Source: a virus
Lineage: Duplodnaviria; Heunggongvirae; Uroviricota; Caudoviricetes
Virus record (IMG/VR): IMGVR_UViG_2565956716_000007
Strand: one strand, 5' to 3'
Length of the DNA stretch: 37,804 nt
In this document: piece after piece, positions 1-37,804 of the stretch
How positions within the stretch are numbered: position 1 is the stretch's first letter
Layout of the letters: every line of letters starts with the position of its first letter
Made by a program: the position numbers and the translations under genes
Notes under the pieces: generated by a model
What the model was told of the DNA's origin: nothing
The model's input: the letters and a program-made list of their open reading frames with translations, nothing else
The model's database searches: none

Positions 1-483
1 ATGACGAAGAAAAAAGCACATAAACCTGGTTCAGCGACCATCGCGCTTAACAAGCGCGCCCGTCACGAATACTTTATCGAAGAAGAGTTCGAAGCGGGAC
101 TTGCCCTGCAAGGCTGGGAGGTTAAATCCCTGCGCGCAGGAAAAGCCAATATCAGCGACAGCTACGTCCTTCTGCGTGACGGAGAGGCATTTCTGTTTGG
201 CGCTAACATCACGCCAATGGCCGTGGCCTCCACGCATGTGGTGTGCGATCCTACCCGTACCCGCAAGTTACTTCTCAACCAACGCGAACTGGACTCATTG
301 TACGGTCGCGTCAATCGAGAAGGCTATACCGTAGTGGCGCTCTCCCTGTACTGGAAAAATGCCTGGTGCAAAGTGAAAATCGGCGTCGCCAAAGGTAAAA
401 AACAGCACGATAAACGTTCAGATATCAAAGAACGCGAATGGCAGGTGGATAAAGCACGTATCATGAAAAACGCCCACCGTTAA
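1..483 (+). CDS. smpB: SsrA-binding protein SmpB
   Basis: 160-aa ORF whose sequence I recognise as enterobacterial SmpB; lies immediately upstream of the tmRNA gene, as expected. Confidence 0.97.
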
Positions 484-697
484 ACCTGCACTCCAATTAT
501 TGACCAGTTCCTCACCGCGCCTCCCTCTCCGGCGGCGCGAATGAACATCTTATTGGCTATCACATCCGACACAAATGTTGCCATCCCATTGCTTAATCGA
601 ATAAAAATCAGGCTACATGGGTGCTAAATCTTTAACGATAACGCCATTGAGGCTGGTCATGGCGCTCATAAATCTGGTATACTTACCTTTACACATT

Positions 698-1060
698 GGG
701 GCTGATTCTGGATTCGACGGGATTTGCGAAACCCAAGGTGCATGCCGAGGGGCGGTTGGCCTCGTAAAAAGCCGCAAAAAATAGTCGCAAACGACGAAAA
801 CTACGCTTTAGCAGCTTAATAACCTGCTTAGAGCCCTCTCTCCCTAGCCTCCGCTCTTAGGACGGGGATCAAGAGAGGTCAAAGCCAAAAGAGATCGCGT
901 GGAAGCCCTGCCTGGGGTTGAAGCGTTAAAACTTAATCAGGCTAGTTTGTTAGTGGCGTGTCCGTCCGCAGCTGGCAAGCGAATGTAAAGACTGACTAAG
1001 CATGTAGTACCGAGGATGTAGGAATTTCGGACGCGGGTTCAACTCCCGCCAGCTCCACCA
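698..1060 (+). ncRNA. ssrA: transfer-messenger RNA (tmRNA, SsrA)
   Basis: Starts GGGGCTGATTCTGGATTCGACGGG and ends with the tRNA-like acceptor/T-arm ...GGTTCAACTCCCGCCAGCTCCACCA; 363 nt, matching the E. coli ssrA layout. Confidence 0.95.
1016..1060 (+). repeat. 45-bp att core (ssrA 3' end), left copy
   Basis: ATGTAGGAATTTCGGACGCGGGTTCAACTCCCGCCAGCTCCACCA recurs identically at 34159..34203. Confidence 0.75.
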
Positions 1061-1070
1061 AATAAATCAA

Positions 1071-1103
1071 GGGGTTACGTGAAAGCGTAGCCCCTTTTTC
1101 TTT
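1071..1103 (+). terminator. rho-independent terminator downstream of ssrA
   Basis: GGGGTTACG-tgaaag-CGTAGCCCC stem-loop followed by TTTTTCTTT. Confidence 0.6.
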
Positions 1104-1183
1104 AGTAGTGGCGGCAAAATGGCGACAGACTTTTGCGTCCATCTTGCCTGTCGCCATCTTGAAATCATGCAAAGAGGTTTCAC

Positions 1184-1666
1184 ATGGAAGAACTTCACTT
1201 TGTTTACATCAATGCAAATGGTCGTATCGGTGTTCACTCTATACAGAGCATCAGTTATAGCGAAAATCATATACAGGGCATTTGTAAGAACACCGATCGA
1301 ATAAAAACCTTCCGAAAAGACCGCATTCTTAAACAGTACGATTCACCAGAACAAGCCATTCAGGAGTGCGCGTCATTCCTCCCCGAAAACTACTCACATC
1401 TCACCAAGCAGTCTGGTCCGAAAAAAAATACATTCGATGTGTGTTTCACCGGATTTAAGAAAGCAGATAAAGAAAGATTGGTTGATAAGGCGAATGAACA
1501 AGGATTAACGGTAAGAACCTCTGTAACCCAAAGCCTTCAGATGCTCTGTTGCGGTTACAATGCAGGCCCATCAAAAGTATCGGCAGCCAGGATGAAAGGC
1601 ACAATCATCATAGATGAGCCTGGCTTTATACATTTTCTTGAAACGGGTGAGATCCCAGATGAATAA
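1184..1666 (+). CDS. hypothetical protein with C-terminal BRCT-like domain (prophage cargo between att and ogr)
   Basis: 160-aa ORF with AGAGG RBS about 8 nt upstream; C-terminal ~75 aa (FDVCFTGF...GLTV...GPSKVSAARMKGTIIIDEPGFIHFL) follows the BRCT pattern seen in the LigA C-terminus; lower G+C than flanks by eye. Confidence 0.6.
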   Translation: MEELHFVYINANGRIGVHSIQSISYSENHIQGICKNTDRIKTFRKDRILKQYDSPEQAIQECASFLPENYSHLTKQSGPKKNTFDVCFTGFKKADKERLVDKANEQGLTVRTSVTQSLQMLCCGYNAGPSKVSAARMKGTIIIDEPGFIHFLETGEIPDE

Positions 1667-1667
1667 A

Positions 1668-1694
1668 AACCTGCCGTAGCAGGTTCTCTTTCTC
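1668..1694 (+). terminator. hairpin terminator between the BRCT-like ORF and ogr (probably bidirectional)
   Basis: Perfect 7-bp inverted repeat AACCTGC-cgta-GCAGGTT followed by CTCTTTCTC; A-run on the other side. Confidence 0.45.
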
Positions 1695-1911
1695 AAAAAT
1701 TCATATGCCCCTGACCACCTGGCAATGGATGTGGAGGAGCAGTAGCAATCAGTGCGGGTGTCACAATAAACCGGACCACTGTTTCATGGGTAACAAAAGT
1801 ACTCCCGCAGTTAATATTTTGGCACTGGCAGTAACGCTCTTTGGTGCTTTCAGTTACTTGAAAACTGCTCCTTGTGTGTGCCGCATGACCACACTTTGGA
1901 CAATTCATCAT
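1693..1911 (-). CDS. ogr: Ogr/Delta-family zinc-finger late-gene activator
   Basis: 72 aa from the internal Met (MMNCPKCGHAAH...CQCQNINC), the Cys4 signature and length of P2 Ogr; adjacent to gene D as in P2. Confidence 0.85.
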   Translation of the reverse strand: MMNCPKCGHAAHTRSSFQVTESTKERYCQCQNINCGSTFVTHETVVRFIVTPALIATAPPHPLPGGQGHMNF

Positions 1912-1979
1912 ATCCAGATCCCTACCTTTGCTATCAGAATCATTGTAATGATACACAAAATATCAATATTGAGAACACT

Positions 1980-3080
1980 TTATTCCATTTCAAGATCATC
2001 AATCTTCACTTCGAGTTCAATACTGGTTGTAAAACCGTTATCCGGGCTGACGGTATGTGTCAGAGTCGTAATGGTCCATTCCGCATCATCTATCGGCTGT
2101 TTAAAACCACTGACCTTCACAGGCATTTCCGTGTAGAGATCTGCCCGCCCTTCCGCCAGTTGTAGCGAGAATGACGCAACGCCACGTTGCAGGCGTTCCC
2201 ACTGCATTTTCGCTGCCCGTTCAGCGTTGCTCCGGTTGGCATAAGTGCGATTAAGTACCAGCACGTTTTCATCCGTCCCCACCAGGTAATCGCCCTGCTT
2301 CGCTTCCGGCTCTTTCTTCTGCTTCTTAGTCCTGCGCTTACGCTTCACCGTAGTGCTTTCTTTCTTCGCGGGTTCGCGGGTATGCAACCAGCTGGCAATT
2401 ACCCCCGTGTAAGCTCCGCGATCTGCCAGGGTAAAGCGGTGACTGTCGCCGTCCTTACGTGTGATAGTAATCACCGGCAGTGGTTTACCGCTGGCGCTTT
2501 TGCCCTGTCCCTGCCGGATGAATAACAGATTGCCATTTTTCACCGATGCAATGGCACCGTACTGGCGCGCCAGCCGCATCAAAAAACTGCCGTCACTCTC
2601 ATTAGTCTGGTCTATATGCTCCACGGGCTTATCCGACAGGTCTTTACCCAGTGCCATCTTCAGCTTGTGCCGCGCGGCTATTTCCTTCACCACTTCCCCG
2701 ATGGTGGTGTTATGCCACGATTTTTCACGGCGGGTATTCAGCGTTTCCCGAAAATCAGCACTTCGCGCCCGGATAGTCAGGCGGTCCGGTGCGCCAGTGT
2801 GTTCAATCTCGTCCACCGTGAATGCCCCTTTCGGGAAAAGCGGCTGCCCCTTCCAGCCCAGCGCCAGCGTAATGACCGCACCACGGCGCGGCAGCACGAT
2901 TTTTCCGTCGGCGTCGTCCAGCTCCAGATCAAGCTGGTCCGCTTCAAAGCCCCGATTGTCCGTCAGCGTCAGACTCATCAGGCGGTTATCCAGCACAGTG
3001 GTGATATCCTTCCCCTCAATACTGATGCTGAATGCGGGAGTTTTGTTTCCTTTGTTAAGCAGTTCAGAGCTGAAATTCAC
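1980..3080 (-). CDS. D: tail protein gpD (P2 D-like)
   Basis: 366-aa ORF at the P2 gene D position (after U, before ogr); overlaps U by 4 nt. Confidence 0.8.
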   Translation of the reverse strand: MNFSSELLNKGNKTPAFSISIEGKDITTVLDNRLMSLTLTDNRGFEADQLDLELDDADGKIVLPRRGAVITLALGWKGQPLFPKGAFTVDEIEHTGAPDRLTIRARSADFRETLNTRREKSWHNTTIGEVVKEIAARHKLKMALGKDLSDKPVEHIDQTNESDGSFLMRLARQYGAIASVKNGNLLFIRQGQGKSASGKPLPVITITRKDGDSHRFTLADRGAYTGVIASWLHTREPAKKESTTVKRKRRTKKQKKEPEAKQGDYLVGTDENVLVLNRTYANRSNAERAAKMQWERLQRGVASFSLQLAEGRADLYTEMPVKVSGFKQPIDDAEWTITTLTHTVSPDNGFTTSIELEVKIDDLEME

Positions 3081-3562
3081 GACAGCAGCCCTCCCACCGT
3101 TTTACTGATATCGCTTAAGGCAGACGTTGCCGTGTCCTGCAGATTATTCAGTTGAGTACTGAGATCACCGAACATATCGGACAGGGATTCATCCACCCGT
3201 TTTAGCGAAAGGGTGAACTCAATCCTGCGCGGCATACCGTCGCGGAAAAACTCCGTTTTAGTCTGATTCAGTCCCTCAATCACATACATGCCGTAAATCG
3301 TGCCGCTGCCTTCAATCAGGGGCCATGCTTTCCCCTGTTCTGCCATCTGCTCCAGTGCCAGCAACGACAGCCTGCCGCCTGTTATCTCCGGCATAAGAAC
3401 ACCGGAAAGCGTCAGCATGTCGTTTTCCGGTCCCAGAAACTGCGTGGACGGACGACGGTTTACCCGGCTGTTTGCCGCATGTCGCCAGCTGCGTTGATAC
3501 TGCAGTTCCTGATACGGAACGGTGCGCAGCATAAACACGTACAATCCCAGCACCATCATCAT
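3077..3562 (-). CDS. U: tail protein gpU
   Basis: 161-aa ORF with P2 U-like size and position, translationally coupled to T and D. Confidence 0.75.
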   Translation of the reverse strand: MMMVLGLYVFMLRTVPYQELQYQRSWRHAANSRVNRRPSTQFLGPENDMLTLSGVLMPEITGGRLSLLALEQMAEQGKAWPLIEGSGTIYGMYVIEGLNQTKTEFFRDGMPRRIEFTLSLKRVDESLSDMFGDLSTQLNNLQDTATSALSDISKTVGGLLS

Positions 3563-6500
3563 GCGTCGTATCCCCCCTGATCGCTGTAGTTACTCCTGGC
3601 TTTTGCCTTCAGCCTGCGTTCACGTTCATCAAGCTGGCGTGCCACCTCCCGCGCAATATCCTGCGCACTTTGTCCTGGCTGCGTCTGAATGATGATCTGC
3701 GTCGGTGCCTCAATCCGTTGAACGAGCGGCACAGTGGCTGCGCGACTCACAATTGCTTCTCCACCTTTCGCGGGAAGTGCCAAAGGGTGCAACGGTGGAA
3801 GCTCTGCTGGCGCGGCAGCAACGCCCATCATTCCGGCAACAACGGCAGCCAGTGCAGCTGTATTTCTCCGGCTGGTCACATTTGCCGGGCCGTTAACAAT
3901 TTCCGGCCCGTTTTCACCGACGATGCCAAACTGCCCACGCGGGATATAGCCGCCGCTGTCATACATCCCCGCAAAGCCATATCCCCATGACGGAAAACCA
4001 CCCGATGGCATCATCACTTTACCGTCTGCATTCACCGTCGCAGGTTGCTGACGCGTCACGCTTTCCGGCAGTTTCGCCTTTGCAGCCTCTTTACTGACAA
4101 TGCCGAGTTTATCCAGCAACCAGGAAACGCCAGATTTCAGGGAGTCCAGCGGATGCATAACCATATTCAGCCCTTCCGCCAGTGCCTCCCCGAATCGTCG
4201 CCCCATTGCCGCTGCGCTCTGCAGTTCGGCAGAGGTCGACTTAACGGGCGTCAGCAGATCAGTAAACCAGCCCCACAGCGCCTGCACTTTGTCACCAATC
4301 CACTGGAACACAGGCTTAAGCGGTTCGAACGCTGCACTGATGGGACCTGCCGCCGCTTTGAATCCTTCCACCACGCCACCGAGAAATGCGGTGATGGGTT
4401 GCCAGTATTTCCAGACAACCAGTGCCACACCCGCCAGTGCAGTAACCACAAGACCTATCGGACTGAGCAAAGCACCTAACAGACCAGATACGGCATACAG
4501 GGCAACGCGCAACATCGCCAGTGGACCAGATGCCAGTACTCGCAGCACCGTGCCTGCGGCAGCCAGCCCGCCGCGCAGTACCGCCAGAGGATTCATAAAC
4601 ATCACAGCAACAGCACGTAAAGCGGATAATCCAGACCGCAATAGTGCAACCGGCGCACCTGCTACAGTTTTCAGGACATTTCCCGTCAGTGATGCCGTAC
4701 GGCGCAAAGACGACAACGGCGCAGTAAGTAAACCCGCTGCGTTACCCGATGAAGCAAGCCCGCGTCGCAGCACTGCCAGTGGAGCGCCAGCCAGCCAGGA
4801 CAACGCGCTGCTAGTTCGTGTTACTGCTGCCATAACGGAAGGTAACGTTTTGATGCCCAGCACAGAGAATCCCAGACGGATGACTGCCAGCGGCCCCAGC
4901 ACTGCAGCCAGCGCCACAGCCAGGGTGCCGAGGCCTACGGTAACCGCAGCCACAATAGCGGCTACTTTCATCAGTGTGCCCGTCAGTTCCGGGTTAGCTT
5001 CCACCCAGCGACGCAACGCTCCCGTAACGCTTTTCACCGTGTACAGAATATCCATCAGCGGCTGGCGCAGCGTTTCGCCCAGGCTGCTGAAGGTATTCTG
5101 CGCTCCGGTTTTAACCAGCAACCACTGAGCAGAAAGTGAGTCCTTGTTGATGTCGGATTCTTTCTGCATGGAACCGAGCGCATCATTGCCCGCTGTCAGT
5201 TTTAGCTGGCGCTGTAGTTCCGGCAGGTTGTTTGCCAGTTTCGCCGCGTCATCGCCAAACTCTTTACCAAACAACATGGTCATGGCAGACAGACGCTTGT
5301 CCTGCGGCAGTGCGTTCACCTTCTCCAGCACACGCTGGATAGTTCCCATCGCATCCTTCGTCATCTGCTTTTCAATCACTTCAGGATTGAGTTTCAGCAG
5401 ATTCATCCCTTCAAAGAAACTCTTGCTTTGCATGGTGGCAATGGACAATTCACGCACCATCGCGTTGGCAGCACTGGCAGCGACCTCCGGCGCAGCCCCC
5501 AGTGTCAGGAAGGTGGAACCCAGCGCCGCCGCTTTACGATAATCCAGACGATCAGCCACACCGCCCAGGCGTTGCATGACATCAATGATGTCTGCCCCTT
5601 TCGACATAGCGTTATCATCCAGATAGTTCAGCGCATCACCGAGCTGTTCAATATTGCGGGTTGGTATTTTGTAGAGCTGGGCGATTTTCCCCAGACTTTC
5701 TGACAGTTCATCCGCTGGCAGCTCAAAGGCTGTTGCCGCCTTTGCTGCCGTACTGGCGAAGGCCAGCAGGTCACGTTTCTGGTCCTCCCAGCTGCCGTCA
5801 GGGTTTGCCACATTCATGCGCGCACCACCTTCAACCAGTGCGGCGAAGTCCACAGCACCGTTTTCCATTGGCAGCTGTTCACTGGCAGCTTTGATGGCAT
5901 CCTGCATTTCGTAAAAACGCGCAGTGCGGTTGCCATTATCGTCACGCAGACCATTGACCTGCTTTGCCACACCTTTCATGGCATCTTCCATGCTGGTATA
6001 GCTTTTTACCGCCGCCATCACTGGCGCGCCCATTGCCAGCCCTGCAGCCGTGGTGGTGGCTCCGGCTCCTGCGATGCGATCGCGCACTTCAAGCCGTCTT
6101 GAGTATTGTTCTCTGGCAGCGTTCATCCGTGCCTGTTGTTCACCCAGACGTTTAAGTGCTTTTTGCTGGCCCTCCAGTGCCTGACGAGTTTCTTCGGCAT
6201 TTTTCTTAAGTTCTCGCTGGGCACTACTGAGTTGTCTGGTATCAATCCCTGATTCTTTAAGTGCCTGACGTTGTCTCTGGACCGCCCCCAACAAGCCGTT
6301 ATAGGTCTGCTGAAGTTCCTGTACTCGTGTTTTGGCCTGACTGAATAACTTTGCCTGCGCGGCGGTTGGCCTGTTAGTGGCAGCAAATTGTGTGGCGAGT
6401 TTTGCCGCCTCTTCGCGGGCTGCGTTCAGGTTGTTGGCTGTTATGGCTAGTTGCGAGCGCGTCTTGCGAAATTCATCAATTCTGCCAGCCTGCTTATTCA

Positions 6501-6636
6501 GTTCTTTGAGGCTGTTTCGGGTATTCTGAATTGCGCCAGCCAGCTCTTTCGAACTGGCCTGTGCAGCACGGAATGGGCGGGTGAGTTTGTCAACCGCATT
6601 AAGAATGACCTGCAGGCGCAGGTTATTATCACTCAT
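3559..6636 (-). CDS. T: tail tape measure protein gpT
   Basis: 1025-aa ORF with coiled-coil-rich N-terminal half and hydrophobic tandem repeats (PLAVLRxGLxxxG); follows E/E' as in P2. Confidence 0.85.
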   Translation of the reverse strand: MSDNNLRLQVILNAVDKLTRPFRAAQASSKELAGAIQNTRNSLKELNKQAGRIDEFRKTRSQLAITANNLNAAREEAAKLATQFAATNRPTAAQAKLFSQAKTRVQELQQTYNGLLGAVQRQRQALKESGIDTRQLSSAQRELKKNAEETRQALEGQQKALKRLGEQQARMNAAREQYSRRLEVRDRIAGAGATTTAAGLAMGAPVMAAVKSYTSMEDAMKGVAKQVNGLRDDNGNRTARFYEMQDAIKAASEQLPMENGAVDFAALVEGGARMNVANPDGSWEDQKRDLLAFASTAAKAATAFELPADELSESLGKIAQLYKIPTRNIEQLGDALNYLDDNAMSKGADIIDVMQRLGGVADRLDYRKAAALGSTFLTLGAAPEVAASAANAMVRELSIATMQSKSFFEGMNLLKLNPEVIEKQMTKDAMGTIQRVLEKVNALPQDKRLSAMTMLFGKEFGDDAAKLANNLPELQRQLKLTAGNDALGSMQKESDINKDSLSAQWLLVKTGAQNTFSSLGETLRQPLMDILYTVKSVTGALRRWVEANPELTGTLMKVAAIVAAVTVGLGTLAVALAAVLGPLAVIRLGFSVLGIKTLPSVMAAVTRTSSALSWLAGAPLAVLRRGLASSGNAAGLLTAPLSSLRRTASLTGNVLKTVAGAPVALLRSGLSALRAVAVMFMNPLAVLRGGLAAAGTVLRVLASGPLAMLRVALYAVSGLLGALLSPIGLVVTALAGVALVVWKYWQPITAFLGGVVEGFKAAAGPISAAFEPLKPVFQWIGDKVQALWGWFTDLLTPVKSTSAELQSAAAMGRRFGEALAEGLNMVMHPLDSLKSGVSWLLDKLGIVSKEAAKAKLPESVTRQQPATVNADGKVMMPSGGFPSWGYGFAGMYDSGGYIPRGQFGIVGENGPEIVNGPANVTSRRNTAALAAVVAGMMGVAAAPAELPPLHPLALPAKGGEAIVSRAATVPLVQRIEAPTQIIIQTQPGQSAQDIAREVARQLDERERRLKAKARSNYSDQGGYDA

Positions 6637-7065
6637 CGTTGGCCCCGCTTCTCTGAATCGCTTTATACCGCCATTCCAGCACTTCGGTCAGCGGCATAAC
6701 GTCAGTAACGGATGGCGGCCAGTGAAAGATGGTGGCGATATCAGCCACCAGATCGTCAACCGTCAGGCTGTCGGTAAACCGGCAAGCACCGACTTCTTCA
6801 ACAAAAAAGTGACAACCTCAACCGACATGGCAGTGAGATCTGCCGGGTCCATCTCTGCAATTTCCTGTGCAGTCAGTGCCGGACTGGAGATGCGGGGGAT
6901 CACGGTCATCATCGCGTTCACATCCATATCCATAATGGCCTGCAGGCGTGTACCGCGCAGCGCACCGGACTGCGGTTTACGCAGCACAATTTCGGTGATT
7001 TCTGTTTTACCGCGCTTGATGGGGGTATCCAGTTGAATAGTCTTTTCAGTCTGCTTATCGCTCAT
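6629..7065 (-). CDS. gpE+E' tail assembly chaperone (programmed -1 frameshift product)
   Basis: After a -1 slip at T TTT TTG the reading frame stays open for 57 codons and stops at a TGA overlapping the T start codon, the P2 E/E' arrangement. Confidence 0.5.
6763..7065 (-). CDS. E: tail assembly chaperone gpE
   Basis: 100-aa ORF between FII and T; contains the slippery heptamer near its 3' end. Confidence 0.75.
   Translation of the reverse strand: MSDKQTEKTIQLDTPIKRGKTEITEIVLRKPQSGALRGTRLQAIMDMDVNAMMTVIPRISSPALTAQEIAEMDPADLTAMSVEVVTFLLKKSVLAGLPTA
6802..6808 (-). promoter_or_regulatory. slippery heptamer TTTTTTG for the E/E' -1 frameshift
   Basis: Minus-strand T TTT TTG in the zero frame of E (codons F87-L88). 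Confidence 0.55.
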
Positions 7066-7119
7066 TTTGCTGTCCTGTAAATTGGGTTCTGGCGCGGTAT
7101 CCCGCGCCGTTCAGATACA

Positions 7120-7635
7120 TCAGAGGCCGAGGGCGTTGCGGTGCGCTTCCATCAGGTCCACACCGTCCACAATTTCCACCATGTTGATAAGGTCCACTTC
7201 ATAGAGCACCTCACCATTTATAGTCAGCTTCGCGTAGCTGTTGGTACTGGTCACTTTGGTGGTGTTGCTTTCGCCCGTCTTCCACTCGCCGGAATCCACT
7301 TCTTTGTGACGTCCACGCACCACAAGCTCCACGGCCTGCACTTCCCCGGTATCGTCACGCTGGATAGAGCCGGTAAAGCGCAGCTGGATACCATCCACCG
7401 TGGCTTTGCCCATCTGCTTAAACAGCAGCAGTTCAGTACCACCAATGGAAAATTCCGTATCCAGTGCGCCGTCATCCAGCCCCAGATCCACATCCACTGC
7501 ACCCGGCATTCCGCCGCCGCGATACTTCTCATATTTGCGGGTAAATTTCGGCAGCGTCAGCGACTCAACGATCCCCTGCCAGTTGTTCCCGTCATTAAAC
7601 AGGTTCAGGTGTTTTAATTTGCGTGGTAAAGCCAT
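7120..7635 (-). CDS. FII: tail tube protein gpFII
   Basis: 171-aa ORF directly downstream of the sheath gene; P2 FII-like size. Confidence 0.85.
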   Translation of the reverse strand: MALPRKLKHLNLFNDGNNWQGIVESLTLPKFTRKYEKYRGGGMPGAVDVDLGLDDGALDTEFSIGGTELLLFKQMGKATVDGIQLRFTGSIQRDDTGEVQAVELVVRGRHKEVDSGEWKTGESNTTKVTSTNSYAKLTINGEVLYEVDLINMVEIVDGVDLMEAHRNALGL

Positions 7636-7644
7636 GTTGTCCCC

Positions 7645-8817
7645 TTACGCGCTGACCTGGCTGGAGAAATTCACCAGGTACTGATCGGTGATGCGCTGAC
7701 GCAGCATCAGGTTTTCAAGTGGCGGCACTGGCGTGTAGTCGTAGTCGATGGTGAGTTTTCCGGCTTTCAGCGTGTCTTTGTCGTTCACCGACTCATCCAG
7801 CCAGCAATCACCACCAATGAGATAGCCCTGACTGACCAGGCTGCGCATTTTGGCGCGGATACCCTCGATAATGTCGCGGGCCAGCGACGGATTCAGCGGT
7901 TTATCCACCGCCCACATGTGCGCTTCTGCCATCGTGTCCGTCAGCACCTGCGCCGTGCGGGTGTAGTTTTCGAAGGCAAAGAGCGGGTCATCACTCAGGC
8001 AGCGGGAACCCCAGAAGCGAAAACCGTCTTTGCGGATAAGGGTGGTGACGTCGTTCTGGTTCAGCAGTCCCGCATCGGTTGCCGGGTCCTGCAGATCCCA
8101 GAACACATCAGCAGAAATTCCGGTGACACCGTTAACGCCCACGTTGGACAGGCTTTTGTGCCATCCGGTCTGCTCGTCAATTTTGGCGCGCAGACCAAGC
8201 GCACGGGCGGTGGCATAAGCCGTTGCTTCGGCATTCAGCACCGTGTCCCAGCCAGTAAAGTCGGGCCAGATCAGCATTCCTTCACGCTGACTGAAGTTTT
8301 CACGGTAAGTGATTGCTTCCTGCACTGTCTTGCAACCATACGCTGACAGGTAAGCAAATCCACGCAGGCTTTGCGCCACGCTCAGCAACTCAGTAGCTAC
8401 CGCCTTCGTGTCGTGACCTGGCACGCCGAGAATGCGCGGTTTAACGCCGAGCTGTGACTGGGCAGATAACAGGGCTTTCATGCCTGTTTTTTTACCTTCA
8501 GCGGTCACTGCTCCGATGATATTGGTCGTGGTTTCTTCTTCCGTTTCACCCTGCGGCACACGCACAACAACGGTCACGGGTTTTGCCTGGTCAGCGATGG
8601 CATCCAGCGAACGAGCCAGCGTGCCTGACTCACCCGCTTTACCGCTGGCAGTCAGCACATCAGTGATCAGCACGGGTTTATTAAGAGGAAACATTTTTGC
8701 ATCGGCATCATCGCCCGTGCAGACCATACCCACGATGGCGGTGCTCACCGTGGTAATGGATCGGGTGCCTTCGTTGACTTCAACAACGCGCACCCCGTGG
8801 TGGTAATCCTGAGCCAT
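7645..8817 (-). CDS. FI: contractile tail sheath protein gpFI
   Basis: 390-aa ORF, first gene of the FI-FII-E-T-U-D block; P2 FI-like size. Confidence 0.88.
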
Positions 8818-8893
8818 AGTGGCGAACCTCCTGATTGGATTAGGCTTCGCCCTATGTTGAAGTGATTGTGCCTGACAAACAGCTAAGCGCAGT

Positions 8894-8911
8894 TGTACCG
8901 TTATTCACACA
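8894..8911 (-). promoter_or_regulatory. candidate Ogr-dependent late promoter element (TGT-N12-ACA) upstream of FI
   Basis: TGTaccgttattcacACA centred about 85 bp upstream of the FI start codon. Confidence 0.45.
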
Positions 8912-8959
8912 AAATGACGGTATTTGTCTGCTTTCAGGGATAATCAAAATAAAGCTGAT

Positions 8960-9526
8960 TCAGGGAGATTTATTGTTCTTATTTGCCGGAAATTTTCGAT
9001 AAATGGTAGAAACGCCTACATCAAAAATCAGTGCAATACGCTGTCTTGATTCTCCGGCCTCGAGTAAACGCCCAATCTGTGCCCACTGTTCGCTGGTCAA
9101 CTTAGGACGGCGTCCACCTACTCTGCCTTTAGCACGAGCTGCAGCCAGCCCCGCCCTGGTACGTTCAACTATCAGTTCGCGTTCCATTTCAGCCAGGGCA
9201 CCCATGACATGAAAAAAGAAACGGCCCATTGGGGTGCTGGTATCAATACTGTCAGTCAGGCTTCGGAAATTCACGCCACGCTGGCGCAGCTCTTCTATCA
9301 GCGTAACAAGATGCCGCATACTGCGCCCCAGTCTGTCCAGCTTCCAGACAACCAGCGTGTCTCCTGCCGATAGTGTCCTGAGCAGCTTTTTCAGCCCCGG
9401 TCTGTCGGACTTGGTGCCACTGATTTTATCCTCAAAAATCCGCTCACATCCCGCACAGTTCAGTGCATTGCGTTGCAAATCGGTGTTCTGGTCATTTGTT
9501 GACACGCGTACATAGCCAATAAGCAT
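8960..9526 (-). CDS. serine recombinase, Hin/Gin/Pin/Cin-family DNA invertase
   Basis: Begins MLIGYVRVSTNDQ (catalytic Ser region), has the resolvase/invertase core and C-terminal HTH; GGGGG RBS 6 nt upstream of the ATG at 9526; abuts the invertible tail-fibre segment. Confidence 0.85.
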   Translation of the reverse strand: MLIGYVRVSTNDQNTDLQRNALNCAGCERIFEDKISGTKSDRPGLKKLLRTLSAGDTLVVWKLDRLGRSMRHLVTLIEELRQRGVNFRSLTDSIDTSTPMGRFFFHVMGALAEMERELIVERTRAGLAAARAKGRVGGRRPKLTSEQWAQIGRLLEAGESRQRIALIFDVGVSTIYRKFPANKNNKSP

Positions 9527-9581
9527 GATCATCCCCCTGAATAAAAACCGGAGATGATGCCAGTTAGCCGTTATCTCTGCA

Positions 9582-9607
9582 TTTTCATAAACGTTCAATT
9601 GGGAGAA
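9582..9607 (+). repeat. 26-bp invertase crossover site (gix/hix-like), left
   Basis: TTTTCATAAACGTTCAATTGGGAGAA is an imperfect inverted copy of 11134..11159 (17 of 26 identical, same central dinucleotide) at the junction with the alternative fibre C-terminus. Confidence 0.5.
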
Positions 9608-9937
9608 GCGGCGAAACGGGATGTTGGCTCAGGGGCGGGACAAGTTCCTGATATGAGTAGTTTTCAGTCAGGTGGCGGGTGGTTTAAGTTGCCGAGTGGA
9701 TATGTTATTCAGGCTTTCGAGGCGTCTTTTGATTCTAACGGGCTATATATCAATTTCCCTATACCATTTCCGAGTAGCGTTATTGCTATTGTGCCAGGCG
9801 TTTTAATGTCAACGACTGCCTCTCCATCACAACAATTTCCATCAATACAACGTGACGTCAATGATCTGACCCGTTTTTTTGCTAAATACAATATGGGTGG
9901 AATGAATGCTTCATATTTTATTGCTATAGGAAAATAA
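9597..9937 (+). other. alternative tail-fibre C-terminal cassette (silent in this orientation)
   Basis: Encodes LGEAAKRDVGSGAGQVPDMSSF..., parallel to the current H C-terminus [24 protein letters not shown]...; no independent start or promoter. Confidence 0.55.
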
Positions 9938-9939
9938 CC

Positions 9940-10362
9940 ATGTATTTATTTTCGCCAAGCACATTGGGTTTTTATCCCATCGAGATGAAAGAAGAATACC
10001 TTACCAATGGTTCATTACCATCTGATGTTATAGAGGTTTCTGATAGCGTCAGAAATGAATATAACTTTGCGCCACCTGAAGGCAAACAGCTAAGTTCCAG
10101 CCAAAATATGCCAGTCTGGATTGATATTCCACCGGCGACACGTGAAGAGTTGATTGCTGCTGCCGAAAAAGAACGCCAGAAACTACTGGCCCATGCTGAC
10201 GCTGTTATGCTGGACTGGCGAACTGAACTGATGCTGGGTGAAATCAGCGACGCCAACAAAGCTAAGCTGTCGGCGTGGCTGGCCTATAAAAATGAAGTTA
10301 AGTCGGCTGATGTGACAACTGACCCGGAGCGTGTTAACTGGCCTGTTCCCCCGGAGGCGTAG
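9940..10362 (+). CDS. tail fibre assembly protein (alternative copy within invertible segment)
   Basis: 140-aa paralogue of the 146-aa ORF at 10334..10774, with the same tail-fibre-assembly pattern (PxDVIEV, WPxxP). Confidence 0.7.
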   Translation: MYLFSPSTLGFYPIEMKEEYLTNGSLPSDVIEVSDSVRNEYNFAPPEGKQLSSSQNMPVWIDIPPATREELIAAAEKERQKLLAHADAVMLDWRTELMLGEISDANKAKLSAWLAYKNEVKSADVTTDPERVNWPVPPEA

Positions 10363-10774
10363 GCCATTCAATATCTGGCGCACCGGAAGTATCGACCAGT
10401 TCCAGTGCGTCCAGATAATCCAGCCACAAATTATATTGCGCCAGTTCCTCACCTTTCAGACGACCAATAGCCGCTTTACCAGGCCATTGTTTACTGTTCA
10501 TATAATCGTTGGCCTGATTAATCAGTTGCTGCTTTTCCTGTTCGGCTGCAGCAATCTGTTCCTCATGTGTTGGTGGTGGAATTTCAGACCATGCAGGAAA
10601 ACCATTTTCTCCAGCGATACGGATTTTTCCTTTCGGCGGTAATCCGGAAAACTCAATATACACTTGCTCATCAACTTCAACAGCATCATCTGGCCATGAG
10701 TCAGCTTGAGTGTAATCCTCTTTCATCTCCAGCGGATAGAAAGAGTTTGTAGTCGCGGAATATATGTAATTCAT
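10334..10774 (-). CDS. G: tail fibre assembly protein gpG
   Basis: 146-aa ORF immediately downstream of H; tail-fibre-assembly family features. Confidence 0.75.
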   Translation of the reverse strand: MNYIYSATTNSFYPLEMKEDYTQADSWPDDAVEVDEQVYIEFSGLPPKGKIRIAGENGFPAWSEIPPPTHEEQIAAAEQEKQQLINQANDYMNSKQWPGKAAIGRLKGEELAQYNLWLDYLDALELVDTSGAPDIEWPTPPGEQAS

Positions 10775-10795
10775 TTTTCACTCCATATAGCTAAA

Positions 10796-12196
10796 TTAAC
10801 AGCCTAACGCTAAAAATGAAGCGCCGAGGCCAGGAGTACTGGCTCTGGATATAAATTTAACCGGGTCGGGACTAAAACCTGCACAGGCAATATAACCAAC
10901 AGCCCCGCTATCTGGTGTGTAGTCTTGTGAGACCAAAACACGCAGACATCTGTTTGGAAATGCAATCGGGAAATGGGTTACTACATCCTGTGCAATGCCT
11001 GGTGCGCCGATTGAGCCCCACTGAAGAATAAAACCTGATGGTAATTTTTGATATCCAGTACCTGAAACAGAAAGCGTGAAGCTACCCATATCAGGTATCT
11101 GATTCGCCCCTGTCCCTACATTCCTTTTAGCCGCTTCTCCCAAACCAAGGTATGCAAGAAGACCGGCAACATCCTTCCCACTCAAATTGGTAAGCGTATT
11201 GTCCAGCGGTTGTTTACCTGCCAGCGCATTAAGCATTGTCGTGGCAAAGTTCGGATCATTCCCCAGTGCCGCCGCCAGTTCGTTCAGTGTATCCAGTGCC
11301 GCGGGTGCAGAACCCACCATTGCTGCAATCGCTGATTTCACAAAAGCTGTAGTGGCAATCTGTGTATTGTTGACCGACTGTGCCGCAGTAGGTGCTGTTG
11401 GCGTTCCGGTGAGTGCTGGACTCGACAGCGGCGCTTTTTGTGCCAGCGCATTGTTAATGGTGGTACTGAAATTCGGATCATTGTTAATGGCTGCGGCTAT
11501 TTCTTTCAGCGTGTCCAGCGTGGCTGGCGCACCATTAATAAGAGCCGTCAGAGCCGCCTGAACAAACGCGGTGGTCGCAATCTGCGTGGTGTTATTCCCT
11601 GCTGCTGGCGTTGGCGCTTTGGGTGTCCCGGTAAACGTCGGACTTTCTTTGGGTGCATACTGTGAATGCGGGTCCGGTGCGGCAAGATGTTTTGCCATCT
11701 GATCATCCGCGTACACCTTCAGCTCCAGTGCCTTGTCATCCACATACTTGCGGGTTGCCAGCACTACAGCAGGGTCGATTTTCAGGGTGATATTGTCCGT
11801 GCTGCTGGTAATCAGCACCATGCGCACGGTCTGAGTGCGCCCGCTACCTTCAGCCAGTTGCGGCTTATAGCTTTCCGGGCAGTTTCCCACGGCAATCAAT
11901 GCCCCGGATTCATCAAACAGGCCCACTTCACGTATCCACCAACCGCCCTCGTTTTCAGGGATCACCTGTTCGGCAATAATCTGGCTGCTGTTCTGCGGGT
12001 CGATATAAAGCATATTCAGCGCAGCCCGGCGTTTCTCATTTACCAGTGCCGTCTGCTTTGCGTCCGGCGTTGGCAATACTCCACCGCCATCGCCCACCGC
12101 CATATGGGTAATTTTTAGCGGCACACCGAGCGCGGCGGCGCTGGCAAGTTTCGCCGCGCCAATATCCGTCAGCAGGGTATAAAATTTTGTGCTCAT
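10796..12196 (-). CDS. H: tail fibre protein gpH (C-terminus inside invertible segment)
   Basis: 466-aa ORF with an internal duplicated ~45-aa module; C-terminal 113 aa lie beyond the crossover site. Confidence 0.85.
11134..11159 (-). repeat. 26-bp invertase crossover site inside gene H, right
   Basis: TTCTCCCAAACCAAGGTATGCAAGAA resembles hix/gix sites (AAACC..GGT core) and marks where H and the alternative cassette start to diverge. Confidence 0.5.
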
Positions 12197-12798
12197 GGAT
12201 TCACTCTCATTGTGTCAATAACATGGACCGCCCCGCCTTCATGCGCGGTGCCACCGGAAATAATCGTTTCGTTGATATACGGATAGATCGTGATTTCTTC
12301 GCCAAGATAGCTGGCAGCTCCCACCCAATGCGGGCCGCTGGTCTGCAGATTGATGGACATGCCGATCATGTGACGGCTACATGGTTTGGCATCGCTTATC
12401 AGTCGCTCAAGTTCCAGATAGGTATCTTCAGTGATGCCCTGGTCCTGCACACCAATGTCCAGACGAAACGTGCCCGGTGTTTCTCCGGTCTGCCACCACT
12501 CAATAATGCGGATCAGGAAGCCGAACGGCTCCACCACCCGCCGTACGGCACTGGTGGTTCCTTTGTGCTGATGAATATAAAAAGCATCCTTCACTACCTG
12601 GCGTTTGACGCTTTCTGTCCAGCCCTCGTCCCAGCGATCCACAGAGAACGCCCAGGCGAGATAAGGCAGGAAGCTGACCGGACAGGTAGCCGGATTCCAC
12701 AAGTCACGCAGCGGCACCTGCAAATCAGAAATCCCGCTACAGGTTTGCGCCAGTCGGCGCTCCAGTGAAGTTGAACCCGGTGGCAGCAGACTATTCAT
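12193..12798 (-). CDS. I: baseplate protein gpI
   Basis: 201-aa ORF between J and H, coupled by 4-nt overlap. Confidence 0.75.
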
Positions 12799-13699
12799 CC
12801 GTTCCTCCGTTGGTTACGCTCCACTGCGTACATGATGCCGCCTGTGTTTTGTTCAGGACCACATCCGCCAGCGGAGAAGCCAGTTCCACACGTTGAACAC
12901 CCTCAACATGCAGAGCAGCAAAGATGGCGCTACGGCGAATATCCCGGCCAAGCCTCGTCTGGCTGGCGATGTACTTCTGCAGGCTGGTTTTTGCCGCTGC
13001 CATTACCGGCTCTGCTTCCGGTCCCGGATAGAGAAAAATGGTGGCTTCCACGCGATACGGGATGATTTCTGCGCTGCGAACCGTCAGACGGTCAGCCACC
13101 GGGCGGACGTTCTCACTGTTCAGAGCTTTTTCCACCACGTCCAGCAGGTCTTTTTCTGCAGTTCCATCGCCTTCGCGGCTAAGGACAGTCAGCACCACCT
13201 CTGCAGGTGCCGGGCTGGTTGCACTGGCATCCGCCACCCTACCGTCGGCGCTTCGGGCATGAAATTCATAAGCTGCAGTTGGCCCCGCAACAGAAAGCCC
13301 TTCAAAGGCTGCAGGCACACGCAGGCGTAACGCTTCATCGCTTTCCATCACAGCTGCAACGGGCGGCACAGCATCATTATCAGCAGGCGTCACCGTCAGG
13401 CGTGTCACGTTGTAGTTGGCAGCGAGCTGGTCAAGATCGCCGCCCATCGCGTAAGCCACCATCACCGCCTGCGCGGCTTCGTTAATGCGCTGGCGCAGAA
13501 GCAACTCACGGTAAGCGTTCTCCTGCAACAATTTAGTGACGGGTTCAGATTCCAGTTCCAACGTTCGGATCACGGCTTCCTGCTCATCTTTCGGATGAAG
13601 CGCCACAAATTCTGCCTTGCGTTCGGCAAGCAGCGTCTCAAAGTCCGGCACATCCACAATCTGCGGTGCAGGCAACTGCGAAAGGTCAATCACTGCCAT
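12791..13699 (-). CDS. J: baseplate protein gpJ
   Basis: P2 J-like size and position; start taken at the internal Met (MAVIDLSQLP) just after the end of W. Confidence 0.75.
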   Translation of the reverse strand: MAVIDLSQLPAPQIVDVPDFETLLAERKAEFVALHPKDEQEAVIRTLELESEPVTKLLQENAYRELLLRQRINEAAQAVMVAYAMGGDLDQLAANYNVTRLTVTPADNDAVPPVAAVMESDEALRLRVPAAFEGLSVAGPTAAYEFHARSADGRVADASATSPAPAEVVLTVLSREGDGTAEKDLLDVVEKALNSENVRPVADRLTVRSAEIIPYRVEATIFLYPGPEAEPVMAAAKTSLQKYIASQTRLGRDIRRSAIFAALHVEGVQRVELASPLADVVLNKTQAASCTQWSVTNGGTDE

Positions 13700-14045
13700 T
13701 CTCTGCTCCTGTTGATACGGAAAGGGACACAGGCACACCGTTATTCCGCCGCCCGGTCAGCTCCACCACCATAGAACCGTCAAAGTTGCTGTTGATGGTG
13801 ATGGAATCCAGCATCAGCCGTGGCTCCCAGCGACTCAGCGCCACATACACTGCCGACATGACCTGCAGGCGTAATGCCGGATTTTGTGGCTGATCTATTA
13901 AAACCGACAGGAGGGAACCATATTCCCGGCGGGCAATACGGCTACCCTGCGGTGTCAGCAGAATGTCCCGCACCGACTGGCGCAGATGATCAATATCAGT
14001 AATGACTTTGCCGCTGGTATTGTTCATCCCGCTATAAAGCGTCAT
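13686..14045 (-). CDS. W: baseplate wedge protein gpW
   Basis: 119-aa ORF between V and J. Confidence 0.75.
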   Translation of the reverse strand: MTLYSGMNNTSGKVITDIDHLRQSVRDILLTPQGSRIARREYGSLLSVLIDQPQNPALRLQVMSAVYVALSRWEPRLMLDSITINSNFDGSMVVELTGRRNNGVPVSLSVSTGAENGSD

Positions 14046-14620
14046 ACCGGGCCTCCGGTTGTATCGCCGCCTTTCAGGACGCCAGTATGCTGATGCGCAT
14101 CAACCACGATCCCGTTAGAACTCATCGCTCCGCCGCCCTGGGTAACGCCACCATTGATCACCACTTCGCTGTTAATGCGCGTGCGGTCAGCCTCCAGTAC
14201 AAACTCACTGGTTTTCATGGTGATGTTGTCAGCAGCCTCAATGACCATTGATTTGATGCCCCTGACATACCAGCGCCCGGTGGCGGGTTCGTATTCAAAC
14301 CAGCCACCGTCAGGATGTTCTGTCACGCAGGCGTCCGCCGACGTCGACGGTGGTGCGAACTGATTCGAATAGACAGCGGGCAGCGCAAAGGCGGTTTCCA
14401 GATTGCCGCCCAGACTCAGCAGCACCACCTGCTCACCTTCCGATGGTCGCCACCATGTACGGGCATTCCCGGCACGCAGCGTCAGCCAGCTGATCCAGTT
14501 GGTTTCAAGCTCGCCCGTTTTCACCCGGCAAAGCCAGTTTTCCCTGTCCACTTCGGTGACTACCCCTGTGCGGATCAGGTTGGTGATAAGGCGCATGATT
14601 TCGGTTAATTGTGCGTTCAT
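14042..14620 (-). CDS. V: baseplate spike protein gpV
   Basis: 192-aa ORF; N-terminus MNAQLTEIMRLITNLIRTG resembles the P2 V N-terminus as I recall it. Confidence 0.8.
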   Translation of the reverse strand: MNAQLTEIMRLITNLIRTGVVTEVDRENWLCRVKTGELETNWISWLTLRAGNARTWWRPSEGEQVVLLSLGGNLETAFALPAVYSNQFAPPSTSADACVTEHPDGGWFEYEPATGRWYVRGIKSMVIEAADNITMKTSEFVLEADRTRINSEVVINGGVTQGGGAMSSNGIVVDAHQHTGVLKGGDTTGGPV

Positions 14621-14666
14621 AGGGAAAGGTTGCCATCAGGGGAAGAAAGGCGGCAGTGCTGCAACT

Positions 14667-14684
14667 TGTATCAGTGCTGATACA
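14667..14684 (-). promoter_or_regulatory. candidate late promoter element upstream of V (perfect palindrome)
   Basis: TGTATCAGTGCTGATACA, a perfect TGT-N12-ACA dyad in the 68-bp S-V intergenic region. Confidence 0.45.
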
Positions 14685-14688
14685 AAGA

Positions 14689-15135
14689 TCACCCCGCCAG
14701 CCATTGCAGAATCATGTCGCGGGTCATTGCCTCAACATCATCATTTACACCCAGCAGGCGGCGCTCTGCGTAACGGACCTCCGGTCCTTTGCGACTGACG
14801 CGATCACGCAGGCCGTAATGGTGAACGCGGGCAATGCGCTGCACCTTGCCTTCAAACTGCACGCTGGCAGAGTCGGTGCTGGCGGCAGTTTTCAGGTATT
14901 TTGTGGTGCGCAGCTTTGCAAACATCTGACGTTTGATACGGCCTTTTTTACTGCGTGCTGTTACCCGTCGCGGTTCATAACTACTGCCGTCAGGGTTGCG
15001 CTGCATCCTGATATTCTGCTGCTGTGTCCGGCGAAGTTCCTGCGCCAGCTGGCGCATCATGCGGCTTCTCGAGGCTGGTTCCAGATTCGCCAGCAAGGCA
15101 CTCAGCCAGTCGTCCACCTTCTGCAGTTCAGCCAC
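14689..15135 (-). CDS. S: tail completion protein gpS
   Basis: 148-aa ORF at the P2 S position. Confidence 0.7.
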   Translation of the reverse strand: MAELQKVDDWLSALLANLEPASRSRMMRQLAQELRRTQQQNIRMQRNPDGSSYEPRRVTARSKKGRIKRQMFAKLRTTKYLKTAASTDSASVQFEGKVQRIARVHHYGLRDRVSRKGPEVRYAERRLLGVNDDVEAMTRDMILQWLAG

Positions 15136-15580
15136 GTTTCACCGTCCACATTTCTTCAGGTGCATCAGGTTCCGCTATAGCTTCAACGCTCGACACACTG
15201 CCGTCAGTGCTGACCAGCACACGTTCCGTCAGTTGCAGGTTCAGGCTGATATCACAGACATCGTTGCGCAGAATATCCACCTCAAAGGTGAATAGCTTTT
15301 CCCGTAACGCCGGGTTATTGATGGCATCGGGCTGGTTATCCCTCAGCCACAGCAAAACCGGGGCCATCAGCAGATTCTGGTCGCCGCTGAAATCCTCAAT
15401 CACCGCGTTCAGTGTGTAACGGTACTCCCACGACATGGAGCTGGCCCCCGTGGCAACCAGCGAACCGTTATCCACAAACAGATGCAGTTTGTCCGGGTTA
15501 TTGCGGACATAAGGCACCGCTTTATTGAGGGCGTGGCGCAGGGATTGTGGTTTGTTCACTGTTTCGCTCCTGACACGCAA
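15128..15580 (-). CDS. R: tail completion protein gpR
   Basis: 150-aa ORF at the P2 R position. Confidence 0.7.
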   Translation of the reverse strand: MRVRSETVNKPQSLRHALNKAVPYVRNNPDKLHLFVDNGSLVATGASSMSWEYRYTLNAVIEDFSGDQNLLMAPVLLWLRDNQPDAINNPALREKLFTFEVDILRNDVCDISLNLQLTERVLVSTDGSVSSVEAIAEPDAPEEMWTVKRG

Positions 15581-15812
15581 TAATCATGTCCACTTTGTCT
15601 GCACAGACCGCCCAGGCGGCCTCCGTTTCATCCAGCAACGCATTCAGATCACCGTTAGTGCGCGGTGCTGCCTGCTCCAGCCGACACGGCGTCACTCGCG
15701 GACAACCACTGACGGTAAGCTGCACCTCCGGTGAGTGCCGGACGTTCCCGCAGCCGGATAATGTCAGCAGGCAAAGGAGTATCAGCCCAGTGGCGTAAAT
15801 CCTCGTTCTCAC
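15522..15812 (-). CDS. Rz1-like outer-membrane lipoprotein (LysC-like), embedded in lysB
   Basis: Signal peptide plus lipobox LLTLSGC and a Pro-rich mature part; starts inside lysB in another frame. Confidence 0.55.
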   Translation of the reverse strand: MRTRIYATGLILLCLLTLSGCGNVRHSPEVQLTVSGCPRVTPCRLEQAAPRTNGDLNALLDETEAAWAVCADKVDMIIACQERNSEQTTIPAPRPQ

Positions 15813-16083
15813 GTTTCAGTTCCTCGATCCGGCGTTGTCGTTGTCTCAGCTGTGCGCTGGTCTGTTCTGCTTCGGCATAGAGCCGCGCCTGCTCCCGGTT
15901 ATTGGTTTCAGTCAGAATGGACAGGCTGATAAGCTGGCTGTTGCTCTTTGCCAGTGCCTGGCTTTTGCTCTGCAGCTCGTTTGCCTGCGTGCTGATGGTC
16001 TGGCTGGCATCAGCCAGCCGCCACGTCTGCCAGCCCAGCGCCGCCAGTAATAACGCCAGCACAACCAGCAGCAACCGGTTCAT
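15655..16083 (-). CDS. Rz-like spanin (LysB-like)
   Basis: N-terminal TM helix followed by a charged coiled-coil region (QRQRRIEELKRENEDLR). Confidence 0.65.
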   Translation of the reverse strand: MNRLLLVVLALLLAALGWQTWRLADASQTISTQANELQSKSQALAKSNSQLISLSILTETNNREQARLYAEAEQTSAQLRQRQRRIEELKRENEDLRHWADTPLPADIIRLRERPALTGGAAYRQWLSASDAVSAGAGSTAH

Positions 16084-16457
16084 GCTGCTACCTGTTGCGC
16101 CATCTGATTACGGGTGATCCAGAAGGCAATAACGGTCAGTAGATAAAAGACCAGGGTAATAGCCCACCCCGTCCATGCGAGACTTACAACAATCAGCAAT
16201 CGCATCACCCAACAGATAAATACATTTTCTTTTCGGGTAATTGTCTTCAGCAAAGATGCCCTTAACTCCTGCCAGAGCGGGCCATTCTGAATTAACGCAG
16301 CCAGTGCTACCGGAATTACCGCCCATGTCAGCAAACAGGCTACCCAAACGCCGGACGCTGCCAGTACCGGAAAGATCCCCTGCGGATACACCATTGCTGC
16401 GATTAACAGCGCCATCCATAACATCAGAAACAGTCCGCTGATTAATTTCTTTTTCAT
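16080..16457 (-). CDS. LysA-like membrane protein
   Basis: Multi-TM ORF; start taken at MKKKLISG with AGGGAG RBS; overlaps the endolysin stop. Confidence 0.55.
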   Translation of the reverse strand: MKKKLISGLFLMLWMALLIAAMVYPQGIFPVLAASGVWVACLLTWAVIPVALAALIQNGPLWQELRASLLKTITRKENVFICWVMRLLIVVSLAWTGWAITLVFYLLTVIAFWITRNQMAQQVAA

Positions 16458-16458
16458 T

Positions 16459-16971
16459 TCAGTTTGCTCCCTGTAAACACCAGGCCATCTCCCGCGCACG
16501 GCGGTTATCCAGCCCCTGATTAAACACACCTTTTACATAAACCCAGCGCGGCAACTGTCGGCACGCATCCGCCCAGCGCCGCTGATTGAGCAATTTCACC
16601 AGCGTGGAACTACAGGCATTGCCCGTCCCCACGTTGAAGGCAAACGACACCGTAGCGTCATACACCTTCTGTGGTGGCTGTTGCTTCACACACCTTTCCA
16701 GTGCCCGCTCCACACGCAGCACGTTGGAGATCAGCCCTTCTGCTGCCTGTCGTTCCGTGATTGTTTTGCCGGGAATGACGCCCGATGTATTACCAATGCC
16801 GTCGGTCCAGACACCCGCGCTGCACTGATACGGCTGCAGACGACAGCCTTCGTAATCGGCAATCAGTTTCAGCCCCTCCACGGAGGTGTGAAGCTGCTGA
16901 AAACCCGGCAGCGTGGCAGCAATAGCCAGCACGGCCCCGACAAGGCAGCGTTTAACGATTGATGGATTCAT
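16459..16971 (-). CDS. endolysin (phage lysozyme), probable SAR type
   Basis: T4-lysozyme-like core (ADYEGCRLQPYQCSAGVWTDGIGNT) preceded by an uncleaved-looking hydrophobic N-terminal segment. Confidence 0.75.
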   Translation of the reverse strand: MNPSIVKRCLVGAVLAIAATLPGFQQLHTSVEGLKLIADYEGCRLQPYQCSAGVWTDGIGNTSGVIPGKTITERQAAEGLISNVLRVERALERCVKQQPPQKVYDATVSFAFNVGTGNACSSTLVKLLNQRRWADACRQLPRWVYVKGVFNQGLDNRRAREMAWCLQGAN

Positions 16972-17167
16972 AGTCCTCCCGCGAGATCTGCCCGTCGCGC
17001 AGAAGCTGGTAGGCTTTGTGTTTGTAGTACCAGTTGATAGCCAGCATCAGCACACCAATCATCAGGCCGCCCAGCGTTGAGGCATCCTTGATGGACAAAT
17101 CGCCCAGCCAGGCCAGCACGACGGCGATGCAATACGTGATAAAGGCGCTGATTCGCTCAAGCGTCAT
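16952..17167 (-). CDS. putative holin (two TM segments, pinholin-like)
   Basis: 71-aa ORF with two hydrophobic helices and a charged C-terminus, immediately upstream of the endolysin. Confidence 0.55.
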   Translation of the reverse strand: MTLERISAFITYCIAVVLAWLGDLSIKDASTLGGLMIGVLMLAINWYYKHKAYQLLRDGQISREDYESINR

Positions 17168-17170
17168 AAT

Positions 17171-17374
17171 TCAGTCCCATAGCTGGACGGTCTGCACGGT
17201 GGTGGTGGTCGGTATGTCCGGCAGCTCCACCTGCAGCCCGTGAGGTAAAAAGGGGCCGTATTCGGCAAGCCCCGGATTTGCCTTCAGTACCTGCTCCGTG
17301 ACACCCTGCGTGCGCCCGTAATGACGCCAGCATAGCGCGTCCACCGTGTCATACTGATACGCACGCACTTTCAT
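17171..17374 (-). CDS. X: tail protein gpX
   Basis: 67-aa ORF between L and the lysis genes, P2 X-like size. Confidence 0.65.
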   Translation of the reverse strand: MKVRAYQYDTVDALCWRHYGRTQGVTEQVLKANPGLAEYGPFLPHGLQVELPDIPTTTTVQTVQLWD

Positions 17375-17838
17375 CAGATAAGCTCCACTGTGCAGTGCGG
17401 CGCATCCTGCACCCGGCTGATGGCCCAGCGGGCGTCACGCCACAAATCACCGCTTGCTTCCGCCAGTTCCTCGCCCCGCTTCACACCGGATGCCGTGGCG
17501 TCATAGTCCTGATAACGCTCGTTGAGCATGGCGCGTGCCCAGCAGTAAACCGCGTTGAAATAGTGATGAATGCGCTCACTTTTGCCGTCCAGCTGTTCAG
17601 CCGGAACCTCAGCCAGCGACACATACCCCAGCATCTGCTGACGTCTGCGAAACTCATACAGCTCTGCGTTGACCTCCGAAATTGCCGACAGCGCAACCTG
17701 CTTTAAACGCGGCTGCGTCACCGTGCCGTCAGTGCGCATCACGCTGCGAAACTCCGACAGGTCCACATCAGGCCAGAACGGCGTATTTCTGATGATTTCC
17801 GCCTGTTCCGGTGCCTGTTCTGGCGCAACAAACTTCAT
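17374..17838 (-). CDS. L: head completion protein gpL
   Basis: Start taken at MKFVAPEQ, which has AGGAGA 8 nt upstream; the longer ORF start at 17901 lacks an RBS. Confidence 0.7.
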   Translation of the reverse strand: MKFVAPEQAPEQAEIIRNTPFWPDVDLSEFRSVMRTDGTVTQPRLKQVALSAISEVNAELYEFRRRQQMLGYVSLAEVPAEQLDGKSERIHHYFNAVYCWARAMLNERYQDYDATASGVKRGEELAEASGDLWRDARWAISRVQDAPHCTVELI

Positions 17839-17933
17839 GCTGCTTTCTCCTGAAATAGAGGGCGGTGGACGGGGTTTTGATGTGGTAGTGCCTTTCGCCA
17901 CCCCGTGCCGCCCGTGCGCGGGGGCACGTTCTG

Positions 17934-18584
17934 TCAGCGGCTGTCATTGCGCAGTCTGCGCTCCAGCTGCTGTTTGTCTTTTTTCACGCCACAGCGGGGA
18001 TCGAGCTGTAACGCATGGTTGAGATGATTAAGGGCGGAAGCCGGATTGCTTTCACTCAGGACAGCGCCAATCGCTTTATGCAGACGCGCCCGTGACTGGT
18101 CCGGCATATCCAGACCGTCTGTCAGCTCCAGCGTCTGCAGCAACAGATCGGCATCAAAGCCGGTGGCGGCAAGCATTGCGCTCTGCGCGGCGTCTGCCAT
18201 TTCCTCTGCCAGCACGGTCTGCACGTTGCGGTTACCCAGCGGCATCACCCAGCCATGACGCAGGGCATGACGCCCGATCTCCAGCGCCCCGGCATAATCT
18301 CCGGCATCAATGCGCCACAGCATCACGTACATCAGCACGTCATCCTGTTGAGCGCCTCCGGCAGCCAGGACACCCTCTGCCCAGGCGGCGTACTTCGGCA
18401 GCAGCTCCACCTTGATTTCCGCTTTTTTGACCGTGGACTGAACGCCCTTGAGACGGCGGCGGTCTTCCGCCAGTTGCAGCAGCATCAGGTCATAGCCCGA
18501 TGCGTGGCGAACACTGCCGCCCTCGCGGGCGGCCTGTTCAGCCTGAACGCGCAGGCGATGCTGCCGTGCGGGACTCAGGCTCAT
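17934..18584 (-). CDS. M: terminase endonuclease (small) subunit gpM
   Basis: 216-aa ORF between N and L. Confidence 0.75.
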   Translation of the reverse strand: MSLSPARQHRLRVQAEQAAREGGSVRHASGYDLMLLQLAEDRRRLKGVQSTVKKAEIKVELLPKYAAWAEGVLAAGGAQQDDVLMYVMLWRIDAGDYAGALEIGRHALRHGWVMPLGNRNVQTVLAEEMADAAQSAMLAATGFDADLLLQTLELTDGLDMPDQSRARLHKAIGAVLSESNPASALNHLNHALQLDPRCGVKKDKQQLERRLRNDSR

Positions 18585-18587
18585 GGA

Positions 18588-19646
18588 TTACTCTCCGGTT
18601 TCTGCTGCGGCGGCGCTGAAATCGCCAATCTGGATGTTTTCCACCAGTGCGGCGCAGCGGTAGTCCTCGACCACATAGGCTTCGTTAACGGATTCAAAGT
18701 TTTCAATCCGGTCACGTTTCGGGTTGTCGATAACTGAACGGCGGCGGGTGTCTTCCTGCCAGTAGATGGACAGGTTATCCAGACGGGTGATCAGCAGCGC
18801 ATTCGGCGGGAAGAACGGCGCACGCACGGCCTGCAGGCCTCCCATGCGTTTCTGACTGATGATCATATCGGCAGCCAGTTTTTCACTGTTTTCCTGCTCT
18901 TTGTTGACCAGCGGGAAATACTTGTCAGACAGCAGCTCACGACCGCAAATCACCACCAGATCGTCATCGTCCTGGTAGACCACGTCGATAAGCTCATTGA
19001 CGGCATCCATCACCACGGCGTCCAGGTTGGCATATTCGCCACCTTTTCCGACTTTCACCGCGCCCGGTGTGGTTTCACCGCCCGTGGTGGTGCTGCCCAT
19101 GACGTGATCCGGTGCATCCTCACGGATTTTCTGCAACCAGCCTTTGTTCACATCCTGCAGCAGCGGGTTTTCGCTACGGTTGGAGGTTTTCGCACGCTTC
19201 ACGCCGTTAAAGCCGATCATGATGCGGTCCAGTGCCTGACGTTTCACGATGGCGTCACGGATACGCACCTGGAAATCCTGAAACTTCGCCCACAGGTCCA
19301 GCTTCGCGTAGGTCAGTACCGTGTCAAAGTTGGTCTGCTCGCATTTGTATTCCACATCGACCATCAGCGTAGGATCGACAGGTTCACGCTCTTTCGCGGT
19401 GGTGTCGGTGGTTCCGGCAATGGTGCTACCAACACCCAACCCCAGCAGCTGACCGGACTGCTCAGTCACTGGCGTGACGTTAATCAGCGTCAGGAAAGCG
19501 GCGGACTGCTGGATCTGGTCTTCCAGCGTCTGCTGTACAGACGGCTCCACGGTGAACTTGCTGGACAGTTCTTCAACTGCCACACCGTTCAGACGCGCCA
19601 GCTGCTGCAGGTAAGCGTTAAAAGCAAAGCGGGTATTCTTCTTCAT
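18588..19646 (-). CDS. N: major capsid protein gpN
   Basis: 352-aa ORF, P2 N-like size, after scaffold gene O. Confidence 0.88.
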   Translation of the reverse strand: MKKNTRFAFNAYLQQLARLNGVAVEELSSKFTVEPSVQQTLEDQIQQSAAFLTLINVTPVTEQSGQLLGLGVGSTIAGTTDTTAKEREPVDPTLMVDVEYKCEQTNFDTVLTYAKLDLWAKFQDFQVRIRDAIVKRQALDRIMIGFNGVKRAKTSNRSENPLLQDVNKGWLQKIREDAPDHVMGSTTTGGETTPGAVKVGKGGEYANLDAVVMDAVNELIDVVYQDDDDLVVICGRELLSDKYFPLVNKEQENSEKLAADMIISQKRMGGLQAVRAPFFPPNALLITRLDNLSIYWQEDTRRRSVIDNPKRDRIENFESVNEAYVVEDYRCAALVENIQIGDFSAAAAETGE

Positions 19647-19662
19647 CAGGTTTTGTGCTCCA

Positions 19663-20496
19663 TCAGCAATTGGTCAGAGTGTCAGCGGGGGCGTTACCGC
19701 CTGTTGCACGCTGGCGGTAGTCCTGGCGGCTGTCTTCATGACTCAGCTTATTCACCAGTTCGTTAAAGGCGGTTTGCTGCTCCTGCAGAGCAGTCTCCAG
19801 TTCAGACAGGCGTTCTTCCTGCTCAGACAGGGATTTTTCGGTGCGCGCGCTCAGGTTCTGCTGCTCAGTGGCAACCAGCTCCACGGCCTTATGCACATCA
19901 GAGAACCGGGCGTCATCGGACTGTTCTTTTTTGGTAAACAACGCCGTGACACGGGCAAACAGGGACGGTTTGTCATCCTGGATTTCTTCCAGTTCGATCA
20001 CCGTTTCCTCTGCAGCGGTAAAGAGATTTGCAGGATTCTGCTTGCGGTTTGCCAGCGGGTTATGAGCTGCACTGGCGCTGAATGTCAGCATTTCCGTACC
20101 CAGACTGGCAGGGTCATCAGTGGCCGCCAGGCCGACCAGGTAGGCTTTGCCCGTATCAGCGAACTTCGGGCTGACTTCCATAGAGGTGAATAATTTCTGG
20201 CCTTTTTTCACCAGCTCCACCAGGGATTCCGTTGGCTCAACGTCGGCATACAGCGCCATCTTGCCTGCCAGCGGACCTTCCGTGATTTCTTCGGCAAACA
20301 GCGCCGTCACCTTGCCGTAACGGTTAAAGGTGCTGTCCGGCAGATAAGACTTGATGTGCTCAAGGTTAATCAGCGCGGTATACACCGCCGGGTTGTAGCT
20401 GGCTGCCATCTGTTCCAGCCATTCACGCTGGATTTCGCGTCCGTCGGTGGTGGCACCTTCCACCCCGATGCGAAAACGCTTTGCTTTCACTGTCAT
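19663..20496 (-). CDS. O: capsid scaffolding protein gpO
   Basis: 277-aa ORF with acidic, coiled-coil C-terminal half; divergent from P. Confidence 0.85.
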   Translation of the reverse strand: MTVKAKRFRIGVEGATTDGREIQREWLEQMAASYNPAVYTALINLEHIKSYLPDSTFNRYGKVTALFAEEITEGPLAGKMALYADVEPTESLVELVKKGQKLFTSMEVSPKFADTGKAYLVGLAATDDPASLGTEMLTFSASAAHNPLANRKQNPANLFTAAEETVIELEEIQDDKPSLFARVTALFTKKEQSDDARFSDVHKAVELVATEQQNLSARTEKSLSEQEERLSELETALQEQQTAFNELVNKLSHEDSRQDYRQRATGGNAPADTLTNC

Positions 20497-20574
20497 GAGC
20501 CGTGCTCCGTTAGAAAAAACTTACTGGAGCCTTATGGTTGCGGTGATGGGGGCAGTGAAACAATGCGCGGTATT

Positions 20575-20592
20575 TGTACCGACAACCACACA
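20575..20592. promoter_or_regulatory. candidate late promoter element in the divergent O/P intergenic region
   Basis: TGTaccgacaaccacACA (TGT-N12-ACA), about 87 bp from the O start and 55 bp from the P start. Confidence 0.45.
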
Positions 20593-20638
20593 AACCGCAG
20601 GCGGGGAAAGCCTTCATTCAAGGCTGTAGGTTTGTGCC

Positions 20639-22405
20639 ATGAACACCACACTGACACCCGCAGATCTCGATCCCCGTAGGCAGGCCATGCTGCTGTACTT
20701 TCAGGGATACCGCGTAGCCCGCATTGCTGAAATGCTGGGCGAGAAAGTTGCAACCGTTCACAGCTGGAAAAAACGCGACAAGTGGGGTGACTATGGGCCG
20801 CTGGATCAGATGCAGCTCACCACCGCCGCACGCTACTGCCAGCTCATCATGAAGGAGCACAAAGAAGGGAAAGATTTCAAAGAGATTGACCTGCTGGCGC
20901 GCCAGTCGGAACGCCACGCGCGGATCGGCAAGTTTAACAATGGCGGCAACGAAGCCGACTTAAACCCTAACGTCGCCAACCGTAACAAAGGCCCGCGCCG
21001 TCAGCCGGAAAAGAATGTTTTCACCGATGAGCAGATTGAGAAGCTGGAAGAAATCTTCCATTCCTCCATGTTCAACTACCAGCACCACTGGTGGGAAGCT
21101 GGAAAAACCAACCGCATCCGCAACCTGCTGAAGTCACGCCAGATCGGCGCGACTTTTTACTTTGCCCGTGAAGCCCTGATTGACGCCCTACTGACAGGAC
21201 GCAACCAGATTTTCCTTTCTGCCAGTAAGGCACAGGCTCACGTCTTTAAGCAGTACATCATCGACTTCGCCAAAGAAGTCGAGGTGGAGCTGAAAGGCGA
21301 TCCGATGGTGCTTCCTAACGGGGCCACGCTTTACTTCCTCGGCACCAATGCCCGCACGGCCCAGAGTTACCACGGCAACCTGTATCTGGATGAATATTTC
21401 TGGATACCGAAATTCCAGGAGCTGCGCAAAGTGGCTTCCGGTATGGCTATTCACAAAAAATGGCGACAAACCTATTTTTCCACGCCATCCAGCCTGACAC
21501 ACAGTGCTTATCCGTTCTGGTCCGGTGCGCTGTTTAACCGTGGGCGCAACAAAGCCGATAAGGTGGACATCGACCTGTCCCACAACAATCTGGCCCCCGG
21601 CCTACTGTGCGCAGACGGGCAATACCGCCAGATAGTCACCGTGGAAGATGCGGTGCGCGGCGGCTGTAACCTGTTCGACCTCGACCAGCTACGCATGGAG
21701 TACAGCCCGGACGAATATCAGAACCTGCTCATGTGCGAGTTCGTGGACGATCTCGCGTCCGTGTTCCCGCTCAGCGAACTGCAGGCGTGCATGGTGGACA
21801 GTTGGGAAGTCTGGACCGACTTTCATGCACTGGCCCTGCGCCCGTTTGGCTGGCGCGAGGTGTGGATCGGTTATGACCCGGCAAAAGGTACGCAGAATGG
21901 CGACAGCGCCGGATGCGTGGTGGTGGCACCGCCAGCCGTGCCAGGCGGTAAGTTTCGCATTCTTGAGCGTCACCAGTGGCGCGGGATGGACTTCCGCGCC
22001 CAGGCTGATGCAATCAAAAAACTGACCGAGCAGTACAACGTGACCTATATCGGCATCGACTCGACAGGCGTCGGTCACGGGGTTTATGAGAACGTGAAAG
22101 CGTTCTTTCCTGCCGTCCGGGAGTTTGTCTACAACCCCAACGTTAAAAACGCCCTGGTACTCAAGGCCTACGACATTATCAGCCACCGCCGTCTGGAGTT
22201 TGACGCCGGGCACACCGACATTGCGCAGTCATTCATGGCAATCCGTCGCGCCACCACCGCCAGCGGCAACCGCCCGACCTATGAAGCTAGCCGCAGCGAA
22301 GAAGCCAGCCACGCCGATCTGGCCTGGGCAACAATGCACGCACTGTTTAACGAACCGCTGCAGGGCGAGTCCGCCAATACCAGCAATATTGTGGAGATTT
22401 TTTGA
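20639..22405 (+). CDS. P: terminase large (ATPase) subunit gpP
   Basis: 588-aa ORF, P2 P-like size, divergent from O; recognised as the large terminase by size and position, nuclease-domain motifs not verified. Confidence 0.9.
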   Translation: MNTTLTPADLDPRRQAMLLYFQGYRVARIAEMLGEKVATVHSWKKRDKWGDYGPLDQMQLTTAARYCQLIMKEHKEGKDFKEIDLLARQSERHARIGKFNNGGNEADLNPNVANRNKGPRRQPEKNVFTDEQIEKLEEIFHSSMFNYQHHWWEAGKTNRIRNLLKSRQIGATFYFAREALIDALLTGRNQIFLSASKAQAHVFKQYIIDFAKEVEVELKGDPMVLPNGATLYFLGTNARTAQSYHGNLYLDEYFWIPKFQELRKVASGMAIHKKWRQTYFSTPSSLTHSAYPFWSGALFNRGRNKADKVDIDLSHNNLAPGLLCADGQYRQIVTVEDAVRGGCNLFDLDQLRMEYSPDEYQNLLMCEFVDDLASVFPLSELQACMVDSWEVWTDFHALALRPFGWREVWIGYDPAKGTQNGDSAGCVVVAPPAVPGGKFRILERHQWRGMDFRAQADAIKKLTEQYNVTYIGIDSTGVGHGVYENVKAFFPAVREFVYNPNVKNALVLKAYDIISHRRLEFDAGHTDIAQSFMAIRRATTASGNRPTYEASRSEEASHADLAWATMHALFNEPLQGESANTSNIVEIF

Positions 22406-23445
22406 TGGGAAAGAGTAAGAAAAACCGCGCTGCGGCGACGAAACGGAGCCAGCATAAAAATCAAACTTCAGCCGAAGCTTTCAGCTTTGGTGATCCCATT
22501 CCTGTACTGGACCGCCGCGAACTGCTGGACTATGTGGAATGCGTACAGACGGATCGCTGGTATGAGCCACCCGTAAGTTTTGACGGACTGGCGCGCACCT
22601 TCCGGGCTGCCGTGCATCACAGTTCCCCGATTGCAGTAAAGTGCAACATTCTGACCAGTACCTATATCCCTCATCCGCTGCTCAGCCAACAGGCTTTTTC
22701 GCGTTTTGTGCAGGACTATCTGGTATTTGGTAACGCCTACCTGGAGAAACGCACGAACCGATTCGGTGAAGTTATCGCCCTTGAGCCTGCGCTGGCAAAA
22801 TACACCCGACGAGGGTTAGACCTGGAGACCTACTGGTTTGTGCAATACGGCATGACTACGCAGCCGTATCAGTTCACGAAAGGCAGCATTTTTCATCTGA
22901 TGGAACCGGACATCAACCAGGAGATCTACGGCCTGCCCGGTTATCTTTCTGCCATTCCGTCAGCCCTGCTCAACGAGTCCGCCACGCTGTTCCGCCGTAA
23001 GTATTACATCAACGGCAGCCATGCAGGCTTCATCATGTACATGACCGATGCCGCGCAGAACCAGGAGGATGTGAACAACCTCCGCAATGCGATGAAAAGC
23101 GCCAAAGGCCCTGGCAACTTCCGCAACCTGTTTATGTACTCGCCTAACGGCAAAAAGGACGGGCTTCAGATTATTCCTCTGTCAGAAGTCGCGGCAAAGG
23201 ATGAATTTTTGAATATCAAGAACGTGAGCCGGGATGACATGATGGCAGCGCATCGTGTTCCGCCACAGATGATGGGGATTATGCCGAATAATGTCGGGGG
23301 GTTTGGGGATGTGGAGAAGGCCAGCCGCGTTTTTGTTCGAAATGAACTGATCCCCCTACAGAAGCGTTTTGAGGAACTGAATAGCTGGGCCAATGAACAA
23401 GTAATTCGTTTTGATTCTTATGCATTTGAACCCAACATAACTTAA
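22402..23445 (+). CDS. Q: portal protein gpQ
   Basis: 347-aa ORF coupled to P by 4-nt overlap; P2 Q-like size. Confidence 0.9.
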   Translation: MMGKSKKNRAAATKRSQHKNQTSAEAFSFGDPIPVLDRRELLDYVECVQTDRWYEPPVSFDGLARTFRAAVHHSSPIAVKCNILTSTYIPHPLLSQQAFSRFVQDYLVFGNAYLEKRTNRFGEVIALEPALAKYTRRGLDLETYWFVQYGMTTQPYQFTKGSIFHLMEPDINQEIYGLPGYLSAIPSALLNESATLFRRKYYINGSHAGFIMYMTDAAQNQEDVNNLRNAMKSAKGPGNFRNLFMYSPNGKKDGLQIIPLSEVAAKDEFLNIKNVSRDDMMAAHRVPPQMMGIMPNNVGGFGDVEKASRVFVRNELIPLQKRFEELNSWANEQVIRFDSYAFEPNIT

Positions 23446-23466
23446 TGATTTTTTTGAACAAACAAA

Positions 23467-23489
23467 ACCCGCGTTGGCGAATCGCGGGT
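23467..23489 (-). terminator. hairpin terminator between Q and the 413-aa cargo gene
   Basis: ACCCGCG-ttggcgaa-TCGCGGGT with a T-rich run on the minus-strand side. Confidence 0.4.
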
Positions 23490-23496
23490 CATTTGT

Positions 23497-24738
23497 CTAT
23501 AAATCTTCTTGTGTAGGAAGTGTCGAGATATCACCTCCATAATTTATTTCAATCTCTGGAAATCGTTCTCGCCACTGTTCAAAAGTTTTTGGAATAGTTT
23601 TTTTCCATTTATGTACATTTGTGAAATAACGAATTTCACCATCATTGAGATAAATAGCCCATATCTCGCCATCTCTACCAAACATCACCATACCTTCCGC
23701 AATGGTATAAAGTCCTCTAACTCCTCCCTGATAAGCCTTTGCGACAAAAGTATCAAGATTATCGTGCTCACCTATTTGCTCCATCACTTTTTTCAGTTCA
23801 AAGTAATATTGCCCCATAACGTTGTATAATCTCTGAAGTTCCATTTCATTTGCAAAACCAAATAAAAACAAATGATCCTCTGCACAACGAAACTCACCAT
23901 CAAAAAAGGCCCCCATACCTCGCCAGTATTGACAACTAACGGTCTCACTTATCCTAATATATCGTTTACCATCAAATATGCTGCGCCTAAAACTCAACTC
24001 GCCAAATTCATTACTTCCAGGTATTTTTATTCTAGCGTAAGCTGAATCTCTAGCTACAAAAACCGCCTCTCCTGTAATACTCCCAGAATGTGATCCATTC
24101 ATAACTACTAAATCAAAAAGAAAACCATTTGACGATGTTTCACGAATAAATAATTTGCCAAAATTACTTCTGCGATTGTCCTTGTACCACTCCCCCCACC
24201 ATATTGGTGCATTTAAACCTGAAGAAATAGCTCCTTGGCTTGAATCACTCAAGGACTCCCTTAATGCAGTTTCAAGTCGCCCTTGCAGTAAGCTTCTTAC
24301 CTCAGGTTTTGAATCACTATCAGGGTCCATAGTATATGCAATTACCCTCCGTCCTCTTAAGTCAAAAGGAAGTTCTTCTGGAGAACCATAAAATGTATTC
24401 TGGACCATGATTACTCTATCCCAGCCTAGCTGGGATACTGCATATCCTAATTCAATCAAAACATTTGGATTAGGTGTCTTCTTATCCTCAGACCTTCCAT
24501 TTATGATAGAAACATCGGCAACAAAAACATCTGAAAGTGATATTTTATTAAAAATGCTTTCGCTAATTGATGGTGAGCCATTTAAACCATTAGTATCACG
24601 ATCCAAGACTGGCTCCAATGTTTCTGTTTCATCCTTTTTTATTGCTTTTAGAGATCTAACCAAAGCATCTTGAATTAAATTTCTATTACATTTTCCATTT
24701 AAATCAGATTGCCAAGAGTAAAAAACTATTCTTTGCAT
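23497..24738 (-). CDS. hypothetical protein, N-terminal TIR-like domain with uncharacterised C-terminal domain (candidate defence cargo)
   Basis: 413-aa ORF with GAGGAG RBS 8 nt upstream; N-terminus RIVFYSWQSD...DVFVADVS...NPNVLIELGYA...LPFDLRGRRVIAY fits the TIR-like pattern; AT-rich relative to flanking genes. Confidence 0.7.
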   Translation of the reverse strand: MQRIVFYSWQSDLNGKCNRNLIQDALVRSLKAIKKDETETLEPVLDRDTNGLNGSPSISESIFNKISLSDVFVADVSIINGRSEDKKTPNPNVLIELGYAVSQLGWDRVIMVQNTFYGSPEELPFDLRGRRVIAYTMDPDSDSKPEVRSLLQGRLETALRESLSDSSQGAISSGLNAPIWWGEWYKDNRRSNFGKLFIRETSSNGFLFDLVVMNGSHSGSITGEAVFVARDSAYARIKIPGSNEFGELSFRRSIFDGKRYIRISETVSCQYWRGMGAFFDGEFRCAEDHLFLFGFANEMELQRLYNVMGQYYFELKKVMEQIGEHDNLDTFVAKAYQGGVRGLYTIAEGMVMFGRDGEIWAIYLNDGEIRYFTNVHKWKKTIPKTFEQWRERFPEIEINYGGDISTLPTQEDL

Positions 24739-24820
24739 TTGCCATTCTCCTCATCCTTTTATTGCCAGATTATCTAAAAACATAGTCGAAGTGAATTCTT
24801 ATCGAACCGTATTGCGCGCA

Positions 24821-24839
24821 CTCGTATCCCCGCCACGCC
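24821..24839 (-). other. putative cos (cohesive end) site
   Basis: Minus-strand GGCGTGGCGGGGATACGAG shares its first 13 nt with the P2/186 cohesive-end sequence as I recall it; position between Q and the early region fits. Confidence 0.3.
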
Positions 24840-24888
24840 TGCCCGCTTTATGTAGTGGTTTTCATGCACCTGCATGATCTACGCAAAA

Positions 24889-24909
24889 GCCCGCCAGTTC
24901 TGGCGGGCC
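24889..24909 (-). terminator. hairpin downstream of the DinI-like gene
   Basis: GCCCGCCAG-ttc-CTGGCGGGC perfect 9-bp stem. Confidence 0.35.
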
Positions 24910-25043
24910 TTAGCAAAAACGATCCTCAAACGATCATGCGATCTCATGCGGCATAGACATGCACTACAGAGCTAACGCCTCGCAAGGGCTCGTTGTTCAA
25001 CCTTGCTGACGCCAGAAGCAAGTTCAGACGCCAGCAACGTTTC

Positions 25044-25277
25044 CTAATGCAGCCAGCTGTCGTCTTCCCACACCTTCTGCATAATTTTCATCACTTGTTT
25101 TCTTTCTTCGTCCAGTTGCAGTCCGGTTAGTTCCACACCGTTAGAGCTACCTTTGCGAATGCGAATTACCGTTTTGGGATACAGGGGGCGCAGATTGCGG
25201 TAAAGCTCGGATTCAAGGGCGTCCAGGGTAGACTGGCTAATCTTCTGCTCTTTATCGATCATTATTTCAATGCGCAT
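25044..25277 (-). CDS. DinI-like protein (SOS-module component)
   Basis: MRIEIMIDKEQKISQSTLDALESELYRNL...KVWEDDSW follows the DinI pattern; GAGGTGA RBS upstream. Confidence 0.7.
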   Translation of the reverse strand: MRIEIMIDKEQKISQSTLDALESELYRNLRPLYPKTVIRIRKGSSNGVELTGLQLDEERKQVMKIMQKVWEDDSWLH

Positions 25278-25287
25278 AAAAGTCACC

Positions 25288-25476
25288 TCAGCTGATGACA
25301 TCCATTGAGCGGTTGTATTCGTGGGTTCTGATTTTTGCCATGAGTTCATCAGTCAATTCAGAAACCCACTGCAGAGCCAGCCCCTTCTCTTCATCACTAC
25401 ACTCACTAGCCGCTACAAGCTTAAGAAAAAAATCAATGCGCTGGAGCTTCAAAGACTCCAAAAAATAGTCCTGCAT
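25288..25476 (-). CDS. small protein, first gene of the LexA-boxed operon (tum-like N-terminal part?)
   Basis: 62 aa from MQDYFLESL with GGAGG RBS; ends 11 nt before the DinI-like start in another frame. Confidence 0.45.
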   Translation of the reverse strand: MQDYFLESLKLQRIDFFLKLVAASECSDEEKGLALQWVSELTDELMAKIRTHEYNRSMDVIS

Positions 25477-25518
25477 CTTTCCTCCTATGACACCACACGC
25501 AATACTGTATGTATAACC

Positions 25519-25537
25519 ACTGTTTATATTTACAGTA
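25519..25537 (-). promoter_or_regulatory. LexA (SOS) box
   Basis: ACTGTTTATATTTACAGTA matches CTGT-N8-ACAG; an overlapping weaker box is at 25503..25522; about 45 bp upstream of the ATG at 25476. Confidence 0.6.
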
Positions 25538-25629
25538 TATAATAATCTTACTGATGTAAAACGTTTTTTTACGTTCATCAGCCTGATATGCCTGGTATTA
25601 TTAAGAGCACGAATTGTTAACCCGCGTAA

Positions 25630-28044
25630 TTAATACAGGTTCCGCCACTGATCATCTTCCTGCAAACGCTGGTTCCGATAGAAGATACGCAGGCCTGCTC
25701 CTGACGGAATACTGCCTCCGCGAAGGAGTAAATCGACCTCTTTCTCGCTGCCATCAAATCCTCTGGACTTCAGCTCATACACGAGCTGCAGTCGCTGATG
25801 GTCTGTAATTCGCTGTTTGTAGTCTTTACGCCGTTTCGGTTTCACCAGGCGTAACCTTGCTGCCAGTTCCCGGCGCTCTTTTTTGCTCATACTGTGCAGG
25901 TAATCGTGCAACTCCTTGTCATCCATGCTGGTAATGTCCGTTCTGGGGTCCCCATCAGCTGATTTATCTTTCTCCTGTTGGTTCAAATTTTCAGCAAGGG
26001 GACAGTTATTGCCACGAGTCCAAGGGGCGCAAGCGCCCTGGTCGGCTGCCGCCTCCTGAACGTCAACGGCCTTACGAACCATTTTCCACTTCACGGCATG
26101 AGTGCAGATCTTGCCCTCTGCAATAGGTGACCAGATGCCATAAATACGAATGCCGTGATCGCCATAGGCGGTCGGCTCTTCGTTGATTTCATACGCAGTT
26201 CTGATGAGGTGATATTTACGGGGAACCAGTACGCCGCCCTGCTTCATGATGTAGGTGGCAAAACAACCAGCATCAGCAGCAGCCAGGATTGCATCAAGGC
26301 GCGGGTTATCCAGTACCGGCGCACCTGCTTTTTTGTCACCCTGTTGCCTTGCCGCCTGACCAGCCAGCAATCGCAGTTCACGGTAAGCCTGACGCCCCGG
26401 AATGCCAAAGAAGCGGAATTGCTGAACACGATGCAGAGACGCCCAGGCATTCACGTATTCAGCGTTATCACGCAGGGATTTACCCGTTTCCTTGCTGATC
26501 TCGCCAGCCAGACCACGCCCGTCAATGTTCTTACTGATATATTTCGCGATGTAGCTTGTCGGCGTTCCTTTGCGCGGGTTAATCAACTCAGACTTAAAGC
26601 GCGGCCCCGTGTTATTGCCCAGCTCCTCGCGGTCTTCACGGATGGCAAACTTACGCAGTAATGCAGTGATGGCGCGGCGGTCTTTTTTGCGCATAAAACA
26701 CAACAGGTGCCAGTGAACTGTACCGTCATGATGCGGCTCAGCCACCCGTACGCCATACCAGCGCAATCCGGCTTTGTGCATCGCCTTACGAAATGCAGCA
26801 AACATGCCGACCAAATAATCACTGCTTTGTCTTACCGTCGCATTTGTCCAGTTCGGGTTGGGCCTGCCGTTATTTAGCGTGGAATGGAAACGTGACGGAC
26901 AGGTGATGGTGTAGAAAACGGCGCAGTCACCGCGCATTTCCGCGATAAGTTCCAGACCTTTAACACAGGCCATCATCTCATTGCGGCGATGCGCAGGGTT
27001 GCTGCTGCTGGCGTTTACCACATCCTCCATGTCCAGCGTGTCGCCGTCTTCGTTCACCAGTTCATGAGAACGGAAAAACTCCAGCGACTTACGGCGCTGC
27101 TCACGTTTATGCATCACGGCTTCATAGCTGACATAAGGAGATGCTTTTTTGCTGACCAGGCAGACAGCGCGCAACTGCTCTTCCCGCCATTCGCAACGCA
27201 TCTTCCATAATTTCCGATACCACCAGTCGGCGCACAGCATACGCGCCAGCGAACCCGGAATGAGTTCATAGGGCACAGGTTTGCGGCGGTTTCTTTTCCG
27301 GCGGAGTTGCTCAAACGCAGGCGGTATGACATCCAGTCGCAGGGTTTCTGCTGCCACCTTTTCCCATGTCTTGCGGATTTCTTCCGGCTTAACATCATCG
27401 GAGGCGTACAAATCACCACAAGCGGCATCAAGACACATGCTCATATGCGCAGCGACAAGGGTGGACAGGCGTTTCACCTGATCCTGACTCATTTCAGGCA
27501 GGATCAGCAGACCGTCCAGCCCTTCATGGCTTGCCATAAAACGAAAAGATGCAGATAGCTGGCTGTCGCGTACATGCTCCAGTCGTTCCAGGCATGGCTT
27601 AATCGTCTCACGCAAATAGCGGGAATAAGCCTTTGGCCTGCCCAGGTTGCTGAAGTATTTAATACGTTGCATCAGCGGCTTGCTGATATGGGAAGGCTGG
27701 GCGTTGACATCCGCCAGAATGACCATGTCTGGATTAAAACGCTGCTGCTCATGCGCCAGCTTTGCCCGGCTAATTAGCTTATCCTGCTCCATTTCGCGCT
27801 GGACAGGATCACGGGATTCATTAAAGAAATAACGCTCCCAGACCTGATCACTCAGTGCCTCGCGGCGCAGTTGTTCCTGCTCGTTATCGGCAGCGTACAG
27901 AGTGATCAGGTTTGAAAGCGCAGAAACCGGCGCAACTTCCGCCGGGTCCAGATAAGGGTTAATGGCCTTTTTCGGGCTGTTCCATGAGAATGCTGCGGCA
28001 GCCTCGTTAAAGCCGCAGCAGTTGTTCATATCGGCATGACTCAT
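25630..28044 (-). CDS. A: replication initiation protein gpA (rolling-circle endonuclease)
   Basis: 804-aa ORF, the largest early gene, at the P2/186 A position; start overlaps the dam stop. Confidence 0.85.
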
Positions 28045-28898
28045 GCACGTACTCCGTACACGGCAGAACTGTCCACGCCACGCGAATAATCAAATCCCAC
28101 CCAGCAGCGCGGCCCGGAAACAGCAATGATTTCTGTTGCTGATTTACCCTCGCCAGCTGCCACACCGATGTTGCGTTTTGCCTTGATGTAGTGGTGAGTA
28201 AAATTGCGATACAGCGAACGGATCAGGGATGTGTCACTGTTAGAAACAATGACCGGATGTCCTTCTGATGACCGATGTTCAAGAACGGATGCCAGGTGAT
28301 ACTGGTCATCTTCAGTGAAGCCGTCAGTGTGATAACCGGAAAACGTGCCGTCATACGGCGGATCGCAATACACCACATCCCCCGCCTTCAACATCGCCAG
28401 CGTTTCATCAAAGCTGGCGCAGATAAACGTTGCCCGCTGGGCTTTTTCTGCAAATGCGCGAATTTCTTTTTCAGGGAAATACGGATTTTTATAATTACCG
28501 TAGGGAATGTTGAAATGCCCGCTCTTGTTATAGCGACATAAACCACGGTAACCGTGACGATTGAGATACAGGAAATATACCGCTTTCATGAAATCAGTAA
28601 TTTCAGTGGAGTAATTAAACTCCTGCCTTATGTTGTAATAAGCCACCTCCCTGTTTGCGATCTCAAATAAAACTCTGGCGCGAGATATAAACGATTCACA
28701 ATCAGCGGCAACCTTTTTATAGAGGTTGATTAAATCAGGATTAATATCCGCAACCAGATAGCTGGGGTAATCCGTCTCCATCATCACAGCACAGGAACCC
28801 GCGAAAGGTTCAACCAGTCGCGGGCCAGCAGGAAGGTGTTTTTTCAGTTCGGACATAATGGCGGTTTTATTTCCCGCCCATTTCAGGATGGTGCTCAT
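28041..28898 (-). CDS. dam: DNA adenine methyltransferase (Dam-like)
   Basis: N-terminal LKWAGNK and catalytic DPPY motif ([10 protein letters not shown]); GGAGG RBS; start taken at the internal Met. Confidence 0.85.
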
Positions 28899-29122
28899 AC
28901 AGCACCTCCGTTGTAATGTTTGCCTTTCAGCTCTGCGATTTCCTGACAGGTAATGCAAAGCTGCACACCTGGAATGGCGCGGCGGCGTGCTGGCGGAATT
29001 GGCGCTTCACACTCAATGCAAAGCACGCGGGACACGCCCGGCGTTTTGGCACGGGCAGCACGGATATGGCGCTGGCGTTCTTCTTCAACGCGCTGCTGTA
29101 CAAGATCCATTGCATCAGCCAT
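28895..29122 (-). CDS. TraR/DksA-family C4 zinc-finger protein
   Basis: 75-aa ORF with CIECEAPIPPARRRAIPGVQLCITC. Confidence 0.7.
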   Translation of the reverse strand: MADAMDLVQQRVEEERQRHIRAARAKTPGVSRVLCIECEAPIPPARRRAIPGVQLCITCQEIAELKGKHYNGGAV

Positions 29123-29361
29123 TAGTGGATCTCCTGCGCTTCGTTCTGGATTGCTTCAGCAGTTACACGCAGTAGTTCTGCTGCTTCGACGTGGTTTAGC
29201 TGGCGGGATGTGATATGACACGCCAGGCTATCAAGGCGAGCTGCCATTGCTTCAGCCCTTGCCCGGCGTTCTTCCAGACGAGCCTCTGTCAGTAAAATAT
29301 TAAGCCCTGCATCATCCGGTCCGGTTTTAGTCGTGAGGGTTTCAATATTACGCATAATCAA
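29122..29361 (-). CDS. hypothetical early protein
   Basis: 79-aa ORF translationally coupled to the downstream gene. Confidence 0.45.
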   Translation of the reverse strand: MIMRNIETLTTKTGPDDAGLNILLTEARLEERRARAEAMAARLDSLACHITSRQLNHVEAAELLRVTAEAIQNEAQEIH

Positions 29362-29422
29362 TTCTCCTGAATTTAGATAAAGGGATACCCGGCGGGTTTA
29401 CGCCATTAATTTCATTAGTTGG

Positions 29423-29764
29423 TTAATTCGGCATGGTTAGCCGTCTGGGAAATAAGCTCACCACTGCACGAAAATGATTCATTGCTTTAATCAACTCCCG
29501 CTTTTCGTCAGTGGTCAGCTCATTAATGCTGATGCTATGACGTTCAGCTGGAATTTTTGCCATAAAGAATATAGCAGCCAGTGCCCGTTTATTTTGTTCG
29601 TTATTGATATCCCGTGGATCACGCATATCTTTAATAAACCGCTCAAGCTCTGACTCAATATTCAGGCCAAATACTTTCGCCCTTAACTCCGCAATATGGT
29701 TAAGTCCATTCAGGCGTTCACCGGGGCTTAATGGAACAGTCGCCGCAGCGCCTTCAATAGCCAT
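29423..29764 (-). CDS. hypothetical early protein
   Basis: 113-aa ORF in the early operon; true start uncertain. Confidence 0.4.
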   Translation of the reverse strand: MAIEGAAATVPLSPGERLNGLNHIAELRAKVFGLNIESELERFIKDMRDPRDINNEQNKRALAAIFFMAKIPAERHSISINELTTDEKRELIKAMNHFRAVVSLFPRRLTMPN

Positions 29765-29958
29765 TTGTTCCCCCGTTTTTTCGTAGATAGTTCTGCCAGC
29801 AATTCATCTTGTGAACGGCACGGATGCCAGCGTTTACCATCCTCCCCCATGATCCAGCCGTGACCGTAGTGCATTGCCGGGCTTTGTTTTACCAGCAGCG
29901 ATGCAAATGATGGTTCTTTCGTCAGCATAAGCACCTCACAGCAAACCGAATGACGCAC
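29728..29958 (-). CDS. hypothetical early protein
   Basis: 76-aa ORF overlapping the cII 3' end; true start uncertain. Confidence 0.35.
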   Translation of the reverse strand: MRHSVCCEVLMLTKEPSFASLLVKQSPAMHYGHGWIMGEDGKRWHPCRSQDELLAELSTKKRGNKWLLKALRRLFH

Positions 29959-30445
29959 CGAGGCCAGTTACAGTATCAACTGCACTTGCCATCGCAGGAT
30001 TAGCCTGTAAACGGGCCTGCAATGAAACAGCCGCCAGCGCCATCAGTCGTGTTACAGAGTTAATGCTGCTGATAGCATCACGACGACCTGCACTGGTTTT
30101 TACATCGCCAGATACCGCACCTGCAGCAACACGCCCGATCTCTGCAGTTGCACTCATGACGTAATGCGGCAGTTTCTCTTTTGCCACCTCATTAATCGGA
30201 ACACATGGCAGACAATGAATCTGTGCCAGAAAACCGTCTACCAACGTTGAATCTTCAGTCAGATCGGTAAGCAACCAGATTTCTGGTGCGGTGAGCTGAT
30301 GCGGTTGATCTGGATTGAGTTTGTTTCGCAGTGTCTGAACATTCATTCCTGCACGTTCTGCCAGCTTTGCCATATTGTGACGTAGTGCAAAAGCTCTACA
30401 GGCTTCATCAAAATGCGGATGTTTGGAAATCTTGTAATCAAACAT
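29936..30445 (-). CDS. cII: CII-like lysogeny establishment regulator
   Basis: 169 aa, the length of 186 CII; N-terminal HTH region; directly downstream of apl. Confidence 0.7.
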   Translation of the reverse strand: MFDYKISKHPHFDEACRAFALRHNMAKLAERAGMNVQTLRNKLNPDQPHQLTAPEIWLLTDLTEDSTLVDGFLAQIHCLPCVPINEVAKEKLPHYVMSATAEIGRVAAGAVSGDVKTSAGRRDAISSINSVTRLMALAAVSLQARLQANPAMASAVDTVTGLGASFGLL

Positions 30446-30477
30446 GCTGCCCCCTTAGAAAGTTCTCATAATTGAAC

Positions 30478-30726
30478 TTAGTCACCAACGATGACATTAA
30501 AGTTGAAATTGGATTGGCCCATGTTTTTCCTGACTTGTTCCTTTTTGTACTCAAGGTAACGTATACATACTCTGTCTTTCGGTTTTTCTTTTCTTTCCAA
30601 GAATTTAGCGAGTTTACCATTATGAATCATTTGATATACCGAACCGCGAGAGCGGCCTTCCCATTCCGCGAACTCAGCTGGTGTCGCCATCACTTTTGGT
30701 ACACGAATTGAAATGTCGTTGCTCAT
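30478..30726 (-). CDS. apl: Apl/Cox-like excisionase and lytic regulator
   Basis: 82-aa HTH protein, first gene of the lytic operon, divergent from cI. Confidence 0.7.
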   Translation of the reverse strand: MSNDISIRVPKVMATPAEFAEWEGRSRGSVYQMIHNGKLAKFLERKEKPKDRVCIRYLEYKKEQVRKNMGQSNFNFNVIVGD

Positions 30727-30785
30727 AGTGCAGTATCTCTCGATTAAGGTTTGGTTTACGTCGTTTTATCTTGTTTTATTTGATT

Positions 30786-30828
30786 CAATATTTGATACAC
30801 CAAGATACTACGATCCAATATTTGATAC
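30786..30828. promoter_or_regulatory. operator-like direct repeats in the cI/apl switch region
   Basis: CAATATTTGATAC occurs twice, 30 bp apart (30786..30798 and 30816..30828), between the divergent apl and cI genes. Confidence 0.4.
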
Positions 30829-30845
30829 GTCAACAGGGTTAAAAA

Positions 30846-31478
30846 ATGATACAAGTAAAAGCTGGCGAGAATACAGGGGGAAGAGAGGCTATCCATAGGC
30901 TAATGGCAGCCTATGATTTCAAGTCCAGACAGCAACTTTGCGATCACTTGGGCGCATCAAAAAGCACTATGGCAAACAGATACTTAAGAGATAGTTTTCC
31001 TGCAGAATGGGTGATTCAGTGCGCTTTGGAAACAGGAGTTTCTTTACTGTGGCTAACTACCGGACAGGGCGATCCAGGTTCAAACATTGACCCTAAAAAA
31101 AATATCAATTCCGTGAACTCTAGCAAAGTTAAACCTCTTTCGGAGCTTGTATCTCCTGAAATTGACAAGGCAACTCTCAACGGAGGTTTGCTGATCGATG
31201 CTGGAAAAGCAATCATTGATAGCAGCATACTCCCCTCAGACTCAAGCAACCTGCTGCTGGTGACTACTTCTGGTGATTCTTATTTAATAGATCGCAACCA
31301 AACACCACCAGTAAATGGTACGTGGTTAGTGGACATCGACGGGATAAAAAGCATTGTAAAATTGACACGACTCCCGGGAAACAGATTAGTAGTGCATCAG
31401 GATGATTCATCGTTTGAGTGCGAACTGGATGACATTGAGGTAATAGGCCGCGCACTGAAAATCATTAAGAGCCTTTGA
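30846..31478 (+). CDS. cI: CI-like immunity repressor
   Basis: 210-aa ORF divergent from apl and followed by int (186 layout); true start may be an internal Met. Confidence 0.7.
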   Translation: MIQVKAGENTGGREAIHRLMAAYDFKSRQQLCDHLGASKSTMANRYLRDSFPAEWVIQCALETGVSLLWLTTGQGDPGSNIDPKKNINSVNSSKVKPLSELVSPEIDKATLNGGLLIDAGKAIIDSSILPSDSSNLLLVTTSGDSYLIDRNQTPPVNGTWLVDIDGIKSIVKLTRLPGNRLVVHQDDSSFECELDDIEVIGRALKIIKSL

Positions 31479-31479
31479 T

Positions 31480-32493
31480 ATGACCATCAGAAAACAGCCG
31501 AACGGAAAGTGGTTATGTGAATGCTACCCAAACGGGCGAGATGGCAAACGCGTACGCAAACAATTTGCGACGAAAGGCGAAGCCATTGCGTTTGAGAATT
31601 TCACCATGGACGAGGTAAACAAGAAACCTTGGCTGGGAGAAAAGGAAGATCGGCGACACCTATCAGAATTAATTGAGCTGTGGTATTCCCTGTATGGTCA
31701 AACACTCGCAGACCCCAAGCGACTCATGGCGAAACTTGGAATTATCTGTAATGGTCTGGGCGATCCCATCGCTTCAGAGCTGACTGCCGGTGACTTTACG
31801 AAATACCGCGAAGCACGGCTAAAAGGTGAAGTGCGAAATGAAGATGGCACGCTGATGTCGCCCGTTAAGCCCCGCACGGTAAACCTTGAACAGCGCAATC
31901 TATCATCTGTGTTCGGTACATTAAAAAAACTAGGACACTGGTCAGCACCAAACCCGCTGGCAGGACTTCCGACCTTCAAAATTGCCGAAGGTGAGCTGGC
32001 TTTTCTTTCCACGGACGAAATCAAGCGCCTGTTGGCGGCATGTGCTGAATCTCAAAGCCCTAGCTTACTAATGATTGCAAAAATATGCCTGGCTACTGGC
32101 GCACGGTGGAGTGAAGCCGAAAATCTGCAGGGCCATCAAATATCGAAATACCGAATTACTTATACAAAAACAAAAGGCAAGAAAAACCGTACTGTGCCGA
32201 TATCTCAGGATCTGTATGATGAACTCCCCAAAAACAGAGGAAAGTTATTCACGCCATGCAGAAAAGCCTTTGAGCGGGCAGTAAAGCGGGCCGGTATTGA
32301 CCTACCGGAGGGCCAATGCACCCACGTGCTTCGCCATACATTCGCCAGTCACTTTATGATGAACGGCGGAAACATACTGGTACTGCGTGATATTTTGGGT
32401 CATGCCGATATAAAAATGACCATGATTTACGCCCACTTTTCGCCCGATCACCTTGAAGACGCGGTGACTAAAAATCCTCTTTATAATTTGTAG
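31480..32493 (+). CDS. int: tyrosine integrase (P2/186 Int family)
   Basis: 337-aa ORF with C-terminal catalytic region HVLRHTFASHF...LGHADIKMTMIYAH. Confidence 0.9.
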   Translation: MTIRKQPNGKWLCECYPNGRDGKRVRKQFATKGEAIAFENFTMDEVNKKPWLGEKEDRRHLSELIELWYSLYGQTLADPKRLMAKLGIICNGLGDPIASELTAGDFTKYREARLKGEVRNEDGTLMSPVKPRTVNLEQRNLSSVFGTLKKLGHWSAPNPLAGLPTFKIAEGELAFLSTDEIKRLLAACAESQSPSLLMIAKICLATGARWSEAENLQGHQISKYRITYTKTKGKKNRTVPISQDLYDELPKNRGKLFTPCRKAFERAVKRAGIDLPEGQCTHVLRHTFASHFMMNGGNILVLRDILGHADIKMTMIYAHFSPDHLEDAVTKNPLYNL

Positions 32494-32505
32494 TGGAGAC
32501 CTATT

Positions 32506-34026
32506 GTGATTCAAAAATTAGATATTCAATCTGATGCGGTTGCAAAGTTAAGAATGGATGCTATTCGTTCAGAAATCCAAGGTTATTCCCCTGATTTATT
32601 TATCGAATTCTGTATGCAATATAACTTACAAAAATTTGAAGATAATATCCACATGTTACGACACATGCCTTGGATTGTTAATTTATGTCTAAAGTGGTCT
32701 GCGTCAGTAACTGGCAAGAATAAAAAATTCAAAATCCTCGATAAAAATCAAGCAATAAAACTCTTCCAAAAAACTTATGAAACCTTGAACATTATTCCTA
32801 TCGGTCTTGAGAGGAAGAATGGCATGCATTTCTTCATTAGAAATAATCTATACCAACAAGGAATCTACCAGAAAATTGACGCTCTAAACACAATTAGCAG
32901 ACAAGTCTTTCTATTTTCAGAACTTGAAAAAAACCATAAAATAAAGACAAGTTTTTTTACTATCACGAATGTATCTATCGAAGACTTTCTTAAGCTATCT
33001 TACATATTAATAACTCACATAACAGAAGAGCATCCCGTGAGAAAAATGAATGTAGATACATTTACTATATTATTTGACATCATTCCTAGAAATACCATTG
33101 AGAAATTTCTTGATGCAATATCAATAAATTACAATGAACTATCTACATTTTGCAAATCAAAAACCTATGATAAACCTTTGCTTGAATACTACTCATCATC
33201 ACCTTTCCTTGAAAAACCATTAATAAAAAAAGGTTCAGAGTATTTTCAGATACACACACAACTGACTTCAACAAGCATACAGACGTTCATATATGATCTT
33301 TTAAGAAGAACTGATGCCGAGAAGTTCATGGATAGCTTTGGAAATGTATTTGAAAATGCACTGGAATTAATACTAAAAGAAAGCGAAATTGATTTTCATA
33401 ACGAAAAATACCTTAAAGAACGACTACCTAAAGATAATAAAGTAGTTGATTATTTCATTCCACATACTGAGGCAAATATTTTCATTGATGCTAAAGGCGT
33501 TGAGATACACCAAAAAGGCATGGTAACATTACGCCCTGAGGATATTGCAGGAAAAATAAAGAAATCGGTATTAAAAGCAATCGAACAATCTCACGAAGTT
33601 AATCGAGAAATATACTCTAATGAGCGAATAATAGCTCCATTCAGGGCTAACTCATATATCATTTGCATTACATATAAAAACCTTTTCTTAGGCAATGGTA
33701 GTATCCTAGCTAATACTTATGCTAAAGATGAGATGAATAAGATATATGACAAGTTTAAACATAACTATCATATCCCTACAGAGAATATTTTTTGTCTATC
33801 ATTTGAAGAGTTTGAATATCTCATTGCATCATGCAAAAGGTTTAAAATTCCGCCTCATGAAGTCTTGCAATCTGCAGTTGAAAAGAACAAAAAACCATCA
33901 AGTGCTGCTTTCCTATTTTCCCACCATATAGAAGACTATTTTGATAGAGTAGTCAATTCAGTCATAGTCAATGAGGCAGGCATTAAAATGGTAGATTCTA
34001 TTATCAATAAATTAAAGCCTGAATAA
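32506..34026 (+). CDS. hypothetical protein with PD-(D/E)xK-like nuclease motif (AT-rich cargo between int and att)
   Basis: 506-aa ORF with GTG start and GGAG 7 nt upstream; strongly AT-rich; FENALELIL...VVDYFIP...IFIDAKG resembles E / D / D-x-K nuclease motifs. Confidence 0.7.
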   Translation: MIQKLDIQSDAVAKLRMDAIRSEIQGYSPDLFIEFCMQYNLQKFEDNIHMLRHMPWIVNLCLKWSASVTGKNKKFKILDKNQAIKLFQKTYETLNIIPIGLERKNGMHFFIRNNLYQQGIYQKIDALNTISRQVFLFSELEKNHKIKTSFFTITNVSIEDFLKLSYILITHITEEHPVRKMNVDTFTILFDIIPRNTIEKFLDAISINYNELSTFCKSKTYDKPLLEYYSSSPFLEKPLIKKGSEYFQIHTQLTSTSIQTFIYDLLRRTDAEKFMDSFGNVFENALELILKESEIDFHNEKYLKERLPKDNKVVDYFIPHTEANIFIDAKGVEIHQKGMVTLRPEDIAGKIKKSVLKAIEQSHEVNREIYSNERIIAPFRANSYIICITYKNLFLGNGSILANTYAKDEMNKIYDKFKHNYHIPTENIFCLSFEEFEYLIASCKRFKIPPHEVLQSAVEKNKKPSSAAFLFSHHIEDYFDRVVNSVIVNEAGIKMVDSIINKLKPE

Positions 34027-34158
34027 GTCTCCCAAGCAAAACCAGTGGCGGCATTTTGGCGGCAGAGCATTAAAAATGCGTAAAACAGACAAACACAAAA
34101 TAATACTAACATACTGATTTTAAACATAAGTTCATGTTTTTGTTATAGTAAAAATGGT

Positions 34159-34203
34159 ATGTAGGAATTTCGGACGCGGGTTCAACTCCCGCCAGCTCCA
34201 CCA
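34159..34203 (+). repeat. 45-bp att core (ssrA 3' end), right copy
   Basis: Exact copy of 1016..1060; flanks diverge immediately on both sides. Confidence 0.75.
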
Positions 34204-34330
34204 ATCATGATTGGACGGTATAAGGACAACACCAATAAAAACAGGAAGTTAGCAGTCTCAGCAGGACACCGACCAGACGGTGAAGAGACATAAAAGGATA
34301 CGCAAAGGAGCCGCGGCTCCTGGTGACATG

Positions 34331-34355
34331 AAAGCCCACAGATGTGGGCTTTTTC
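34331..34355 (+). terminator. rho-independent terminator-like hairpin
   Basis: AGCCCACA-gat-GTGGGCT followed by TTTTT. Confidence 0.4.
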
Positions 34356-34363
34356 GTTGATGG

Positions 34364-37027
34364 TCAGAACGACCAGTTCACACCAGCTACCCCGTTCCAC
34401 GGGGATTCCACACCGGCACCATGGCTATACCCCACCCCAAGATGCCCGCTTAACGTACTGCTGAATGAGGCTTTAATACCTGCCTGGTATATTCCACGTC
34501 TGCCCGACAAATCATTGACGAAATTACCGTCACTATTCACTTTCACCCGGTTATCATCGACAAATTCTTTGCGCACAGCCGCCTTCAGCCACGGCTCAAC
34601 TTCCATACCGTTCCCCAGACGCATGTTGTAACTCAGCGTTGCACCCAGTTCACGATATAAACTGCGGGTATCGACTGATTTCGATTCCATGCCATTGGAT
34701 AAATGATATTCAGGGTTATCAGCGGTGAACCCCCGTTAACGATGCATACGGCGTCAGGTTCCAGTTACCATCGGTAAATCGCATCCCGGTTTCAATGTGA
34801 CCGCCCAGCCCGTTGCTGCGATAACTGCCGTTGGCGGCTCCACCGCTGCCAACCGTGGAGTCGCGAGCTTCGGTACCTGCTAATACCAATAAATTACCGC
34901 CATTTTCCAGCAACATATTGGTCGCTAAATTGCCGGAAATGGAAAAAGTGCCGTACTGGTGAGTACCGCTGATTTCAATACCGTTACCATAATTCTGAAC
35001 GGTTTGCGTGCCACCATTGATGTGTGTTTTCTCTGTTGACCCACCATCAACAATTTGTTCACCACTTTCGATATTTGCCTCAGTGGCTAATCCATATACC
35101 GTTTGCTTGCCACCTTTGATATTTGCTTTATCAGAAGTGGCACTGGCATATATTGTTTGGGTGCCAGCACTATTGAGTACAGTGCCAACATCTTTTCCAT
35201 AAACATCCATTTTGCCGTTGGCATTAATAATCGTATCAACTGCCCGGGAACCAGTGACGACTGTTAATGAGCCAGCGTTTTCCAGCACTACATTTTTAGC
35301 TTCTGAATTCCTGATGTAGAAAGCATCACCATAACTGTTGGTTCCTTCGATAAGGGTTCCGGAAGTTGTGGAAGCAATTAATGCGCCGCCGGATTGTTGC
35401 TCAACATGCTTAGCCTCACCACCGTCCTGAACCTCCAGAACGCCACCATTATTAAGTCTGGTGGTATCTGTTTTAGCCTCCTTCTGGACAATCAGCTTAC
35501 CGCCAGCATCAACGGTAGTATTTTTCGCCGAGGTTTTAGCCACTACCGTCAGTTCGCCGGTATTTTCCAGCACAACATAATTAGCCTCCCCTCCGGTAAT
35601 AGTGAAGTGAGAGAGCTTGTTGTATCCTTCAATATCAGTCCCTGCGCCCGTGTTGGCAACTAAAGCACTGCCCGTCTCCTGGTTAACCCCATGTGCAATA
35701 CCACCGGTATAGACAATCAGCGAGCCTCCGGCGCTAATATTGCTGCCAGTTGCCGTACCATCTTTCTCAACAACCTGCCGGCTCCCGGAGGATATAATTG
35801 TCGTGTCAGCTTTCCCGCCGCTCTTGATATTTTGCGTTCCGCCGTTGATATTGGTACCCGTGGCAATACCATGATTATTAATATTCTGTGTACCACCATT
35901 GATTATGGTATTGGTCGCGTTTCCGGTAACATCCATTACCCCGCCGTTATCTATTCGGGTCGCATCAGCTTTAGCATTCGTTAAAACTGACATTGTTCCT
36001 TTATCTTTAATAATCGTCTTGTTTGCCGAACCATATGCGTTTATGTCTAAATGACCACCGTTTTCCAGCAACACATTGTCTGCCACGTGATTGTGGATGG
36101 AGAATGCACCTTCACTATTCGTACCGCTCACCGTCGTACCGTTAGTGTTTGTTTTTAAAATTGCACCATCGTGCTGGGTAACATTTGTTGCCGTACCACC
36201 ACTAACATCAAGCACGCCACCGGAATAAACTTCAATAACATCCGAGGAGCTGGTGTAATCAACAATTTGCGTACCACCAGAATAGATCTGAGTATTTTTG
36301 CCGTTGACTTATTATTCAGAGACTGAGTTCCACCTTCAATCGTCGTGTCCAGCGCATGGCTTTCATATACTCTTTGCTCACCGCCATTTTTAATGGTGGT
36401 TGTTCCTACTGTGCTCTGTTCAACATACTGTCGTCCACCATTTATGATTGTGTTCGTTGCAATACTTCCTTGCGTGATGTCCTGATAACCGGACTTATTT
36501 ATCGTTGTACCATCAACATGCCCCTGAGTTGTTACTTTCTGCCCTCCACCATCAATGATGGTTCCATTCGCAGTCCCCCCACTTATGTGTGAATTACCAC
36601 CCTTAATTGTCGTTCCATTGCTGATACCACCTGTATAAACGTCCTGATTGCCACTGTCGATTATCGTACCGGTGGAAATGCCCCCGTCATGAATTGTCTG
36701 TCTTCCTCCGTTAATGGTTGTATTATTAGCCTGCCCCACAAAATTGTTATGACTTCCTACATCTTGATATCCACCCGATTCAATAAGACTTCCATTAGAT
36801 ACCCCGCCATGAACATTCTGCTGGCCATGGTTGATAATATGAGTGTTATTTGTTGTACCTCGTTCATCTACTCTTTGGCTGCCATCTACAGTCTCATCGT
36901 TTACCACACCAATAACATCAGGAGTGAAGGCCGTCATCCCAGGCGGGGCATATATCAAGGCAGATATCAATAAGGAAAGTACTGAGCGGCGACAATAATG
37001 GGGACTGGTCCTGTTCATAAATTTCAT
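34364..37027 (-). pseudogene. autotransporter adhesin, frameshifted
   Basis: Three consecutive same-strand ORFs in different frames: extended signal peptide and passenger repeats (36155..37027), passenger repeats (34719..36215), beta-barrel C-terminus ending NWSF (34364..34690). Confidence 0.7.
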
Positions 37028-37287
37028 CCTCTGAAAAGTGAATACTGAGTAGCGTTTAAGCGACCTTAGCTCTGCTGCAACATCAGCCCACAGGCACCAG
37101 ACCAGGGGATTCATCCTGAAGAGACAGCGCAAGTGTATTGTGTTCACCGCTCATCAAAGACATCATGATGAAATGATGATATTCCACATAAGAAAGAAGC
37201 ATTTTTTAAACGCAGTGCGCTGAAGTATGGTTGGATAAAAAAGTCAATCTATTCAGGGAATACGGGGGTATTCTTTTCTTTCGACAA

Positions 37288-37580
37288 TCAGGCCGTCGGC
37301 AAAATAAAATGATTTACATAATCGTTTCTGATGAATATCTTCTGCTCACATAAAAATAACACAATAACTTTGAGATCGCAGATTCTTTTACTTTTACAGC
37401 ATTCGTCCCCCCATTGTTGGGCAAATATAGATTGGGCCAGAGCACGAAAGTTAATACCACGTTTGCACAGCTCCTCCAACAGCACGACAAGATGCCACAT
37501 ACTGCGCCCCAGTCGGTTCGGTTTACAGACTACCCGTGCGTCCACCGCCGATAATGTCCTGAGCAGTTTTTTCAGTCCGG
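37288..37580 (-). pseudogene. serine recombinase (Pin-like invertase) fragment
   Basis: Encodes GLKKLLRTLS...RLGRSMWHLVVLLEELCKRGINFRAL, homologous to the middle of the prophage invertase; no catalytic N-terminus or C-terminal HTH. Confidence 0.55.
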
Positions 37581-37760
37581 ACCTCCTGCCACGGTTTTAC
37601 GTTGAAGAGGTAACCCTGAGCACGCAGTTCATCAGTCAGGCGTGGTGTACCGTAACCCTATTATTGATGGGTAAGATCAAAAAAACTTTCAGGCAGCTAA
37701 GGAAAGTTGAACCAGACATTAGAATAAATATTTCAACCAATTACAGCACCAATTCAGACA

Positions 37761-37804
37761 CCGCCAGCTCAACAAATAAATCAAGGGGTTACGTGAAAGC
37801 GTAG
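37761..37804 (+). repeat. degenerate third copy of ssrA 3' end plus terminator start
   Basis: CCGCCAGCTC-AACAAATAAATCAAGGGGTTACGTGAAAGCGTAG matches 1046..1090 with one deletion and one substitution; truncated by the window edge. Confidence 0.55.

Follow-up and report, generated by a model that had tools for sequence, protein, structure and literature searches.

How many integration events are recorded at a tmRNA locus in which the 3′ end of ssrA occurs three times, and in which order did they take place? The window, that is, the whole stretch of 37,804 nucleotides analysed here, is the smpB-ssrA locus of E. coli. The tmRNA gene is the most enriched integration target (PMC4383910), and tandem arrays at ssrA are already documented, as is the presence there of CP4-57 and of P2-type phages. 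The locus is very likely a layered record of ssrA integrations, in which two older elements have been fused and a P2-type prophage is the newest layer. The left part of the window contains the following features:

1..483, + strand: smpB, conserved left neighbour of ssrA (160-aa ORF)
698..1060, + strand: ssrA (tmRNA gene), intact (ARAGORN; Rfam RF00023)
1016..1061, + strand: copy 1, attL core of the P2-type prophage (exact 46-bp repeat with 34159-34204)
1061..1105, + strand: phage-borne replacement terminator for ssrA (stem 1069-1096, then a T-run)

The protein encoded by the 160-aa ORF is identical to that annotated or called SmpB at E. coli loci. The tmRNA gene carries the tag ANDENYALAA and is full length according to both ARAGORN and Rfam (RF00023, 294 bits, model positions 1-374); its 3′ part now comes from the prophage. 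Copy 1 consists of the final 45 nt of ssrA plus one further nucleotide, and the repeat finder returns 1016-1061 and 34159-34204 as an exact direct repeat. The earlier note had described exact 45-bp repeats bracketing the prophage; the repeats are exact at both sites and are one base longer, at 46 bp. By our own estimate, the chance expectation of this repeat, or of the match between 1056-1090 and 37770-37804 (34 of 35 positions, repeat family D15), is far below 1e-9 in 37.8 kb.

The newest layer is delimited by the first two copies and comprises the following features:

1062..34158, no strand: complete P2-family prophage (Peduoviridae, Elveevirus-like), about 33.1 kb (Pfam; phage nucleotide identity)
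1108..1156, no strand: candidate integrase arm-type sites of the P′ arm (GTGGCGGCAAAATGGCGACAG at 1108-1128; inverted TGGCGACAG at 1148-1156)
31480..32493, + strand: prophage tyrosine integrase (Pfam Int_N and Phage_integrase)
34045..34065, + strand: candidate integrase arm-type sites of the P arm (GTGGCGGCATTTTGGCGGCAG; kept in the Cartapus attP)
34159..34204, + strand: copy 2, attR core of the P2-type prophage (exact repeat)

Pfam matches in the prophage include Ogr, gpD, tape measure, sheath, tail fibre, P2 capsid, terminase, portal, gpA, CI repressor, and integrase. The hallmark genes of the Peduoviridae follow one another in P2 order, namely, ogr, D, U, T, FII/FI, H, capsid N, terminase P, portal Q, replication A, C/cox, and int. 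When the stretch 1061-25900 is used as the query, phages Cartapus, 500465-1, and Kp48xx-2 cover 82-88% of it at 96-97% identity. The integrase gene lies inside the prophage interval, adjoins attR, and occupies the position of the Cartapus integrase.

Both the permuted attP of a free element and the unoccupied attB of relatives were found. In the free phage Cartapus, int, cargo, P arm, 46-bp core, terminator, BRCT orf, and ogr are contiguous; this is the order obtained when the left flank of the window's attR is joined to the right flank of its attL, and the permuted junction is therefore attP. The unoccupied site is represented by strain 165 and locus L019, in which ssrA is joined straight to the sequence from 34204 onward. 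In strain 165, the working ssrA ends in the sequence of copy 2, with the same DNA downstream of it. Copy 2 is the original ssrA 3′ end, pushed out by the P2-type phage, and the interval 1062..34158 has an intact target gene on one side and a 3′ fragment of it, in direct orientation, on the other. The motifs of the P′ arm reappear on the opposite arm at 34045-34065 and are enriched over shuffled sequences (5 vs 0.9 and 4 vs 0.7); they may represent the arm-type sites of the integrase. We infer that the prophage is still able to excise.

The terminator behind copy 1 recurs at the third copy. Its hairpin (1069-1096) has a dG of −19.8 kcal/mol (z = −5.3), is also flagged by the terminator scan, and is contiguous with the ssrA piece in free Cartapus. 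Across nine sequences from E. coli, Xenorhabdus, Photorhabdus, and Arsenophonus, the stem is 100% paired and three pairs are changed on both sides. The same hairpin stands directly 3′ of an intact ssrA in Xenorhabdus and Photorhabdus, and in X. indica the genes downstream of ssrA and the hairpin are metabolic, not phage, genes.

To the right of copy 2 lies the old segment, with the following features:

34204..34354, + strand: 151-nt block, left-end arm of an e14-related ssrA prophage family (own terminator hairpin at 34331-34354)
34364..37147, − strand: ypjA (ehaD-type autotransporter adhesin), broken (Pfam Autotransporter and AIDA; ypjA annotation in relatives)
37426..37596, − strand: pinH, internal fragment of a Pin-type serine invertase (Pfam Resolvase; annotated pinH in K-12)
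37698..37752, + strand: island-side arm of a CP4-57-type attR (homology to the arm beside psaA in K-12)
37753..37774, + strand: copy 3, degenerate ssrA 3′ piece from the T-loop to the end, one base short (TTCAGACACCGCCAGCTCAACA)
37775..37804, + strand: relic of an older ssrA terminator, ended by the window edge (30 of 30 nt identical to 1061-1090)

The segment has a GC content of 0.44-0.48, compared with 0.50 in the first kilobase of the window. The earlier note considered that its reading would fail if the segment were native DNA with no att-like copy at its distal end. The stretch 34204..37760 is not native DNA throughout: nearly all of it is missing from about 1100 of 5426 complete E. coli genomes (about 20%), and the carriers inspected (K-12, strain 165, and PCP06235) have an att-like copy at the distal end. 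All three parts of the original proposal are supported, namely, repeated integration into ssrA, the recent arrival of a prophage, and the decay of an older island that ends at the third copy. More DNA was also expected past the window end, and relatives indeed show the rest of the terminator and then ypjCB, followed in strain 165 by tRNA-Ile, an amylase pseudogene, and glaH.

The absence of the segment takes a single form, in which the 151-nt block is kept, ypjCB, tRNA-Ile, and amylase beyond copy 3 are missing as well, and 333 nt of unexplained sequence replace the missing DNA. Its boundaries differ from the att copies, and a presence/absence polymorphism bounded exactly by these was not found for 34204..37774. 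A precise empty site (ssrA joined to the AATAAATC terminator and ypjCB) occurs in none of the 5426 genomes. Since the sole absence form differs in its boundaries and a clean polymorphism is lacking, the boundaries assigned to the old elements rest on the homology of their ends.

At the left end, the 151-nt block matches the left-end sequence of the prophage of L018 and strain 0-4 at 91% identity; with L018, which has the arrangement of strain 0-4, this identity spans about 205-220 nt. In strain 0-4, a complete e14-related prophage sits between ssrA on one side and a perfect 27-nt copy of ssrA on the other, and its pinE is located about 2 kb from the left end; the left-end arm with its terminator is thus shared with a complete member of the family. 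The block also shows homology with the left end of a further ssrA island, L020 (score 83 vs 27 ± 5 in shuffles), and it is found 3′ of ssrA or psaA in every inspected E. coli locus without a newer element beside ssrA. Behind it, ypjA is split into three ORFs (108, 498, and 330 aa) and has, when mapped against strain 165, an extra 603-bp deletion. The pinH remnant covers residues ~38-94 of 184. In tblastn, it shares 68% of its amino acids with pinE of strain 0-4 and 70% with the invertase of the P2-type prophage, and its nucleotide identity is 84-85% to the strain 0-4 type invertase and 78% to the P2-type one. It may tentatively be assigned to the e14-related element, and only tentatively because the P2-type invertase is similarly close. 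Structural, regulatory, and integrase genes of the e14-related element, as well as its own attR, are absent from the old segment of the window.

At the right end, a third copy had been placed at 37761..37804. It does consist of a degenerate ssrA piece and 30 nt of terminator, with the ssrA-like part limited to about 22 nt at 37753-37774. A 23-nt probe of the ssrA 3′ end finds 37753-37775 by fuzzy matching, with three substitutions, one insertion, and one deletion. Copy 3 directly abuts a copy of the 1061-1105 hairpin terminator, whose relic at 37775 extends to the full hairpin in strain 165 and K-12. The arm in front of it aligns with the psaA arm of K-12 over 55 nt, ungapped and in register (score 35 vs 16.7 ± 2.5 in shuffles, maximum 30); no similarity was found to e14-type or P2-type arms. 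The attRs of CP4-57 and CP4So contain the acceptor-stem segment minus one base, the U of a G.U pair (PMC10107115; PMC5148205). Copy 3 and psaA of K-12 both read GCCAGC-CCACCA, and the window, with GCCAGCTCAACA, is equally shortened. The stretch 37698..37774 has the homologous attR arm, the onset of ssrA identity in the T-loop, and the one-base-short segment of the CP4-57 type. Between 34204 and 37804, no ORFs for a P4-type integrase or an AlpA excisionase are present, and this right end is a relic, not a potentially functional member. Copy 3 would represent the oldest element's attR core.

The 3.6-kb stretch between copies 2 and 3 thus looks like a fusion of two remnants and not like one decayed island, and because of this fusion three integrations are probably recorded, not two. 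The alternative that best survives is a single older island: 34204..37774 would be one decayed element, with the 151-nt block at one end and the CP4-type arm at the other, and only two events, the minimum in the earlier note, would have occurred. Mosaic elements are common, copies 2 and 3 have no further ssrA fragment between them, and neither an integrase nor a remnant of one marks a boundary there; the lack of an integrase and of an internal att copy also makes the two-remnant reading an indirect one. However, the strain 0-4 element, the only complete one found with the 151-nt block, has a right arm unrelated to the copy-3 arm (score 16 vs 16.6 in shuffles), and the copy-3 arm matches CP4-57, whose left end differs (AAATTCTCC...). 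A single island is accordingly regarded as rather unlikely.

A fourth and still older layer is a little less probable again. The terminator and GTAGTGGCAGCAAAATGG to the right of copy 3 would then be the stump of the left arm of an ancient P2-type prophage and not host DNA. The match with the phage P′ arm does pass the terminator, enters the first half of the repeated candidate arm site, and stops mid-pair; moreover, the flank of strain 165 shows two mismatches to the phage in the first 62 nt, as against about five between the strain 165 and K-12 flanks (our own count). The post-terminator stretch is, however, just 20 nt long, and the arm site is only a candidate. The hairpin stands 3′ of ssrA beside non-phage genes in X. 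indica, and it may be an ancestral terminator copied by phages.

The same similarity could be read in the opposite direction, with copy 3 no integration scar at all: the P2-type phage would have captured the host terminator and about 20 nt near ypjB by aberrant excision, and the segment would be ordinary chromosome. The match between phage and chromosome, which runs about 62 nt past the ssrA piece with only two mismatches in strain 165, and the lack of a precise empty site in all 5426 genomes agree with such a capture. It is nevertheless very improbable, given that copy 3 is ssrA-like in the correct register and abuts the terminator, the arm on its outer side is a homologue of that in the CP4-57 attR, the acceptor segment being one base short in both, the terminator lies directly 3′ of an intact ssrA in other genera, and about 20% of E. 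coli lack the segment. Finally, an assembly or window artefact behind the triple repeat, suggested by the window ending inside copy 3 and by the missing 603 bp of repeat-rich ypjA sequence, which could be an assembly collapse, is refuted by the same overall layout in the independent complete genome PCP06235, the GapS1-type right junction in 10 complete genomes, and copy 3 at the same place in K-12 and strain 165.

The preferred history comprises probably three integrations, with the remnants of two of them fused, by elements that restore their target; this gene-restoring principle and tandem arrays are described in the Islander paper (PMC4383910). The attP of each ssrA element brings a substitute ssrA 3′ end and terminator. 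Integration thus rebuilds a working ssrA and moves the old 3′ piece and everything behind it outward, and the newer element, with the new 3′ end and terminator, is always nearer to ssrA. In the first step, a CP4-57-type island with a P4-family integrase would have recombined in the T-loop region, leaving copy 3 beside the former ssrA terminator. An e14-related prophage would then have entered ssrA; the 151-nt block, including a terminator, would derive from it, as would a Pin invertase situated close to its left end. Deletions would have taken both integrases and almost all else, leaving 3.6 kb in which the 151-nt block is fused to ypjA, the pinH fragment, the CP4-type arm, and copy 3. The order of these two older events and the deletions that fused them are inferred. 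Most recently, the 46-bp core of a P2-family (Elveevirus-like) phage would have recombined with the working ssrA, giving attL (copy 1 and the phage terminator) and attR (copy 2). On sequence grounds, the P2-type phage is the last arrival, because only the working gene offered the full 46-bp target; this fits its presence in few genomes, its attL junction being found in only 165 of 5426.

Each layer has a known counterpart. CP4-57 of K-12 shares with the window the target gene, the homologous 55-nt island-side arm, the start of identity in the T-loop, and the acceptor segment one base short. The order in K-12 is CP4-57, psaA, the same 151-nt block, ypjA, pinH, and the very same third copy. Unlike K-12, the window lacks the body of CP4-57, including intA and alpA, as well as a psaA in front of the 151-nt block, and it keeps only the older CP4-type right end. 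In the RefSeq record of K-12, psaA is annotated and the third copy is not.

The P2-family phages at ssrA (Cartapus/Elveevirus, 500465-1) have the same gene order, integrase, and attP with 46-bp ssrA core and terminator, and the attP region is 85-89% identical in the Salmonella Fels-2 relatives RE2010, SopEPhi, and SEN8. The cargo differs: beside int, Cartapus has a RES-domain protein whereas the window has GapS1, and a TIR-domain protein adjoins the portal gene. The e14-related prophage of strain 0-4 (NZ_CP076262) likewise has the 151-nt block and its terminator at the left end; close to that end it encodes a Pin-type invertase oriented as in the window. In contrast, the window retains just the block and a 57-codon invertase fragment, carries ypjA where strain 0-4 has three hypothetical genes, and lacks structural genes, an integrase, and an attR belonging to this element.

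In the Islander survey (PMC4383910), an array member needs its own integrase and fragment, a filter that the two older layers of the window would fail, whereas the overall arrangement is that of its tandem arrays, in which displaced 3′ fragments stand behind an intact gene and share its orientation. The locus is a clear but ordinary case of a well-known integration hotspot.

Three copies of the 3′ end of ssrA, the tmRNA gene, partition this E. coli smpB-ssrA locus as follows.

1-483: smpB, at the window start
698-1060: full-length tmRNA gene ssrA (tag ANDENYALAA; scored by Rfam at 294 bits across the whole model)
1016-1061: copy 1 of the ssrA 3′ end, the attL core
between copies 1 and 2: complete P2-family prophage, recognized by its Pfam gene set
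34159-34204: copy 2, the attR core
37753-37774: copy 3, degenerate

Copies 1 and 2 were recovered by the repeat finder as an exact direct repeat of 46 bp, one base above the 45 bp of the earlier note, which had rightly described an exact repeat bracketing the prophage. The repeat finder also matched 1056-1090 to 37770-37804 (35 nt, one mismatch), and a chance origin of either match in 37.8 kb is impossible. The third, degenerate copy described in that note is present together with the start of a terminator, but its ssrA-like part is short: about 22 nt (37753-37774) that begin in the T-loop and reach the 3′ end, altered at several positions and lacking one base. The final 30 nt of the window are the start of the hairpin terminator that is seen after ssrA at 1061-1105. 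Copy 3 is also found in K-12, strain 165, and PCP06235 and is therefore not peculiar to the window. The K-12 RefSeq record carries no annotation of a third ssrA fragment behind pinH, and no description of it was found in a literature search on pinH and ypjA. Besides tmRNA, no RNA family was detected in the window by Rfam. Both the observation and the proposal drawn from it, that elements integrated successively at ssrA and that the older island has decayed, are correct, and the older part matches the ends of known elements.

The prophage between copies 1 and 2 contains Pfam matches to Ogr, gpD, tape measure, sheath, tail fibre, P2-type capsid, large terminase, portal, and gpA, in addition to a 186-type CI repressor and a tyrosine integrase (31480-32493). 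Escherichia phages Cartapus (Peduoviridae, Elveevirus) and 500465-1, together with a set of Klebsiella phages, show 96-97% identity to window 1061-25900 over 82-88% of its length. When the flank left of attR is joined to the flank right of attL, the resulting predicted attP is matched by Cartapus across the junction and in one piece. The order in this phage is integrase, cargo gene, P arm, 46-bp ssrA core, terminator, BRCT-domain ORF, and ogr. The unoccupied site is found in strain 165 and in one further comparison locus (L019), where ssrA runs into the sequence that lies behind copy 2 of the window (ssrA|ATCATGATTGG junction). Of 5426 complete E. coli genomes, 165 carry the left junction; the right junction with the same cargo gene (GapS1) is present in 10 complete genomes, and the whole window layout in one complete genome, PCP06235. 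Both prophage arms carry a motif pair, GTGGCGGCA-N4-TGGCGRCAG (21 nt), which is over-represented compared with shuffles, and an extra inverted half-site lies at 1148-1156. These motifs are read as candidate arm-type integrase sites.

Several genes of the prophage deserve a separate description. Between the integrase and attR, at 32506..34026 (+), lies a low-GC cargo gene, with a GC content of 0.32-0.39 in the surrounding 1-kb bins. Its 506-aa product is a GapS1 anti-phage protein by NCBIfam (428 bits, cutoff 320), and nothing was returned for it by Pfam or PADLOC. In Cartapus, a RES-domain gene occupies the spot of the GapS1 gene; the cargo position is therefore swappable. A 413-aa TIR-domain protein is encoded at 23497..24738 (-) in a low-GC pocket adjoining the portal gene Q; it matches Pfam CAP12-PCTIR_TIR and the TIR effector models of PADLOC and is likely to be defence cargo. 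GapS1 and the TIR-domain protein are candidate anti-phage cargo, at positions unlike those in related phages. The first gene past attL, at 1184..1666 (+), encodes a 160-aa BRCT-like protein that weakly matches PADLOC PDC-S48 and the C-termini of exonuclease and ligase. Its place is taken by a reverse-transcriptase (RVT_1) gene in a related prophage integrated at this site (L016, 7169..7942), and the position appears to be a second one for variable cargo. The prophage also has its own full-length serine invertase at 8960..9598 (-), whose location beside the tail-fibre genes suggests an invertible host-range segment. It shares 78% nucleotide identity with the pinH fragment 28 kb off, and the two form a 134-nt direct repeat (family D1; 37445..37578).

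The older segment, 3.6 kb long and lying between copies 2 and 3, contains what is left of ypjA, an autotransporter gene now broken into three ORFs, together with the invertase gene fragment pinH, which codes only for residues about 38-94 of a Pin-type invertase. In K-12, the order is CP4-57, psaA (an annotated 14-nt pseudo-ssrA), the same old-segment DNA, copy 3, the terminator, and then ypjB and ypjC. At about 34984..34986 in ypjA, 603 bp of strain 165 and PCP06235 are missing from the window, the flanks being otherwise 100% identical. This junction has an overlap of only 3 nt in repeat-rich AIDA sequence, and the difference reflects either a genuine deletion or a collapse during assembly.

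The two ends of this segment resemble two different elements. At the outer end, the 55 nt that flank copy 3 can be aligned, ungapped and in register, with the arm that flanks psaA (score 35 versus 16.7 ± 2.5 for shuffles), and no similarity to the arm of an e14-type element or of a P2-type phage was detected on comparison. The acceptor-stem segment in CP4-57 psaA is one base short, a feature common to copy 3. In both CP4-57 and CP4So from Shewanella, exactly this base is absent from the right attachment site; therefore, excision of these elements removes the U of a G.U pair and inactivates tmRNA (PMC10107115; PMC5148205). At the inner end, a 151-nt block (34204-34354) closes with a terminator hairpin of its own. 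Its counterpart in strain 0-4, with 91% identity, is the left end of an e14-related prophage that is complete there. This prophage has ssrA on one side and a perfect 27-nt copy of ssrA sequence on the other, and its Pin invertase, oriented like pinH, is encoded about 2 kb from the left end. One more ssrA island has a left end homologous to the block (score 83 versus 27 ± 5). It is most likely that the old segment is the left stump of an e14-related prophage fused to the right stump of a CP4-57-type island. The older part thus probably consists of two remnants, not one, which adds to the account in the earlier note.

Strain 0-4 (NZ_CP076262; L022 and L023) has a live-looking tandem array at ssrA, consisting of the e14-related prophage of about 38.7 kb and then a P4-type island with a response-regulator and histidine-kinase pair; such a neighbourhood of prophage followed by P4-type island is still visible there. 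IS3 truncates the P4-type island and has also removed the DNA from ypjA through part of the amylase pseudogene.

The terminator that follows copy 3 (AATAAATC terminator) may reflect the state of the locus before these events. The hairpin terminator at 1061-1105 has a folding energy of -19.8 kcal/mol (z = -5.3) and is flagged by a simple terminator scan. Xenorhabdus indica and four species of Photorhabdus have the copy-3 hairpin directly 3′ of an intact ssrA, and in X. indica the genes downstream are metabolic, not phage. Across nine sequences, all 108 pair positions are kept paired and three pairs are changed on both sides. In a scan of one genome per species, exact matches to the ssrA end plus terminator occur only in Xenorhabdus, Photorhabdus, and Arsenophonus. 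The conservation of this hairpin fits a reading of copy 3 as the place where ssrA ended before any integration. Attachment-type (attR) ssrA fragments of about 27 nt were also observed in Photorhabdus luminescens (L008, 3103..3170), with a tyrosine integrase gene just upstream, and in Arsenophonus nasoniae (L011). Both lie between island DNA and the conserved terminator; the same layering therefore exists in Morganellaceae.

The DNA behind copy 3 in strain 165 (L001, 10179..10240) matches the left arm of the phage (1061..1122) over about 62 nt with 2 mismatches, past the terminator into the first half of a candidate arm site, and by our count this relic resembles the phage more closely than it does its K-12 allele. 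One explanation is that P2-type phages copy, beyond the gene, part of the ancestral ssrA flank; another is that the flank is a still older phage stump; a third is sequence exchange between both repeats in lysogens. That the DNA read as the native ssrA terminator is itself phage-derived, through a fourth and oldest P2-type integration or gene conversion in lysogens, is considered improbable.

Recombination by RecA between the two 62-nt direct repeats at the phage-borne and relic terminators could delete the entire 36.7-kb array in a single event. The fully empty site, as predicted from ssrA, the AATAAATC terminator, and the ypjCB flank, occurs in none of the 5426 complete E. coli genomes, so the recombination product of these repeats was also not seen. 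A short form of the locus is present in 1100-1104 of the 5426 genomes, with ST131 and APEC strains among the matches listed. In this form (L013 and L014, 7061..7544), ssrA is followed by the 151-nt block and 333 nt of other sequence, with glaH next; it is devoid of ypjA, pinH, copy 3, ypjCB, the tRNA-Ile gene ileY, and the amylase pseudogene. The 333 nt have no match in any comparison locus examined, and the best local alignment in a search there for an att remnant scored 26, within the shuffle range (maximum 29). The short form is not an excision product.

The integrations can be placed in a probable order. Each element carries a replacement 3′ end and terminator, so that ssrA stays functional while its old end is displaced. 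Three terminators stand in the window: the phage-borne one, that of the 151-nt block, and the relic behind copy 3. The identity blocks left in ssrA by the three integrase types measure 46 bp, about 27 bp, and about 22 bp (imperfect). The P2-type phage came last because its full 46-bp target exists only in the working gene, copy 3 offering about 22 degenerate nt; its frequency of 3% fits a late arrival. As to the two older events, their positions would put the CP4-type event first and the e14-type event second.

The value of the locus lies mainly in annotation and teaching. It shows how tmRNA-targeting elements keep the gene functional through a spare 3′ end and terminator, and from the displaced fragments, stacked outward, the history of integration can be read off. 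The ypjA-pinH stretch is to be regarded as debris of mobile elements, not as core chromosome. It is textbook knowledge that elements integrate into tRNA and tmRNA genes, that displaced 3′ fragments mark island boundaries, and that tandem arrays occur; CP4-57 and its attachment sites are well studied. The Islander survey reports 125 arrays of two or more, and no target in it is more enriched than the tmRNA gene (PMC4383910). P2-type phages with this attP have already been sequenced, and the same layout exists in public complete genomes. The locus is a tidy known case, and current understanding is unchanged by it.

Follow-up and report, generated by a model that had tools for sequence, protein, structure and literature searches.

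The window (the whole stretch of DNA analysed, 37,804 nt) contains a prophage of 33,143 bp inserted at the 3' end of the ssrA gene, with the following boundaries and attachment features:

698-1060, plus strand: ssrA (tmRNA) gene found with ARAGORN, with the tag ANDENYALAA and the attachment site at its 3' end
1016-1061: attL core, 46 nt, which includes the Fels-2 attP core CAACTCCCGCCAGCTCCACCAA
1069-1096, plus strand: phage-supplied terminator hairpin (P' arm), with a 12-bp stem and a T-run, conserved in the Fels-2 attP
31480-32493, plus strand: ssrA-specific tyrosine integrase gene int (identity of 94% to Fels-2, 54% to 186 and 38% to P2)
34159-34204: attR core, 46 nt, in perfect direct repeat with the attL core

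The hairpin takes the place of the terminator after ssrA. The two repeats agree with the extent of 1061-34203 assigned to the prophage in an earlier note on this DNA, and integration at ssrA as in Fels-2, also proposed there, is confirmed by the location of the repeats at the ssrA 3' end and the presence of the Fels-2 core. At 37760-37804 and beyond there is another att scar, decayed and accompanied by a P' arm, and at ~37288-37600 a pinH-like invertase remnant; these could point to two adjacent elements integrated in tandem at ssrA rather than one phage. This is exceedingly improbable: both remnants are outside attR, the attL-attR interval holds one phage gene set collinear with single phage genomes, and its 33.1 kb suits one capsid (the six reference genomes span 30.6-34.1 kb). 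No extra internal att core or duplicated phage functions were found between 1062 and 34158.

The late region, compared here with Cartapus (Elveevirus cartapus, prophage 4 of E. coli LF82; NC_070909), comprises:

1693-1911, minus strand: late activator gene of the Ogr / 186 B family, 72 aa (PF04606, E=9e-21)
1980-8817, minus strand: tail operon FI, FII, E, E+E', T (1025 aa), U and D, full length, 98-100% aa identity to Cartapus
1980-3080, minus strand: D gene, 68 nt from the Ogr-type gene
8894-8911: TGT-N12-ACA activator dyad upstream of FI (late promoter)
10796-14620, minus strand: baseplate and tail-fibre operon V, W, J, I and H, full length, 97-100% aa identity to Cartapus
14667-14684: TGT-N12-ACA activator dyad upstream of V, its centre ~55 nt before the V ATG
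14689-20496, minus strand: head, lysis and tail-completion operon O, N, M, L, X, holin, endolysin, LysA-like, LysB/LysC, R and S
16080-16457, minus strand: LysA-like gene (phrog_162, NF038378)
20575-20592: TGT-N12-ACA activator dyad in the divergent O/P promoter region
20639-23445, plus strand: terminase large subunit P and portal Q (99% and 95% aa identity to Cartapus)
24814-24905, minus strand: cos region (78% identical to the 186 cos region over 93 nt, 95% to Fels-2)

The backbone Q P, O N M L X (lysis) R S, V W J I H G and FI FII E E' T U D is present in order and at full length. The claim that the late order is exactly that of P2 holds for the essential genes but fails outside them, with no orf30 or fun(Z) and an invertase cassette at the fun(Z) position. 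The Ogr-type activator does adjoin D, as the note had described; its product is 99% identical to the Cartapus protein, 67% to 186 B and 56% to P2 Ogr. A slippery site (TTTTTTG, 6808-6802) yields a 145-aa E+E' product, the E' part of which is identical to the Cartapus E' ORF. The holin and endolysin are 99-100% identical to those of Cartapus, with similarity to the P2 or 186 holin and endolysin being undetectable, while none of the six reference phages carries the LysA-like gene. H departs from Cartapus H only at its C-terminal tip. Four of the six window-wide matches to TGT-N12-ACA fall within 352 nt of late intergenic DNA, where 0.09 would be expected; in P2, transcription of V begins at the ATG. 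A candidate cohesive-end sequence, GGCGTGGCGGGGATACGAG, was located at 24821-24839, and the Cartapus record begins at its own putative cos, at an equivalent position to the cos region. Late genes of full length, a cos region, the slippery site in E/E' and the dyads at late promoters all support the proposed completeness of the packaging, head, tail and lysis genes. Judged from its sequence the prophage is apparently complete, protein-inactivating point mutations being possible.

The tail-fibre inversion cassette consists of:

8960-9526, minus strand: serine DNA invertase gene of the Gin/Cin/Pin type (PF00239, E=3e-53; HTH_7), 98% identical to the Cartapus invertase
9599-11143: invertible tail-fibre segment, bounded by 65-nt inverted repeats at 9599-9663 and 11079-11143
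to 9937 and 9940-10362, plus strand: silent H' tip and G' chaperone, respectively, within the invertible segment
10334-10774, minus strand: active G, accompanied by the active H tip, within the invertible segment

Both inversion arms encode in-frame the motif LGEAAKR(N/D)VG..G..(I/V)PDM.SF, and Caudo_TAP and Gp53-like_C domains were found in the segment. Invertase and alternative tail-fibre genes together occupy the fun(Z) position of P2.

Lysogeny, early and SOS functions map to the following features:

30846-31478, plus strand: cI repressor gene, 210 aa, two-domain 186 type (PF07022, E=6e-31; PF16452, E=5e-28)
30782-30833: switch region with two 22-nt repeats GATYCAATATTTGATACRYCAA over a pR-like promoter (TTGACG-17-TAGTAT, minus strand)
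30478-30726, minus strand: apl, Cox-like excisionase and repressor, 82 aa (phrog_575, phrog_6912)
29936-30445, minus strand: cII, 169 aa (PF06892, E=2e-44)
25630-29928, minus strand: distal part of the early lytic operon, encoding Fil, DUF5347, DUF2732, a DksA-type zinc finger, Dam methylase and replicase A
25518-25560, minus strand: SOS promoter, with -35 TTTACA (25560-25555), a 17-nt spacer and -10 TACTGT inside a LexA box (25537-25518)
25288-25476, minus strand: tumA-like ORF, 62 aa, putative LexA-controlled antirepressor (98-100% identical to Fels-2 and Cartapus)
25044-25277, minus strand: tumB, DinI-like, 77 aa (PF06183, E=7e-23)

The layout is that of a 186-type switch, with a two-domain CI (PF07022 and PF16452) followed by int and divergent from apl-cII(-fil), and domains of 186 type were detected in CI, CII, Apl and Fil. 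As the note had stated, cI and int lie on the plus strand, apl and cII on the minus strand, and CII has exactly 169 aa. CI is 59% identical to that of Fels-2, 53% to Cartapus and 32% to 186; the corresponding values are 70% (Fels-2) and 30% (186) for Apl, and 93% and 71% for CII. The replicase A, a GpA rolling-circle protein of 804 aa (PF05840), is 98% identical to Cartapus A. The 22-nt repeats are putative CI operators, and the sequence of the switch region differs in Fels-2 and Cartapus; no convincing candidate for a pL promoter facing the pR-like promoter was found there. One copy of TCAANNNTTGA is located at 31080, an FL-like position. A motif upstream of ogr is conserved whatever the CI type, and thus gives no evidence of CI control at that site. 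No similarity to P2 C or cox was found, and the early region is not of the P2 C/cox type. Homologues of cI, cII, apl, fil, tumA and tumB were undetectable in P2, in agreement with the note, which had called the cI-int, apl-cII and tum-like features 186 hallmarks absent from P2.

The LexA box, TACTGTAAATATAAACAGTG at 25518-25537, is the only one in the window with CTG/CAG intact and has three mismatches to the 20-nt consensus. Promoter and box are identical in Fels-2 and Cartapus. The LexA-boxed tum-like module described earlier was recovered as a single box over the -10, upstream of the 62-aa and the 77-aa DinI-like ORFs. BLASTP did not relate TumA to either 186 Tum or PSP3 TumA; the connection shows only at profile level (phrog_698, phrog_8554, phrog_1993). 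TumB is identical to its Fels-2 counterpart (100%), 78% identical to PSP3 TumB and 41% to the C-terminal half of 186 Tum. The 186 Tum protein has been reported to bind and inactivate its cognate CI, and in PSP3 antirepressor activity was assigned to the upstream gene (PMC3121763).

The note had read this gene content as that of a mosaic prophage, made by joining P2-type late genes and ogr to an immunity and SOS region of 186 type. P2 homologues are indeed confined to the late genes, and 186 alone of the two phages matches cII, fil, cI, apl and tumB. However, the supposed P2 hallmarks are equally those of 186, whose late genes follow the same order and whose Ogr homologue, B, comes directly after D and before attP. 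The late proteins are no closer to P2 than to 186, with mean aa identities over 20 proteins of 51.3% and 51.4%, respectively (Wilcoxon p=0.78; P2 closer in 9/20), and the Ogr-type protein is nearer to 186 B. The same 20 proteins share 97.2% aa identity with Cartapus and 88.8% with Fels-2; both halves of the prophage are 80-100% identical to, and collinear with, these two phages, and an identity step is absent at every putative junction. Since P2, 186 and Fels-2-like phages share the late backbone with Ogr/B beside D, P2-like virion genes next to a 186-like switch are no evidence of a hybrid, and such a recombinant origin is very improbable. What could tempt a reader to see two parents, a P2-like virion module with a 186-like LexA/Tum switch, is standard in 186 and Fels-2-like phages. 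Region 1062-34204 is, with high confidence from its sequence, a single intact Fels-2-like temperate phage of the Peduoviridae in E. coli ssrA, and not a recent P2 x 186 hybrid.

As a rough BLASTN estimate rather than a VIRIDIC value, intergenomic similarity was 81% to Cartapus, 67% to RE2010, 66% to Fels-2, 18% to 186 and 15% to P2, which puts Cartapus above the usual genus line of 70% and Fels-2 and RE2010 (66-67%) just below it. The prophage is therefore placed with Elveevirus cartapus at genus level, as a sister of Felsduovirus. This is an already known lineage of the Fels-2/Cartapus type, common in E. coli and with nothing new biologically: P2-like structural genes with a 186-like SOS-controlled switch are its normal state, and the 186-type lysogeny circuit is present throughout its known members. 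Nucleotide collinearity with Fels-2 covers 81% of the prophage length, with gaps only at modular loci, and variation with respect to the relatives is likewise modular (cI and operators, tail-fibre inversion cassette, LysA-like gene, and cargo genes for GapS1, TIR-domain and BRCT-like proteins).

Cartapus has the same cos-to-cos gene layout and shares the 160-aa gene between ogr and attP, the invertase, the 1025-aa tape measure and an identical TumA. It differs in its cargo (a RES-domain gene at int-att instead of gapS1, and DUF4145 at cos-Q instead of the TIR protein), in additional genes after tumB and between S and V, in lacking the LysA-like gene and in its tail-fibre tips; with a CI of 53% identity and different operators, the two phages are probably heteroimmune. 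Fels-2 (Felsduovirus; NC_010463) and RE2010 share the ssrA attachment, the same core, the split tumA/tumB behind an identical LexA-boxed promoter, the 186-type cI/apl/cII/fil, dam, the Gin-type invertase and the alternative fibre cassette, but their tape measure is 90 aa shorter and other cargo is found at the same hotspots. The 186 phage (Eganvirus) shares the two-domain CI, Apl, the 169-aa CII, Fil (82% identical), B beside D and a tum promoter (186 p95) whose -10, TACTGT, is covered by a LexA box. In contrast to the prophage, 186 integrates at ileY, encodes Tum as one fused 146-aa protein, and lacks dam, LysA and an invertase (only a relic crossover site). P2 (Peduovirus) shares the essential late order, the E/E' frameshift, TGT-N12-ACA late promoters, cos packaging, the A replicase family and the Ogr zinc finger; unlike the prophage it has C/cox immunity without cII, fil, tum or LexA control, carries orf30, fun(Z), old and tin, and has an unrelated holin and endolysin. 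P2 is classically non-inducible.

Three genes can be regarded as cargo:

1184-1666, plus strand: BRCT-like gene, 160 aa, between attL and ogr (phrog_2561, E=2e-77)
23497-24738, minus strand: TIR-domain protein gene, 413 aa, in the GpA-GpQ defence hotspot between cos and Q
32506-34026, plus strand: anti-phage defence gene gapS1, 506 aa, GC 0.32, in the int-att hotspot (NF047931)

The C-terminal domain of the 160-aa product matched BRCT with E=1e-3, under the Pfam cut-off. Its 99% identical homologue, Cartapus gp32, is a moron whose expression in the LF82 lysogen lies 15-fold above background (PMC9928086). GapS1 scored 428.5 bits against NF047931 (cut-off 320), and the gene is annotated by RefSeq in a near-identical prophage; anti-phage activity has been reported for Vibrio and E. 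coli homologues (bioRxiv 10.1101/2023.03.28.534373). The 413-aa TIR protein has more than 4,500 length-conserved homologues in Proteobacteria and other bacterial phyla (Cyanobacteria and Nitrospirota among them), and none in 50,697 phage records. It is possible, though we propose it only tentatively, that this protein is the prototype of a widespread uncharacterised single-protein anti-phage system, with a CAP12/Pycsar-type N-terminal TIR effector and a new beta-rich C-terminal sensor. GapS1 and the TIR protein probably defend the lysogen against other phages.

By analogy with 186 and Fels-2, we infer a life cycle in which CI would repress the lytic promoter of apl-cII-fil-...-A. After DNA damage, LexA cleavage would derepress the tumA-tumB promoter, TumA would inactivate CI, and the DinI-like TumB would modulate RecA. 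Apl would then promote excision and A would begin rolling-circle replication, while the Ogr/B-type zinc-finger protein would activate three or four late promoters through the TGT-N12-ACA dyads and packaging of DNA would start from cos. The Gin-type invertase would alternate the two tail-fibre tips, and in the lysogen the cargo at known P2-family hotspots (GapS1, TIR-domain protein) would probably be anti-phage. The strain would thus carry a probably functional, possibly SOS-responsive myovirus at ssrA, and with it GapS1 and the TIR protein, both likely to act against phages, as well as an inversion switch for host range; this could bear on the strain's resistance to phages and on the induction of prophages by antibiotics that damage DNA.

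SOS inducibility is plausible because in Salmonella LT2 the lethality of a lexA-null mutation depends on Fels-2 (PMC12626290), whose promoter is identical and whose TumA is 98% identical. The note's expectation of a probably SOS-inducible and active prophage is a reasonable one in view of the Fels-2 genetics, but the closest studied relative weakens it. Cartapus, with 97% aa identity in the late genes and the same tum promoter and TumA, released only ~3e5 genomes/mL of spontaneous virion DNA, is missing from the ciprofloxacin-induced LF82 prophages listed, and yielded neither virions nor an indicator strain (PMC9928086). Furthermore, there are decayed derivatives that have lost Q to D and retain the early region, the TIR gene and ogr, so selection can keep the cargo and early part alone. 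These observations would fit a prophage that is genetically intact but in practice does not respond to SOS or does not produce phage, persisting at low activity chiefly because of its defence cargo. We consider this rather unlikely given the Fels-2 genetics and the cis and trans elements for lytic growth, all of which appear intact; in LF82, moreover, Cartapus may be masked by the very active Gally prophage, which causes lysis 50-80 min after ciprofloxacin.

The expectation of an SOS-responsive phage assumes that TumA is compatible with the prophage's own CI, only 53-59% identical to the Fels-2 and Cartapus CIs. As TumA is 98-100% identical across these phages despite the divergent CIs and differing operators, it could be a pan-lineage antirepressor, able to induce heteroimmune relatives in trans.

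The prophage was assigned with very high confidence to the Fels-2-like lineage, a known kind that many annotated E. coli genomes already carry. The earlier note had described a mosaic, in which a P2-type late region and its ogr gene were joined to a 186-type lysogeny switch and SOS module. This reading is partly correct: it is right about the lineage, the integration site, the type of switch and the completeness, but not about the mosaic origin. The traits regarded as P2-type do not separate P2 from 186, because the annotated 186 genome has the late gene order of P2 and carries the Ogr homologue B directly after D, before attP. Twenty late proteins were compared with those of six reference genomes.

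Mean amino acid identity of 20 late proteins of the prophage to six reference phages
P2: 51.3%
186: 51.4%
PSP3: 51.5%
RE2010: 88.4%
Fels-2: 88.8%
Cartapus (Elveevirus cartapus, prophage of E. coli LF82): 97.2%

The late proteins were equidistant from P2 and 186, with a paired difference (P2 minus 186) of -0.11 points and P2 nearer in 9/20 genes (Wilcoxon p=0.78); the Ogr-like protein shared 67% identity with 186 B and 56% with P2 Ogr. Nucleotide matches shared by P2 and 186 were limited to patches of the late region (63-73%); of these two phages only 186 also had early-region matches, which were short and lay in cII-fil, the zinc-finger gene and the int 3' end. Fels-2 was collinear along 81% of the prophage length (73-95% identity), and rough intergenomic similarities were 81% for Cartapus, 66-67% for Fels-2 and RE2010, 18% for 186 and 15% for P2. 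This near-identity and collinearity indicate that the whole length belongs to the Fels-2-like lineage, and a hybrid origin is unsupported. On sequence comparison, the prophage can be placed at genus level with Elveevirus cartapus, as a sister of Felsduovirus.

The insertion site was correctly recognized as ssrA, as in Fels-2. The left flank contains the following genes:

1-483, smpB, at the start of the window
698-1060, ssrA (tmRNA gene), tag ANDENYALAA

A perfect 46-nt direct repeat (1016-1061 and 34159-34204) spans the ssrA 3' end and includes the annotated Fels-2 attP core, so that 1061-34203 are the true attL/attR limits, with 33,143 bp between attL and attR. Two tandem elements were rejected, since an internal att is absent between attL and attR. 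The smpB-ssrA flank was matched in 5,426/5,426 complete E. coli genomes, indicating E. coli flanks; 165 genomes have the ssrA-prophage left junction in common, and 16 carry 80% or more of the early/cargo half, with ~99.6% identity.

Gaps in the alignment with Fels-2 correspond to discrete modules at seven loci:

1184-1666, + strand, 160-aa gene between attL and ogr, with a BRCT-like C-terminus (phrog_2561; 99% to Cartapus gp32)
Tape measure gene, in-frame indel (1025-aa product, length as in Cartapus)
Invertible tail-fibre segment, contents different from Fels-2
16080-16457, - strand, LysA-like gene between the endolysin gene and LysB (phrog_162, NF038378)
23497-24738, - strand, TIR-domain gene (413 aa) between Q and cos
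cI, middle portion different from Fels-2
Between int and attR, 506-aa low-GC gene scoring as gapS1 (NF047931 score 428 bits, cut-off 320)

The LysA-like gene had no tblastn counterpart in P2, 186, PSP3, Fels-2, RE2010 or Cartapus. A search for a sigma-70 promoter of the 160-aa gene was negative; its homologue gp32 is a moron in LF82, expressed 15-fold over background (PMC9928086). In the circular phage the 160-aa gene is co-directional with cI-int-gapS1 across attP; integration puts it directly after ssrA, preceded by a terminator that the phage supplies.

Two of these modules occupy published defence hotspots of P2-like phages, GpA-GpQ for the TIR gene and integrase-att for gapS1 (PMC9122126; PMC13586616). 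GapS1 is a validated PD-(D/E)xK defence protein, which induces dormancy when triggered by a capsid protein (bioRxiv 10.1101/2023.03.28.534373). The TIR protein has a beta-rich C-terminal domain and belongs to a family of >4,500 homologues of ~411-415 aa with an invariant N-terminal FYSWQSD, absent among 50,697 phage records; PADLOC 2.0 did not call it as a system. Its TIR domain has a conserved NVLxELGYA segment with the invariant residues E96 and G98. Contigs in no fewer than 259 blocks of a public assembly index carry the exact protein, which was at the same prophage locus wherever inspected. At GpA-GpQ it can be regarded as a candidate for single-gene defence. In two inspected prophages from other E. 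coli genomes (L010, 6001-8862; L012, 6001-8875) the entire Q-D late region is gone and the TIR gene leads directly to ogr; both are decayed derivatives with the early region and cargo retained.

Genes for morphogenesis, packaging, lysis, replication and integration were all full length relative to Cartapus or RE2010, and the E+E' frameshift, cos and late-promoter dyads were present, in agreement with the completeness claimed previously. The features involved are:

1693-1911, - strand, ogr (Ogr/Delta zinc finger; PF04606, E=9e-21), 68 nt from D
8960-9526, Gin-type invertase gene, adjoining the invertible segment
9599-9663 and 11079-11143, 65-nt inverted repeats bounding the invertible tail-fibre segment
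24814-24905, cos region (78% identity to that of 186, 95% to that of Fels-2)

An Ogr-type activator therefore does lie beside D, as the earlier note had it; another ORF (1067-1270, - strand) was ruled out as ogr, since it is in the P' arm and lacks Ogr similarity. A slippery site (TTTTTTG, 6808-6802) gives a 145-aa E+E' product, the E' part of which is identical to the Cartapus E' ORF. Of six TGT-N12-ACA dyads in the window, four were within 352 nt of three late-promoter regions (expected 0.09). A palindrome upstream of ogr, TCAATATTGA, was rejected as evidence for CI control of the ogr promoter, as in 186 pB, because it is also found in Fels-2 and Cartapus, which have other CIs and operators, and its half-site spacing is unlike that of the pR repeats.

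The late order had been described as exactly that of P2, which stands for the essential genes only, because neither P2 nor 186 has an invertase and tail-fibre switch. Both arms of the invertible segment encode the same peptide in frame, so that inversion would swap the fibre tip together with its chaperone. Neither the holin nor the endolysin is related to its counterpart in P2 or 186.

The early region is of the 186 type and not of the P2 C/cox type. On the + strand, cI (210 aa; PF07022 and PF16452) and int point away from apl (Cox-like), cII and fil. The divergence of cI-int from apl-cII and a CII of exactly 169 aa (PF06892) had both been noticed earlier. P2 lacked detectable counterparts of cI, cII, apl, fil and both tum ORFs. 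The CI protein is 53-59% identical to the CIs of Cartapus, RE2010 and Fels-2, and the operator region, in which two 22-nt repeats overlie a pR-like promoter, is unlike those of the relatives, which suggests a separate immunity type. The N-terminal HTH core of CI (SKSTMANRYLRDSFPAEWVIQCALETG) is nearly invariant among this prophage, Fels-2 and Cartapus.

The LexA-boxed tum-like module was also recovered. The box TACTGTAAATATAAACAGTG (25518-25537) is the only one in the window with CTG/CAG intact. The -10 (TACTGT) corresponds to the first six bases of the box and lies 17 nt past TTTACA, the same design as in 186 p95. Downstream are AGGAGG and a 62-aa ORF (25288-25476), followed by a 77-aa DinI-family ORF. 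The promoter and box are identical base for base among the window, Fels-2 and Cartapus, and the 62-aa ORF is 98-100% identical among them. It showed no BLASTP similarity to 186 Tum or PSP3 TumA, the links being at the profile level only: it matched phrog_698 (4e-38), phrog_8554 (2e-8) and phrog_1993, the PSP3-TumA family (2e-3), while 186 Tum matched phrog_8554 (residues 4-44, E=1e-11) and phrog_698 (residues 7-44, E=2e-5). The tum genes of Fels-2 and PSP3 are split by a stop codon (Lemire et al., PMC3121763). With TumA so conserved and the CIs divergent (cI at 30846-31478 here), the basis of immunity specificity comes into question, and heteroimmune relatives might be cross-induced by TumA.

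A null mutation of lexA kills S. Typhimurium LT2, and Fels-2 was missing from every survivor (Bunny et al. 2002, via PMC12626290), which supports a pathway in which cleavage of LexA leads, by way of TumA, to relief of CI repression. In LF82, Cartapus showed a spontaneous output of only ~3e5 genomes/mL, was not among the prophages induced by ciprofloxacin, and neither virions nor an indicator strain were found (PMC9928086). Because of these results, and of a CI unlike both studied ones (Fels-2 and Cartapus), a strong claim of inducibility is tempered, and real SOS-inducible productive growth is considered moderately probable.

Downstream of attR, a ypjA/EhaD AIDA-type autotransporter gene is split among three ORFs (34364-37147, - strand); in a near-identical strain, relative to which the window is missing ~605 bp, RefSeq annotates the gene as a pseudogene with a frameshift. 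It is followed by a pinH-like recombinase remnant (37288-37600, - strand), with 78% nucleotide identity to the prophage invertase gene (9264-9397). Between this remnant and ypjCB is a decayed second att scar (37760-37804, continuing at 10267-10342 of L007, the locus of the near-identical strain PCP06235), composed of the final ~16 nt of the core at ssrA and a 61-nt P' arm with a terminator hairpin, 95% identical to 1046-1122 of the window. The scar suggests an earlier occupancy of ssrA by a Fels-2-like phage. Outside the prophage, ~2.3 kb past the right end of the window, L007 contains a tRNA-Ile gene (12559-12634), presumably ileY, where phage 186 integrates; the two related phages would then have their attachment sites within ~3 kb of each other on the chromosome.

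What the first reader, a model, noticed from the sequence alone, without database searches (positions are those of the whole stretch)
1184..1666. BRCT-like domain protein encoded as a moron between the left att and ogr
Seen: a 160-aa ORF with a good RBS, a perfect inverted repeat (ATGGCGACAG...CTGTCGCCAT, about 1117..1162) in its upstream region and a hairpin terminator shared with ogr. The C-terminal half follows the BRCT pattern (hydrophobic strand FDVCFTGF, Gly-rich turn, GPSKVSAARMKG, IIIDE, FxxFL). BRCT modules bind nicked DNA or phosphorylated partners, so a phage-borne one could act as an anti-defence factor or a modulator of host repair or ligase.
Basis: partly seen in the sequence, partly recalled or inferred. 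Interest (0 to 1): 0.55.

Follow-up and report, generated by a model that had tools for sequence, protein, structure and literature searches.

The report
Prophage WYL–BRCT sensor-like protein
The ORF is a real, conserved 160-residue prophage protein in which a ligand-sensing WYL domain is joined to a BRCT domain; in related phages the same gene sits right behind the repressor gene, so it is probably made in lysogens, but its function has never been tested.

Summary
Window 1184-1666 (+) is a genuine 160-aa gene lying between the ssrA attL core (1016-1061) and ogr. It has a Shine-Dalgarno sequence, an inverted repeat upstream, and a hairpin shared with ogr.

The upstream "inverted repeat" is built from the motif TGGCGRCA. 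This motif also forms 11-bp-spaced direct pairs in both att arms, so it most likely marks integrase arm sites rather than an operator for this gene.

The gene is accessory:
- Its GC is about 0.43, against 0.55-0.58 for the tail genes.
- It is present in about 170 of 5,426 complete E. coli genomes.
- It is absent from other E. coli P2-like prophages.

The family is nevertheless large. In P2-like phages of many genera the gene lies directly downstream of cI. Outside prophages it lies beside restriction and Abi genes or integron integrases.

Best reading: a lysogen-expressed protein without an enzymatic domain that binds ssDNA or DNA ends and acts in exclusion or defence. That function is inferred, not shown. 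No experimental literature was found. Interest is moderate.

The parts
1016..1061 (+). att core at attL: a 46-bp block at the 3' end of ssrA, identical to 34159-34204
   Evidence: Alignment of both prophage ends; sequences read; tmRNA at 698-1060.
1069..1096 (+). Phage-supplied intrinsic terminator hairpin for ssrA (12-bp stem followed by TTTTTCTTT). It stands between ssrA (or, in the circular phage, the int operon) and the WYL-BRCT gene.
1107..1129 (+). P' arm module AGTGGCGGCAAAATGGCGACAGA: two direct TGGCGRCA copies (1109-1116 and 1120-1127) 11 bp apart. Putative integrase arm-type sites.
   Evidence: The pair is conserved upstream of 59-75%-identical homologues.
1148..1161 (-). Third, inverted copy of the motif (TGGCGACA at 1149-1156 on the - strand), which is the right arm of the inverted repeat. 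It is specific to the E. coli lineage.
   Evidence: It is not conserved in relatives.
1172..1176 (+). Shine-Dalgarno sequence AGAGG, 7 nt upstream of the ATG
   Evidence: Sequence read.
1184..1666 (+). WYL-BRCT protein gene (160 aa, 18 kDa, pI about 7)
1190..1339 (+). WYL domain (aa 3-52, a five-stranded Sm-like barrel), followed by two helices (aa 55-73). Conserved residues are Y8, T42, F43, R44, D46 and R47.
1436..1645 (+). BRCT domain (aa 85-154) with invariant F88-T89-G90-F91 and K131
1668..1685 (.). Hairpin between the converging WYL-BRCT and ogr genes, a likely bidirectional terminator
1693..1956 (-). ogr/Delta late-gene activator (RefSeq start gives 1693-1911)
   Evidence: Pfam Ogr_Delta, E = 1.5e-20; annotation.
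30846..31478 (+). 186-type CI repressor, the first gene of the lysogenic operon. It is on the same strand as the WYL-BRCT gene in the circular phage map.
   Evidence: Pfam Phage_CI_repr plus Phage_CI_C.
31480..32493 (+). Tyrosine integrase
   Evidence: ORF. It was used as a phmmer seed and recovers integrases. RefSeq annotates a 'site-specific integrase' immediately after cI in a closely related prophage.
34044..34066 (+). P arm module AGTGGCGGCATTTTGGCGGCAGA: two direct TGGCGGCA copies 11 bp apart, 19 of 23 positions identical to the P' arm module
34159..34204 (+). att core at attR (the displaced 3' end of ssrA)

Best explanation
The gene encodes a small two-domain protein with no enzymatic domain. 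An N-terminal WYL domain is the ligand sensor that binds single-stranded DNA in PafBC, DriD and CapW. A roughly 30-residue helical linker joins it to a C-terminal BRCT domain of the LigA/RFC1 type. That domain keeps the Thr-Gly...Lys triad which phosphate-recognising BRCT domains use.

It is an accessory gene of P2-like (Peduoviridae) temperate phages and belongs to the lysogenic side of the genome. In most lineages it directly follows cI. In this ssrA-integrating E. coli lineage it lies just across attP from cI-int, on the same strand.

My committed reading is as follows. The prophage makes the protein in the lysogen. There it recognises abnormal DNA, meaning single-stranded stretches next to a 5'-phosphate end, nick or gap. 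Such DNA is presented by incoming or replicating foreign DNA. By binding it, or by recruiting or blocking a host factor through the BRCT domain, the protein interferes with a superinfecting element. This would be an exclusion or defence function.

Shown: gene reality, both folds, the conserved ligand-pocket residues, and the genomic associations. Inferred: expression in the lysogen, DNA as the ligand, and the defence role.

Layered confidence:
- WYL+BRCT architecture: 0.95
- lysogeny-associated accessory gene: 0.75
- binds ssDNA or a 5'-phosphate DNA structure: 0.5
- exclusion or defence role: 0.35
For: Architecture:
- The full-length AF2 model has pLDDT 91.3.
- The family profile hits RFC1 BRCT at 4e-5 and LigA BRCT at 1e-4. 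T89-G90 aligns to the yeast Rfc1 Thr-Gly. K131 falls in the GPKK segment that holds Lys-208, which lines the 5'-end cavity (PMC9293004).
- Pfam WYL scores above the gathering cut-off in relatives P0150 and P0162, and 4 of 29 family members hit it.
- The PafB arginines R211 and R214 are essential for ssDNA binding (PMC11804915). They align to R44 and R47.

Purifying selection: dN is 0.17-0.33 while dS is saturated.

Lysogeny link:
- The gene starts 3-26 bp after cI in Mannheimia PHL101, Vibrio PV94 and a Yersinia ruckeri prophage.
- In Serratia the order is C, one gene, WYL-BRCT, int.
- In a scan of one genome per species, 11 of 51 loci have a cI/C gene ending within 135 bp upstream on the same strand, and 18 have one within 1.5 kb.
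- All 28 phage records that carry the gene are from hosts of P2-like temperate phages.

Accessory and defence-like context:
- GC is 0.43 against 0.55-0.58.
- The gene is in about 170 of 5,426 E. coli genomes, while about 1,300 carry a similar gpD.
- Non-prophage copies lie next to GmrSD_N+HNH, AbiGi+AbiTii, MrcB_N+HNH and integron-type integrases.
- Some relatives are fused to membrane anchors.
Against: - There is no experimental datum for any member. Literature searches found only a 2014 mention of WYL-BRCT fusions.
- No PADLOC model covers the protein. Only the BRCT region matches candidate PDC-S48.
- The protein has no recognisable effector.
- Neither domain is strongly basic. The median net charge of the BRCT domain is about 0, and the whole protein has pI 7. 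This is unlike typical non-specific DNA binders and leaves a protein or small phospho-ligand as an alternative BRCT partner.
- The CapW arginines that flank the WYL motif are not conserved here (NHIQG instead of RWHVR).
- In this window the gene is separated from cI-int by attP and a strong terminator, and no sigma-70 promoter was detected upstream. Its expression state in the E. coli lysogen is therefore unknown.
- The defence-neighbourhood evidence rests on a handful of loci.
Confidence: 0.4

Rival explanations
1. DNA-damage or induction sensor for the prophage. The WYL domain detects ssDNA produced by damage, as in PafBC, DriD and CapW. The BRCT domain passes the signal on by protein contact, for example to CI, to the DinI/Tum-type module, or to a host repair or replication protein. 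This would tune induction or help the lysogen survive damage.
For: - All structurally characterised ssDNA-binding WYL proteins are damage or infection sensors.
- The gene is tightly linked to cI genes of several repressor types.
- The near-neutral charge of the BRCT domain fits a protein-interaction role.
Against: - The gene is found with unrelated repressor families: 186-type CI, S24-type and P2 C-type. It also occurs outside prophages beside restriction and Abi genes and in integron contexts. This argues against a partner specific to one repressor.
- The protein has no DNA-binding output domain.
Confidence: 0.2
2. One reading: an anti-defence factor, or a modulator of host ligase or repair, that benefits the phage during lytic growth. 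It could act, for example, as a decoy of the LigA BRCT domain or as a shield for nicks and ends.
For: The BRCT domain is closest to the LigA and RFC1 BRCT domains. Its similarity to LigA models extends about 40 residues upstream of the BRCT domain.
Against: - In most lineages the gene is placed and oriented in the position of the second gene of the cI operon, not among early lytic genes.
- Chromosomal copies sit in defence-type neighbourhoods and integron cassettes.
- No match to any known anti-defence family was seen in Pfam, PHROGs or NCBIfam.
Confidence: 0.1
3. Accessory factor for site-specific recombination. The gene hugs attP and int, so the protein might bind att DNA or recombination intermediates and bias integration or excision.
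For: - In this window the gene is immediately next to the P' arm sites.
- In Serratia and Yersinia proxima it directly precedes int. In Vibrio-type loci int follows within about 1 kb.
Against: - In Mannheimia-type phages it lies between cI and the tail genes with no int nearby.
- It occurs in non-phage contexts.
- Tyrosine recombinases leave 5'-OH ends, not the 5'-phosphate ends that BRCT pockets recognise (established knowledge).
Confidence: 0.05
4. A functionless remnant of a captured NAD-dependent ligase C-terminus.
For: PHROGs and some GenBank records label the family 'DNA ligase'.
Against: - The protein has a constant length of about 160 aa and invariant motifs. Synonymous sites are saturated while nonsynonymous change is low.
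- There are 201 cluster representatives at E < 1e-30.
- The N-terminal half is a WYL domain, which LigA lacks.
Confidence: 0.02

Closest known systems
wHTH-WYL-WCX regulators (CapW, BrxR, DriD, PafBC)
   Different: This protein has no winged-helix DNA-binding domain and no WCX domain, and carries a BRCT domain instead. The arginines that flank the WYL motif in CapW (RWHVR) are absent. It therefore cannot act as a transcription factor in the same way.
BRCT domains of bacterial NAD-dependent ligase LigA and eukaryotic RFC1
   Same: Same fold and best sequence similarity. The Thr-Gly after strand 1 and the Lys at the start of helix 2 are conserved.
   Different: There is no adenylation, OB, Zn or HhH domain and no AAA+ module. 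The domain is near-neutral rather than basic. DNA binding has not been tested.
PHROG phrog_2561 ('DNA ligase')
   Same: This is the same family: a full-length match with E = 2.2e-77.
   Different: The name is misleading. The proteins are 160 aa long and match only the last ~100 positions of LigA models.
Passenger genes of phage repressor operons (lambda rexAB behind cI; K139 glo) - comparison from general knowledge
   Same: They share the genomic logic: a non-essential gene co-oriented with the immunity repressor and directly behind it, made in the lysogen (positions shown).
   Different: There is no sequence or fold relationship, and co-transcription with cI was not measured. In this window the gene has moved to the other side of attP.
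PADLOC candidate PDC-S48
   Same: Its C-terminal ~70 residues match the BRCT domain (E = 1.8e-7).
   Different: PDC-S48 is a 411-aa protein. The match does not cover the WYL domain or the rest of the model.

Membership tests
BRCT domain (Pfam PF00533) | Sequence match to the family model at or above the curated cut-off | tested here: inconclusive
   The window protein scores 19.5 bits against a cut-off of 21.3 (E = 0.0011). 22 of 29 family members hit BRCT, best E = 2.1e-6. The family profile hits RFC1 at 4e-5 and LigA at 1e-4.
BRCT domain (Pfam PF00533) | Beta-alpha-beta-beta-alpha-beta-alpha fold | tested here: met
Phosphate-recognising BRCT (RFC1/LigA/BRCA1 type) | Thr/Ser-Gly after strand 1 plus Lys in helix 2 forming the phosphate pocket | tested here: met
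   T89, G90 and K131 are invariant in 29 sequences. They align to the yeast Rfc1 Thr-Gly and to the GPKK segment. The roles of these residues in RFC1 and BRCA1 are taken from the literature and from memory, not tested here.
WYL domain (Pfam PF13280) | Sequence match to the family model | tested here: inconclusive
   The window protein itself has no hit. 4 of 29 relatives hit, best E = 1.5e-5. The homologous segments of P0150 (28.5 bits) and P0162 (25.1 bits) exceed the 21.8-bit cut-off.
WYL domain (Pfam PF13280) | Five-stranded Sm/SH3-like barrel with a conserved basic ligand groove | tested here: met
wHTH-WYL-WCX transcription factors | N-terminal winged helix-turn-helix and C-terminal WCX domain | tested here: not met
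   The protein starts with WYL strand 1 at residue 3 and ends with the BRCT domain. No HTH or WCX hit or fold was found.
NAD-dependent DNA ligase (database label) | Adenylation domain with the KxDG motif, OB fold, Zn finger and HhH | tested here: not met
   The protein is 160 aa long. Matches cover only about the last 100 positions of LigA models, at scores far below the cut-offs (19.6 against 444 bits).
Moron (autonomous accessory gene in a prophage) | Absent from closely related phages, with atypical base composition | tested here: met
   GC is 0.43 against 0.55-0.58. Homology to about 1,140 other E. coli prophages stops at the end of gpD, and the two examples inspected have ogr directly next to host DNA.
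Moron (autonomous accessory gene in a prophage) | Own promoter and terminator | tested here: inconclusive
   A terminator hairpin is present. No sigma-70-like promoter was found on the + strand between 1097 and 1183, and none is conserved in relatives.
Known anti-phage defence systems (PADLOC-DB 2.0) | Full-length match to a system component | tested here: not met
   Only partial matches to the BRCT region were found: PDC-S48 at 1.8e-7 and SspE at 0.0013.

The most novel reading that the evidence does not exclude
WYL-BRCT proteins would be a previously unrecognised, widespread class of single-protein prophage immunity factors that lack an enzymatic domain. They would be made from the repressor operon. 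They would read out foreign or damaged DNA by binding ssDNA through the WYL domain and an adjacent 5'-phosphate end or nick through the BRCT domain. They would then block the invader directly, for example by preventing end joining or circularisation, or by hijacking a host BRCT partner such as the ligase or clamp machinery. In some lineages an uncharacterised ~200-aa partner domain (GYAAGW...ALDIK...WTQG) would serve as the effector.
Probability: 0.25. Interest if true: 0.7.

Novelty: new variant of a known kind. Interest (0 to 1): 0.45.

Why it matters
WYL domains are currently understood as ssDNA-sensing switches of transcription factors that control DNA-damage responses and defence systems. 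Here the same sensor is joined only to a BRCT domain, in a small protein that temperate P2-like phages of many genera keep next to their repressor gene. Working out what it does would show how a WYL signal can be used without a DNA-binding output domain. It would also assign a function to a recurrent passenger gene of the P2-like immunity region and correct the widespread 'DNA ligase' or 'exonuclease' labels. If the protein proves to be a defence or exclusion factor, it would add a very compact system and an uncharacterised partner domain to the catalogue.

Tried and rejected
1. Inverted repeat as an operator or RNA element for this gene. Rejected as the primary reading. The motif recurs as 11-bp-spaced direct pairs in both att arms, and only the direct pair is conserved in relatives.

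2. Sigma-70 promoter upstream. None was found by the scan or by eye in relatives. Read-through from ssrA remains a speculation, because a strong terminator intervenes.

3. Functional partner in the window.
- The 506-aa ORF across attP (32506-34026) shows no similarity to the domain fused to WYL-BRCT elsewhere. It has no Pfam, PADLOC or PDB match.
- An HMM of the fused or adjacent partner domain finds nothing in the window.

4. Identity of that partner domain. It has no Pfam, PADLOC or PDB hit, and every homologue is labelled 'hypothetical'.

5. The roughly 790 E. coli genomes that match only the first 63 bases of the query. These are an att-like relic near ypjA, not prophages lacking the gene.

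6. dN/dS. Only a bound could be given, because synonymous sites are saturated.

7. Literature. Searches for BRCT with WYL, prophage, anti-phage, P2-like or lysogen gave nothing functional. The two P2-hotspot papers do not mention this gene or the ogr-att junction.

8. Basic-surface argument for DNA binding. Not supported, because the domains are near-neutral.

Full report
**What is in the window**

The window starts with smpB (1-483) and ssrA (tmRNA, 698-1060). It then carries a complete P2/186-like prophage of the Peduoviridae, closest to Escherichia phage 500465-1, genus Wadgaonvirus.

The two prophage ends share a 46-bp core, 1016-1061 and 34159-34204. The intact 3' end of ssrA and everything to its right is therefore phage DNA.

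The target ORF (1184-1666, +) is the first phage gene after attL. It converges on ogr (1693-1956, -; Pfam Ogr_Delta, E = 1.5e-20). ogr is followed by gpD and the tail genes.

**Check of the observation**

- The ORF is 160 aa. AGAGG lies 7 nt before the ATG.
- The inverted repeat has arms 1115-1128 and 1148-1161, 13 of 14 complementary, with a perfect 10-nt core.
- A hairpin at 1668-1685 sits between the two converging genes.

The ORF is a real gene.
- It is identical to RefSeq WP_000391794.1.
- It has 122 word-index homologues, mostly 157-162 aa long.
- The start codon is conserved.
- Against 59-77%-identical relatives, nonsynonymous divergence is 0.17-0.33 while synonymous sites are saturated.

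**The protein**

An AlphaFold2 model built on 29 homologues is confident (mean pLDDT 91.3). It shows two domains joined by a helical segment and a lower-confidence linker.

*C-terminal domain: BRCT.*
- By sequence, the query alone is just under the Pfam BRCT cut-off (19.5 against 21.3 bits).
- 22 of 29 relatives hit BRCT.
- The family profile finds RFC1 at 4e-5 and LigA BRCT at 1e-4.
- The invariant residues F88-T89-G90-F91 and K131 align with the Thr-Gly of yeast Rfc1 and with its GPKK segment. The Lys-208 of that segment lines the cavity for the recessed 5' end (PMC9293004).
- From general knowledge, Thr/Ser-Gly plus Lys is the phosphate pocket of phosphate-recognising BRCT domains.

- Residues 3-52 form a five-stranded barrel.
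- Pfam WYL is hit by 4 of 29 relatives. It is above the gathering score in the homologous segment of P0150 and P0162.
- The conserved strand K41-T42-F43-R44-K45-D46-R47-I48 aligns with M. smegmatis PafB R208-T-F-R211-L-S-R214-I (this alignment is weak on its own, E = 2.8).
- R211 and R214 are the arginines whose mutation abolishes ssDNA binding (PMC11804915).

*Caveats.*
- The arginines that flank the WYL motif in CapW (RWHVR; PMC11662680) are not present here (NHIQG).
- Both domains are near-neutral.
- The ligand should therefore be regarded as probably, not certainly, nucleic acid.

*What the protein is not.*
- It has no HTH and no WCX domain, so it is not a CapW/BrxR/DriD-type regulator.
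- It is not a ligase or an exonuclease, despite the labels in PHROGs and some phage records.

**The upstream inverted repeat**

The repeat is made of the octamer TGGCGRCA.
- Copies lie at 1109-1116 and 1120-1127 (direct, 11 bp apart) and at 1149-1156 (inverted).
- The same direct pair, with the same spacing, lies in the other att arm at 34046-34053 and 34057-34064.
- The two 23-bp modules are identical at 19 of 23 positions.
- The window holds 14 copies against 4.3 expected, and 0 of 100 shuffles reach that number.
- In homologues of 59-75% protein identity from other enterobacteria, the direct pair GTGGCGGCAAAATGGCGRCAG is conserved next to the ssrA terminator. The inverted third copy is not.

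Paired direct repeats in both arms are the classic layout of arm-type integrase sites in P2-like attP (general knowledge). I therefore read the repeat as part of attP. Integrase binding there could incidentally affect the neighbouring gene, but that is speculation.

No sigma-70-like promoter is detected between the ssrA terminator (1069-1096) and the ATG, and none is evident in relatives. How the gene is transcribed in this lineage remains open.

**Distribution and context**

*Within E. coli.*
- The full locus is in about 170 of 5,426 complete genomes, always at ssrA.
- About 1,300 genomes carry P2-like prophages whose gpD is 90-97% identical. In the roughly 1,140 of these that lack the gene, homology stops exactly at the end of gpD. 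In the two examples inspected, ogr abuts host DNA directly.
- The gene and ogr have GC 0.42-0.44, against 0.55-0.58 for the tail genes.
- The gene is therefore accessory and tied to the ssrA-targeting end module.

*Across bacteria.* The family is large. A profile search of 1.84 billion representatives gave 201 hits below 1e-30 and 885 below 1e-10.

*Position relative to cI.*
- In Mannheimia phage PHL101 the gene starts 3 bp after the cI-like repressor gene.
- In Vibrio phage PV94 it starts 26 bp after the repressor and lies upstream of int.
- In Yersinia ruckeri prophages it starts 8 bp after a 186-type cI.
- In Serratia the order is C, one gene, WYL-BRCT, int.
- A scan of one genome per species gave 51 loci. 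Of these, 6 repeat the att-ogr-gpD layout of this window. In 11, a cI/C homologue ends within 135 bp upstream on the same strand, and in 18 within 1.5 kb. The repressors belong to at least three families.

In the circular map of the present phage the order is cI, int, a variable cargo gene, attP, WYL-BRCT, all on one strand. The gene thus sits on the same lysogenic side of the genome, displaced across attP.

*Outside recognisable prophages.* The gene lies next to GmrSD_N+HNH, AbiGi and AbiTii, MrcB_N+HNH, or integron-type integrases.

*Fusions.* Some relatives are fused to membrane anchors. Others are fused to an uncharacterised ~200-aa domain that can also be a separate adjacent gene.

**Interpretation**

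*Shown.*
- This is a conserved WYL+BRCT protein.
- Key residues of both ligand pockets are conserved.
- The gene is a recurrent neighbour of the repressor gene in P2-like temperate phages, and of defence-type genes elsewhere.

*Inferred.*
- The protein is made in the lysogen.
- It binds ssDNA and/or a 5'-phosphate DNA end, nick or gap.
- It protects the lysogen against incoming DNA.

The last step is the weakest (about 0.35). It rests on guilt by association and on the precedent of passenger genes of repressor operons such as lambda rexAB (general knowledge).

The main rival reading is that the protein is a damage or induction sensor for the prophage itself.

**Known versus new**

- WYL-BRCT fusions were listed in a 2014 domain survey (PMC4012209).
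- RefSeq already names the protein 'BRCT domain-containing'.
- No functional study was found.
- The two systematic studies of P2 defence hotspots do not mention this gene or the ogr-att junction.

I therefore class it as a new variant of a known kind: a WYL sensor without the usual transcription-factor output. It sits in a prophage position that suggests a lysogen function. Interest is moderate until a phenotype is shown.

Noticed in passing
window 32506-34026 (+): A 506-aa ORF lies between int and the attR core. It has no Pfam, PADLOC or PDB match. A near-identical prophage in NZ_CP104112 carries an unrelated 343-aa hypothetical gene in the same slot. This is therefore a variable cargo site, and the int-att interval is reported as a minor P2 defence hotspot (PMC13586616).
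   Followed up: partly
window 23497-24738 (-): A 413-aa ORF lies in the classical P2 hotspot between the portal gene gpQ and the replication gene gpA. It matches the CAP12/Pycsar-effector TIR domain just above the Pfam cut-off (26.6 against 24.7 bits) and is a likely defence cargo. The related prophage in NZ_CP104112 has a DUF6236 gene there instead.
   Followed up: partly
L105 5502-6098; also fused in P0122, P0124, P0128, P0148, P0174, P0177 and P0183: An uncharacterised ~200-aa domain with the motifs GYAAGW...ALDIK...WTQG is fused to either end of WYL-BRCT proteins, or is encoded as the next gene. It has no Pfam, PADLOC or PDB match and all homologues are 'hypothetical'. It is absent from the window. 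It is a candidate functional partner or effector.
   Followed up: partly
window 1107-1129 and 34044-34066: The 23-bp modules AGTGGCGGCA(A/T)nTGGCGRCAGA in both att arms are probable integrase arm-type sites of this ssrA-targeting phage group. The P' arm copy is conserved across enterobacterial relatives.
   Followed up: yes
window 1060-1122 versus about 790 E. coli genomes (for example L006-L008, position ~3501-3563): The phage-supplied ssrA terminator and the first arm-site copy (63 bp) also occur as an isolated relic near ypjA, beside a recombinase pseudogene, in many E. coli genomes that lack the prophage. It looks like a scar of an earlier ssrA-integrated element.
   Followed up: partly
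window 25044-25349 (-): A DinI-family gene (Pfam E = 1.3e-22) lies downstream of the replication gene. This is the position where 186-like phages keep their SOS-controlled module (the comparison is from general knowledge).
   Followed up: no
L111 5601-6206: In a gammaproteobacterial MAG, the WYL-BRCT gene is followed by a second gene that has only a WYL-like N-terminus (PADLOC WYL and RTasWYL hits). This suggests paired WYL proteins in some loci.
   Followed up: no

Follow-up and report, generated by a model that had tools for sequence, protein, structure and literature searches.

In phage P2, the late genes are read from four promoters, PP, PO, PV and PF, which are activated by Ogr and also by P4 Delta, and for which the consensus TGT-N12-ACA has been reported (PMC3931495). 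Ogr binds inverted repeats centred about -55 and requires the RNA polymerase alpha subunit (PMC3152322). Phage 186 has the corresponding promoters p12, pV, p32 and pJ, with B as the activator. The GenBank records of both phages annotate a single activator-binding site for the two divergent promoters: in P2 the site at 3057-3087 is described as "activator binding site; pO, pP promoters", and transcription begins at 3016 (-) and 3127 (+), in each case about 55 bp from the centre of the site, and in 186 one B site at 3798-3817 is assigned to "activation of pV and p12 promoters". The P2 record also begins the V operon at 10308, the first base of the V coding sequence, with an annotated site centred 55.5 bp upstream. 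One paper (PMC4633059) counts P2 among a small number of sources of leaderless genes in E. coli and refers to Christie & Calendar 1985 for this.

The window that we analysed, a stretch of 37,804 nucleotides, carries a P2/186-like prophage in reversed orientation at approximately 1690-32500. Its closest named relative is Escherichia phage 500465-1 (Wadgaonvirus, Peduoviridae); this phage and near-identical Escherichia/Klebsiella prophages show about 97% DNA identity to the window over 8000-22000, and 500465-1 shares the gene order including the invertase, the 142-bp O/P gap and the annotated P start. We saw no relevant differences between the two, and the 500465-1 record has no promoter annotation. 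Our literature search found no experimental work on late transcription for the genus Wadgaonvirus. The window also has features in common with 186, including a 186-type CI repressor with adjoining integrase and a gap between D and the activator gene that aligns with the 186 pB region. Pfam matches and the layout of open reading frames bear out the gene assignments of the original prediction, and the genes needed here are as follows.

1693..1911, (-) strand: Ogr/B-family late activator gene, 72 aa (Pfam Ogr_Delta PF04606, E = 1.5e-20; translation confirmed)
7645-8817, (-) strand: FI, tail sheath (Pfam and ORF layout)
14042-14620, (-) strand: V, baseplate spike (Pfam and ORF layout)
14689-15135, (-) strand: S (Pfam and ORF layout)
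19663-20496, (-) strand: O, scaffold (Pfam and ORF layout)
20639-22405, (+) strand: P, large terminase (Pfam and ORF layout)

The activator gene follows gene D, as it does in the P2 and 186 records. Its product is 63% identical to 186 B and 54% identical to P2 Ogr, and its zinc finger, C-X2-C-X22-C-X4-C, retains all four cysteines conserved in those two proteins. The three TGT-N12-ACA sequences claimed for the late region are present as exact matches upstream of FI (TGTACCGTTATTCACACA, 8894-8911), upstream of V (TGTATCAGTGCTGATACA, 14667-14684) and between O and P (TGTACCGACAACCACACA, 20575-20592). They precede the four late operons, P-Q, O...S, V...G and FI...D, in the positions occupied in the P2 and 186 records; the four operons and their gene order are shared with P2. 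The reading of these dyads as P2-type late-promoter activator sites holds as a prediction, given the Ogr/Delta gene within the element and the activator-binding sites annotated at the same places in the P2 and 186 GenBank records. We put at roughly 90% the probability that the three dyads are binding sites of the prophage's own Ogr/B-type activator and drive four P2/186-like late promoters, with binding, activator dependence and exact start sites all predicted by homology.

The four promoter regions of the window align without gaps, with the dyad at -64..-47 and the hexamers CAACAT, CAACCT, CAACCA and TAGGTT (for pF, pV, pO and pP) at -12..-7. On the basis of homology to the mapped P2 starts and of hexamer position, each of the four predicted starts lies 55.5 bp from a dyad centre, resembling P2, where an inverted repeat is found about 55 bp upstream of each start and a -35 element is likewise lacking. 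No match to a sigma-70-type -35/-10 promoter was observed in the three gaps; the -36..-30 regions of the four promoters read GCTGTTT, CTGCCGC, ATTGTTT and GGGGAAA. Shine-Dalgarno sequences are strong for FI and O, and none is present for V and P. The promoter elements, together with a further match to the pattern, are listed below.

8894..8911, (-) strand: predicted pF activator-binding dyad, exact match; the transcribed strand reads TGTGTGAATAACGGTACA
8854..8859, (-) strand: predicted pF -10-like hexamer CAACAT, placed by spacing
14667..14684, (-) strand: predicted pV activator-binding dyad, exact match, in the 68-bp S-V gap
14627..14632, (-) strand: predicted pV -10-like hexamer CAACCT, placed by spacing
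20575..20592, strand (.): predicted dyad common to pO and pP, exact match
20535..20540, (-) strand: predicted pO -10-like hexamer CAACCA, placed by spacing
20627..20632, (+) strand: predicted pP -10 hexamer TAGGTT, homologous to TAGCCT of P2 and 186
20633..20650, strand (.): second exact TGT-N12-ACA in the O/P region, TGTGCCATGAACACCACA, overlapping the P ATG

Under this model, late in infection the activator would bind each TTGT-N12-ACAA dyad about 55 bp upstream of the transcription start and recruit host sigma-70 RNA polymerase, in P2 via the alpha subunit, to promoters whose -10 is weak and which lack a -35. The dyad at 8894-8911 would thereby serve FI-FII-E-T-U-D and that at 14667-14684 V-W-J-I-H, while the dyad at 20575-20592, midway between back-to-back promoters, would serve O-N-M-L... 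leftward in the window and P-Q rightward. The window departs from its models in sequence detail. Its sites match the pattern perfectly, whereas P2 and 186 have no exact TGT-N12-ACA in their O/P, V or FI regions, the 186 sites being TGT-N12-CCA-like rather than perfect dyads. Because the P2 and 186 sites lack exact matches to the perfect pattern, the activator of the window, which is 54-63% identical to theirs, may differ somewhat in specificity. The -10-like hexamers also differ, being CAACNN in the window and GAAACT or GAAAAT in P2.

Conservation was examined in a set of 240 viral contigs and about 55 genome loci at species level; the O/P comparison comprised 48 distinct regions. In the window the O/P gap measures 142 bp, versus 173 bp in P2, and the dyad centre is separated by 87.5 bp from the start codon of O and by 55.5 bp from that of P. 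Each of the 48 distinct relatives has one conserved dyad in this gap; its centre is precisely 55.5 bp away from the P ATG in all of them (48/48), and its distance to the O ATG ranges from 81.5 to 100.5 bp. The predicted pO start, at 20528, would give O a 32-nt leader with a GGAG Shine-Dalgarno sequence, and 111 bp separates the start predicted for pO from that predicted for pP, equal to the distance between the mapped P2 starts. The original prediction regarded a dyad shared by divergent operons as unusual, but one common site is exactly what the P2 and 186 records annotate. It had also spoken of a single dyad in this region, which is literally wrong, as a second exact match overlaps the P start codon.

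Could this second match also be a functional activator site, either as a separate site for pO or pP or as a means of shutting off pP by binding over its +1? It is an exact TGT-N12-ACA located 58 bp from the first dyad within the same 142-bp gap, and several relatives carry a second match with other inner sequences, such as TGTGCCATGGATATGACA on the P strand. However, only 10/48 distinct clade sequences retain it, and both of its halves have another source: the TGT comes from a conserved TGTGCC that separates the hexamer from the ATG, and the ACA is the codon of the invariant Thr4 of P. The match also lacks the flanking T/A of the extended motif, activation from it would put a pO start within the first dyad, and one shared site suffices in P2 and 186. 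A functional role is thus improbable, and the sequence at 20633-20650 is most likely a by-product and not a binding site.

At V, the dyad centre lies 55.5 bp from the ATG. The sequence had been described as a perfect 18-bp palindrome, which overstates its symmetry: 16/18 positions are self-complementary and the central TG cannot pair, and together with one flanking base on each side the dyad forms a 9+9 inverted repeat around a 2-bp centre. The start predicted for pV coincides with the A of the V start codon (14620), which would yield a leaderless V mRNA, as in P2; the place corresponding to the window pV hexamer is occupied by GCAATCT in P2, and we observed no Shine-Dalgarno sequence upstream of V in the window. 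This geometry, too, had been considered unusual, yet it reproduces the V start and site annotated in the P2 record, and the S-V gap of 68 bp compares with 69 bp between the homologues in 186. The O/P and V layouts are both canonical for P2/186 and are rigidly conserved in relatives. Of the 48 clade V loci that have a dyad, 38 place its centre 55.5 bp from the ATG, two of these carrying a further match downstream, and another 8 place it 54.5-57.5 bp away, which makes 46/48. Two relatives, in which the dyad is 68.5 bp from the V ATG, have acquired a leader of 13 nt that contains a purine run resembling a Shine-Dalgarno sequence (AAGAGG or AAGAAGG).

The near-palindrome in the S-V gap might instead act mainly as an RNA hairpin, a terminator or attenuator ending the O operon, since it lies 5 bp past the S stop codon, read-through RNA can form the dyad hairpin inside a G+C-rich outer stem followed by UUUCUU, and P2 has a putative terminator after S. 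The folding evidence argues against this: the S-V RNA shows no folding advantage over shuffled sequence (z = -0.36), covariation lends no support to the outer stem (term +0.83, with only 1 compensatory pair, which falls within the dyad), and the stem, rich in A+T, is not directly followed by a proper T run. Moreover, the dyad stays at its usual distance from the V ATG in relatives that carry unrelated cargo genes in place of S, which ties it to V and not to the end of S. We therefore consider a hairpin as the main function very unlikely and retain the dyad as the predicted activator site of pV.

At the FI operon, the dyad centre is 85.5 bp upstream of the FI ATG, as compared with 82.5 bp for the annotated sites at FI and J in P2 and 186. 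The slot is filled in every clade relative that we examined, and the dyad centre lies 78.5-85.5 bp from the ATG whichever gene is upstream; in the window that gene is a DNA invertase, in contrast to fun(Z) in P2. The predicted pF +1 is the A at 8847, which follows the hexamer by 7 nt and is 55.5 bp away from the centre of the dyad; this would give FI a 30-nt leader with an AGGAGG Shine-Dalgarno sequence.

We also considered whether the dyads are functionless chance matches to a short degenerate pattern. TGT-N12-ACA fixes only 6 bases and is not enriched by itself, with 6 matches in the window versus 10.2 expected from shuffles, two of them within genes, at 5589 in T and at 7584 in FII. The signal lies instead in position and in the extended motif TTGT-N12-ACAA, which in 37.8 kb matches these three sites only (0.88 expected; 5/100 shuffles reach 3). 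The three sites fill the exact orthologous slots of annotated P2/186 sites, and the same slots are filled at fixed distances in dozens of relatives with other spacers and other upstream genes, against a background of one match per 4947 bp. Among relatives the N12 spacer and flanks vary and the dyad positions are fixed; positions outside the pattern used for selection are also conserved, with T at -1 in 90% and R, Y and R at inner positions. Conservation thus effectively rules out a chance origin already. Finally, binding by a host factor such as CRP, whose half-sites TGTGA/TCACA are echoed in the TGTG...CACA ends, is hardly credible, as CRP sites have the spacing TGT-N10-ACA while all clade sites collected have N12, an Ogr-family gene lies within the element, and the extended motif occurs only at late-operon starts.

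Activator binding at three conserved dyads would mean that the P2/186 late-gene switch has been kept, with its spacing preserved to the base, in an Escherichia/Klebsiella prophage group that is very common. This carries little weight for general biology, but the late operons of such prophages can be annotated from the sites and predicted starts, which also provide clean predictions for RNA-seq after induction and could aid the design of activator-dependent reporters. A point of some wider interest is the predicted mRNA of the terminase gene, which appears to be the one modest new inference of this analysis.

Counting from TAGCCT, the pP start mapped in P2 (3016) falls on the 7th following nucleotide, and the 7th nt after TAGGTT in the window is the A of the P ATG (20639). 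TAnnnT is found at -12..-7 of P in 48/48 clade sequences, a Shine-Dalgarno core at -17..-5 in 0/48, and the N-terminus of the window P aligns with those of P2 and 186 from Met1. We lean towards the view, on these sequence grounds, that in Wadgaonvirus and its relatives, which are widespread in many Enterobacterales, P is translated from a leaderless mRNA, like V. P2 and 186 differ here, as their P has a 23-nt leader with a Shine-Dalgarno sequence (GAGG in P2; TAGCCT lies 29 nt from the ATG in 186) and the P gene of the window lacks both; P2/186-type relatives have a 28-30-nt P leader and GAGG in 13/13.

If P is leaderless, one activator site would fire both a leadered O transcript and a P transcript that begins on its AUG, from starts 111 bp apart. 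Leaderless ATG starts are poorly translated in E. coli (PMC4633059), so a leaderless P could set a low terminase-to-scaffold ratio. Very few leaderless genes are found in E. coli, and P would be a second conserved case in one phage family, with a natural leadered counterpart in P2/186 that would make it a good model for how a leaderless start determines expression level. The P leader of P2/186 would then be either an insertion of approximately 23 nt or an ancestral state that was lost in the window clade. Separately, we observed an AGGT 7 nt before the P ATG, a possible weak Shine-Dalgarno sequence if transcription began further upstream.

The window holds a P2/186-like prophage in reverse orientation, as read from its ORF layout and Pfam matches, and over the segment from 8000 to 22000 it shares ~97% identity with Escherichia phage 500465-1 (Wadgaonvirus, Peduoviridae) and with many prophages of Klebsiella and Escherichia.

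Genes of the prophage (coordinates, strand, identity)
1693-1911, minus strand, ogr/B homologue (late-gene activator)
1980-3080, minus strand, D
3559-6636, minus strand, T
7120-7635, minus strand, FII
7645-8817, minus strand, FI (tail sheath)
8960-9598, minus strand, Hin-type invertase (Pfam Resolvase and HTH_7)
10796-12196, minus strand, H
14042-14620, minus strand, V (baseplate spike)
14689-15135, minus strand, S
19663-20496, minus strand, O (scaffold)
20639-22405, plus strand, P (large terminase)
22402-23445, plus strand, Q (portal)
30846-31478, plus strand, 186-type CI
31480-32493, plus strand, integrase

The activator gene encodes a 72-aa protein with an Ogr/Delta zinc finger (PF04606, E = 1.5e-20), which shares 63% identity with 186 B and 54% with P2 Ogr and keeps all four cysteines; as in both P2 and 186, it lies just after D. 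The gap between D and this gene (1912-1979) aligns with the pB region of 186, where pB is repressed by CI. Because a 186-type CI is also present in the window, the activator gene may, by analogy with 186, be under direct repressor control. The same gap contains an inverted repeat, ATCATT-AC-AATGAT.

The three TGT-N12-ACA dyads of the original prediction, upstream of FI (8894-8911), upstream of V (14667-14684) and in the O/P gap (20575-20592), were all present exactly where it had placed them. The V dyad, TGTATCAGTGCTGATACA, described there as a perfect 18-bp palindrome, has 16 self-complementary positions out of 18, its central TG being unable to self-pair, and forms a 9+9 inverted repeat when one flanking base per side is included. 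The dyad in the O/P region, described as single, is accompanied by a further intergenic match, TGTGCCATGAACACCACA, at 20633-20650 over the P ATG. The bare pattern was not enriched in the window, with 6 matches where shuffled sequence predicted 10.2. A pair of these six fell inside coding sequence, in genes T and FII. We left the count of the bare pattern out of the evidence and relied on position, extended motif and conservation. When extended to TTGT-N12-ACAA, the pattern matched only the three dyads in 37.8 kb (0.88 expected). The extended motif and the positions of the sites are the non-random signal. In relatives' loci, where TGT-N12-ACA had a background of one match per 4947 bp, 142 distinct sites gave the half-site TTGTRYSR, with T preceding TGT in 90% and R, Y, S and R following it, all at positions outside the pattern used for selection.

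Aligned on their dyads, the four late promoters of the window required no gaps, and the dyad fell at -64..-47 of the predicted start in every case.

Predicted late promoters of the FI, V, O and P operons (hexamer at -12..-7, predicted +1, leader, Shine-Dalgarno sequence)
pF: CAACAT; 8847, minus strand; 30 nt; AGGAGG
pV: CAACCT; 14620, minus strand; 0 nt; none
pO: CAACCA; 20528, minus strand; 32 nt; GGAG
pP: TAGGTT; 20639, plus strand; 0 nt; none

By consensus scan, none of the three gaps contains a sigma-70 -35/-10 promoter, which fits activator dependence. At about -36..-32 of pV, a CTGCC or ATGCC (14651-14655, minus strand) recurs in relatives whose upstream and spacer sequences are otherwise unrelated, and is a candidate for a weak promoter element of a -35-like or activator-proximal kind.

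We compared this arrangement with the curated GenBank annotations of P2 and 186, together with secondary citations. Inverted repeats centred at about -55 are bound by Ogr, which acts via the RNA polymerase alpha subunit, according to PMC3152322, and PMC3931495 gives TGT-N12-ACA as the consensus for PP, PO, PV and PF. The P2 record labels one site (3057-3087) as the activator binding site of both pO and pP, with operon starts at 3016 (-) for P and 3127 (+) for O, each ~55 bp from the centre of the shared site; these starts are 111 bp apart, as are the predicted pO and pP starts of the window. Similarly, the 186 record has one B-protein site (3798-3817) for its divergent p12 and pV promoters. 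The P2 pV site (10239-10266) is centred 55.5 bp upstream of position 10308, where the annotated V-operon start coincides with the first base of the V coding sequence, and PMC4633059, citing Christie & Calendar 1985, counts P2 among the few sources of leaderless genes in E. coli. The O/P and V geometries that had been called unusual are therefore canonical, since both prototype records annotate one site for divergent promoters and that of P2 also a V start on the first coding base. Occupying the positions of the annotated P2 and 186 sites, the dyads are very probably Ogr-type late-promoter elements, as had been proposed. The annotated sites themselves (P2 3057-3087, 10239-10266 and 17555-17583; 186 3798-3817 and 14091-14110) contain no exact TGT-N12-ACA, reading TGT-N12-CCA or, at P2 pV, TGT-N11-ACA; the textbook consensus therefore fits the clade of the window (Wadgaonvirus and relatives in Enterobacterales) better than P2 and 186.

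Conservation was assessed in 240 viral contigs taken around O, V and FI and in 80 loci around O, with 10-kb flanks, from species-representative genomes. The latter supplied the diversity, as O relatives from viral contigs were 99-100% identical and uninformative on the O/P gap. Across 48 distinct O/P gaps, with O proteins 57-99% identical to that of the window, the dyad centre lay at an invariant 55.5 bp from the P ATG, while its distance to the O ATG ranged from 81.5 to 100.5 bp and its N12 spacer varied. In 38 loci, two of which had a further match downstream, the V dyad was centred 55.5 bp from the V ATG, and in 8 more the distance was 54.5-57.5 bp, a spacing kept even where unrelated cargo genes replace the S-V junction. 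All clade members had the FI dyad centred 78.5-85.5 bp from the FI ATG, with an invertase, a tail-fibre assembly gene or a terminator as its upstream neighbor.

The additional match at 20633-20650 could be read as a functional second site in the O/P region, to which we assign a low probability. No more than 10 of the 48 distinct relatives retain it, and the T/A flanks of the extended motif are missing from it; its TGT falls within TGTGCC, the stretch that separates the hexamer from the P ATG, and its ACA is codon 4 of P, an invariant threonine. We take it as a by-product of the conserved pre-ATG stretch and the Thr codon, with a small residual chance of function. We also rejected a terminator or RNA hairpin as the main function of the S/V palindrome: its fold was no better than shuffles (z = -0.36), its outer stem lacked covariation, and across relatives the dyad follows V, not S. 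CRP sites are excluded by spacing, which is N10 for CRP but N12 in the dyads, and chance matches by the conservation data.

The late-promoter reading places the predicted pP start on the first base of P. At 142 bp, the O/P gap of the window is shorter than those of P2 (173 bp) and 186 (165 bp), and it is the P side that lacks the bases. The mapped P2 start lies 7 nt beyond the -10 hexamer TAGCCT, and a 23-nt leader with GAGG separates this start from the P ATG, whereas in the window the A of the P ATG itself lies 7 nt from the homologous hexamer TAGGTT. TAnnnT occupies -12..-7 of the P ATG in 48/48 distinct clade sequences, none of which (0/48) has a Shine-Dalgarno core before the ATG; P2/186-type relatives, in contrast, have a 28-30-nt P leader with GAGG in 13/13. 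The P start codon is not mis-called, because the P N-terminus aligns with those of P2 and 186 from Met1. An internal start at Met17 was considered and rejected, as residue 17 is unconserved and the alignment begins at Met1. From these sequence comparisons we infer, with a probability of roughly 0.6, that P mRNA is leaderless in the clade of the window. Our search of the literature, which covered P2 and 186 through secondary citations, found no prior description of a leaderless P mRNA and no mapping of late promoters for this clade; the transcriptome paper on Salmonella BTP5 contains no late-promoter data. The dyads themselves are ordinary P2-type late-promoter sites, to which the leaderless terminase mRNA predicted here adds a modest point that can be tested.

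In two relatives' loci (L262 and L264), the pV dyad is centred 68.5 bp rather than 55.5 bp from the V ATG, and V has a 13-nt leader that carries AAGAGG or AAGAAGG, a purine run resembling a Shine-Dalgarno sequence; this looks like a natural leaderless-to-leadered switch of V.

The Hin/Gin-type invertase gene (8960-9598, minus strand) adjoins a ~1.4-kb segment flanked by 65-nt inverted repeats (9599-9663 and 11079-11143; 78% complementary), within which two tail-fibre assembly genes, 9940-10362 (plus strand) and 10334-10774 (minus strand), are opposed. The region from 8960 to 11143 appears to be a host-range switch that works by inversion, like Mu G and P1 C; at this place, between the tail-fibre genes and pF, P2 instead has fun(Z). 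The tmRNA gene ssrA (698-1060; tag ANDENYALAA) lies ~630 bp away from the prophage, at the end with the activator gene, and its proximity suggests integration at or near ssrA. A 413-aa ORF (23497-24738, minus strand) occupies the opposite strand between Q and the genes for replication, a place used by P2-like phages for cargo of lysogenic conversion or defence.

Follow-up and report, generated by a model that had tools for sequence, protein, structure and literature searches.

The window, by which we mean the whole 37,804-nt stretch of viral DNA that was analysed, carries the P2 gene order, with the invertase and the segment set into it: D-U-T-E-FII-FI, invertase, segment, H-I-J-W-V-S, and so on. 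Pfam matches typical of the P2 family (Tail_P2_I, Baseplate_J, Phage_GPD, Phage_P2_GpU, Phage_tube, Phage_cap_P2 and Phage_GPA) are found in it, and the phage records closest to it are Peduoviridae. The locus of interest lies between G and FI. The phage P2 reference has fun(Z) in this interval, and the Z/fun position given in the original prediction is therefore correct; a 2024 preprint describes the position likewise for P2-like phages in general. The features of the locus are as follows.

8960..9526, minus strand: serine DNA invertase of the Gin/Cin/Pin family, 188 aa (Pfam Resolvase, 2.3e-53; HTH_7, 5.7e-16)
9437..9508, minus strand: predicted enhancer homologue spanning nt 19-90 at the 5' end of the invertase gene, by homology to P1 cin
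9582..9607: left crossover site, TTTTCATAAACG-TT-CAATTGGGAGAA, core at 9594-9595, matching the half-site consensus
9594..11148: predicted invertible segment, 1553 bp between core centres
9596..9937, plus strand: silent alternative H tip (cassette B), 113 aa and a stop codon, Gp53-like_C, with no fibre N-terminus of its own
9940..10362, plus strand: silent assembly chaperone of cassette B, 140 aa (Caudo_TAP, 4e-29)
10334..10774, minus strand: assembly chaperone of cassette A (the fused, expressed state), homologue of P2 G, 146 aa (Caudo_TAP, 1.6e-38)
10796..12196, minus strand: tail-fibre gene H, 466 aa (Phage_tail_fib N-terminal domain, 1.3e-64; Gp53-like_C, 1.2e-13)
10796-11146, minus strand: variable tip of H (cassette A), residues 351-466, within the segment
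11135..11160: right crossover site, within the coding sequence of H; minus-strand sequence TTCTTGCATACC-TT-GGTTTGGGAGAA, core at 11147-11148
11147-12196, minus strand: constant part of H, residues 1-350, outside the segment

The segment is thus composed of two convergent cassettes, each encoding a fibre C-terminal tip and its own assembly chaperone. A Gp53-like_C and Caudo_TAP pair is present on each strand, just as expected from the earlier description of a mirrored H C-terminus and assembly gene. The two chaperone genes overlap at their 3' ends by 29 nt and their products are about 36% identical, while tips A and B have few identities past the first 24 or so residues. The unfused cassette has no constant N-terminal part of H and stays silent. 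Scanning 8700-12400 for promoters and terminators gave nothing exceeding the shuffled expectation: there was no promoter reading into cassette B on the plus strand and, by a simple promoter scan, none for the invertase, with no sigma-70-like site upstream of it. When the segment is flipped in silico, cassette B joins residue 350 of H in frame to give an intact 463-aa protein, with chaperone B following 2 nt later. The core lies in codon 350 of H, so that exactly 350 N-terminal residues are common to both orientations. A close relative of cassette B is found fused in E. coli E7476, where H is full-length and expressed: the cassette B tip agrees with the end of that protein at 109 of 113 residues (96%), and the cassette B chaperone at 135 of 140 residues with the chaperone that follows this fused H.

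The invertase gene lies just outside the left site, as had been proposed, with its start codon 55 bp away and outside the segment. A longer reading frame starting from TTG at 9598 is an artefact, as the homologues begin at the ATG at 9526. The protein aligns over residues 1-183 with the structures of Mu Gin (3UJ3/4M6F) at E = 1e-92, and far more weakly with gamma-delta resolvase (E = 1e-34). In the alignment to the Gin structures, the catalytic Ser9 is kept and the motif YVRVSTNDQ is intact. Identity is 139/188 (74%) to Mu Gin, 144/188 to P1 Cin (77%; range for P1 and P7, 77-79%) and 156/188 (83%) to PinE of enterotoxigenic E. coli (ETEC) H10407, the closest named invertase; the copy in E. coli S56 is identical at 188/188 residues. 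The Hin residues K47, K/R48, K/R51, Q151, R154 and L155 are reported to be conserved only in invertases that depend on Fis and an enhancer (PMC3798978). Their counterparts in the window's invertase, where numbering is that of Hin minus one, are K46, K47, R50, Q150, R153 and L154, and the inversion reaction would probably be Fis dependent.

An enhancer homologue is located where the family would place it. In the P1 record, nt 19-90 of cin are annotated as 'enhancer of Cin-mediated C-segment inversion', and the corresponding stretch of the window is 76% identical. It contains two 15-mers of the Fis consensus, at 9490-9504 and 9442-9456, with centres at 9497 and 9449, 48 bp apart. The proximal one and the left core are 97.5 bp apart, an arrangement matched in Mu; for native Hin the enhancer spacing is about 100 bp (PMC3798978). 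Both 15-mers match (G/T)NNYRNNWNNYRNN(C/A) in nine of nine invertase genes compared, including Mu gin, P1 and P7 cin and pinE, this consensus having been broadened from one with G...C ends, which alone gave only the distal site. The call of an enhancer rests on positional conservation and the P1 annotation, since the degenerate consensus has 5-9 chance matches in each invertase gene; synonymous-site conservation across the enhancer was examined with few independent sequences only. By homology, then, the window probably carries a recombinational enhancer with two Fis sites in cis.

Crossover sites were sought with a half-site consensus, TTNTNNNAAACS, derived from Mu gix and the e14-like pix site only and applied as a palindrome. 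At two or fewer mismatches there are exactly two matches in the 37.8-kb window, at 9582-9607 and 11135-11160, where 0.07 would be expected; a two-match outcome arose in none of 100 shuffles. More than two sites at this threshold, as in shufflon-like systems such as the three-repeat EPEC P2 locus or Min of p15B, were not found in the window: the one candidate for a third site, a match with three mismatches at 11320-11345, has the wrong core (CT) and is at chance level (0.51 expected). Alignment to a consensus of the hix/gix/cix/pix type, the check suggested with the original prediction and made here with the Mu gix and e14-like pix sites, thus leaves both sites recognisable. Their cores, TT at 9594-9595 and AA at 11147-11148, are the same dinucleotide in inverted orientation, as had been claimed. 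The left site was placed correctly at 9582..9607, but the right site lies one base to the right of the predicted 11134-11159. The right site contains ACCTTGGTTTGGGAGAAG, a repeat reported for the e14, Mu-like and P2 loci that flip experimentally (PMC4272514). The outer half of the left site is identical to that of the site adjoining the S56 invertase. Its inner half-site has CAATTG beside the core, as against GGTTTG in other sites, and shows two mismatches to the consensus.

The extent of the inverted repeat differs from what was first described. Each strand has a single copy of the 14-mer TTGGGAGAAGCGGC (9599-9612 and 11130-11143). The longest inverted repeat of the interval 8500-12500, 65 nt long at 78% identity (9599-9663 versus 11079-11143), has this 14-mer as its core. 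The shared stretch had been placed within the 26-bp sites; this holds for 9 nt of the 14-mer, whereas the other 5 nt run past the inner half-site. The statement that the arms diverge exactly after this stretch does not hold, for 78% identity persists 65 nt inward, and the true divergence of the arms runs outward from the core dinucleotide. The inward likeness is there because both arms encode LGEAAKR(N/D)VG(T/S)GA(N/G)Q(I/V)PDM.

We consider it highly likely, with a probability of about 0.88, that the region 9594..11148 is a site-specific inversion switch of the Gin/Cin/Pin type acting on the tail-fibre tip that binds the receptor. The P2-like (Peduoviridae) prophage of E. coli in which it resides looks complete. 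All the structural elements of an invertible tail-fibre segment with a Pin/Gin-like invertase are found, and the architecture is that of the Mu G and P1 C segments, as originally claimed: a constant fibre N-terminus outside, a site within the coding sequence, opposed cassettes and an adjoining invertase of the Gin family. Dimers of the invertase would bind the two 26-bp sites, host Fis would bind the two enhancer sites at the start of the invertase gene, and the three DNA elements would come together in an invertasome. All four strands would then be cut at the TT/AA cores with a 2-nt stagger, one half of the tetramer would rotate by 180 degrees and the ends would be rejoined, leaving the 1.55-kb segment reversed. 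By this route the late V-W-J-I-H operon would read H residues 1-350 either into tip A and chaperone A, the state of the window, or into tip B and chaperone B. A lysogenic culture should in that case release particles with two fibre tips, probably of two receptor specificities. Judged from its parts, the window's own copy is expected to invert. Tips A and B presumably confer different host ranges, given the divergence of the Gp53-like_C tips and by analogy with Mu and P1. The prophage probably exists, as the original prediction had it, as a mixed population with two host ranges; good indirect backing comes from the recombinant junctions in other E. coli genomes and from the inversion measured in EPEC E2348/69 at a homologous locus whose cassette is 98.5% identical.

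The switch is an ordinary, intact-looking one that swaps the tail-fibre tip. Elements of this kind are common, annotated and already characterised, the switch type has been described before, and nothing here alters what is known of DNA inversion systems. The G segment of Mu with Gin is alike in its 26-bp sites with TTNTNNNAAACS half-sites, in a crossover site that in both is about 68 bp upstream of the invertase start, in an enhancer within the 5' end of the invertase gene, and in a constant fibre N-terminus outside two opposed cassettes of tip and chaperone. It differs in length (3059 bp versus 1553 bp), in a variable tip of several hundred residues rather than about 115, and in a core that is TC/GA rather than TT; moreover, Mu is a transposable phage whereas the window is a P2-type prophage, and the constant fibre parts belong to different families. 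The C segment of P1 and P7 with Cin has in common the conserved stretch annotated as enhancer and the logic of a tail-fibre switch. In P1, however, it is the 3' end of cin that abuts cixL, whereas the window resembles Mu in that the invertase gene faces the site with its 5' end, and the P1 segment is about 4.26 kb long compared with 1.55 kb. The P segment of e14 with Pin, the flipping of which has been shown in K-12 (PMC4272514), has a site beside pinE, TTTTCTTAAACG-TT-GGTTTGGGAGAA, that is near-identical to the window's, and the cassette beside pinE in the e14-like element of ETEC H10407 matches cassette A at 99.3% identity. Nevertheless, e14 is a defective element of lambdoid type with another baseplate and fibre constant region, whereas the window's switch sits in a P2-type tail operon.

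Closer in setting are the prophages of enteropathogenic E. coli (EPEC) E2348/69. There Goldberg et al. 2014 (PMC4272514) showed by paired-end sequencing and PCR that both orientations coexist in two P2-like prophages, in a Mu-like prophage and in e14. The P2-like loci are likewise placed between the fibre genes and the sheath gene FI, and their invertase has the same orientation. The simple one, of about 1.9 kb and 93% in one orientation (PMC4272514), has a cassette 98.5% identical to cassette A that ends in the same kind of site, although the EPEC P2 invertase is 78% identical to the window's and the prophage with the simple locus is a truncated remnant. The second EPEC P2 locus has three repeats and four states, compared with two sites only in the window. 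Among Peduoviridae, the same module with the same gene order is present in Escherichia phages Cartapus and 500465-1 and in prophages of E. coli S56 and GmM062; their invertases are 98-100% identical to the window's, but their cassette content differs. The Cartapus record annotates the gene as 'Mu phage Gin invertase homolog'. Phage P2 itself shares the tail order H-G ... FI-FII-E-T-U-D, but is without the invertase and the second cassette and has fun(Z) between G and FI.

Public genomes contain the junctions that a flip would produce. A search of 5426 complete E. coli genomes and 50,697 phage records found no entry with cassettes A and B together, the best coverage being 59-62%; flipping was therefore tested for each cassette and with an in-silico recombinant query. 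E. coli S56, with its identical invertase and a left flank 99.5% identical, holds cassette A inverted in the silent position, and the sequence at its junction, TTTTCATAAACG-TT-GGTTTGGGAGAA, agrees exactly with the recombinant expected from a flip. Among the 5426 complete genomes, cassette A is fused to a window-type H in 24 and silent beside a window-type invertase in 99. Between GmM062 and EcPNK004, a 1930-bp segment, 99.9% identical, is inverted between collinear flanks, with the break at the core. Between L3_E36 and E7476 (the pair L005/L006) the inverted segment is 1496 bp, with the point of exchange precisely at the TT core; one of the sites in this pair shares the inner half-site CAATTGGGAGAA with the left site of the window. 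Strain PCP06235 was rejected as a flip partner, for its prophage, although inserted at an identical place in the chromosome (flank 99.9% identical), has other, partly degraded cassettes.

The switch could nevertheless be a frozen relic, a former inversion system of which this copy no longer flips, through drift of the left half-site or an unexpressed invertase, so that only fibre A is made. The two mismatches of the left inner half-site lie directly beside the core, the simple scan found no sigma-70-like promoter upstream of the invertase, the predominance of one orientation at the simple EPEC locus implies that switching can be slow (PMC4272514), and relatives carry degraded silent cassettes, namely PCP06235 and, with a frameshifted chaperone gene, L005. 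We regard this as improbable, though the least improbable of the alternatives. The invertase reading frame is intact and identical to the S56 copy that adjoins a recombinant junction, both genes of cassette B are intact and each about 96% identical to the expressed E7476 copy, and conservation extends to the enhancer and to the residues that contact Fis. Furthermore, the CAATTG half-site has recombined in the lineage of L005/L006, the naturally flipped pair with CAATTGGGAGAA at one of its sites; this is the only natural flip found with that half-site, and the invertase concerned is 83% identical to the window's (156/188, E7476 copy).

The two orientations might also have arisen with the invertase not responsible, either by RecA-dependent recombination at the inverted repeats or by horizontal replacement of cassettes. 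The 65 nt shared by the arms, the mosaic cassettes moving between e14-like and P2-like elements, and segments that are more conserved than their flanks (99.9% versus 96.5%, and 99.1% versus 92-95%) are in keeping with such an origin. It is very unlikely all the same, as efficient recombination by RecA needs perfect homology longer than the 14 nt present here. In L005/L006 the exchange falls exactly at the 2-bp core though the inner half-sites differ (CAATTGGGAGAA versus GGTTTAAGGGCA) and thus offer no homology on which to recombine, and in the experiments on EPEC and K-12, single colonies showed inversion at measurable frequency (PMC4272514). Hardly credible is the reading that the plus-strand frame at 9554-9937 is an independent small gene, as homologues are labelled by PGAP ('gp53-like domain-containing protein'). 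An ATG at 9554 does open a 127-aa frame, and relatives bear such annotations, but intergenic spacer and crossover site take up its first 14 codons, the N-terminal fibre domain is missing from the product, the frame exactly continues H after a flip, and the same sequence is the C-terminus of full-length H in E7476. The inversion switch remains the preferred reading, and its main significance is for annotation. Short frames that stand beside such invertases under the labels 'gp53-like domain-containing protein' or 'phage tail protein' would be silent fusion cassettes rather than independent genes, the assembled orientation would be just one of two population states, and both tips would need considering in prophage typing, host-range prediction and the re-use of fibres.

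The near-identical sites of e14-like, Mu-like and P2-like prophages and the conserved convergent overlap of the chaperone genes might, speculatively, act as portable joints at which unrelated prophages in one cell exchange cassettes or segments, possibly through the invertase. This would account for segments that are more alike than their flanks and for the close match of cassette A in an e14-like element, and the switch would then also be a cassette-capture device; we hold it to be doubtful, with perhaps some chance of being right. The general idea of a mosaic exchange of fibre genes is old and is said to go back to Sandmeier, Iida and Arber in 1992. Similarity of the cassettes to other genomes begins or stops near the chaperone overlap, at 10332-10338 in the case of cassette A.

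The window is a stretch of E. coli chromosome bearing a P2-like prophage, and its right flank, with ypjA/EhaD, matches 5426 of 5426 complete E. coli genomes. The tail-region genes all have P2-family Pfam matches, as expected, and are arranged as follows:

14042-14620, minus strand: V, P2-family Pfam match
between V and J, minus strand: W, P2-family Pfam match
12791-13738, minus strand: J, P2-family Pfam match
12193-12798, minus strand: I, P2-family Pfam match
10796-12196, minus strand: H, tail fibre
10334-10774, minus strand: assembly chaperone after H (cassette A)
9940-10362, plus strand: second chaperone (cassette B)
9596-9937, plus strand: fibre tip fragment (cassette B)
8960-9526, minus strand: serine invertase
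7645-8817, minus strand: sheath FI, then tube FII, E, T, U and D

The locus had been placed at the P2 Z/fun position, rightly so because the reference record of phage P2 has fun(Z) as the content of the G-FI interval. The constant part of H carries a direct repeat (11340-11371 and 11562-11593, 222 nt apart) that reflects a duplicated fibre-shaft module of ~74 aa with the partial motif LDTL.E.AAA.NNDPNF. The two chaperone genes converge, their 3' ends sharing 29 nt (10334-10362), and annotations of most of the examined relatives show the same overlap. Where single cassettes resemble other genomes, the similarity begins or stops close to this overlap, which therefore appears to be the inner joint of every exchangeable cassette.

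The longest inverted repeat within 8500-12500 pairs 9599-9663 with 11079-11143 (65 nt, 78%). It contains the exact 14-mer after which the two arms had been said to diverge; they do not do so. Similarity persists inward, because both arms encode the same peptide, and it is outward that divergence starts, at the core. To avoid circularity, crossover sites were sought with half-sites drawn solely from Mu gix and the site adjoining pinE in an e14-like element. The resulting palindromic pattern, TTNTNNNAAACSNNSGTTTNNNANAA, at no more than two mismatches has exactly two matches in the 37.8-kb window, against a chance expectation of 0.07. Read from outside to inside, they are:

9582-9607, left crossover site: TTTTCATAAACG-TT-CAATTGGGAGAA
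11135-11160, right crossover site: TTCTTGCATACC-TT-GGTTTGGGAGAA

The cores are identical and the orientation inverted. In the original prediction the right coordinates were one base off.

The 188-aa invertase matches the crystal structures of Mu Gin (E = 1e-92), has the catalytic serine, and comparisons that included tblastn give identities of 74% with Gin, 77% with Cin and 83% with a PinE; a homologue is already annotated as Gin-like in phage records. Its helix B has the basic residues, and DNA-binding helix 1 the Q/R/L residues, that an eLife study (PMC3798978) describes as being conserved in Fis/enhancer-dependent invertases and no others. Nucleotides 19-90 of cin are annotated in the P1 record as the inversion enhancer, and over the corresponding stretch (9437-9508) the window gene is 76% identical to it. 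This stretch holds two Fis-consensus 15-mers, 48 bp from centre to centre, both kept in 9/9 aligned invertase genes. The proximal one lies 97.5 bp from the left core, the same as in Mu, and the corresponding distance for native Hin is roughly 100 bp (PMC3798978). On sequence evidence, 9437-9508 would be a recombinational enhancer with putative Fis sites, and inversion probably depends on Fis. The spacer from the left site to the start codon of the invertase contains a weak hairpin with a T run after it (9546-9565, minus strand), which might end the late H operon ahead of the invertase; near-identical sequence lies ahead of pinE in ETEC H10407.

When 9594-11148 is inverted in silico, H retains its first 350 residues, its last 116 are swapped in frame for 113 others, and the start of chaperone B falls 2 nt past the new stop. 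Tip B is ~96% identical to the C-terminus of the full-length H of E. coli E7476, and chaperone B is ~96% identical to the chaperone of that strain. The silent cassette is thus intact.

Other genomes show both orientations of related segments, which is evidence for inversion. Between L3_E36 and E7476 the flanks are collinear (92-95% identical) and a segment of 1496 bp (99.1%) is inverted. The four junctions of this pair show reciprocal exchange precisely at the TT core; one of its sites has the unusual CAATTG inner half-site of the window left site. GmM062 and EcPNK004, with an invertase of the window type, differ by a 1930-bp inverted segment (99.9% identical; flanks 96.5%). An artificial query, the flipped window with the invertase and cassette A in the silent position, has a contiguous match in 99 genomes, the best being S56 (98.9%, in one piece), where the invertase is 100% identical to that of the window, the left flank matches over 3.9 kb at 99.5% and the recombinant site is exactly as predicted. 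In 24 genomes cassette A is joined to this H, as it is in the window. The segment presumably flips in the present strain as well, and the two tips may confer different host ranges. In both flip pairs (L3_E36 locus 3484-4978 with E7476 locus 3484-4979; GmM062 locus 2195-4124 with EcPNK004 locus 3632-5561) the segment has diverged less than the prophage around it, which hints that invertible segments may spread between prophages.

Such switches are known. Goldberg et al. 2014 (PMC4272514) found co-existing orientations by paired-end mapping, confirmed by PCR, in e14 of K-12 and, in EPEC E2348/69, in a Mu-like prophage and in two of the P2-like kind. Of the P2-like loci, one is a simple switch with two states; the other has three repeats and four states. 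Their table lists repeats such as AAACCTTGGTTTGGGAGAAGG, of which the portion ACCTTGGTTTGGGAGAAG is present in the window right site. The simple EPEC P2 locus has the gene order of the window (segment, invertase, sheath), and the cassette nearest its invertase shares 98.5% identity with cassette A. A cassette 99.3% identical to cassette A also adjoins pinE in ETEC H10407, within an e14-like element whose baseplate and fibre region is quite unlike that of the window; the similarity of the two cassettes (window 10332-11148, element locus 3501-4317) ends precisely at the crossover core. A 2024 preprint on hotspots of P2-like phages reports that Z/fun often encodes a DNA invertase, with adjacent genes inverting. 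Matches to the region occur in roughly 2600 complete E. coli genomes, about half of the total. The observation behind the original prediction is confirmed, with corrections on two points (the right-site coordinates and the divergence of the arms), and its interpretation is supported. The evidence points to a Gin/Pin-family invertible tail-fibre switch of the kind already described in P2-like prophages, from which it does not depart; what has no counterpart among 5426 E. coli genomes and 50,697 phage records is its combination of cassettes.

Elsewhere in the window, 23497-24738 (minus strand) is a candidate gene for anti-phage defence. Its 413-aa product has a TIR domain (Pfam CAP12/Pycsar effector TIR, 6.6e-6; PADLOC TIR effector, 1.8e-9). 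With portal Q (22402-23445) on one side and replication A (25630-28044) on the other, the gene occupies the old/tin cargo hotspot of P2. Immediately upstream of the replication A homologue is a D12-class (Dam-like) N6-adenine DNA methyltransferase (28041-28958, minus strand). Directly right of the prophage integrase (31480-32493), a 506-aa ORF (32506-34026, plus strand) has no match in Pfam and PADLOC searches; the corresponding region of matching E. coli genomes is annotated 'gapS1: GapS1 family protein'. The ypjA/EhaD-type autotransporter with AIDA repeats (34719-37147, minus strand) is split into two overlapping ORFs, 34719-36215 and 36155-37147, and may be frameshifted; in the closest genome it is likewise annotated in two pieces.

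Follow-up and report, generated by a model that had tools for sequence, protein, structure and literature searches.

The window, by which we mean the whole 37,804-nt stretch of DNA analyzed here, carries a 186/P2-like prophage that adjoins ssrA and has a CI-type repressor (Table 1). A 413-residue open reading frame (ORF), intact and the sole long ORF between portal gene Q and cos, lies on the strand opposite to Q and is convergent with it, with the portal gene on one side and a DinI-like gene on the other. The original prediction had pictured this ORF as wedged into a place where P2 has almost no spacer, and measurement agrees, the distance from the Q stop codon to cos being 1375 bp here versus 167 bp in P2. 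It had also called the gene AT-rich relative to its structural neighbors, and the gene indeed has a GC content of 0.369, and the entire cargo block one of 0.370, against 0.513, 0.565, and 0.533 for the backbone genes Q, P, and A (range 0.51-0.57).

Table 1. Features of the prophage and of the TIR gene, with positions in the window
Feature	Position	Strand	Description
tmRNA gene	698-1060
Terminase P	20639-22405	+	Reads towards cos
Portal Q	22402-23445	+	Reads towards cos
Cargo block, 1366 bp	23446-24811		Inserted after the Q stop codon, ahead of the conserved backbone near cos
Intrinsic terminator	23456-23489	-	Stem 23467-23473 / 23483-23489, then TTTGTTTGTTC; shared with convergent Q
TIR gene (CDS, 413 aa)	23497-24738	-	Identical to RefSeq WP_023277642.1, "TIR domain-containing protein"
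C-terminal subdomain 2, aa 289-400	23539-23874	-	Two helices, four-stranded meander, helix (model)
C-terminal subdomain 1, aa 180-285	23884-24201	-	Predicted eight-stranded up-and-down calycin-like beta-barrel; opens with W-W-G-x-W
CAP12/Pycsar-type TIR domain, aa 1-167, including linker helix 144-167	24238-24738	-	Assigned from PF10137, PADLOC, AF2, and Foldseek
Glu96 codon	24451-24453	-	Putative catalytic Glu; motif N90-P-N92-V-L-I-E96-L-G-Y-A
Ribosome-binding site GAGGAG	24747-24752	-	8 nt 5' of the ATG, read from sequence
cos core	24821-24839		Reverse complement GGCGTGGCGGGGATACGAG; 19-nt cohesive-end equivalent
Integrase	30846-32493

We located cos by alignment to the P2 ends together with the ends of related phage records. 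Of the 19 bases of the cos core, 14 match the annotated P2 cohesive end (cosL/cosR), the sequence to either side is homologous as well, and some related phage records have ends that map to ~24824-24840 of the window; the P2 cos sequence itself was absent from the window in exact and three-mismatch searches. Homology to P2-like prophages and phages ends at the Q stop codon and restarts at ~24798-24812. This restart point and the position of cos together place the cargo block on the portal side of cos, and the position of the cos core likewise puts the TIR gene on the Q side, at a distance of 83 bp. Comparison with the P2 annotation places old and tin on the opposite side of cos from this slot.

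The ribosome-binding site and the hairpin terminator that had been predicted for the gene are both in place. A terminator scan found the hairpin (23467-23489), followed by a T-run, just past the TIR stop codon, with a folding energy of -18.3 kcal/mol (z = -3.46). A scan for sigma-70 promoters 5' of the gene, where 73 bp of upstream sequence is specific to the cargo, returned none, and manual inspection of the upstream region yielded only weak -35/-10 pairs.

The gpA-gpQ interval is a documented defense hotspot of P2 (PMC9122126, PMC9519451). Set in the interval from portal Q to replication gene A, beside cos, in a slot whose content varies among similar prophages, the TIR gene is a cargo of this P2-like cos-proximal hotspot, as had been proposed. 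In other Escherichia coli P2-like prophages, the Q-cos slot is filled by a DUF4062 protein with two hypothetical proteins, by a pair of hypothetical proteins, or by a Hypoth_Ymh protein, and in two E. coli genomes a gene for an HNH endonuclease (239 aa) stands beside the TIR gene.

The description of the protein as previously undescribed has to be withdrawn. An identical protein, WP_023277642, is present in RefSeq and in Table S5 of Rousset et al. 2022, where it constitutes hotspot system 148, labeled "TIR-like," with 13 occurrences and with locus lists that read "hypothetical + DinI + TIR-like" (PMC9122126). Neither its protein nor its DNA sequence is among the cloned systems in Table S2 of the same study (PMC9122126), a systematic TIR survey of 2025 deliberately left out standalone TIR proteins, and literature searches by accession, YSWQSD motif, PF10137, and TIR with barrel or lipocalin found no paper that characterizes the protein. 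A gene of this sort in the gpA-gpQ slot would be expected by specialists. New here are the nature and breadth of the family to which the C-terminal module belongs, the modularity of the TIR subtype, and the placement of the gene with respect to cos, on its Q side.

More than 4500 database proteins match the ORF, the full length of ~411-413 aa is kept in the family down to 47% identity, and dN lies far under a saturated dS. The ORF is therefore not a chance feature, and the gene, judged by these substitution patterns, is under strong purifying selection. Among 5426 complete E. coli genomes, the flanking sequences are present in 1275 and the TIR gene in 3. A tblastn search of 50,697 phage records gave no match, and the family is thus absent from deposited phage genomes. 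The rarity in E. coli and the missing promoter would fit a decaying or inert passenger with no present function in this host. We find such a reading scarcely credible, as independent genomes carry the intact ORF in identical or almost identical form, the catalytic and structural motifs are all invariant, the ribosome-binding site and terminator are undamaged, and dN stays far below dS.

The N-terminal TIR domain and its genomic settings

The TIR-like character that the original prediction gave to the N terminus is borne out by profile and structure searches. Pfam PF10137 matches the whole protein at 26.6 bits (E = 6.6e-6), above its gathering cutoff of 24.7, and residues 1 to 170 at 28.9 bits; all 19 of the homologs scanned match it as well, with a best E value of 8.1e-9. 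The PADLOC models for the CBASS "Effector TIR" match residues 78 to 151 (E = 1.8e-9), no PADLOC model spans the full protein, and positions 63 to 141 of the NCBIfam Cap12 model align with residues 73 to 155. When PDB sequences were searched with profiles of the full-length and N-terminal alignments, the matches were at chance level only. A full-length AlphaFold2 (AF2) model, built from 51 homologs with a mean pLDDT of 84.5, gives the N-terminal domain an alpha/beta architecture with a beta-alpha-beta core, the flavodoxin-like fold of TIR domains. In Foldseek, the structure search that had been suggested for both halves of a predicted model, SfSTING/TIR-STING chains account for each of the top 10 PDB matches of this half (E = 9.2e-5 to 1.4e-3, probability 1.00). 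By profile, predicted fold, and putative catalytic motif, residues 1 to 167 are a CAP12/Pycsar-type TIR domain (PF10137, STIR clan), a subtype common to this protein, to the CBASS effector Cap12/TIR-STING (SfSTING), and to PycTIR of Pycsar.

Glu96, the residue that the original prediction had proposed to mutate, is invariant in the 51 homologs, as are F6 and N92. In SfSTING, whose TIR-STING class provides the nearest solved structures, the NAD+ pocket is formed by F6, R78, and N80, and the catalytic E84 is carried by helix alphaC (PMC9402430). The spacing of N92 and E96 equals that of N80 and E84, an N-x-x-x-E motif on alphaC in both proteins, and E96 falls within a helix predicted at residues 91 to 104. 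Its invariance, this spacing, and the predicted helix make Glu96 the right catalytic candidate, with the equivalence to E84 drawn from motif spacing, predicted helix, and hidden Markov model coordinates. There are also differences from SfSTING. Asn90 occupies the position of Arg78, and an invariant D46-R-D-T...G54-x-P56 motif sits in a long loop (residues 46 to 56), modeled with low confidence, at the position of the regulatory BB loop of TIR domains.

The asparagine at position 90 may bear on the chemistry of the domain. The protein could be a defense effector all the same, with a TIR-like domain that acts as an N-glycosidase on nucleotides or nucleosides, in the manner of NDT or MilB, and not as an NADase; such an enzyme would eliminate a pool of nucleotides or the precursors of modified bases. 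Matches to PF05014 (nucleoside 2-deoxyribosyltransferase) that are weak but recur in 15 of 19 homologs, the best at E = 1.4e-3, point this way, as do the exchange of Arg78 for Asn and the parallel that the SfSTING paper draws between this class of TIR and MilB, an hmCMP glycosylhydrolase (PMC9402430). However, every PF05014 score is under the gathering cutoff, PF10137 is over it, and the best structural matches are to NADase TIR-STING proteins. To our knowledge, all characterized PF10137 effectors cleave NAD+, which also counts against an N-glycosidase, and we regard that activity as unlikely.

The TIR subtype, defined by the motifs FYSWQSD...DRDT...NPNV..ELGYA..LGW...LPFD, is not confined to a single architecture. 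A scan of IMG/VR found it at 27 loci, 4 with the same full-length architecture and 23 with the TIR domain joined to other C termini, which amounts to at least nine unrelated C-terminal classes in all; none of 10 proteins scanned from these loci had a PADLOC match beyond the TIR core. A constant effector combined with interchangeable C termini is the usual signature of defense proteins. When searched for alone by tblastn, the TIR subtype was found on 73 plasmids, 56 of them typed as conjugative, with one copy directly 3' of an AbiEi/AbiEii pair.

These plasmids raise the question of a role outside immunity, as an addiction or competition toxin of the prophage or of a mobile genetic element, a factor that modulates the lysis-lysogeny choice or the cos-proximal packaging of the phage itself, or a TIR virulence factor directed at the host. 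That the subtype is common on conjugative plasmids and adjoins toxin-antitoxin modules, that the gene is so close to cos, and that the P2 hotspot also holds partition systems and the cdt toxin (Rousset et al. 2022, PMC9122126) are all compatible with such a role. Against it, no signal peptide or secretion signal was found in the sequence of the TIR protein, no antitoxin-like partner gene was found, and related prophages whose Q-cos slot contains quite different cargos are functional. Homologs are widespread in bacteria that live free in the environment, Nitrosospira, Methylobacter, and Cyanobium among them, and this argues against virulence in particular. We judge a nonimmune function to be improbable.

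The settings of the homologs are varied. A homolog in Pantoea adjoins the portal gene of a P2-like prophage, and those of Klebsiella and Pectobacterium occupy the Psu/Delta-integrase hotspot of P4-like satellites. Elsewhere, homologs stand beside an AAA_15/21-DUF3696 cassette (Nitrosospira), a pair consisting of a TM protein and a ThsB-TIR protein (Aeromonas), a STAND-like NTPase in a mobile element (Paraburkholderia), or a large deaminase and insertion sequence elements (Cyanobium); the contexts in Shewanella and Rhodopseudomonas are not clearly defense related. Across 10 contexts, there was no cyclase and no conserved partner gene, the exception being the P4-like satellites, where a gene for a 234-aa multipass membrane protein is always 28 to 33 bp upstream of the TIR homolog and is 77% identical between Klebsiella and Pectobacterium. 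The 239-aa HNH gene of E. coli is not a version of this satellite gene (BLASTP E = 7.9, an HNH protein versus a multipass membrane protein).

The membrane protein of the satellites bears on whether the TIR domain might generate a signal, as in Thoeris, with phage sensing leading to an ADPR-derived messenger that acts on a separately encoded effector. The satellite arrangement resembles "2TM + 1TM + TIR," the validated system of AC1, a P2-like phage, and the Aeromonas copy adjoins a TM-protein and ThsB-TIR pair, both of which would suit a signaling role. Yet the cargo in the P2-like prophage of E. coli consists of one gene, no partner is kept across the 10 contexts, no ThsB_TIR match was found in the protein, and PF10137 TIRs are NAD+-depleting effectors in CBASS and Pycsar. 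A signal-generating TIR is, to our minds, very unlikely here.

The C-terminal module

The remainder of the protein had been described as aromatic rich and without a recognized family, and both statements hold, aromatic residues making up 16.0% of the C-terminal 243 aa versus 6.5% of the N-terminal 170 aa and no Pfam family covering residues 172 to 413. This region is modeled very confidently (pLDDT 93.7, pTM 0.88) as two subdomains, the second of which carries the motifs GGVRGLYT, RYFTN, and LPKT..W..RF. Here the structural search that had been suggested came back empty, as neither Foldseek, at E <= 1e-3, nor sequence comparison turned up a relative in the PDB. Cap15, avidins, lipocalins, and Gid4, all ligand receptors built on small beta-barrels, align over ~90 residues at 5 to 15% identity, a generic barrel similarity, and these barrels have no counterpart of subdomain 2.

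Searched against 1.84 billion representative proteins, a profile of the C-terminal module retrieved 755 clusters, 156 of them with E <= 1e-30, and across this family subdomain 2 invariably accompanies subdomain 1. Non-TIR proteins form the majority of the clusters. The family consists mainly of secreted or cell-surface proteins, a signal-peptide-like N terminus being present, by a strict heuristic, in at least 65 of the top 150 clusters, and its members are found fused to, among others, SLH, choline-binding repeats, Big_5, LprI, TPR, and ankyrin repeats. In one cluster (P0193), the module is joined to a TIR domain of another family, TIR_2. Modular swapping is thus a property of both halves of the protein, the TIR domain occurring with other C termini and the C-terminal module with other partners.

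The positions conserved in 114 non-TIR members of the family are mostly glycines and aromatic residues, plus a pair of cysteines at 246 and 269 that is typical of the secreted forms; position 246 is Gly in the TIR protein. With conserved positions of mainly this kind, a catalytic C-terminal module is unlikely, and the Gly/aromatic and Cys-pair pattern points to a binding scaffold and not an enzyme.

Relation to known systems and proposed function

The TIR protein shares with the TIR-STING class an N-terminal TIR domain followed by a C-terminal domain, and in TIR-STING the C-terminal ligand-binding domain drives filament formation and activation of the NADase (PMC9402430). In contrast to the Cap12 and PycTIR systems, neither a CD-NTase nor a pyrimidine cyclase is encoded in the window or in the contexts of the homologs, and the C terminus is not STING, SAVED, or cNMP binding. 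The CAP12-type TIRs characterized so far depend for activation on a dedicated nucleotide signal, and nothing of the kind is encoded here. With neither a cyclase nor a STING, SAVED, or cNMP domain, and without ThsA or ThsB features, the protein is not a component of CBASS, Pycsar, or Thoeris. The scores are in keeping with this: for CBASS, the NCBIfam Cap12 model gives 14.8 bits against a cutoff of 450; for Pycsar, the PADLOC PycTIR model covers only the TIR core (E = 0.0045), with no cNMP_binding match; and for Thoeris, PF08937 (ThsB_TIR) is without a match and the cargo is a single gene.

A closer parallel in organization is offered by Swarozyc and Evangelion, single-gene DUF4062 NADase defenses carried on mobile genetic elements that act by abortive infection through NAD+ loss; Swarozyc is switched on by a phage portal, and a C-terminal AUX region is required for sensing in both (2026 preprints). 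Like these, the TIR protein is the product of a single gene on a mobile element and combines an N-terminal TIR-like domain, with a catalytic (here putative) Glu near residue 96-97, and a C-terminal region. Among other P2-like prophages of E. coli, there are some whose Q-cos slot is filled by a DUF4062 protein. Kinship between that slot-mate and the TIR protein is rejected by sequence comparison (BLASTP E = 0.39; hhalign probability, 0.15%). No DUF4062 match at E <= 1 was found in the TIR protein with Pfam, so it is not a Swarozyc or Evangelion, and the C-terminal regions of those proteins are unrelated to its own. By analogy, the TIR protein would work most like the single-gene systems of this type, which pair a TIR-like effector with an auxiliary domain.

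Within the P4/P2 cos-proximal hotspots, TIR-containing cargos include two validated defenses, Rst_TIR-NLR and the AC1 system "2TM+1TM+TIR" (Rousset et al. 2022, PMC9122126). The TIR protein resembles both in cargo type and location, and the AC1 TIR also has an HHpred match to PF10137. It differs from Rst_TIR-NLR in having neither the STAND NTPase nor the TPR sensor and from AC1 in that the latter comprises three genes with a short TIR-only protein. Single-protein defenses that deplete NAD+ in abortive infection, of the SEFIR and DSR2 types, were reportedly described in 2022 by Millman et al. and Garb et al. These too would be comparable in joining an NADase effector and a sensor region in one polypeptide, and they differ in using SEFIR and SIR2 effectors and other sensors.

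We consider it probable, with some reservation, that the TIR protein is a cytoplasmic, single-polypeptide abortive-infection NADase with a C-terminal sensor, carried as a moron of the 186/P2-like prophage. The original prediction had foreseen an effector and a sensor in one chain, a layout that fits both the missing conserved partner and the exchange of C termini. The N-terminal TIR domain would be the effector, an NAD+ glycohydrolase using Glu96, and the C-terminal barrel with its alpha/beta module would be the sensor. At rest, the TIR domains may be held apart or autoinhibited; upon infection by another phage, the sensor would bind its trigger and the protein would assemble into an oligomer or filament. 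TIR-TIR contacts would then complete the active site, NAD+ would be depleted, and the infected cell would cease to support phage growth. Activation by assembly is modeled on the logic of TIR-STING and of the unrelated single-gene DUF4062 NADase Swarozyc. Rarity in E. coli (3 of 5426 genomes), the lack of a promoter in our scan, the lack of a PADLOC model for the full protein, the missing nucleotide signal, and the Shewanella and Rhodopseudomonas contexts count against the defense model.

The origin of the C-terminal module complicates the choice of trigger. Since its family is mostly secreted or cell surface, a role in sensing an intracellular phage cue is not obvious. It is conceivable that the module is a receptor, drawn from this secreted and surface family, that senses a small molecule or envelope fragment at infection, in which case the protein would be an immune receptor of the TIR kind that is independent of a cyclase and senses damage or a metabolite. 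A cell-wall or precursor breakdown product is an example of such a ligand. We think that a receptor of this kind is doubtful and that a phage protein is the more likely trigger than a small molecule.

CAP12/Pycsar-type TIR domains have so far been known as effectors activated by second messengers. If validated, the abortive-infection model would establish a single-gene defense family in which a TIR of this type acts without a cyclase, and it would make the TIR subtype a portable effector, combined with many different sensors by phages, satellites, and plasmids. It would also provide the first functional clue to a large domain family that lacks both a Pfam entry and a solved structure; were the small-molecule receptor reading true, a function would be assigned to this unnamed family of ~755 clusters. 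For the 186-like lineage, validation would mean a hotspot cargo on the portal side of cos, mirroring old and tin of P2.

Gene content around the TIR gene and in its slot

In two E. coli genomes (D7 and 23CRST010), a gene for a 239-aa HNH endonuclease lies between the DinI-like gene and the TIR gene, the 413-aa ORF that joins an N-terminal TIR domain to a C-terminal barrel module. The variable site between portal gene Q and cos (the Q-cos slot) holds other cargo in related elements, including a Hypoth_Ymh-domain protein and, in a sister prophage, a DUF4062 protein, whose family corresponds to the Swarozyc/Evangelion NADase defence according to 2026 preprints. Downstream of the DinI-like gene is a GC-rich hairpin that falls narrowly below the threshold of the terminator scan and is probably the terminator of that gene, in which case the TIR gene would need a promoter of its own within or beside the cos region.

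P4-like satellites of Klebsiella and Pectobacterium carry, 28 to 33 bp upstream of the gene for a TIR-barrel homologue, a gene for a 234-aa protein that the E. coli P2 version lacks. This protein is conserved (77% identity between the two genera), matches no Pfam family, and contains several hydrophobic helices; it could act as an accessory membrane effector. Its equivalence to the HNH endonuclease was considered and rejected, as the two are unrelated.

Coordinates of features in the window and at related loci (L-numbers)
Feature	Sequence	Position	Strand	Remark
ssrA tmRNA gene	window	698-1060		adjoins prophage
160-aa ORF	window	1184-1666	+	shortly past ssrA
Hairpin GCCCGCCAG...CTGGCGGGC	window	24886-24912	-	3' of DinI-like gene; followed by TTTTG
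506-aa ORF	window	32506-34026	+	second AT-rich single-gene cargo of the prophage
Two ORFs with AIDA autotransporter-adhesin repeats	window	34719-37147	-	adjacent or overlapping
HNH endonuclease gene (239 aa)	L002 (E. coli D7)	4224-4943
DUF4062 protein	L003 (sister prophage)	1677-2711		Q-cos slot
Hypoth_Ymh-domain protein	L013 (phage vB_EcoM-813R9)	3272-4423		Q-cos slot
234-aa protein genes	L011; L021	6268-6972; 6263-6967		P4-like satellites of Klebsiella and Pectobacterium
275-aa protein with TIR subtype	L051 (plasmid pETEC_35)	3153-3980
421-aa protein with TIR subtype	L052 (Ruegeria plasmid)	3501-4766

Other settings of the two domains

Proteins with the C-terminal module are in the majority secreted or lipoproteins (examples in the family include P0141, P0148, P0164, P0169, P0170, P0179, and P0188, among others). 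Many have an extra N-terminal domain of ~110 aa with the motif GTYxY...L.G, and one member carries the barrel in two tandem copies. A Cys pair is kept in the secreted and lipoprotein forms, and half of it has been lost from the window protein.

The TIR subtype of the window protein also occurs on plasmids, forming the C-terminus of a 275-aa protein of E. coli IncF plasmids. On a Ruegeria plasmid, an AbiEi/AbiEii toxin-antitoxin pair overlaps at its end with the gene for a 421-aa protein that has this subtype.

Prophage edges and a second cargo gene

The 160-aa ORF near ssrA has a weak PADLOC match (E = 1.8e-7), which covers the C-terminal end of PDC-S48. The AIDA-repeat ORFs lie outside the prophage, past its end, and may be a single gene broken by a frameshift. 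Within the prophage, the 506-aa ORF has a GC content of 0.30-0.33 and matches nothing in Pfam or PADLOC. With the integrase gene directly 5' of it, this ORF occupies the integrase-att slot, a minor P2 defence hotspot according to a 2026 preprint.

What the first reader, a model, noticed from the sequence alone, without database searches (positions are those of the whole stretch)
25044..25560. SOS-controlled tum/DinI-like module: near-consensus LexA box upstream of two small out-of-frame ORFs
Seen: ACTGTTTATATTTACAGTA (25519..25537), plus an overlapping weaker box, lies about 45 bp upstream of a 62-aa ORF with a GGAGG RBS. That ORF stops 11 nt before a DinI-like ORF in another frame. Established: in 186 the LexA-repressed tum gene provides SOS-inducible antirepression and its C-terminal part is DinI-like. 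Inference: this is the prophage induction trigger; the two frames may be a split (frameshifted) tum or a genuine two-gene arrangement.
Basis: partly seen in the sequence, partly recalled or inferred. Interest (0 to 1): 0.5.

Follow-up and report, generated by a model that had tools for sequence, protein, structure and literature searches.

The report
Split Tum antirepressor plus DinI operon
This is the LexA-controlled two-gene cassette, a small antirepressor followed by a DinI-like protein, that Fels-2/186-type prophages use to switch to lytic growth after DNA damage; it is intact, very common, and already described in near-identical relatives.

Summary
On the minus strand, just downstream of replication gene A of a Fels-2-like (P2/186 family) prophage, lie in order:
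- a near-consensus LexA box, the only one in the window;
- a second box that overlaps it;
- a 62-aa ORF;
- a 77-aa DinI-family ORF;
- a strong terminator.

The 62-aa protein is 98% identical to Fels-2 STM2728. Profile searches show it is homologous to the N-terminal antirepressor part of phage 186 Tum, although BLASTP finds nothing. The 77-aa protein matches Tum residues 71-145 and is 78% identical to PSP3 TumB.

The split is not a frameshift:
- In relatives the gap between the two ORFs is 10, 11, 12 or 13 nt, so the relative frame varies.
- In the relatives compared, the stretch just upstream of the second ORF's start codon is purine-rich and Shine-Dalgarno-like.
- Both ORFs have dN/dS of 0.0-0.12.
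- No fused form was found in this family.

The prophage has a 186-type CI, Apl and CII switch, and the CI has no detectable autocleavage domain.

Verdict: a real, ordinary and already known module. The minor extra is a colicin-style double SOS operator.

The parts
25555..25560 (-). Candidate -35 hexamer TTTACA of the SOS promoter
   Evidence: Read. It is followed by 17 nt and then TACTGT, the same register as the annotated 186 p95 promoter (TTGCCA, 18 nt, TACTGT). The consensus promoter scan did not call it, because the -10 matches only 3 of 6. This part is inferred by analogy.
25518..25537 (-). LexA (SOS) box 1, TACTGTAAATATAAACAGTG; its left half doubles as the candidate -10 (TACTGT, 25537..25532)
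   Evidence: It is the only CTGT-N8-ACAG in the window. It is also the only match to the 20-mer consensus with up to 3 mismatches, with none in 100 shuffles. It is conserved in position in Fels-2, SopEPhi, Yersinia MLG42, ST437phi4.1, ST13phi12.1, 186, PSP3 and ESSI2.
25503..25522 (-). LexA box 2 (CAGTGGTTATACATACAGTA); its 16-mer core overlaps box 1 by one base, so its left half is GTG instead of CTG
   Evidence: It is conserved in all Fels-2-type relatives examined. Together with box 1 it is 86% identical over 42 nt to the operator upstream of a colicin-like bacteriocin gene on pCKO3. [quoted passage not shown]
25481..25485 (-). Shine-Dalgarno GGAGG of ORF1
   Evidence: Read. It is conserved as AGGAGG in relatives.
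25288..25476 (-). tumA-like gene, 62 aa: the predicted antirepressor of the 186-type CI
   Evidence: It is 98.4% identical to Fels-2 STM2728. It matches PHROG 698 at E 3.6e-38, and 186 Tum residues 7-44 hit the same PHROG at 6.7e-6. The family profile scores 35 bits on 186 Tum N, against a maximum of 6.4 bits for 1000 shuffles. dN/dS is 0.03-0.12. AlphaFold2 predicts a two-helix hairpin with pLDDT 90.
25284..25289 (-). Candidate Shine-Dalgarno GAGGTG of ORF2, overlapping the ORF1 stop codon
   Evidence: Read. In relatives the stretch just upstream of the ORF2 start is also purine-rich, while the spacer is 10-13 nt long; that these stretches act as ribosome-binding sites is my reading, not a tool call.
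25044..25277 (-). tumB / dinI-like gene, 77 aa
   Evidence: Pfam DinI PF06183, E 6.6e-23. E. coli DinI structure 1GHH, E 2.7e-6 over the full length. 41% identical to 186 Tum residues 71-145, starting exactly at the GTG of the annotated truncated Tum. 78% identical to PSP3 TumB. dN/dS is 0.0-0.10.
24882..24911 (-). Intrinsic terminator ending the operon (11-bp GC-rich stem followed by UUUU)
   Evidence: Fold energy -19.7 kcal/mol, z-score -2.8. It lies inside the segment conserved with other Fels-2-like phages; that homology ends near 24812.
30846..31478 (+). 186-type CI immunity repressor, the presumed target of the antirepressor
   Evidence: Pfam Phage_CI_repr plus Phage_CI_C, with no other Pfam family at E<=0.01. 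It is 32% identical to 186 CI. It is flanked by an Apl-like gene at 30478-30726(-), a CII at 29936-30445(-) that is 71% identical to 186 CII, and int.

Best explanation
This is the SOS-induction operon of a Fels-2-like, 186-type temperate phage.

In a lysogen, LexA occupies two overlapping SOS boxes that cover the promoter just downstream of replication gene A, and keeps the operon silent.

DNA damage activates RecA, LexA cleaves itself, and one transcript is made. It encodes two separate proteins and ends at the terminator at 24911-24882.

- The first protein (62 aa, a helical hairpin, the TumA type) is the antirepressor. It binds the 186-type CI repressor, which shows no detectable autocleavage domain, and stops it binding its operators. 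The early lytic promoter then fires and the prophage is induced.
- The second protein (77 aa) is a free DinI homologue. It probably acts on RecA filaments to tune the SOS signal, as the internally initiated truncated Tum of 186 is annotated to do.

Shown here: the anatomy, the homologies, the conservation and the two-gene status.

Inferred: LexA binding, the CI-TumA interaction and the role of the DinI-like protein.
For: Anatomy:
- The region holds a unique near-consensus LexA box plus an overlapping second box, an SD and 62-aa ORF, an SD-like stretch and 77-aa DinI ORF, and a terminator.

Homology of ORF2:
- It aligns with 186 Tum residues 71-145 at E 3e-24.
- It is 78% identical to PSP3 TumB.
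- It matches the E. coli DinI structure 1GHH.

Homology of ORF1 to the Tum N-terminal part:
- A profile built from the ORF1 family scores 32-35 bits on 186 Tum residues 6-43. The best of 1000 shuffles scores 6.4 bits and the best of 465 other window ORF segments scores 5.0 bits.
- There are reciprocal PHROG cross-hits. ORF1 hits phrog_698, phrog_8554 and phrog_1993. 186 Tum N hits phrog_1993, phrog_8554 and phrog_698 (6.7e-6). PSP3 TumA hits phrog_1993.
- hhalign of the narrow profiles gives a colinear 3-43 to 3-43 alignment.

Two real genes:
- The spacer is 10, 11, 12 or 13 nt, so the relative frame is +1, +2, 0 or +1 across relatives.
- dN/dS is 0.0-0.12 at dS of about 1 for both ORFs.
- No fused form appears among the 88 family representatives found in 1.84 billion proteins.

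Context:
- The prophage has a 186-type CI with no Pfam family other than the two CI domains (so no S24 hit), plus Apl and CII.
- A LexA box lies upstream of every TumA-family gene examined, including those with no DinI gene next to them.

Literature:
- 186 Tum is the LexA-controlled anti-CI factor (PMC7708051; record annotation).
- Fels-2 and PSP3 have tum split into two halves, and in PSP3 the upstream gene carries the antirepressor activity (PMC3121763).
Against:
- ORF1 has no pairwise BLASTP similarity to 186 Tum or PSP3 TumA. The link is at profile level only.
- The promoter hexamers are weak and the consensus scan did not call them.
- The antirepressor assignment for the upstream gene of PSP3 is a personal communication cited second-hand. 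PSP3 TumA is the most distant of the three types from this ORF1.
- The role of the DinI-like protein is unclear even in well-studied systems. Deleting dinI homologues in Gifsy prophages had no significant effect on induction.
Confidence: 0.85

Rival explanations
1. The two ORFs are the remains of a single fused tum gene, as in 186, broken by a recent 1-nt indel. That would make this a pseudogene or a sequencing error.
For: In 186 the two parts form one 146-aa polypeptide. Here the ORFs are only 10 nt apart and out of frame.
Against: - The same split, with identical proteins, is present in 1125 of 5426 complete E. coli genomes and in Fels-2, RE2010, Klebsiella and Yersinia phages.
- Spacer length and frame vary among relatives (10-13 nt), with a purine-rich, Shine-Dalgarno-like stretch before the second start codon in each.
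- dN/dS is 0.0-0.12 for both ORFs.
- No fused member appears among the representatives of this family.
- ORF2 begins exactly where the 186 internal GTG start lies.
Confidence: 0.02
2. A fused Tum-like protein is made from the two ORFs by programmed ribosomal frameshifting or stop-codon bypass.
For: The ORFs are very close. A small hairpin (25299-25282, -9 kcal/mol) spans the ORF1 stop codon and the ORF2 SD.
Against: - The required shift would have to be +1, +2 or 0 in different relatives.
- No slippery motif is conserved.
- By inspection of the junction sequences, the hairpin is not conserved beyond the closest relatives, and it folds no better than 17 of 200 shuffles.
- A purine-rich, Shine-Dalgarno-like stretch and an ATG for ORF2 are present in every relative compared.
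Confidence: 0.02
3. The cassette is only an SOS-regulated phage dinI operon that modulates host RecA. The 62-aa protein is an accessory of unknown role, and induction of this prophage is triggered in another way.
For: - ORF1 has no curated annotation: PGAP calls it 'hypothetical protein' and PHROG 698 is 'unknown function'.
- The pairwise similarity to Tum is nil.
- There is no direct experiment on this exact protein.
Against: - The profile-level homology to the Tum N-terminal part is robust against controls.
- TumA-family genes with a LexA box occur without any adjacent DinI gene, in ESSI2-type phages and other contigs. The small protein is therefore the constant element.
- The CI shows no S24 autocleavage domain in the Pfam scan, so an antirepressor is the expected route to SOS induction.
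- Fels-2, which carries the same cassette, is induced when LexA is lost.
Confidence: 0.08

Closest known systems
Fels-2 (Salmonella LT2) STM2728 and STM2726.1, the split tum locus
   Same: - It occupies the same position after gene A.
- The 62-aa protein is 98.4% identical and the 77-aa DinI protein is identical.
- It has the same 10-nt spacer and the same double SOS box, with 2 changes in the spacer of box 2.
- The literature states that Fels-2 has tum split in two, and that lexA null lethality in LT2 is due to Fels-2.
   Different: - The CI repressor is only 59% identical overall (N-terminal domain 75%, C-terminal domain 53%).
- The gene downstream of the terminator differs. Fels-2 has a 243-aa ORF in the same position and of the same length as 186 orf97 (homology not tested). 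This window has a 413-aa TIR-like gene.
PSP3 tumA/tumB
   Same: - It has the same two-gene layout after gene A, behind a LexA box.
- The record annotates tumA as 'similar to 5' end of 186 tum; UV induction of prophage' and tumB as 'similar to dinI and 3' end of 186 tum'.
- TumB is 78% identical to ORF2.
   Different: - TumA is not alignable with ORF1 by BLASTP. It is linked only through PHROG 1993 (ORF1 E 0.0022).
- In PSP3 the two ORFs are in frame, separated by a stop codon plus one codon.
- PSP3 has a single SOS box.
Coliphage 186 Tum (p95-tum SOS operon)
   Same: - It has a LexA box over the -10 of a promoter downstream of gene A.
- The N-terminal part is homologous to ORF1 and the C-terminal DinI-like part is homologous to ORF2.
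- It acts on a CI of the same family.
   Different: - 186 makes one 146-aa fusion plus internally initiated truncated forms. Here the two parts are separate genes.
- 186 has a single SOS box.
- ORF1 is only about 20% identical to Tum residues 3-43.
Gifsy-1/2/3 dinI-gfoA/gftA operons (Salmonella)
   Same: Each is a LexA-repressed prophage operon that pairs a DinI homologue with a small antirepressor acting on a non-cleavable repressor.
   Different: - The gene order is reversed, with dinI first.
- Those prophages are lambdoid and have a different repressor family.
- Homology of the antirepressors was not tested here.
Colicin/cloacin operon operators (two overlapping SOS boxes)
   Same: - The operators share the architecture CTGT-N8-(A/C)CAG-TGG-N8-ACAG.
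- They are 86% identical over 42 nt to the pCKO3 operator. 965 plasmid records match the 45-nt operator query (most at 80-90% identity); only pCKO3 was opened and checked.
- Such double boxes are reported to bind two LexA dimers and give very tight repression.
   Different: - The similarity is confined to the operator itself.
- The downstream genes are unrelated.
- The shared GTG left half of box 2 follows from the one-base overlap, so common ancestry need not be invoked.
E. coli DinI (PDB 1GHH)
   Same: ORF2 aligns over the full length, including the C-terminal acidic helix region and the conserved W-E-x-x-D-x-W motif. It passes the Pfam DinI threshold.
   Different: It is a phage paralogue that is much closer to 186 Tum C and PSP3 TumB. 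Its effect on RecA is untested.

Membership tests
186 Tum-type SOS antirepressor module (tum / tumA-tumB) | Located directly downstream of replication gene A of a P2/186-family phage, and transcribed in the same direction | tested here: met
   gpA (Pfam Phage_GPA, E 5e-128) ends at 25630 and ORF1 starts at 25476 on the same strand. The layout is the same in 186, PSP3 and Fels-2.
186 Tum-type SOS antirepressor module (tum / tumA-tumB) | Promoter overlapped by a LexA box | tested here: met
   At sequence level only. There is a unique 20-mer match with 3 mismatches, and none in 100 shuffles. Its position is conserved in all relatives. LexA binding was not tested.
186 Tum-type SOS antirepressor module (tum / tumA-tumB) | Protein homologous to the N-terminal (non-DinI) part of 186 Tum | tested here: met
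   The profile scores 32-35 bits, against at most 6.4 bits for 1000 shuffles. PHROG cross-hits are reciprocal. Pairwise BLASTP is negative.
186 Tum-type SOS antirepressor module (tum / tumA-tumB) | Antirepressor part and DinI-like part fused in one polypeptide (the 186 form) | tested here: not met
   These are two ORFs with a stop codon, a 10-nt spacer and separate start signals. This matches the PSP3/Fels-2 split form rather than the 186 form.
186 Tum-type SOS antirepressor module (tum / tumA-tumB) | Cognate repressor of the 186 CI family, without a detectable RecA-stimulated autocleavage domain | tested here: met
   Pfam finds Phage_CI_repr and Phage_CI_C and no other family at E<=0.01, so no Peptidase_S24 hit. 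The protein is 32% identical to 186 CI.
186 Tum-type SOS antirepressor module (tum / tumA-tumB) | The protein binds CI and prevents operator binding, and its expression induces the prophage | not testable with these tools
   This is known for 186 Tum. For PSP3 TumA it is reported by personal communication. It has not been measured for this protein.
DinI family (PF06183) | Sequence match above the curated Pfam threshold over the whole domain | tested here: met
   81.3 bits against a cut-off of 24.2, covering profile positions 1-63 of 63. The 1GHH alignment spans residues 1-75.
DinI family (PF06183) | Binds RecA filaments and modulates the SOS response | not testable with these tools
   Inferred from homology only.
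Colicin-type double SOS operator | Two SOS boxes whose 16-bp cores overlap by one base | tested here: met
   The boxes are 25535..25520 and 25520..25505. They are 86% identical over 42 nt to the pCKO3 bacteriocin operator and are conserved in Fels-2-type relatives.
Colicin-type double SOS operator | Cooperative binding of two LexA dimers | not testable with these tools
   Reported for colicin operators (PMC2994835). Not measured for this promoter.

The most novel reading that the evidence does not exclude
The Fels-2-type TumA may be a generalist antirepressor that recognises the conserved N-terminal DNA-binding domain of CI.

Phages carrying a 98-100% identical TumA have CI repressors that are only 43-59% identical overall. 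Their N-terminal domains are 61-75% identical, while the C-terminal domains are 33-53% identical.

If this reading is right, one SOS-induced TumA could derepress several different co-resident P2-like prophages. The colicin-style double SOS box would make this a late trigger that fires only after severe damage.
Probability: 0.25. Interest if true: 0.4.

Novelty: already known. Interest (0 to 1): 0.15.

Why it matters
This cassette decides when a very common family of enterobacterial prophages is induced by DNA-damaging stress, including quinolone antibiotics. The family is present in about one in five complete E. coli genomes.

Nothing new in kind is found. The split tum of Fels-2 and PSP3 is already in the literature and in GenBank annotation.

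The practical value is in annotation. The 62-aa gene is still labelled 'hypothetical protein' by PGAP and 'unknown function' in PHROGs. The profile evidence here justifies calling it a TumA-type antirepressor.

The evidence also shows that the antirepressor is the constant element of the module and the DinI partner is optional.

Tried and rejected
- BLASTP of ORF1 against 186 Tum and against PSP3 TumA found no alignment.
- hhalign of the two narrow profiles, both of low diversity, gave the right colinear alignment but only P = 0.0011 and 21% probability. Broader profiles were needed.
- The sigma-70 consensus scan called no promoter in 24700-25700. The promoter is assigned only by analogy with 186 p95.
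- A PDB sequence search with the ORF1 profile found nothing.
- A Foldseek search of the ORF1 model returned only generic helical hairpins at E > 0.6.
- Rfam found nothing in the region.
- Bunny et al. 2002, the primary paper on Fels-2 tum, is not held in the library. Its content is cited second-hand.
- A literature search for 'TumA TumB PSP3' returned only irrelevant papers.
- The 101-aa upstream extension of ORF2 was considered and rejected. It overlaps ORF1 in another frame, and that frame relation is not conserved in relatives.
- The 96-aa upstream extension of ORF1 was also rejected. It would translate the LexA boxes, and family conservation begins at the MQDY start.
- The small hairpin at the ORF1/ORF2 junction was rejected as a regulator. 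By inspection of the junction sequences it is not conserved beyond the closest relatives, and it is not better than shuffles.

Full report
**What is in the sequence**

All features lie on the minus strand. Replication gene A (804 aa, Pfam Phage_GPA, E 5e-128) ends at 25630.

Downstream of it the sequence reads TTTACA (25560..25555), 17 nt, then TACTGTAAATATAAACAGTG (25537..25518). This 20-mer is immediately overlapped by CAGTGGTTATACATACAGTA (25522..25503).

After that come:
- GGAGG at 25485..25481;
- ATG at 25476 and a 62-aa ORF that stops at 25288;
- a 10-nt spacer containing GAGGTG;
- ATG at 25277 and a 77-aa ORF that stops at 25044;
- an 11-bp GC-rich hairpin followed by UUUU at 24911..24882 (-19.7 kcal/mol, z -2.8).

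**Is the LexA box more than chance?**

- The 16-bp core CTGT-N8-ACAG occurs once in the window. With 0.40 matches expected, that alone is weak evidence.
- The 20-mer consensus with up to 3 mismatches matches only here, and in none of 100 shuffles.
- A canonical box sits 17-65 nt upstream of the homologous gene in every relative read. These are Fels-2, vB_EcoM-813R9, SopEPhi, Yersinia MLG42, ST437phi4.1, ST13phi12.1, 186, PSP3, ESSI2_ev015, ESSI-2 and four metagenomic contigs.
- In 186 this box is annotated as the LexA site over the -10 of p95. The window has TTTACA, 17 nt, TACTGT in the same register.
- The generic promoter scan called nothing, because TACTGT is a poor -10. The promoter is therefore inferred.

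**What the two proteins are**

ORF2 is a DinI-family protein:
- Pfam PF06183, 81 bits against a cut-off of 24;
- a full-length match to E. coli DinI structure 1GHH;
- 41% identity to 186 Tum residues 71-145 (E 3e-24), beginning exactly at the GTG that the 186 record annotates as the start of 'truncated Tum - modulates SOS induction';
- 78% identity to PSP3 TumB.

ORF1 has no Pfam family and no BLASTP similarity to 186 Tum or PSP3 TumA. It is 98.4% identical to Fels-2 STM2728 and has hundreds of 62-aa homologues in Enterobacterales.

A whole-library HMM search found 88 representatives. All are short proteins except one 1205-aa hit, and none is fused to a DinI domain. A profile built from the divergent members gave these scores:

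| Target | Score |
|---|---|
| 186 Tum residues 6-43 | 32-35 bits |
| Best of 1000 shuffles of Tum | 6.4 bits |
| Best of 465 other ORF segments of the window | 5.0 bits |

The PHROG library links the three types independently:
- ORF1 hits phrog_698, phrog_8554 and phrog_1993.
- The 186 Tum N-part hits phrog_1993, phrog_8554 and phrog_698 (6.7e-6).
- PSP3 TumA hits phrog_1993.

The shared core is E-x4-[QE]R[IV]-x7-9-C-x6-[LI]A[LI]-x-[WL][IV][AS]E[LI], as I read it from the alignments. AlphaFold2 predicts a two-helix hairpin (pLDDT 90), with the conserved Cys in the turn. Searches of solved structures were uninformative.

**Frameshift or two genes?**

It is two genes.
- Across relatives the ORF1-stop to ORF2-ATG spacer is 10, 11, 12 or 13 nt. 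The relative frame is therefore +1, +2, 0 or +1, and each relative has a purine-rich, Shine-Dalgarno-like stretch before the ORF2 start codon.
- In PSP3 the two ORFs are in frame, separated by a stop codon plus one codon.
- Pairwise dN/dS is 0.03-0.12 for ORF1 and 0.0-0.10 for ORF2, at dS of about 1.
- The same arrangement is present in 1125 of 5426 complete E. coli genomes.

The antirepressor-type gene also occurs alone behind a LexA box, with no adjacent DinI gene. This is seen in ESSI2-type phages and in contigs carrying 186-type or distant family members. Fused 186-type forms also exist.

The small helical protein is thus the constant element, and the DinI partner is fused, adjacent or absent. 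The two halves also evolve separately. TumB is 78% identical between this phage and PSP3, while the TumA parts cannot be aligned pairwise.

**Context**

The window is a prophage next to smpB and ssrA, with the tmRNA gene at 698-1060. It has a 186-type switch:
- CI at 30846-31478 (Phage_CI_repr plus Phage_CI_C, no other Pfam family at E<=0.01, 32% identical to 186 CI);
- an Apl-like gene;
- CII, 71% identical to 186 CII;
- integrase.

A CI without a detectable autocleavage domain would need an antirepressor for SOS induction.

**Mechanism proposed**

LexA holds the operon off. RecA-stimulated LexA cleavage lets the transcript be made. The 62-aa protein binds CI and prevents operator binding, as 186 Tum does. 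The DinI-like protein acts on RecA filaments to modulate the signal.

The steps from 'LexA binds' onward are inferred from homology and from published work:
- Lemire et al. [quoted passage not shown] 2002, as cited). That primary paper could not be read.

**Extra observation**

The operator is of the colicin type, with two SOS boxes whose cores share one base. That overlap forces the left half of box 2 to be GTG.

Forty-two nucleotides are 86% identical to the operator upstream of a colicin-like bacteriocin gene on pCKO3, and 965 plasmid records match the 45-nt operator query. Such double boxes are reported to bind two LexA dimers and to give very tight repression.

Fels-2-type relatives keep the double box, whereas 186, PSP3 and ESSI2 have a single one. 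This suggests, but does not show, that induction of this prophage group is set to a higher damage threshold.

**Verdict**

The finding is real and correctly interpreted. It is a known module: the split tumA/tumB of Fels-2 and PSP3, in a copy nearly identical to that of Fels-2.

Novelty is low. The useful outcomes are a defensible annotation for a gene still labelled hypothetical, and a clear rejection of the frameshift idea.

Noticed in passing
window 25503-25537 (- strand); L013 1960-2001: The tumA operator consists of two SOS boxes overlapping by one base. It is 86% identical over 42 nt to the operator of a colicin-like bacteriocin gene on plasmid pCKO3, and 965 plasmid records match the 45-nt query. 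Fels-2-type phages keep the double box, while 186, PSP3 and ESSI2 have a single box.
   Followed up: partly
window 23497-24738 (- strand): The gene just downstream of the operon terminator encodes a 413-aa protein with a weak N-terminal TIR-like match (Pfam CAP12/Pycsar TIR, E 6.6e-6; PADLOC TIR effector, 1.8e-9). Its C-terminal approximately 260 aa match nothing. Homology with other Fels-2-like phages stops near 24812, and those phages carry different genes in this slot. It therefore looks like variable, possibly anti-phage, cargo.
   Followed up: partly
window 30846-31478 compared with L014-L018: Phages with a 98-100% identical 62-aa TumA (813R9, 4LV2017, Cartapus, Kp4865-2, Fels-2) have CI repressors only 43-59% identical to this one. 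The CI N-terminal domain is 61-75% identical, with a long invariant stretch around SKST.A.R..RD.FPA.W.IQC.LETG. The C-terminal domain is 33-53% identical. This hints that TumA targets the N-terminal domain.
   Followed up: partly
L004 1501-1713; L012 1501-1668; L019 2501-2692; L021 535-744: TumA-family genes with an upstream LexA box occur with no DinI gene next to them. In these loci the next gene is a convergent regulator, a portal gene or a DNA methylase. The DinI partner is therefore optional.
   Followed up: partly
window 25282-25299 (- strand): A 6-bp hairpin (GTCATC/GGTGAC) encloses the ORF1 stop codon and the ORF2 Shine-Dalgarno and is followed by UUUUAU. It could couple translation or attenuate transcription. 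However, by inspection it is not conserved beyond the closest relatives, and 17 of 200 shuffles fold at least as well.
   Followed up: yes
window 1-1060: smpB (1-483) and the tmRNA gene ssrA (698-1060, tag ANDENYALAA) flank the prophage, which suggests integration at ssrA.
   Followed up: no
L011 1501-2031 (Escherichia phage 500465-1): In this relative ORF1 has a short internal stretch that reads out of register (EERGWLCSGVSELT instead of EEKGLALQWVSELT). The DinI gene is annotated with a longer 105-aa product, and gene A is truncated next to IS elements. This is probably a decaying copy.
   Followed up: no
window 25288-25476; E. coli genomes: The cassette is present in 1125 of 5426 complete E. 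coli genomes. Even so, the 62-aa gene is annotated 'hypothetical protein' by PGAP, 'unknown function' in PHROG 698, and in some records 'levan regulatory protein'.
   Followed up: yes

Follow-up and report, generated by a model that had tools for sequence, protein, structure and literature searches.

The gene between the integrase gene (int) and the right attachment site of an Escherichia coli prophage very probably encodes a single-protein anti-phage defence of the GapS1 (GAPS1) family, carried as cargo in the int–attR slot of a 186/P2-like (Peduoviridae) prophage that is integrated in ssrA. The prophage lies in a window of 37,804 nucleotides (nt), the whole stretch of viral DNA analysed here (IMGVR_UViG_2565956716_000007). 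The product of the gene is a full-length, ordinary member of the GapS1 family, which has already been described, and the gene itself is already annotated, leaving no claim of discovery to be made. A preliminary description of this DNA had proposed a standalone PD-(D/E)xK nuclease-type defence gene as prophage cargo, and this proposal was borne out, as GapS1 is a validated single-protein PD-(D/E)xK anti-phage family. The features on which the analysis rests are collected in Table 1.

Table 1. Features of the prophage and of the gapS1 locus, in positions of the window.
Feature	Position	Strand	Basis or remark
attL core, 3′ end of intact ssrA (tmRNA)	1016..1061	+	46-bp direct repeat
Prophage tyrosine integrase (int)	31480..32493	+	Open reading frame (ORF) and tyrosine-recombinase profile matches; annotated as site-specific integrase
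GGAG, Shine-Dalgarno-like	32495..32498	+	7 nt before the GTG, 1 nt past the int stop; from sequence
gapS1	32506..34026	+	506-aa ORF, GTG start; NCBIfam NF047931 match; RefSeq WP_000615103.1
N-terminal domain, aa 1–272, mostly helical	32506..33321	+	Presumed sensor, regulatory or nucleic-acid-binding part
PD-(D/E)xK nuclease core, aa ~271–440	33316..33825	+	E283, E300, D315, D328-A-K330, Q361
attR core, 46-bp copy of the ssrA 3′ end, right prophage boundary	34159..34204	+	Exact repeat of 1016..1061

The gene product belongs to the GapS1 family

The 506-aa protein matched the NCBIfam model NF047931 (antiphage_GapS1) with an E value of 3e-128 and a score of 428.5 bits, above the curated cut-off of 320 bits, its residues 20–474 covering the profile from position 1 to 455 of 455. 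Consistent with this, the RefSeq (PGAP) record of the identical gene is labelled 'gapS1: GapS1 family protein'. Every feature of GapS1 membership that was open to test was found, namely a full-length profile score, the active site and a single gene of ~500 aa. Support from curated profiles comprises this one NCBIfam model and one PHROG (phrog_14259, function not assigned; only function-less PHROG families were matched), as neither Pfam nor PADLOC-DB v2.0.0 holds a model of the family. The only Pfam match to the protein was to TPD, below threshold (E = 0.029), and was dismissed as chance; PADLOC-DB v2.0.0 (2023) returned no match, probably because this release is older than the description of GAPS1. 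No relative emerged when the PDB was searched by sequence and by profile.

A profile search of 1.84 billion representatives recovered 1545 relatives at E ≤ 0.001. Full-length relatives are mostly ~490–530 aa long and match in one stretch, and shorter entries cover part of the profile. The gene has no conserved partner: its neighbours here are int and attR, and the genes downstream vary between loci that carry GapS1 alleles. Three other PD-(D/E)xK defence families that had been suggested for comparison were rejected. The Shedu-like architecture offered as a possibility by the preliminary description found no backing, as no DUF4263 profile matched in Pfam or PADLOC and the N-terminal domain differs. 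Hachiman HamA likewise failed, with no DUF1837 profile match and no HamB helicase gene adjacent, and so did the Mrr (Type IV restriction) family, with no Mrr_cat match in Pfam or NCBIfam.

Mahata et al. (Salomon lab) discovered GAPS1 in a Gamma-Mobile-Trio (GMT) island of Vibrio; the system consists of one protein, which has a PD-(D/E)xK phosphodiesterase domain at its C terminus and protects against coliphages (bioRxiv 10.1101/2023.03.28.534373). In that work, defence against T7 was lost with D313A or K328A in Vibrio GAPS1, T7 escapers mapped to capsid gene 10, and co-expression of Gp10 with GAPS1 caused a growth arrest with viability kept, which the authors termed dormancy (bioRxiv 10.1101/2023.03.28.534373). 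Three plasmid-expressed E. coli homologues protected against diverse lytic coliphages, and in E. coli ZH142-A the endogenous homologue was needed for protection and growth arrest was seen; identity between Vibrio GAPS1 and the E. coli homologues is 24–29% (bioRxiv 10.1101/2023.03.28.534373). The literature searched reports no biochemical nuclease activity or substrate for any GapS1. The preliminary description had also considered the gene as candidate abortive-infection cargo; here a correction applies, the reported outcome of GAPS1 being reversible dormancy and not cell death.

The prototype, WP_005477165.1 of Vibrio parahaemolyticus, is of the same size class (~500 aa) and the same single-gene make-up as the protein here, but it sits in a GMT island whereas the present gene sits in the int–attR slot of a 186/P2-like prophage. 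WP_152927281.1 and EJP5250929.1 are two of the tested E. coli homologues. Over the first 126 residues, which is all that the published 5′ parts of the constructs (~400 nt) cover, WP_152927281.1 is 100% identical to residues 17–142 of family member P0004 and EJP5250929.1 is 100% identical to P0017; P0004 and P0017 are 78% and 58% identical to the GapS1 protein here, respectively. The accession WP_000615103 does not occur in those parts of the GAPS1 paper's supplement that were searched, and WP_194242909.1, the endogenous homologue of ZH142-A, was not recognised among the relatives found here.

gapS1 is accessory cargo between int and attR

The 46-bp repeat corresponds to the ssrA 3′ end and therefore marks attL and attR (Table 1). 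The two copies bound a prophage of ~33 kb that is integrated in ssrA. The tmRNA gene occupies 698..1060, the attR repeat matched ssrA in 5426 of 5426 E. coli genomes, and gapS1 ends 132 nt before it. The prophage backbone is 186-like, with genes for a CI repressor, CII, Fil, DUF5347, DUF2732, TraR/DksA, a D12 methylase and a gpA replication endonuclease.

The preliminary description had considered that the ORF might be a conserved core gene of related ssrA-integrated prophages. It is not: gapS1 is accessory cargo, because the slot is filled by different genes in related ssrA prophages. The ssrA prophages of E. coli 4314 and 4012 have the same backbone and an int that is ~83% identical, and between int and attR they carry a 222-aa hypothetical gene (4314) or 403-aa and 300-aa hypothetical genes (4012). 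These slot occupants (L003, 4028..4696; L004, 4525..5736 and 5821..6723) matched nothing in Pfam, PADLOC or NCBIfam; their location makes them possible defence candidates of an uncharacterised kind. The int–att interval has been reported as a minor defence hotspot that accounts for 3% of defence systems in P2-like phages.

Further gapS1 alleles, 78% and 49% identical to the one here, sit in the same slot of other 186-like prophages of E. coli and K. pneumoniae. The int and gapS1 genes diverge together, at nucleotide identities of ~85% and ~75%, respectively, with cI at ~94%. The exact gene is rare in E. coli, being present in 15 of 5426 complete genomes at 99.8–100% identity, and 12 records of Klebsiella Peduoviridae phages contain it at 99.9% nucleotide identity. 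In the Kp48xx-2 phages (OK490395 and relatives) it lies at the same prophage end. Over almost its whole length (1062..34158), the prophage is 96–99% identical to Klebsiella phage Kp4845-2 (L010, OK490395.1), the unmatched parts being 1062–1981, 6095–6523, most of 9634–11133 (except for 266 bp that match at 89%) and the hotspot at 23364–24813. At the portal/gpA hotspot the E. coli prophage has an ORF with a TIR domain and the Klebsiella phage has other cargo. This high identity, together with the differing hotspot cargo, points to a recent sharing of the phage across genera, in which hotspot cassettes would have been exchanged and gapS1 kept. More distantly, a protein of Klebsiella phage ST437-OXA245phi4.1 (NC_049448) is 48.6% identical to GapS1 here, and Phold had previously marked it as GAPS1-like. 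An INPHARED survey reported GAPS1 and Lamassu-Fam in 12 phages.

Several further loci were noted. The 413-aa TIR ORF (23497..24738, − strand) lies in the prophage's other low-G+C island (G+C 0.369, GC3 0.258) and is flanked by a portal-like ORF (22402..23445) and a gpA-like replication gene (25630..28044). Its N-terminal part matched the TIR domain of the CAP12/Pycsar-effector type (PF10137, E = 6.6e-6, 26.6 bits against a gathering threshold of 24.7), and it matched the PADLOC TIR 'Effector' model (E = 1.8e-9); there was no NCBIfam hit, and the ~260-aa C-terminal part had no match. Situated in the classical P2 hotspot, it is a candidate TIR defence gene of the standalone kind. Past attR, the ypjA/ehaD autotransporter gene (34364..37804, − strand) is broken, compared with an intact gene of 4575 nt in E. 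coli ETEC4089: between 34849 and 34984 it lacks ~2 kb of the repetitive passenger region, and the rest, only 93% identical, lies in three frames (ORFs 34364..34690, 34719..36215 and 36155..37147). In one genome with the 78%-identical gapS1 allele (L005), a P4-like satellite (7885..11838) follows directly after attR and encodes an integrase, Psu, Ogr/Delta and a 913-aa protein of the nSTAND1/Mrr_cat type, the last probably an Avs-like defence gene. Here a P2-like and a P4-like element stand in tandem at ssrA, and their defence cargo is stacked.

The recurrence of alleles 49–100% identical in the int-proximal slot of 186-like E. coli and Klebsiella prophages, the joint divergence of int and gapS1 and the near-identity of the whole prophage to Kp4845-2 could also mean that this family member was selected to keep out competing Peduoviridae, temperate phages of other kinds or P4-like satellites, to the benefit of the prophage itself, and that its trigger is not a T7-like capsid; hotspots of P2-like phages are known reservoirs of systems against competing phages. 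We consider this improbable, given that the E. coli homologues examined by experiment act against lytic coliphages of diverse kinds and that family members are found outside prophages too, the Vibrio GMT islands being an example. Such a role would, moreover, refine the reading of gapS1 as a GapS1-family defence gene and not replace it.

The nuclease domain retains the GAPS1 active site

The preliminary description had picked out three motifs, FENALELIL, VVDYFIP and IFIDAKG, as an arrangement typical of restriction-endonuclease-fold nucleases. They begin at residues 282, 313 and 325 and supply E283, D315, D328 and K330. The Vibrio sequence derived from the published mutagenesis primers, VV-D313-FLHQRNGTSIFID-A-K328-GVE, aligns residue by residue with VV-D315-YFIPHTEANIFID-A-K330-GVE here (segments compared: VVD313FLHQRNGTSIFIDAK328GVE in Vibrio and VVD315YFIPHTEANIFIDAK330GVE here), and the spacing is the same, D315…D328-A-K330 corresponding to D313…D326-A-K328 in the prototype. 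D315 and K330, which had been proposed for mutation, are thus the positional equivalents of the two residues whose alanine mutants lost defence in Vibrio GAPS1. In an alignment of 122 relatives, with a median identity of 25% to the protein here, D315, K330 and Q361 were conserved in 100%, position 328 was always D or E, and E283 and E300 were conserved in 95% and 96%, respectively.

An AlphaFold (AF2) model of the protein (pLDDT 88.7, pTM 0.88) matched restriction-endonuclease folds. The preliminary description had staked its reading on a nuclease fold in residues 280–340, and the model predicts one for residues ~271–440. The best fold matches comprised N.BspD6I and R.BspD6I, which are Type IIS or nicking enzymes, together with other restriction enzymes.

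Such matches raise the question of whether the protein could be a Type IIS or Type IV restriction endonuclease that cuts foreign DNA according to its sequence or modification and may work together with the DNA adenine methylase of the prophage. In favour of this, the nuclease core is preceded by a winged-helix-like element, an order also seen in FokI-type enzymes, and the D12-class methylase gene lies ~3.5 kb away. However, the methylase is a conserved backbone gene that occurs also in prophages with different cargo in the slot, and one genome with an intact gapS1 has it frameshifted. No Mrr or restriction-enzyme profile matched the sequence. For the family, T7 escapes map to the capsid gene and not to DNA sites or modification genes, and the capsid alone activates without phage DNA. 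A restriction enzyme is therefore a very improbable identity.

gapS1 is intact, poor in G+C and probably co-transcribed with int

The preliminary description had placed a 506-aa ORF with a GTG start immediately after int and a GGAG 7 nt upstream of it, and the sequence agrees in each respect (Table 1). It had also judged the G+C content to lie far below the prophage average, which the calculation confirmed: gapS1 has a G+C content of 0.314 (31.4%) and a GC3 of 0.278, against 0.512 for the prophage overall and 0.53 for the prophage without its two low-G+C islands. Among all windows of 1521 bp in the prophage (mean 0.518, s.d. 0.058), gapS1 is the one with the lowest G+C. A comparison with the L005 allele, which is 78% identical and occupies the equivalent slot, gave pN = 0.13, pS = 0.69 and a dN/dS of ~0.075; gapS1 is therefore under purifying selection, and it is intact.

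The stop codon of int (TAG, 32491–32493) is separated from gapS1 by 12 nt, and both genes have the same orientation. No terminator-like site was found on the + strand between them, and a promoter scan found promoter-like sites no more commonly than expected by chance, so that we claim no promoter of its own for gapS1. Because the gap is 12 nt, gapS1 has its own GGAG and no terminator intervenes, the gene is probably co-transcribed with int. Divergent gapS1 alleles keep both the Shine-Dalgarno sequence and the short distance to int.

The tested homologue WP_152927281.1 begins at a methionine equivalent to M17, and the NF047931 profile begins at residue 20; codons 1–16 (32506..32553) may for these reasons be dispensable, or the annotation of the start may vary between records. 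The L005 allele, 78% identical, likewise starts at GTG, and the upstream GTG, the GGAG and the encoded peptide are kept in divergent gapS1 alleles.

That gapS1 is a decaying or silent passenger without current function, left beside att by an illegitimate event, would suit its very low G+C, the lack of a convincing promoter of its own and its rarity in E. coli, but we give this almost no credence in view of the intact 506-codon ORF, its near-identity across the 15 E. coli genomes and 12 Klebsiella phage records, the low dN/dS, the retention of all catalytic residues and the conserved Shine-Dalgarno sequence and int spacing in divergent alleles.

A model for GapS1 action in the prophage

Taken as a GapS1-family defence gene, gapS1 would be expressed in the lysogen, probably on the cI–int transcript, as the gene layout suggests. 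On infection by another phage, the protein would sense a phage structural protein, as Vibrio GAPS1 does with T7 Gp10, presumably through its N-terminal helical/winged-helix domain of ~270 residues. Sensing would then switch on the C-terminal PD-(D/E)xK phosphodiesterase, whose predicted key residues are E283, D315, D328, K330 and Q361; this step draws on the requirement for D313 and K328 in Vibrio GAPS1 and on the conservation and fold of the protein here. The expected outcome is a non-lytic growth arrest or dormancy that halts phage production, as observed with Vibrio GAPS1 and the endogenous E. coli homologue. By analogy with the tested proteins, the closest of which matches the 78%-identical member, the allele here would be expected to confer phage resistance that depends on its nuclease residues. 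Both the capsid trigger and the dormancy outcome come mainly from work with Vibrio GAPS1, and they may differ between alleles.

The GAPS1 paper makes no assignment for the N-terminal domain of GapS1 (bioRxiv 10.1101/2023.03.28.534373). Nor do the other papers searched or the preliminary description, which left residues 1–280 without a name. In our model, residues ~195–250 have a winged-helix-like order of elements (H195–204, E206–208, H209–217, H224–229, E239–242 and E245–248, where H is helix and E is strand). The domain also resembles Upx, a Salmonella single-protein dual-nuclease defence of ~1270 residues (PDB 9wuf) whose C-terminal PD-(D/E)xK nuclease degrades single-stranded DNA (ssDNA) and single-stranded RNA in a Mg2+-dependent manner, whose middle domain regulates that nuclease, and which is activated by phage terminase (PMC13099982; bioRxiv 10.64898/2026.04.30.721860). 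The likeness is structural only, and the fold search did not give the region of Upx that aligns. Within its ~1270 residues Upx has an additional nuclease at the N terminus and a sensor domain of its own, whereas GapS1 here has 506 aa. At the sequence and profile level no similarity was found (no PADLOC hit; the GapS1 profile misses 9wuf at E ≤ 10), and we rejected membership in Upx on the grounds of length (506 aa against ~1200–1270 aa) and the missing profile match. GAPS1 is mentioned in neither Upx paper (PMC13099982; bioRxiv 10.64898/2026.04.30.721860), and the GAPS1 paper draws no link to Upx.

It is conceivable, if somewhat unlikely, that residues 1–272 of GapS1 are homologous to a domain of Upx and that GapS1 is a 'minimal Upx', in which a common regulatory or nucleic-acid-binding module is joined to a PD-(D/E)xK nuclease of the same type, without the extra N-terminal nuclease and sensor. 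If so, the two would be predicted to share a Mg2+-dependent degradation of ssDNA or RNA and an auto-inhibition that is lifted by a phage morphogenesis protein. The possible structural relationship between GapS1 and Upx is a lead and not a finding, and the sole novelty that remains in this locus; as such, it offers a testable handle on the substrate and the activation mechanism of GapS1.

For the family, the locus identifies GapS1 as a recurrent occupant of a minor int–att hotspot in 186/P2-like prophages that are common to E. coli and Klebsiella, with alleles 49–100% identical. The allele here is a natural candidate for a comparison of trigger specificity with the tested allele that matches the 78%-identical family member.
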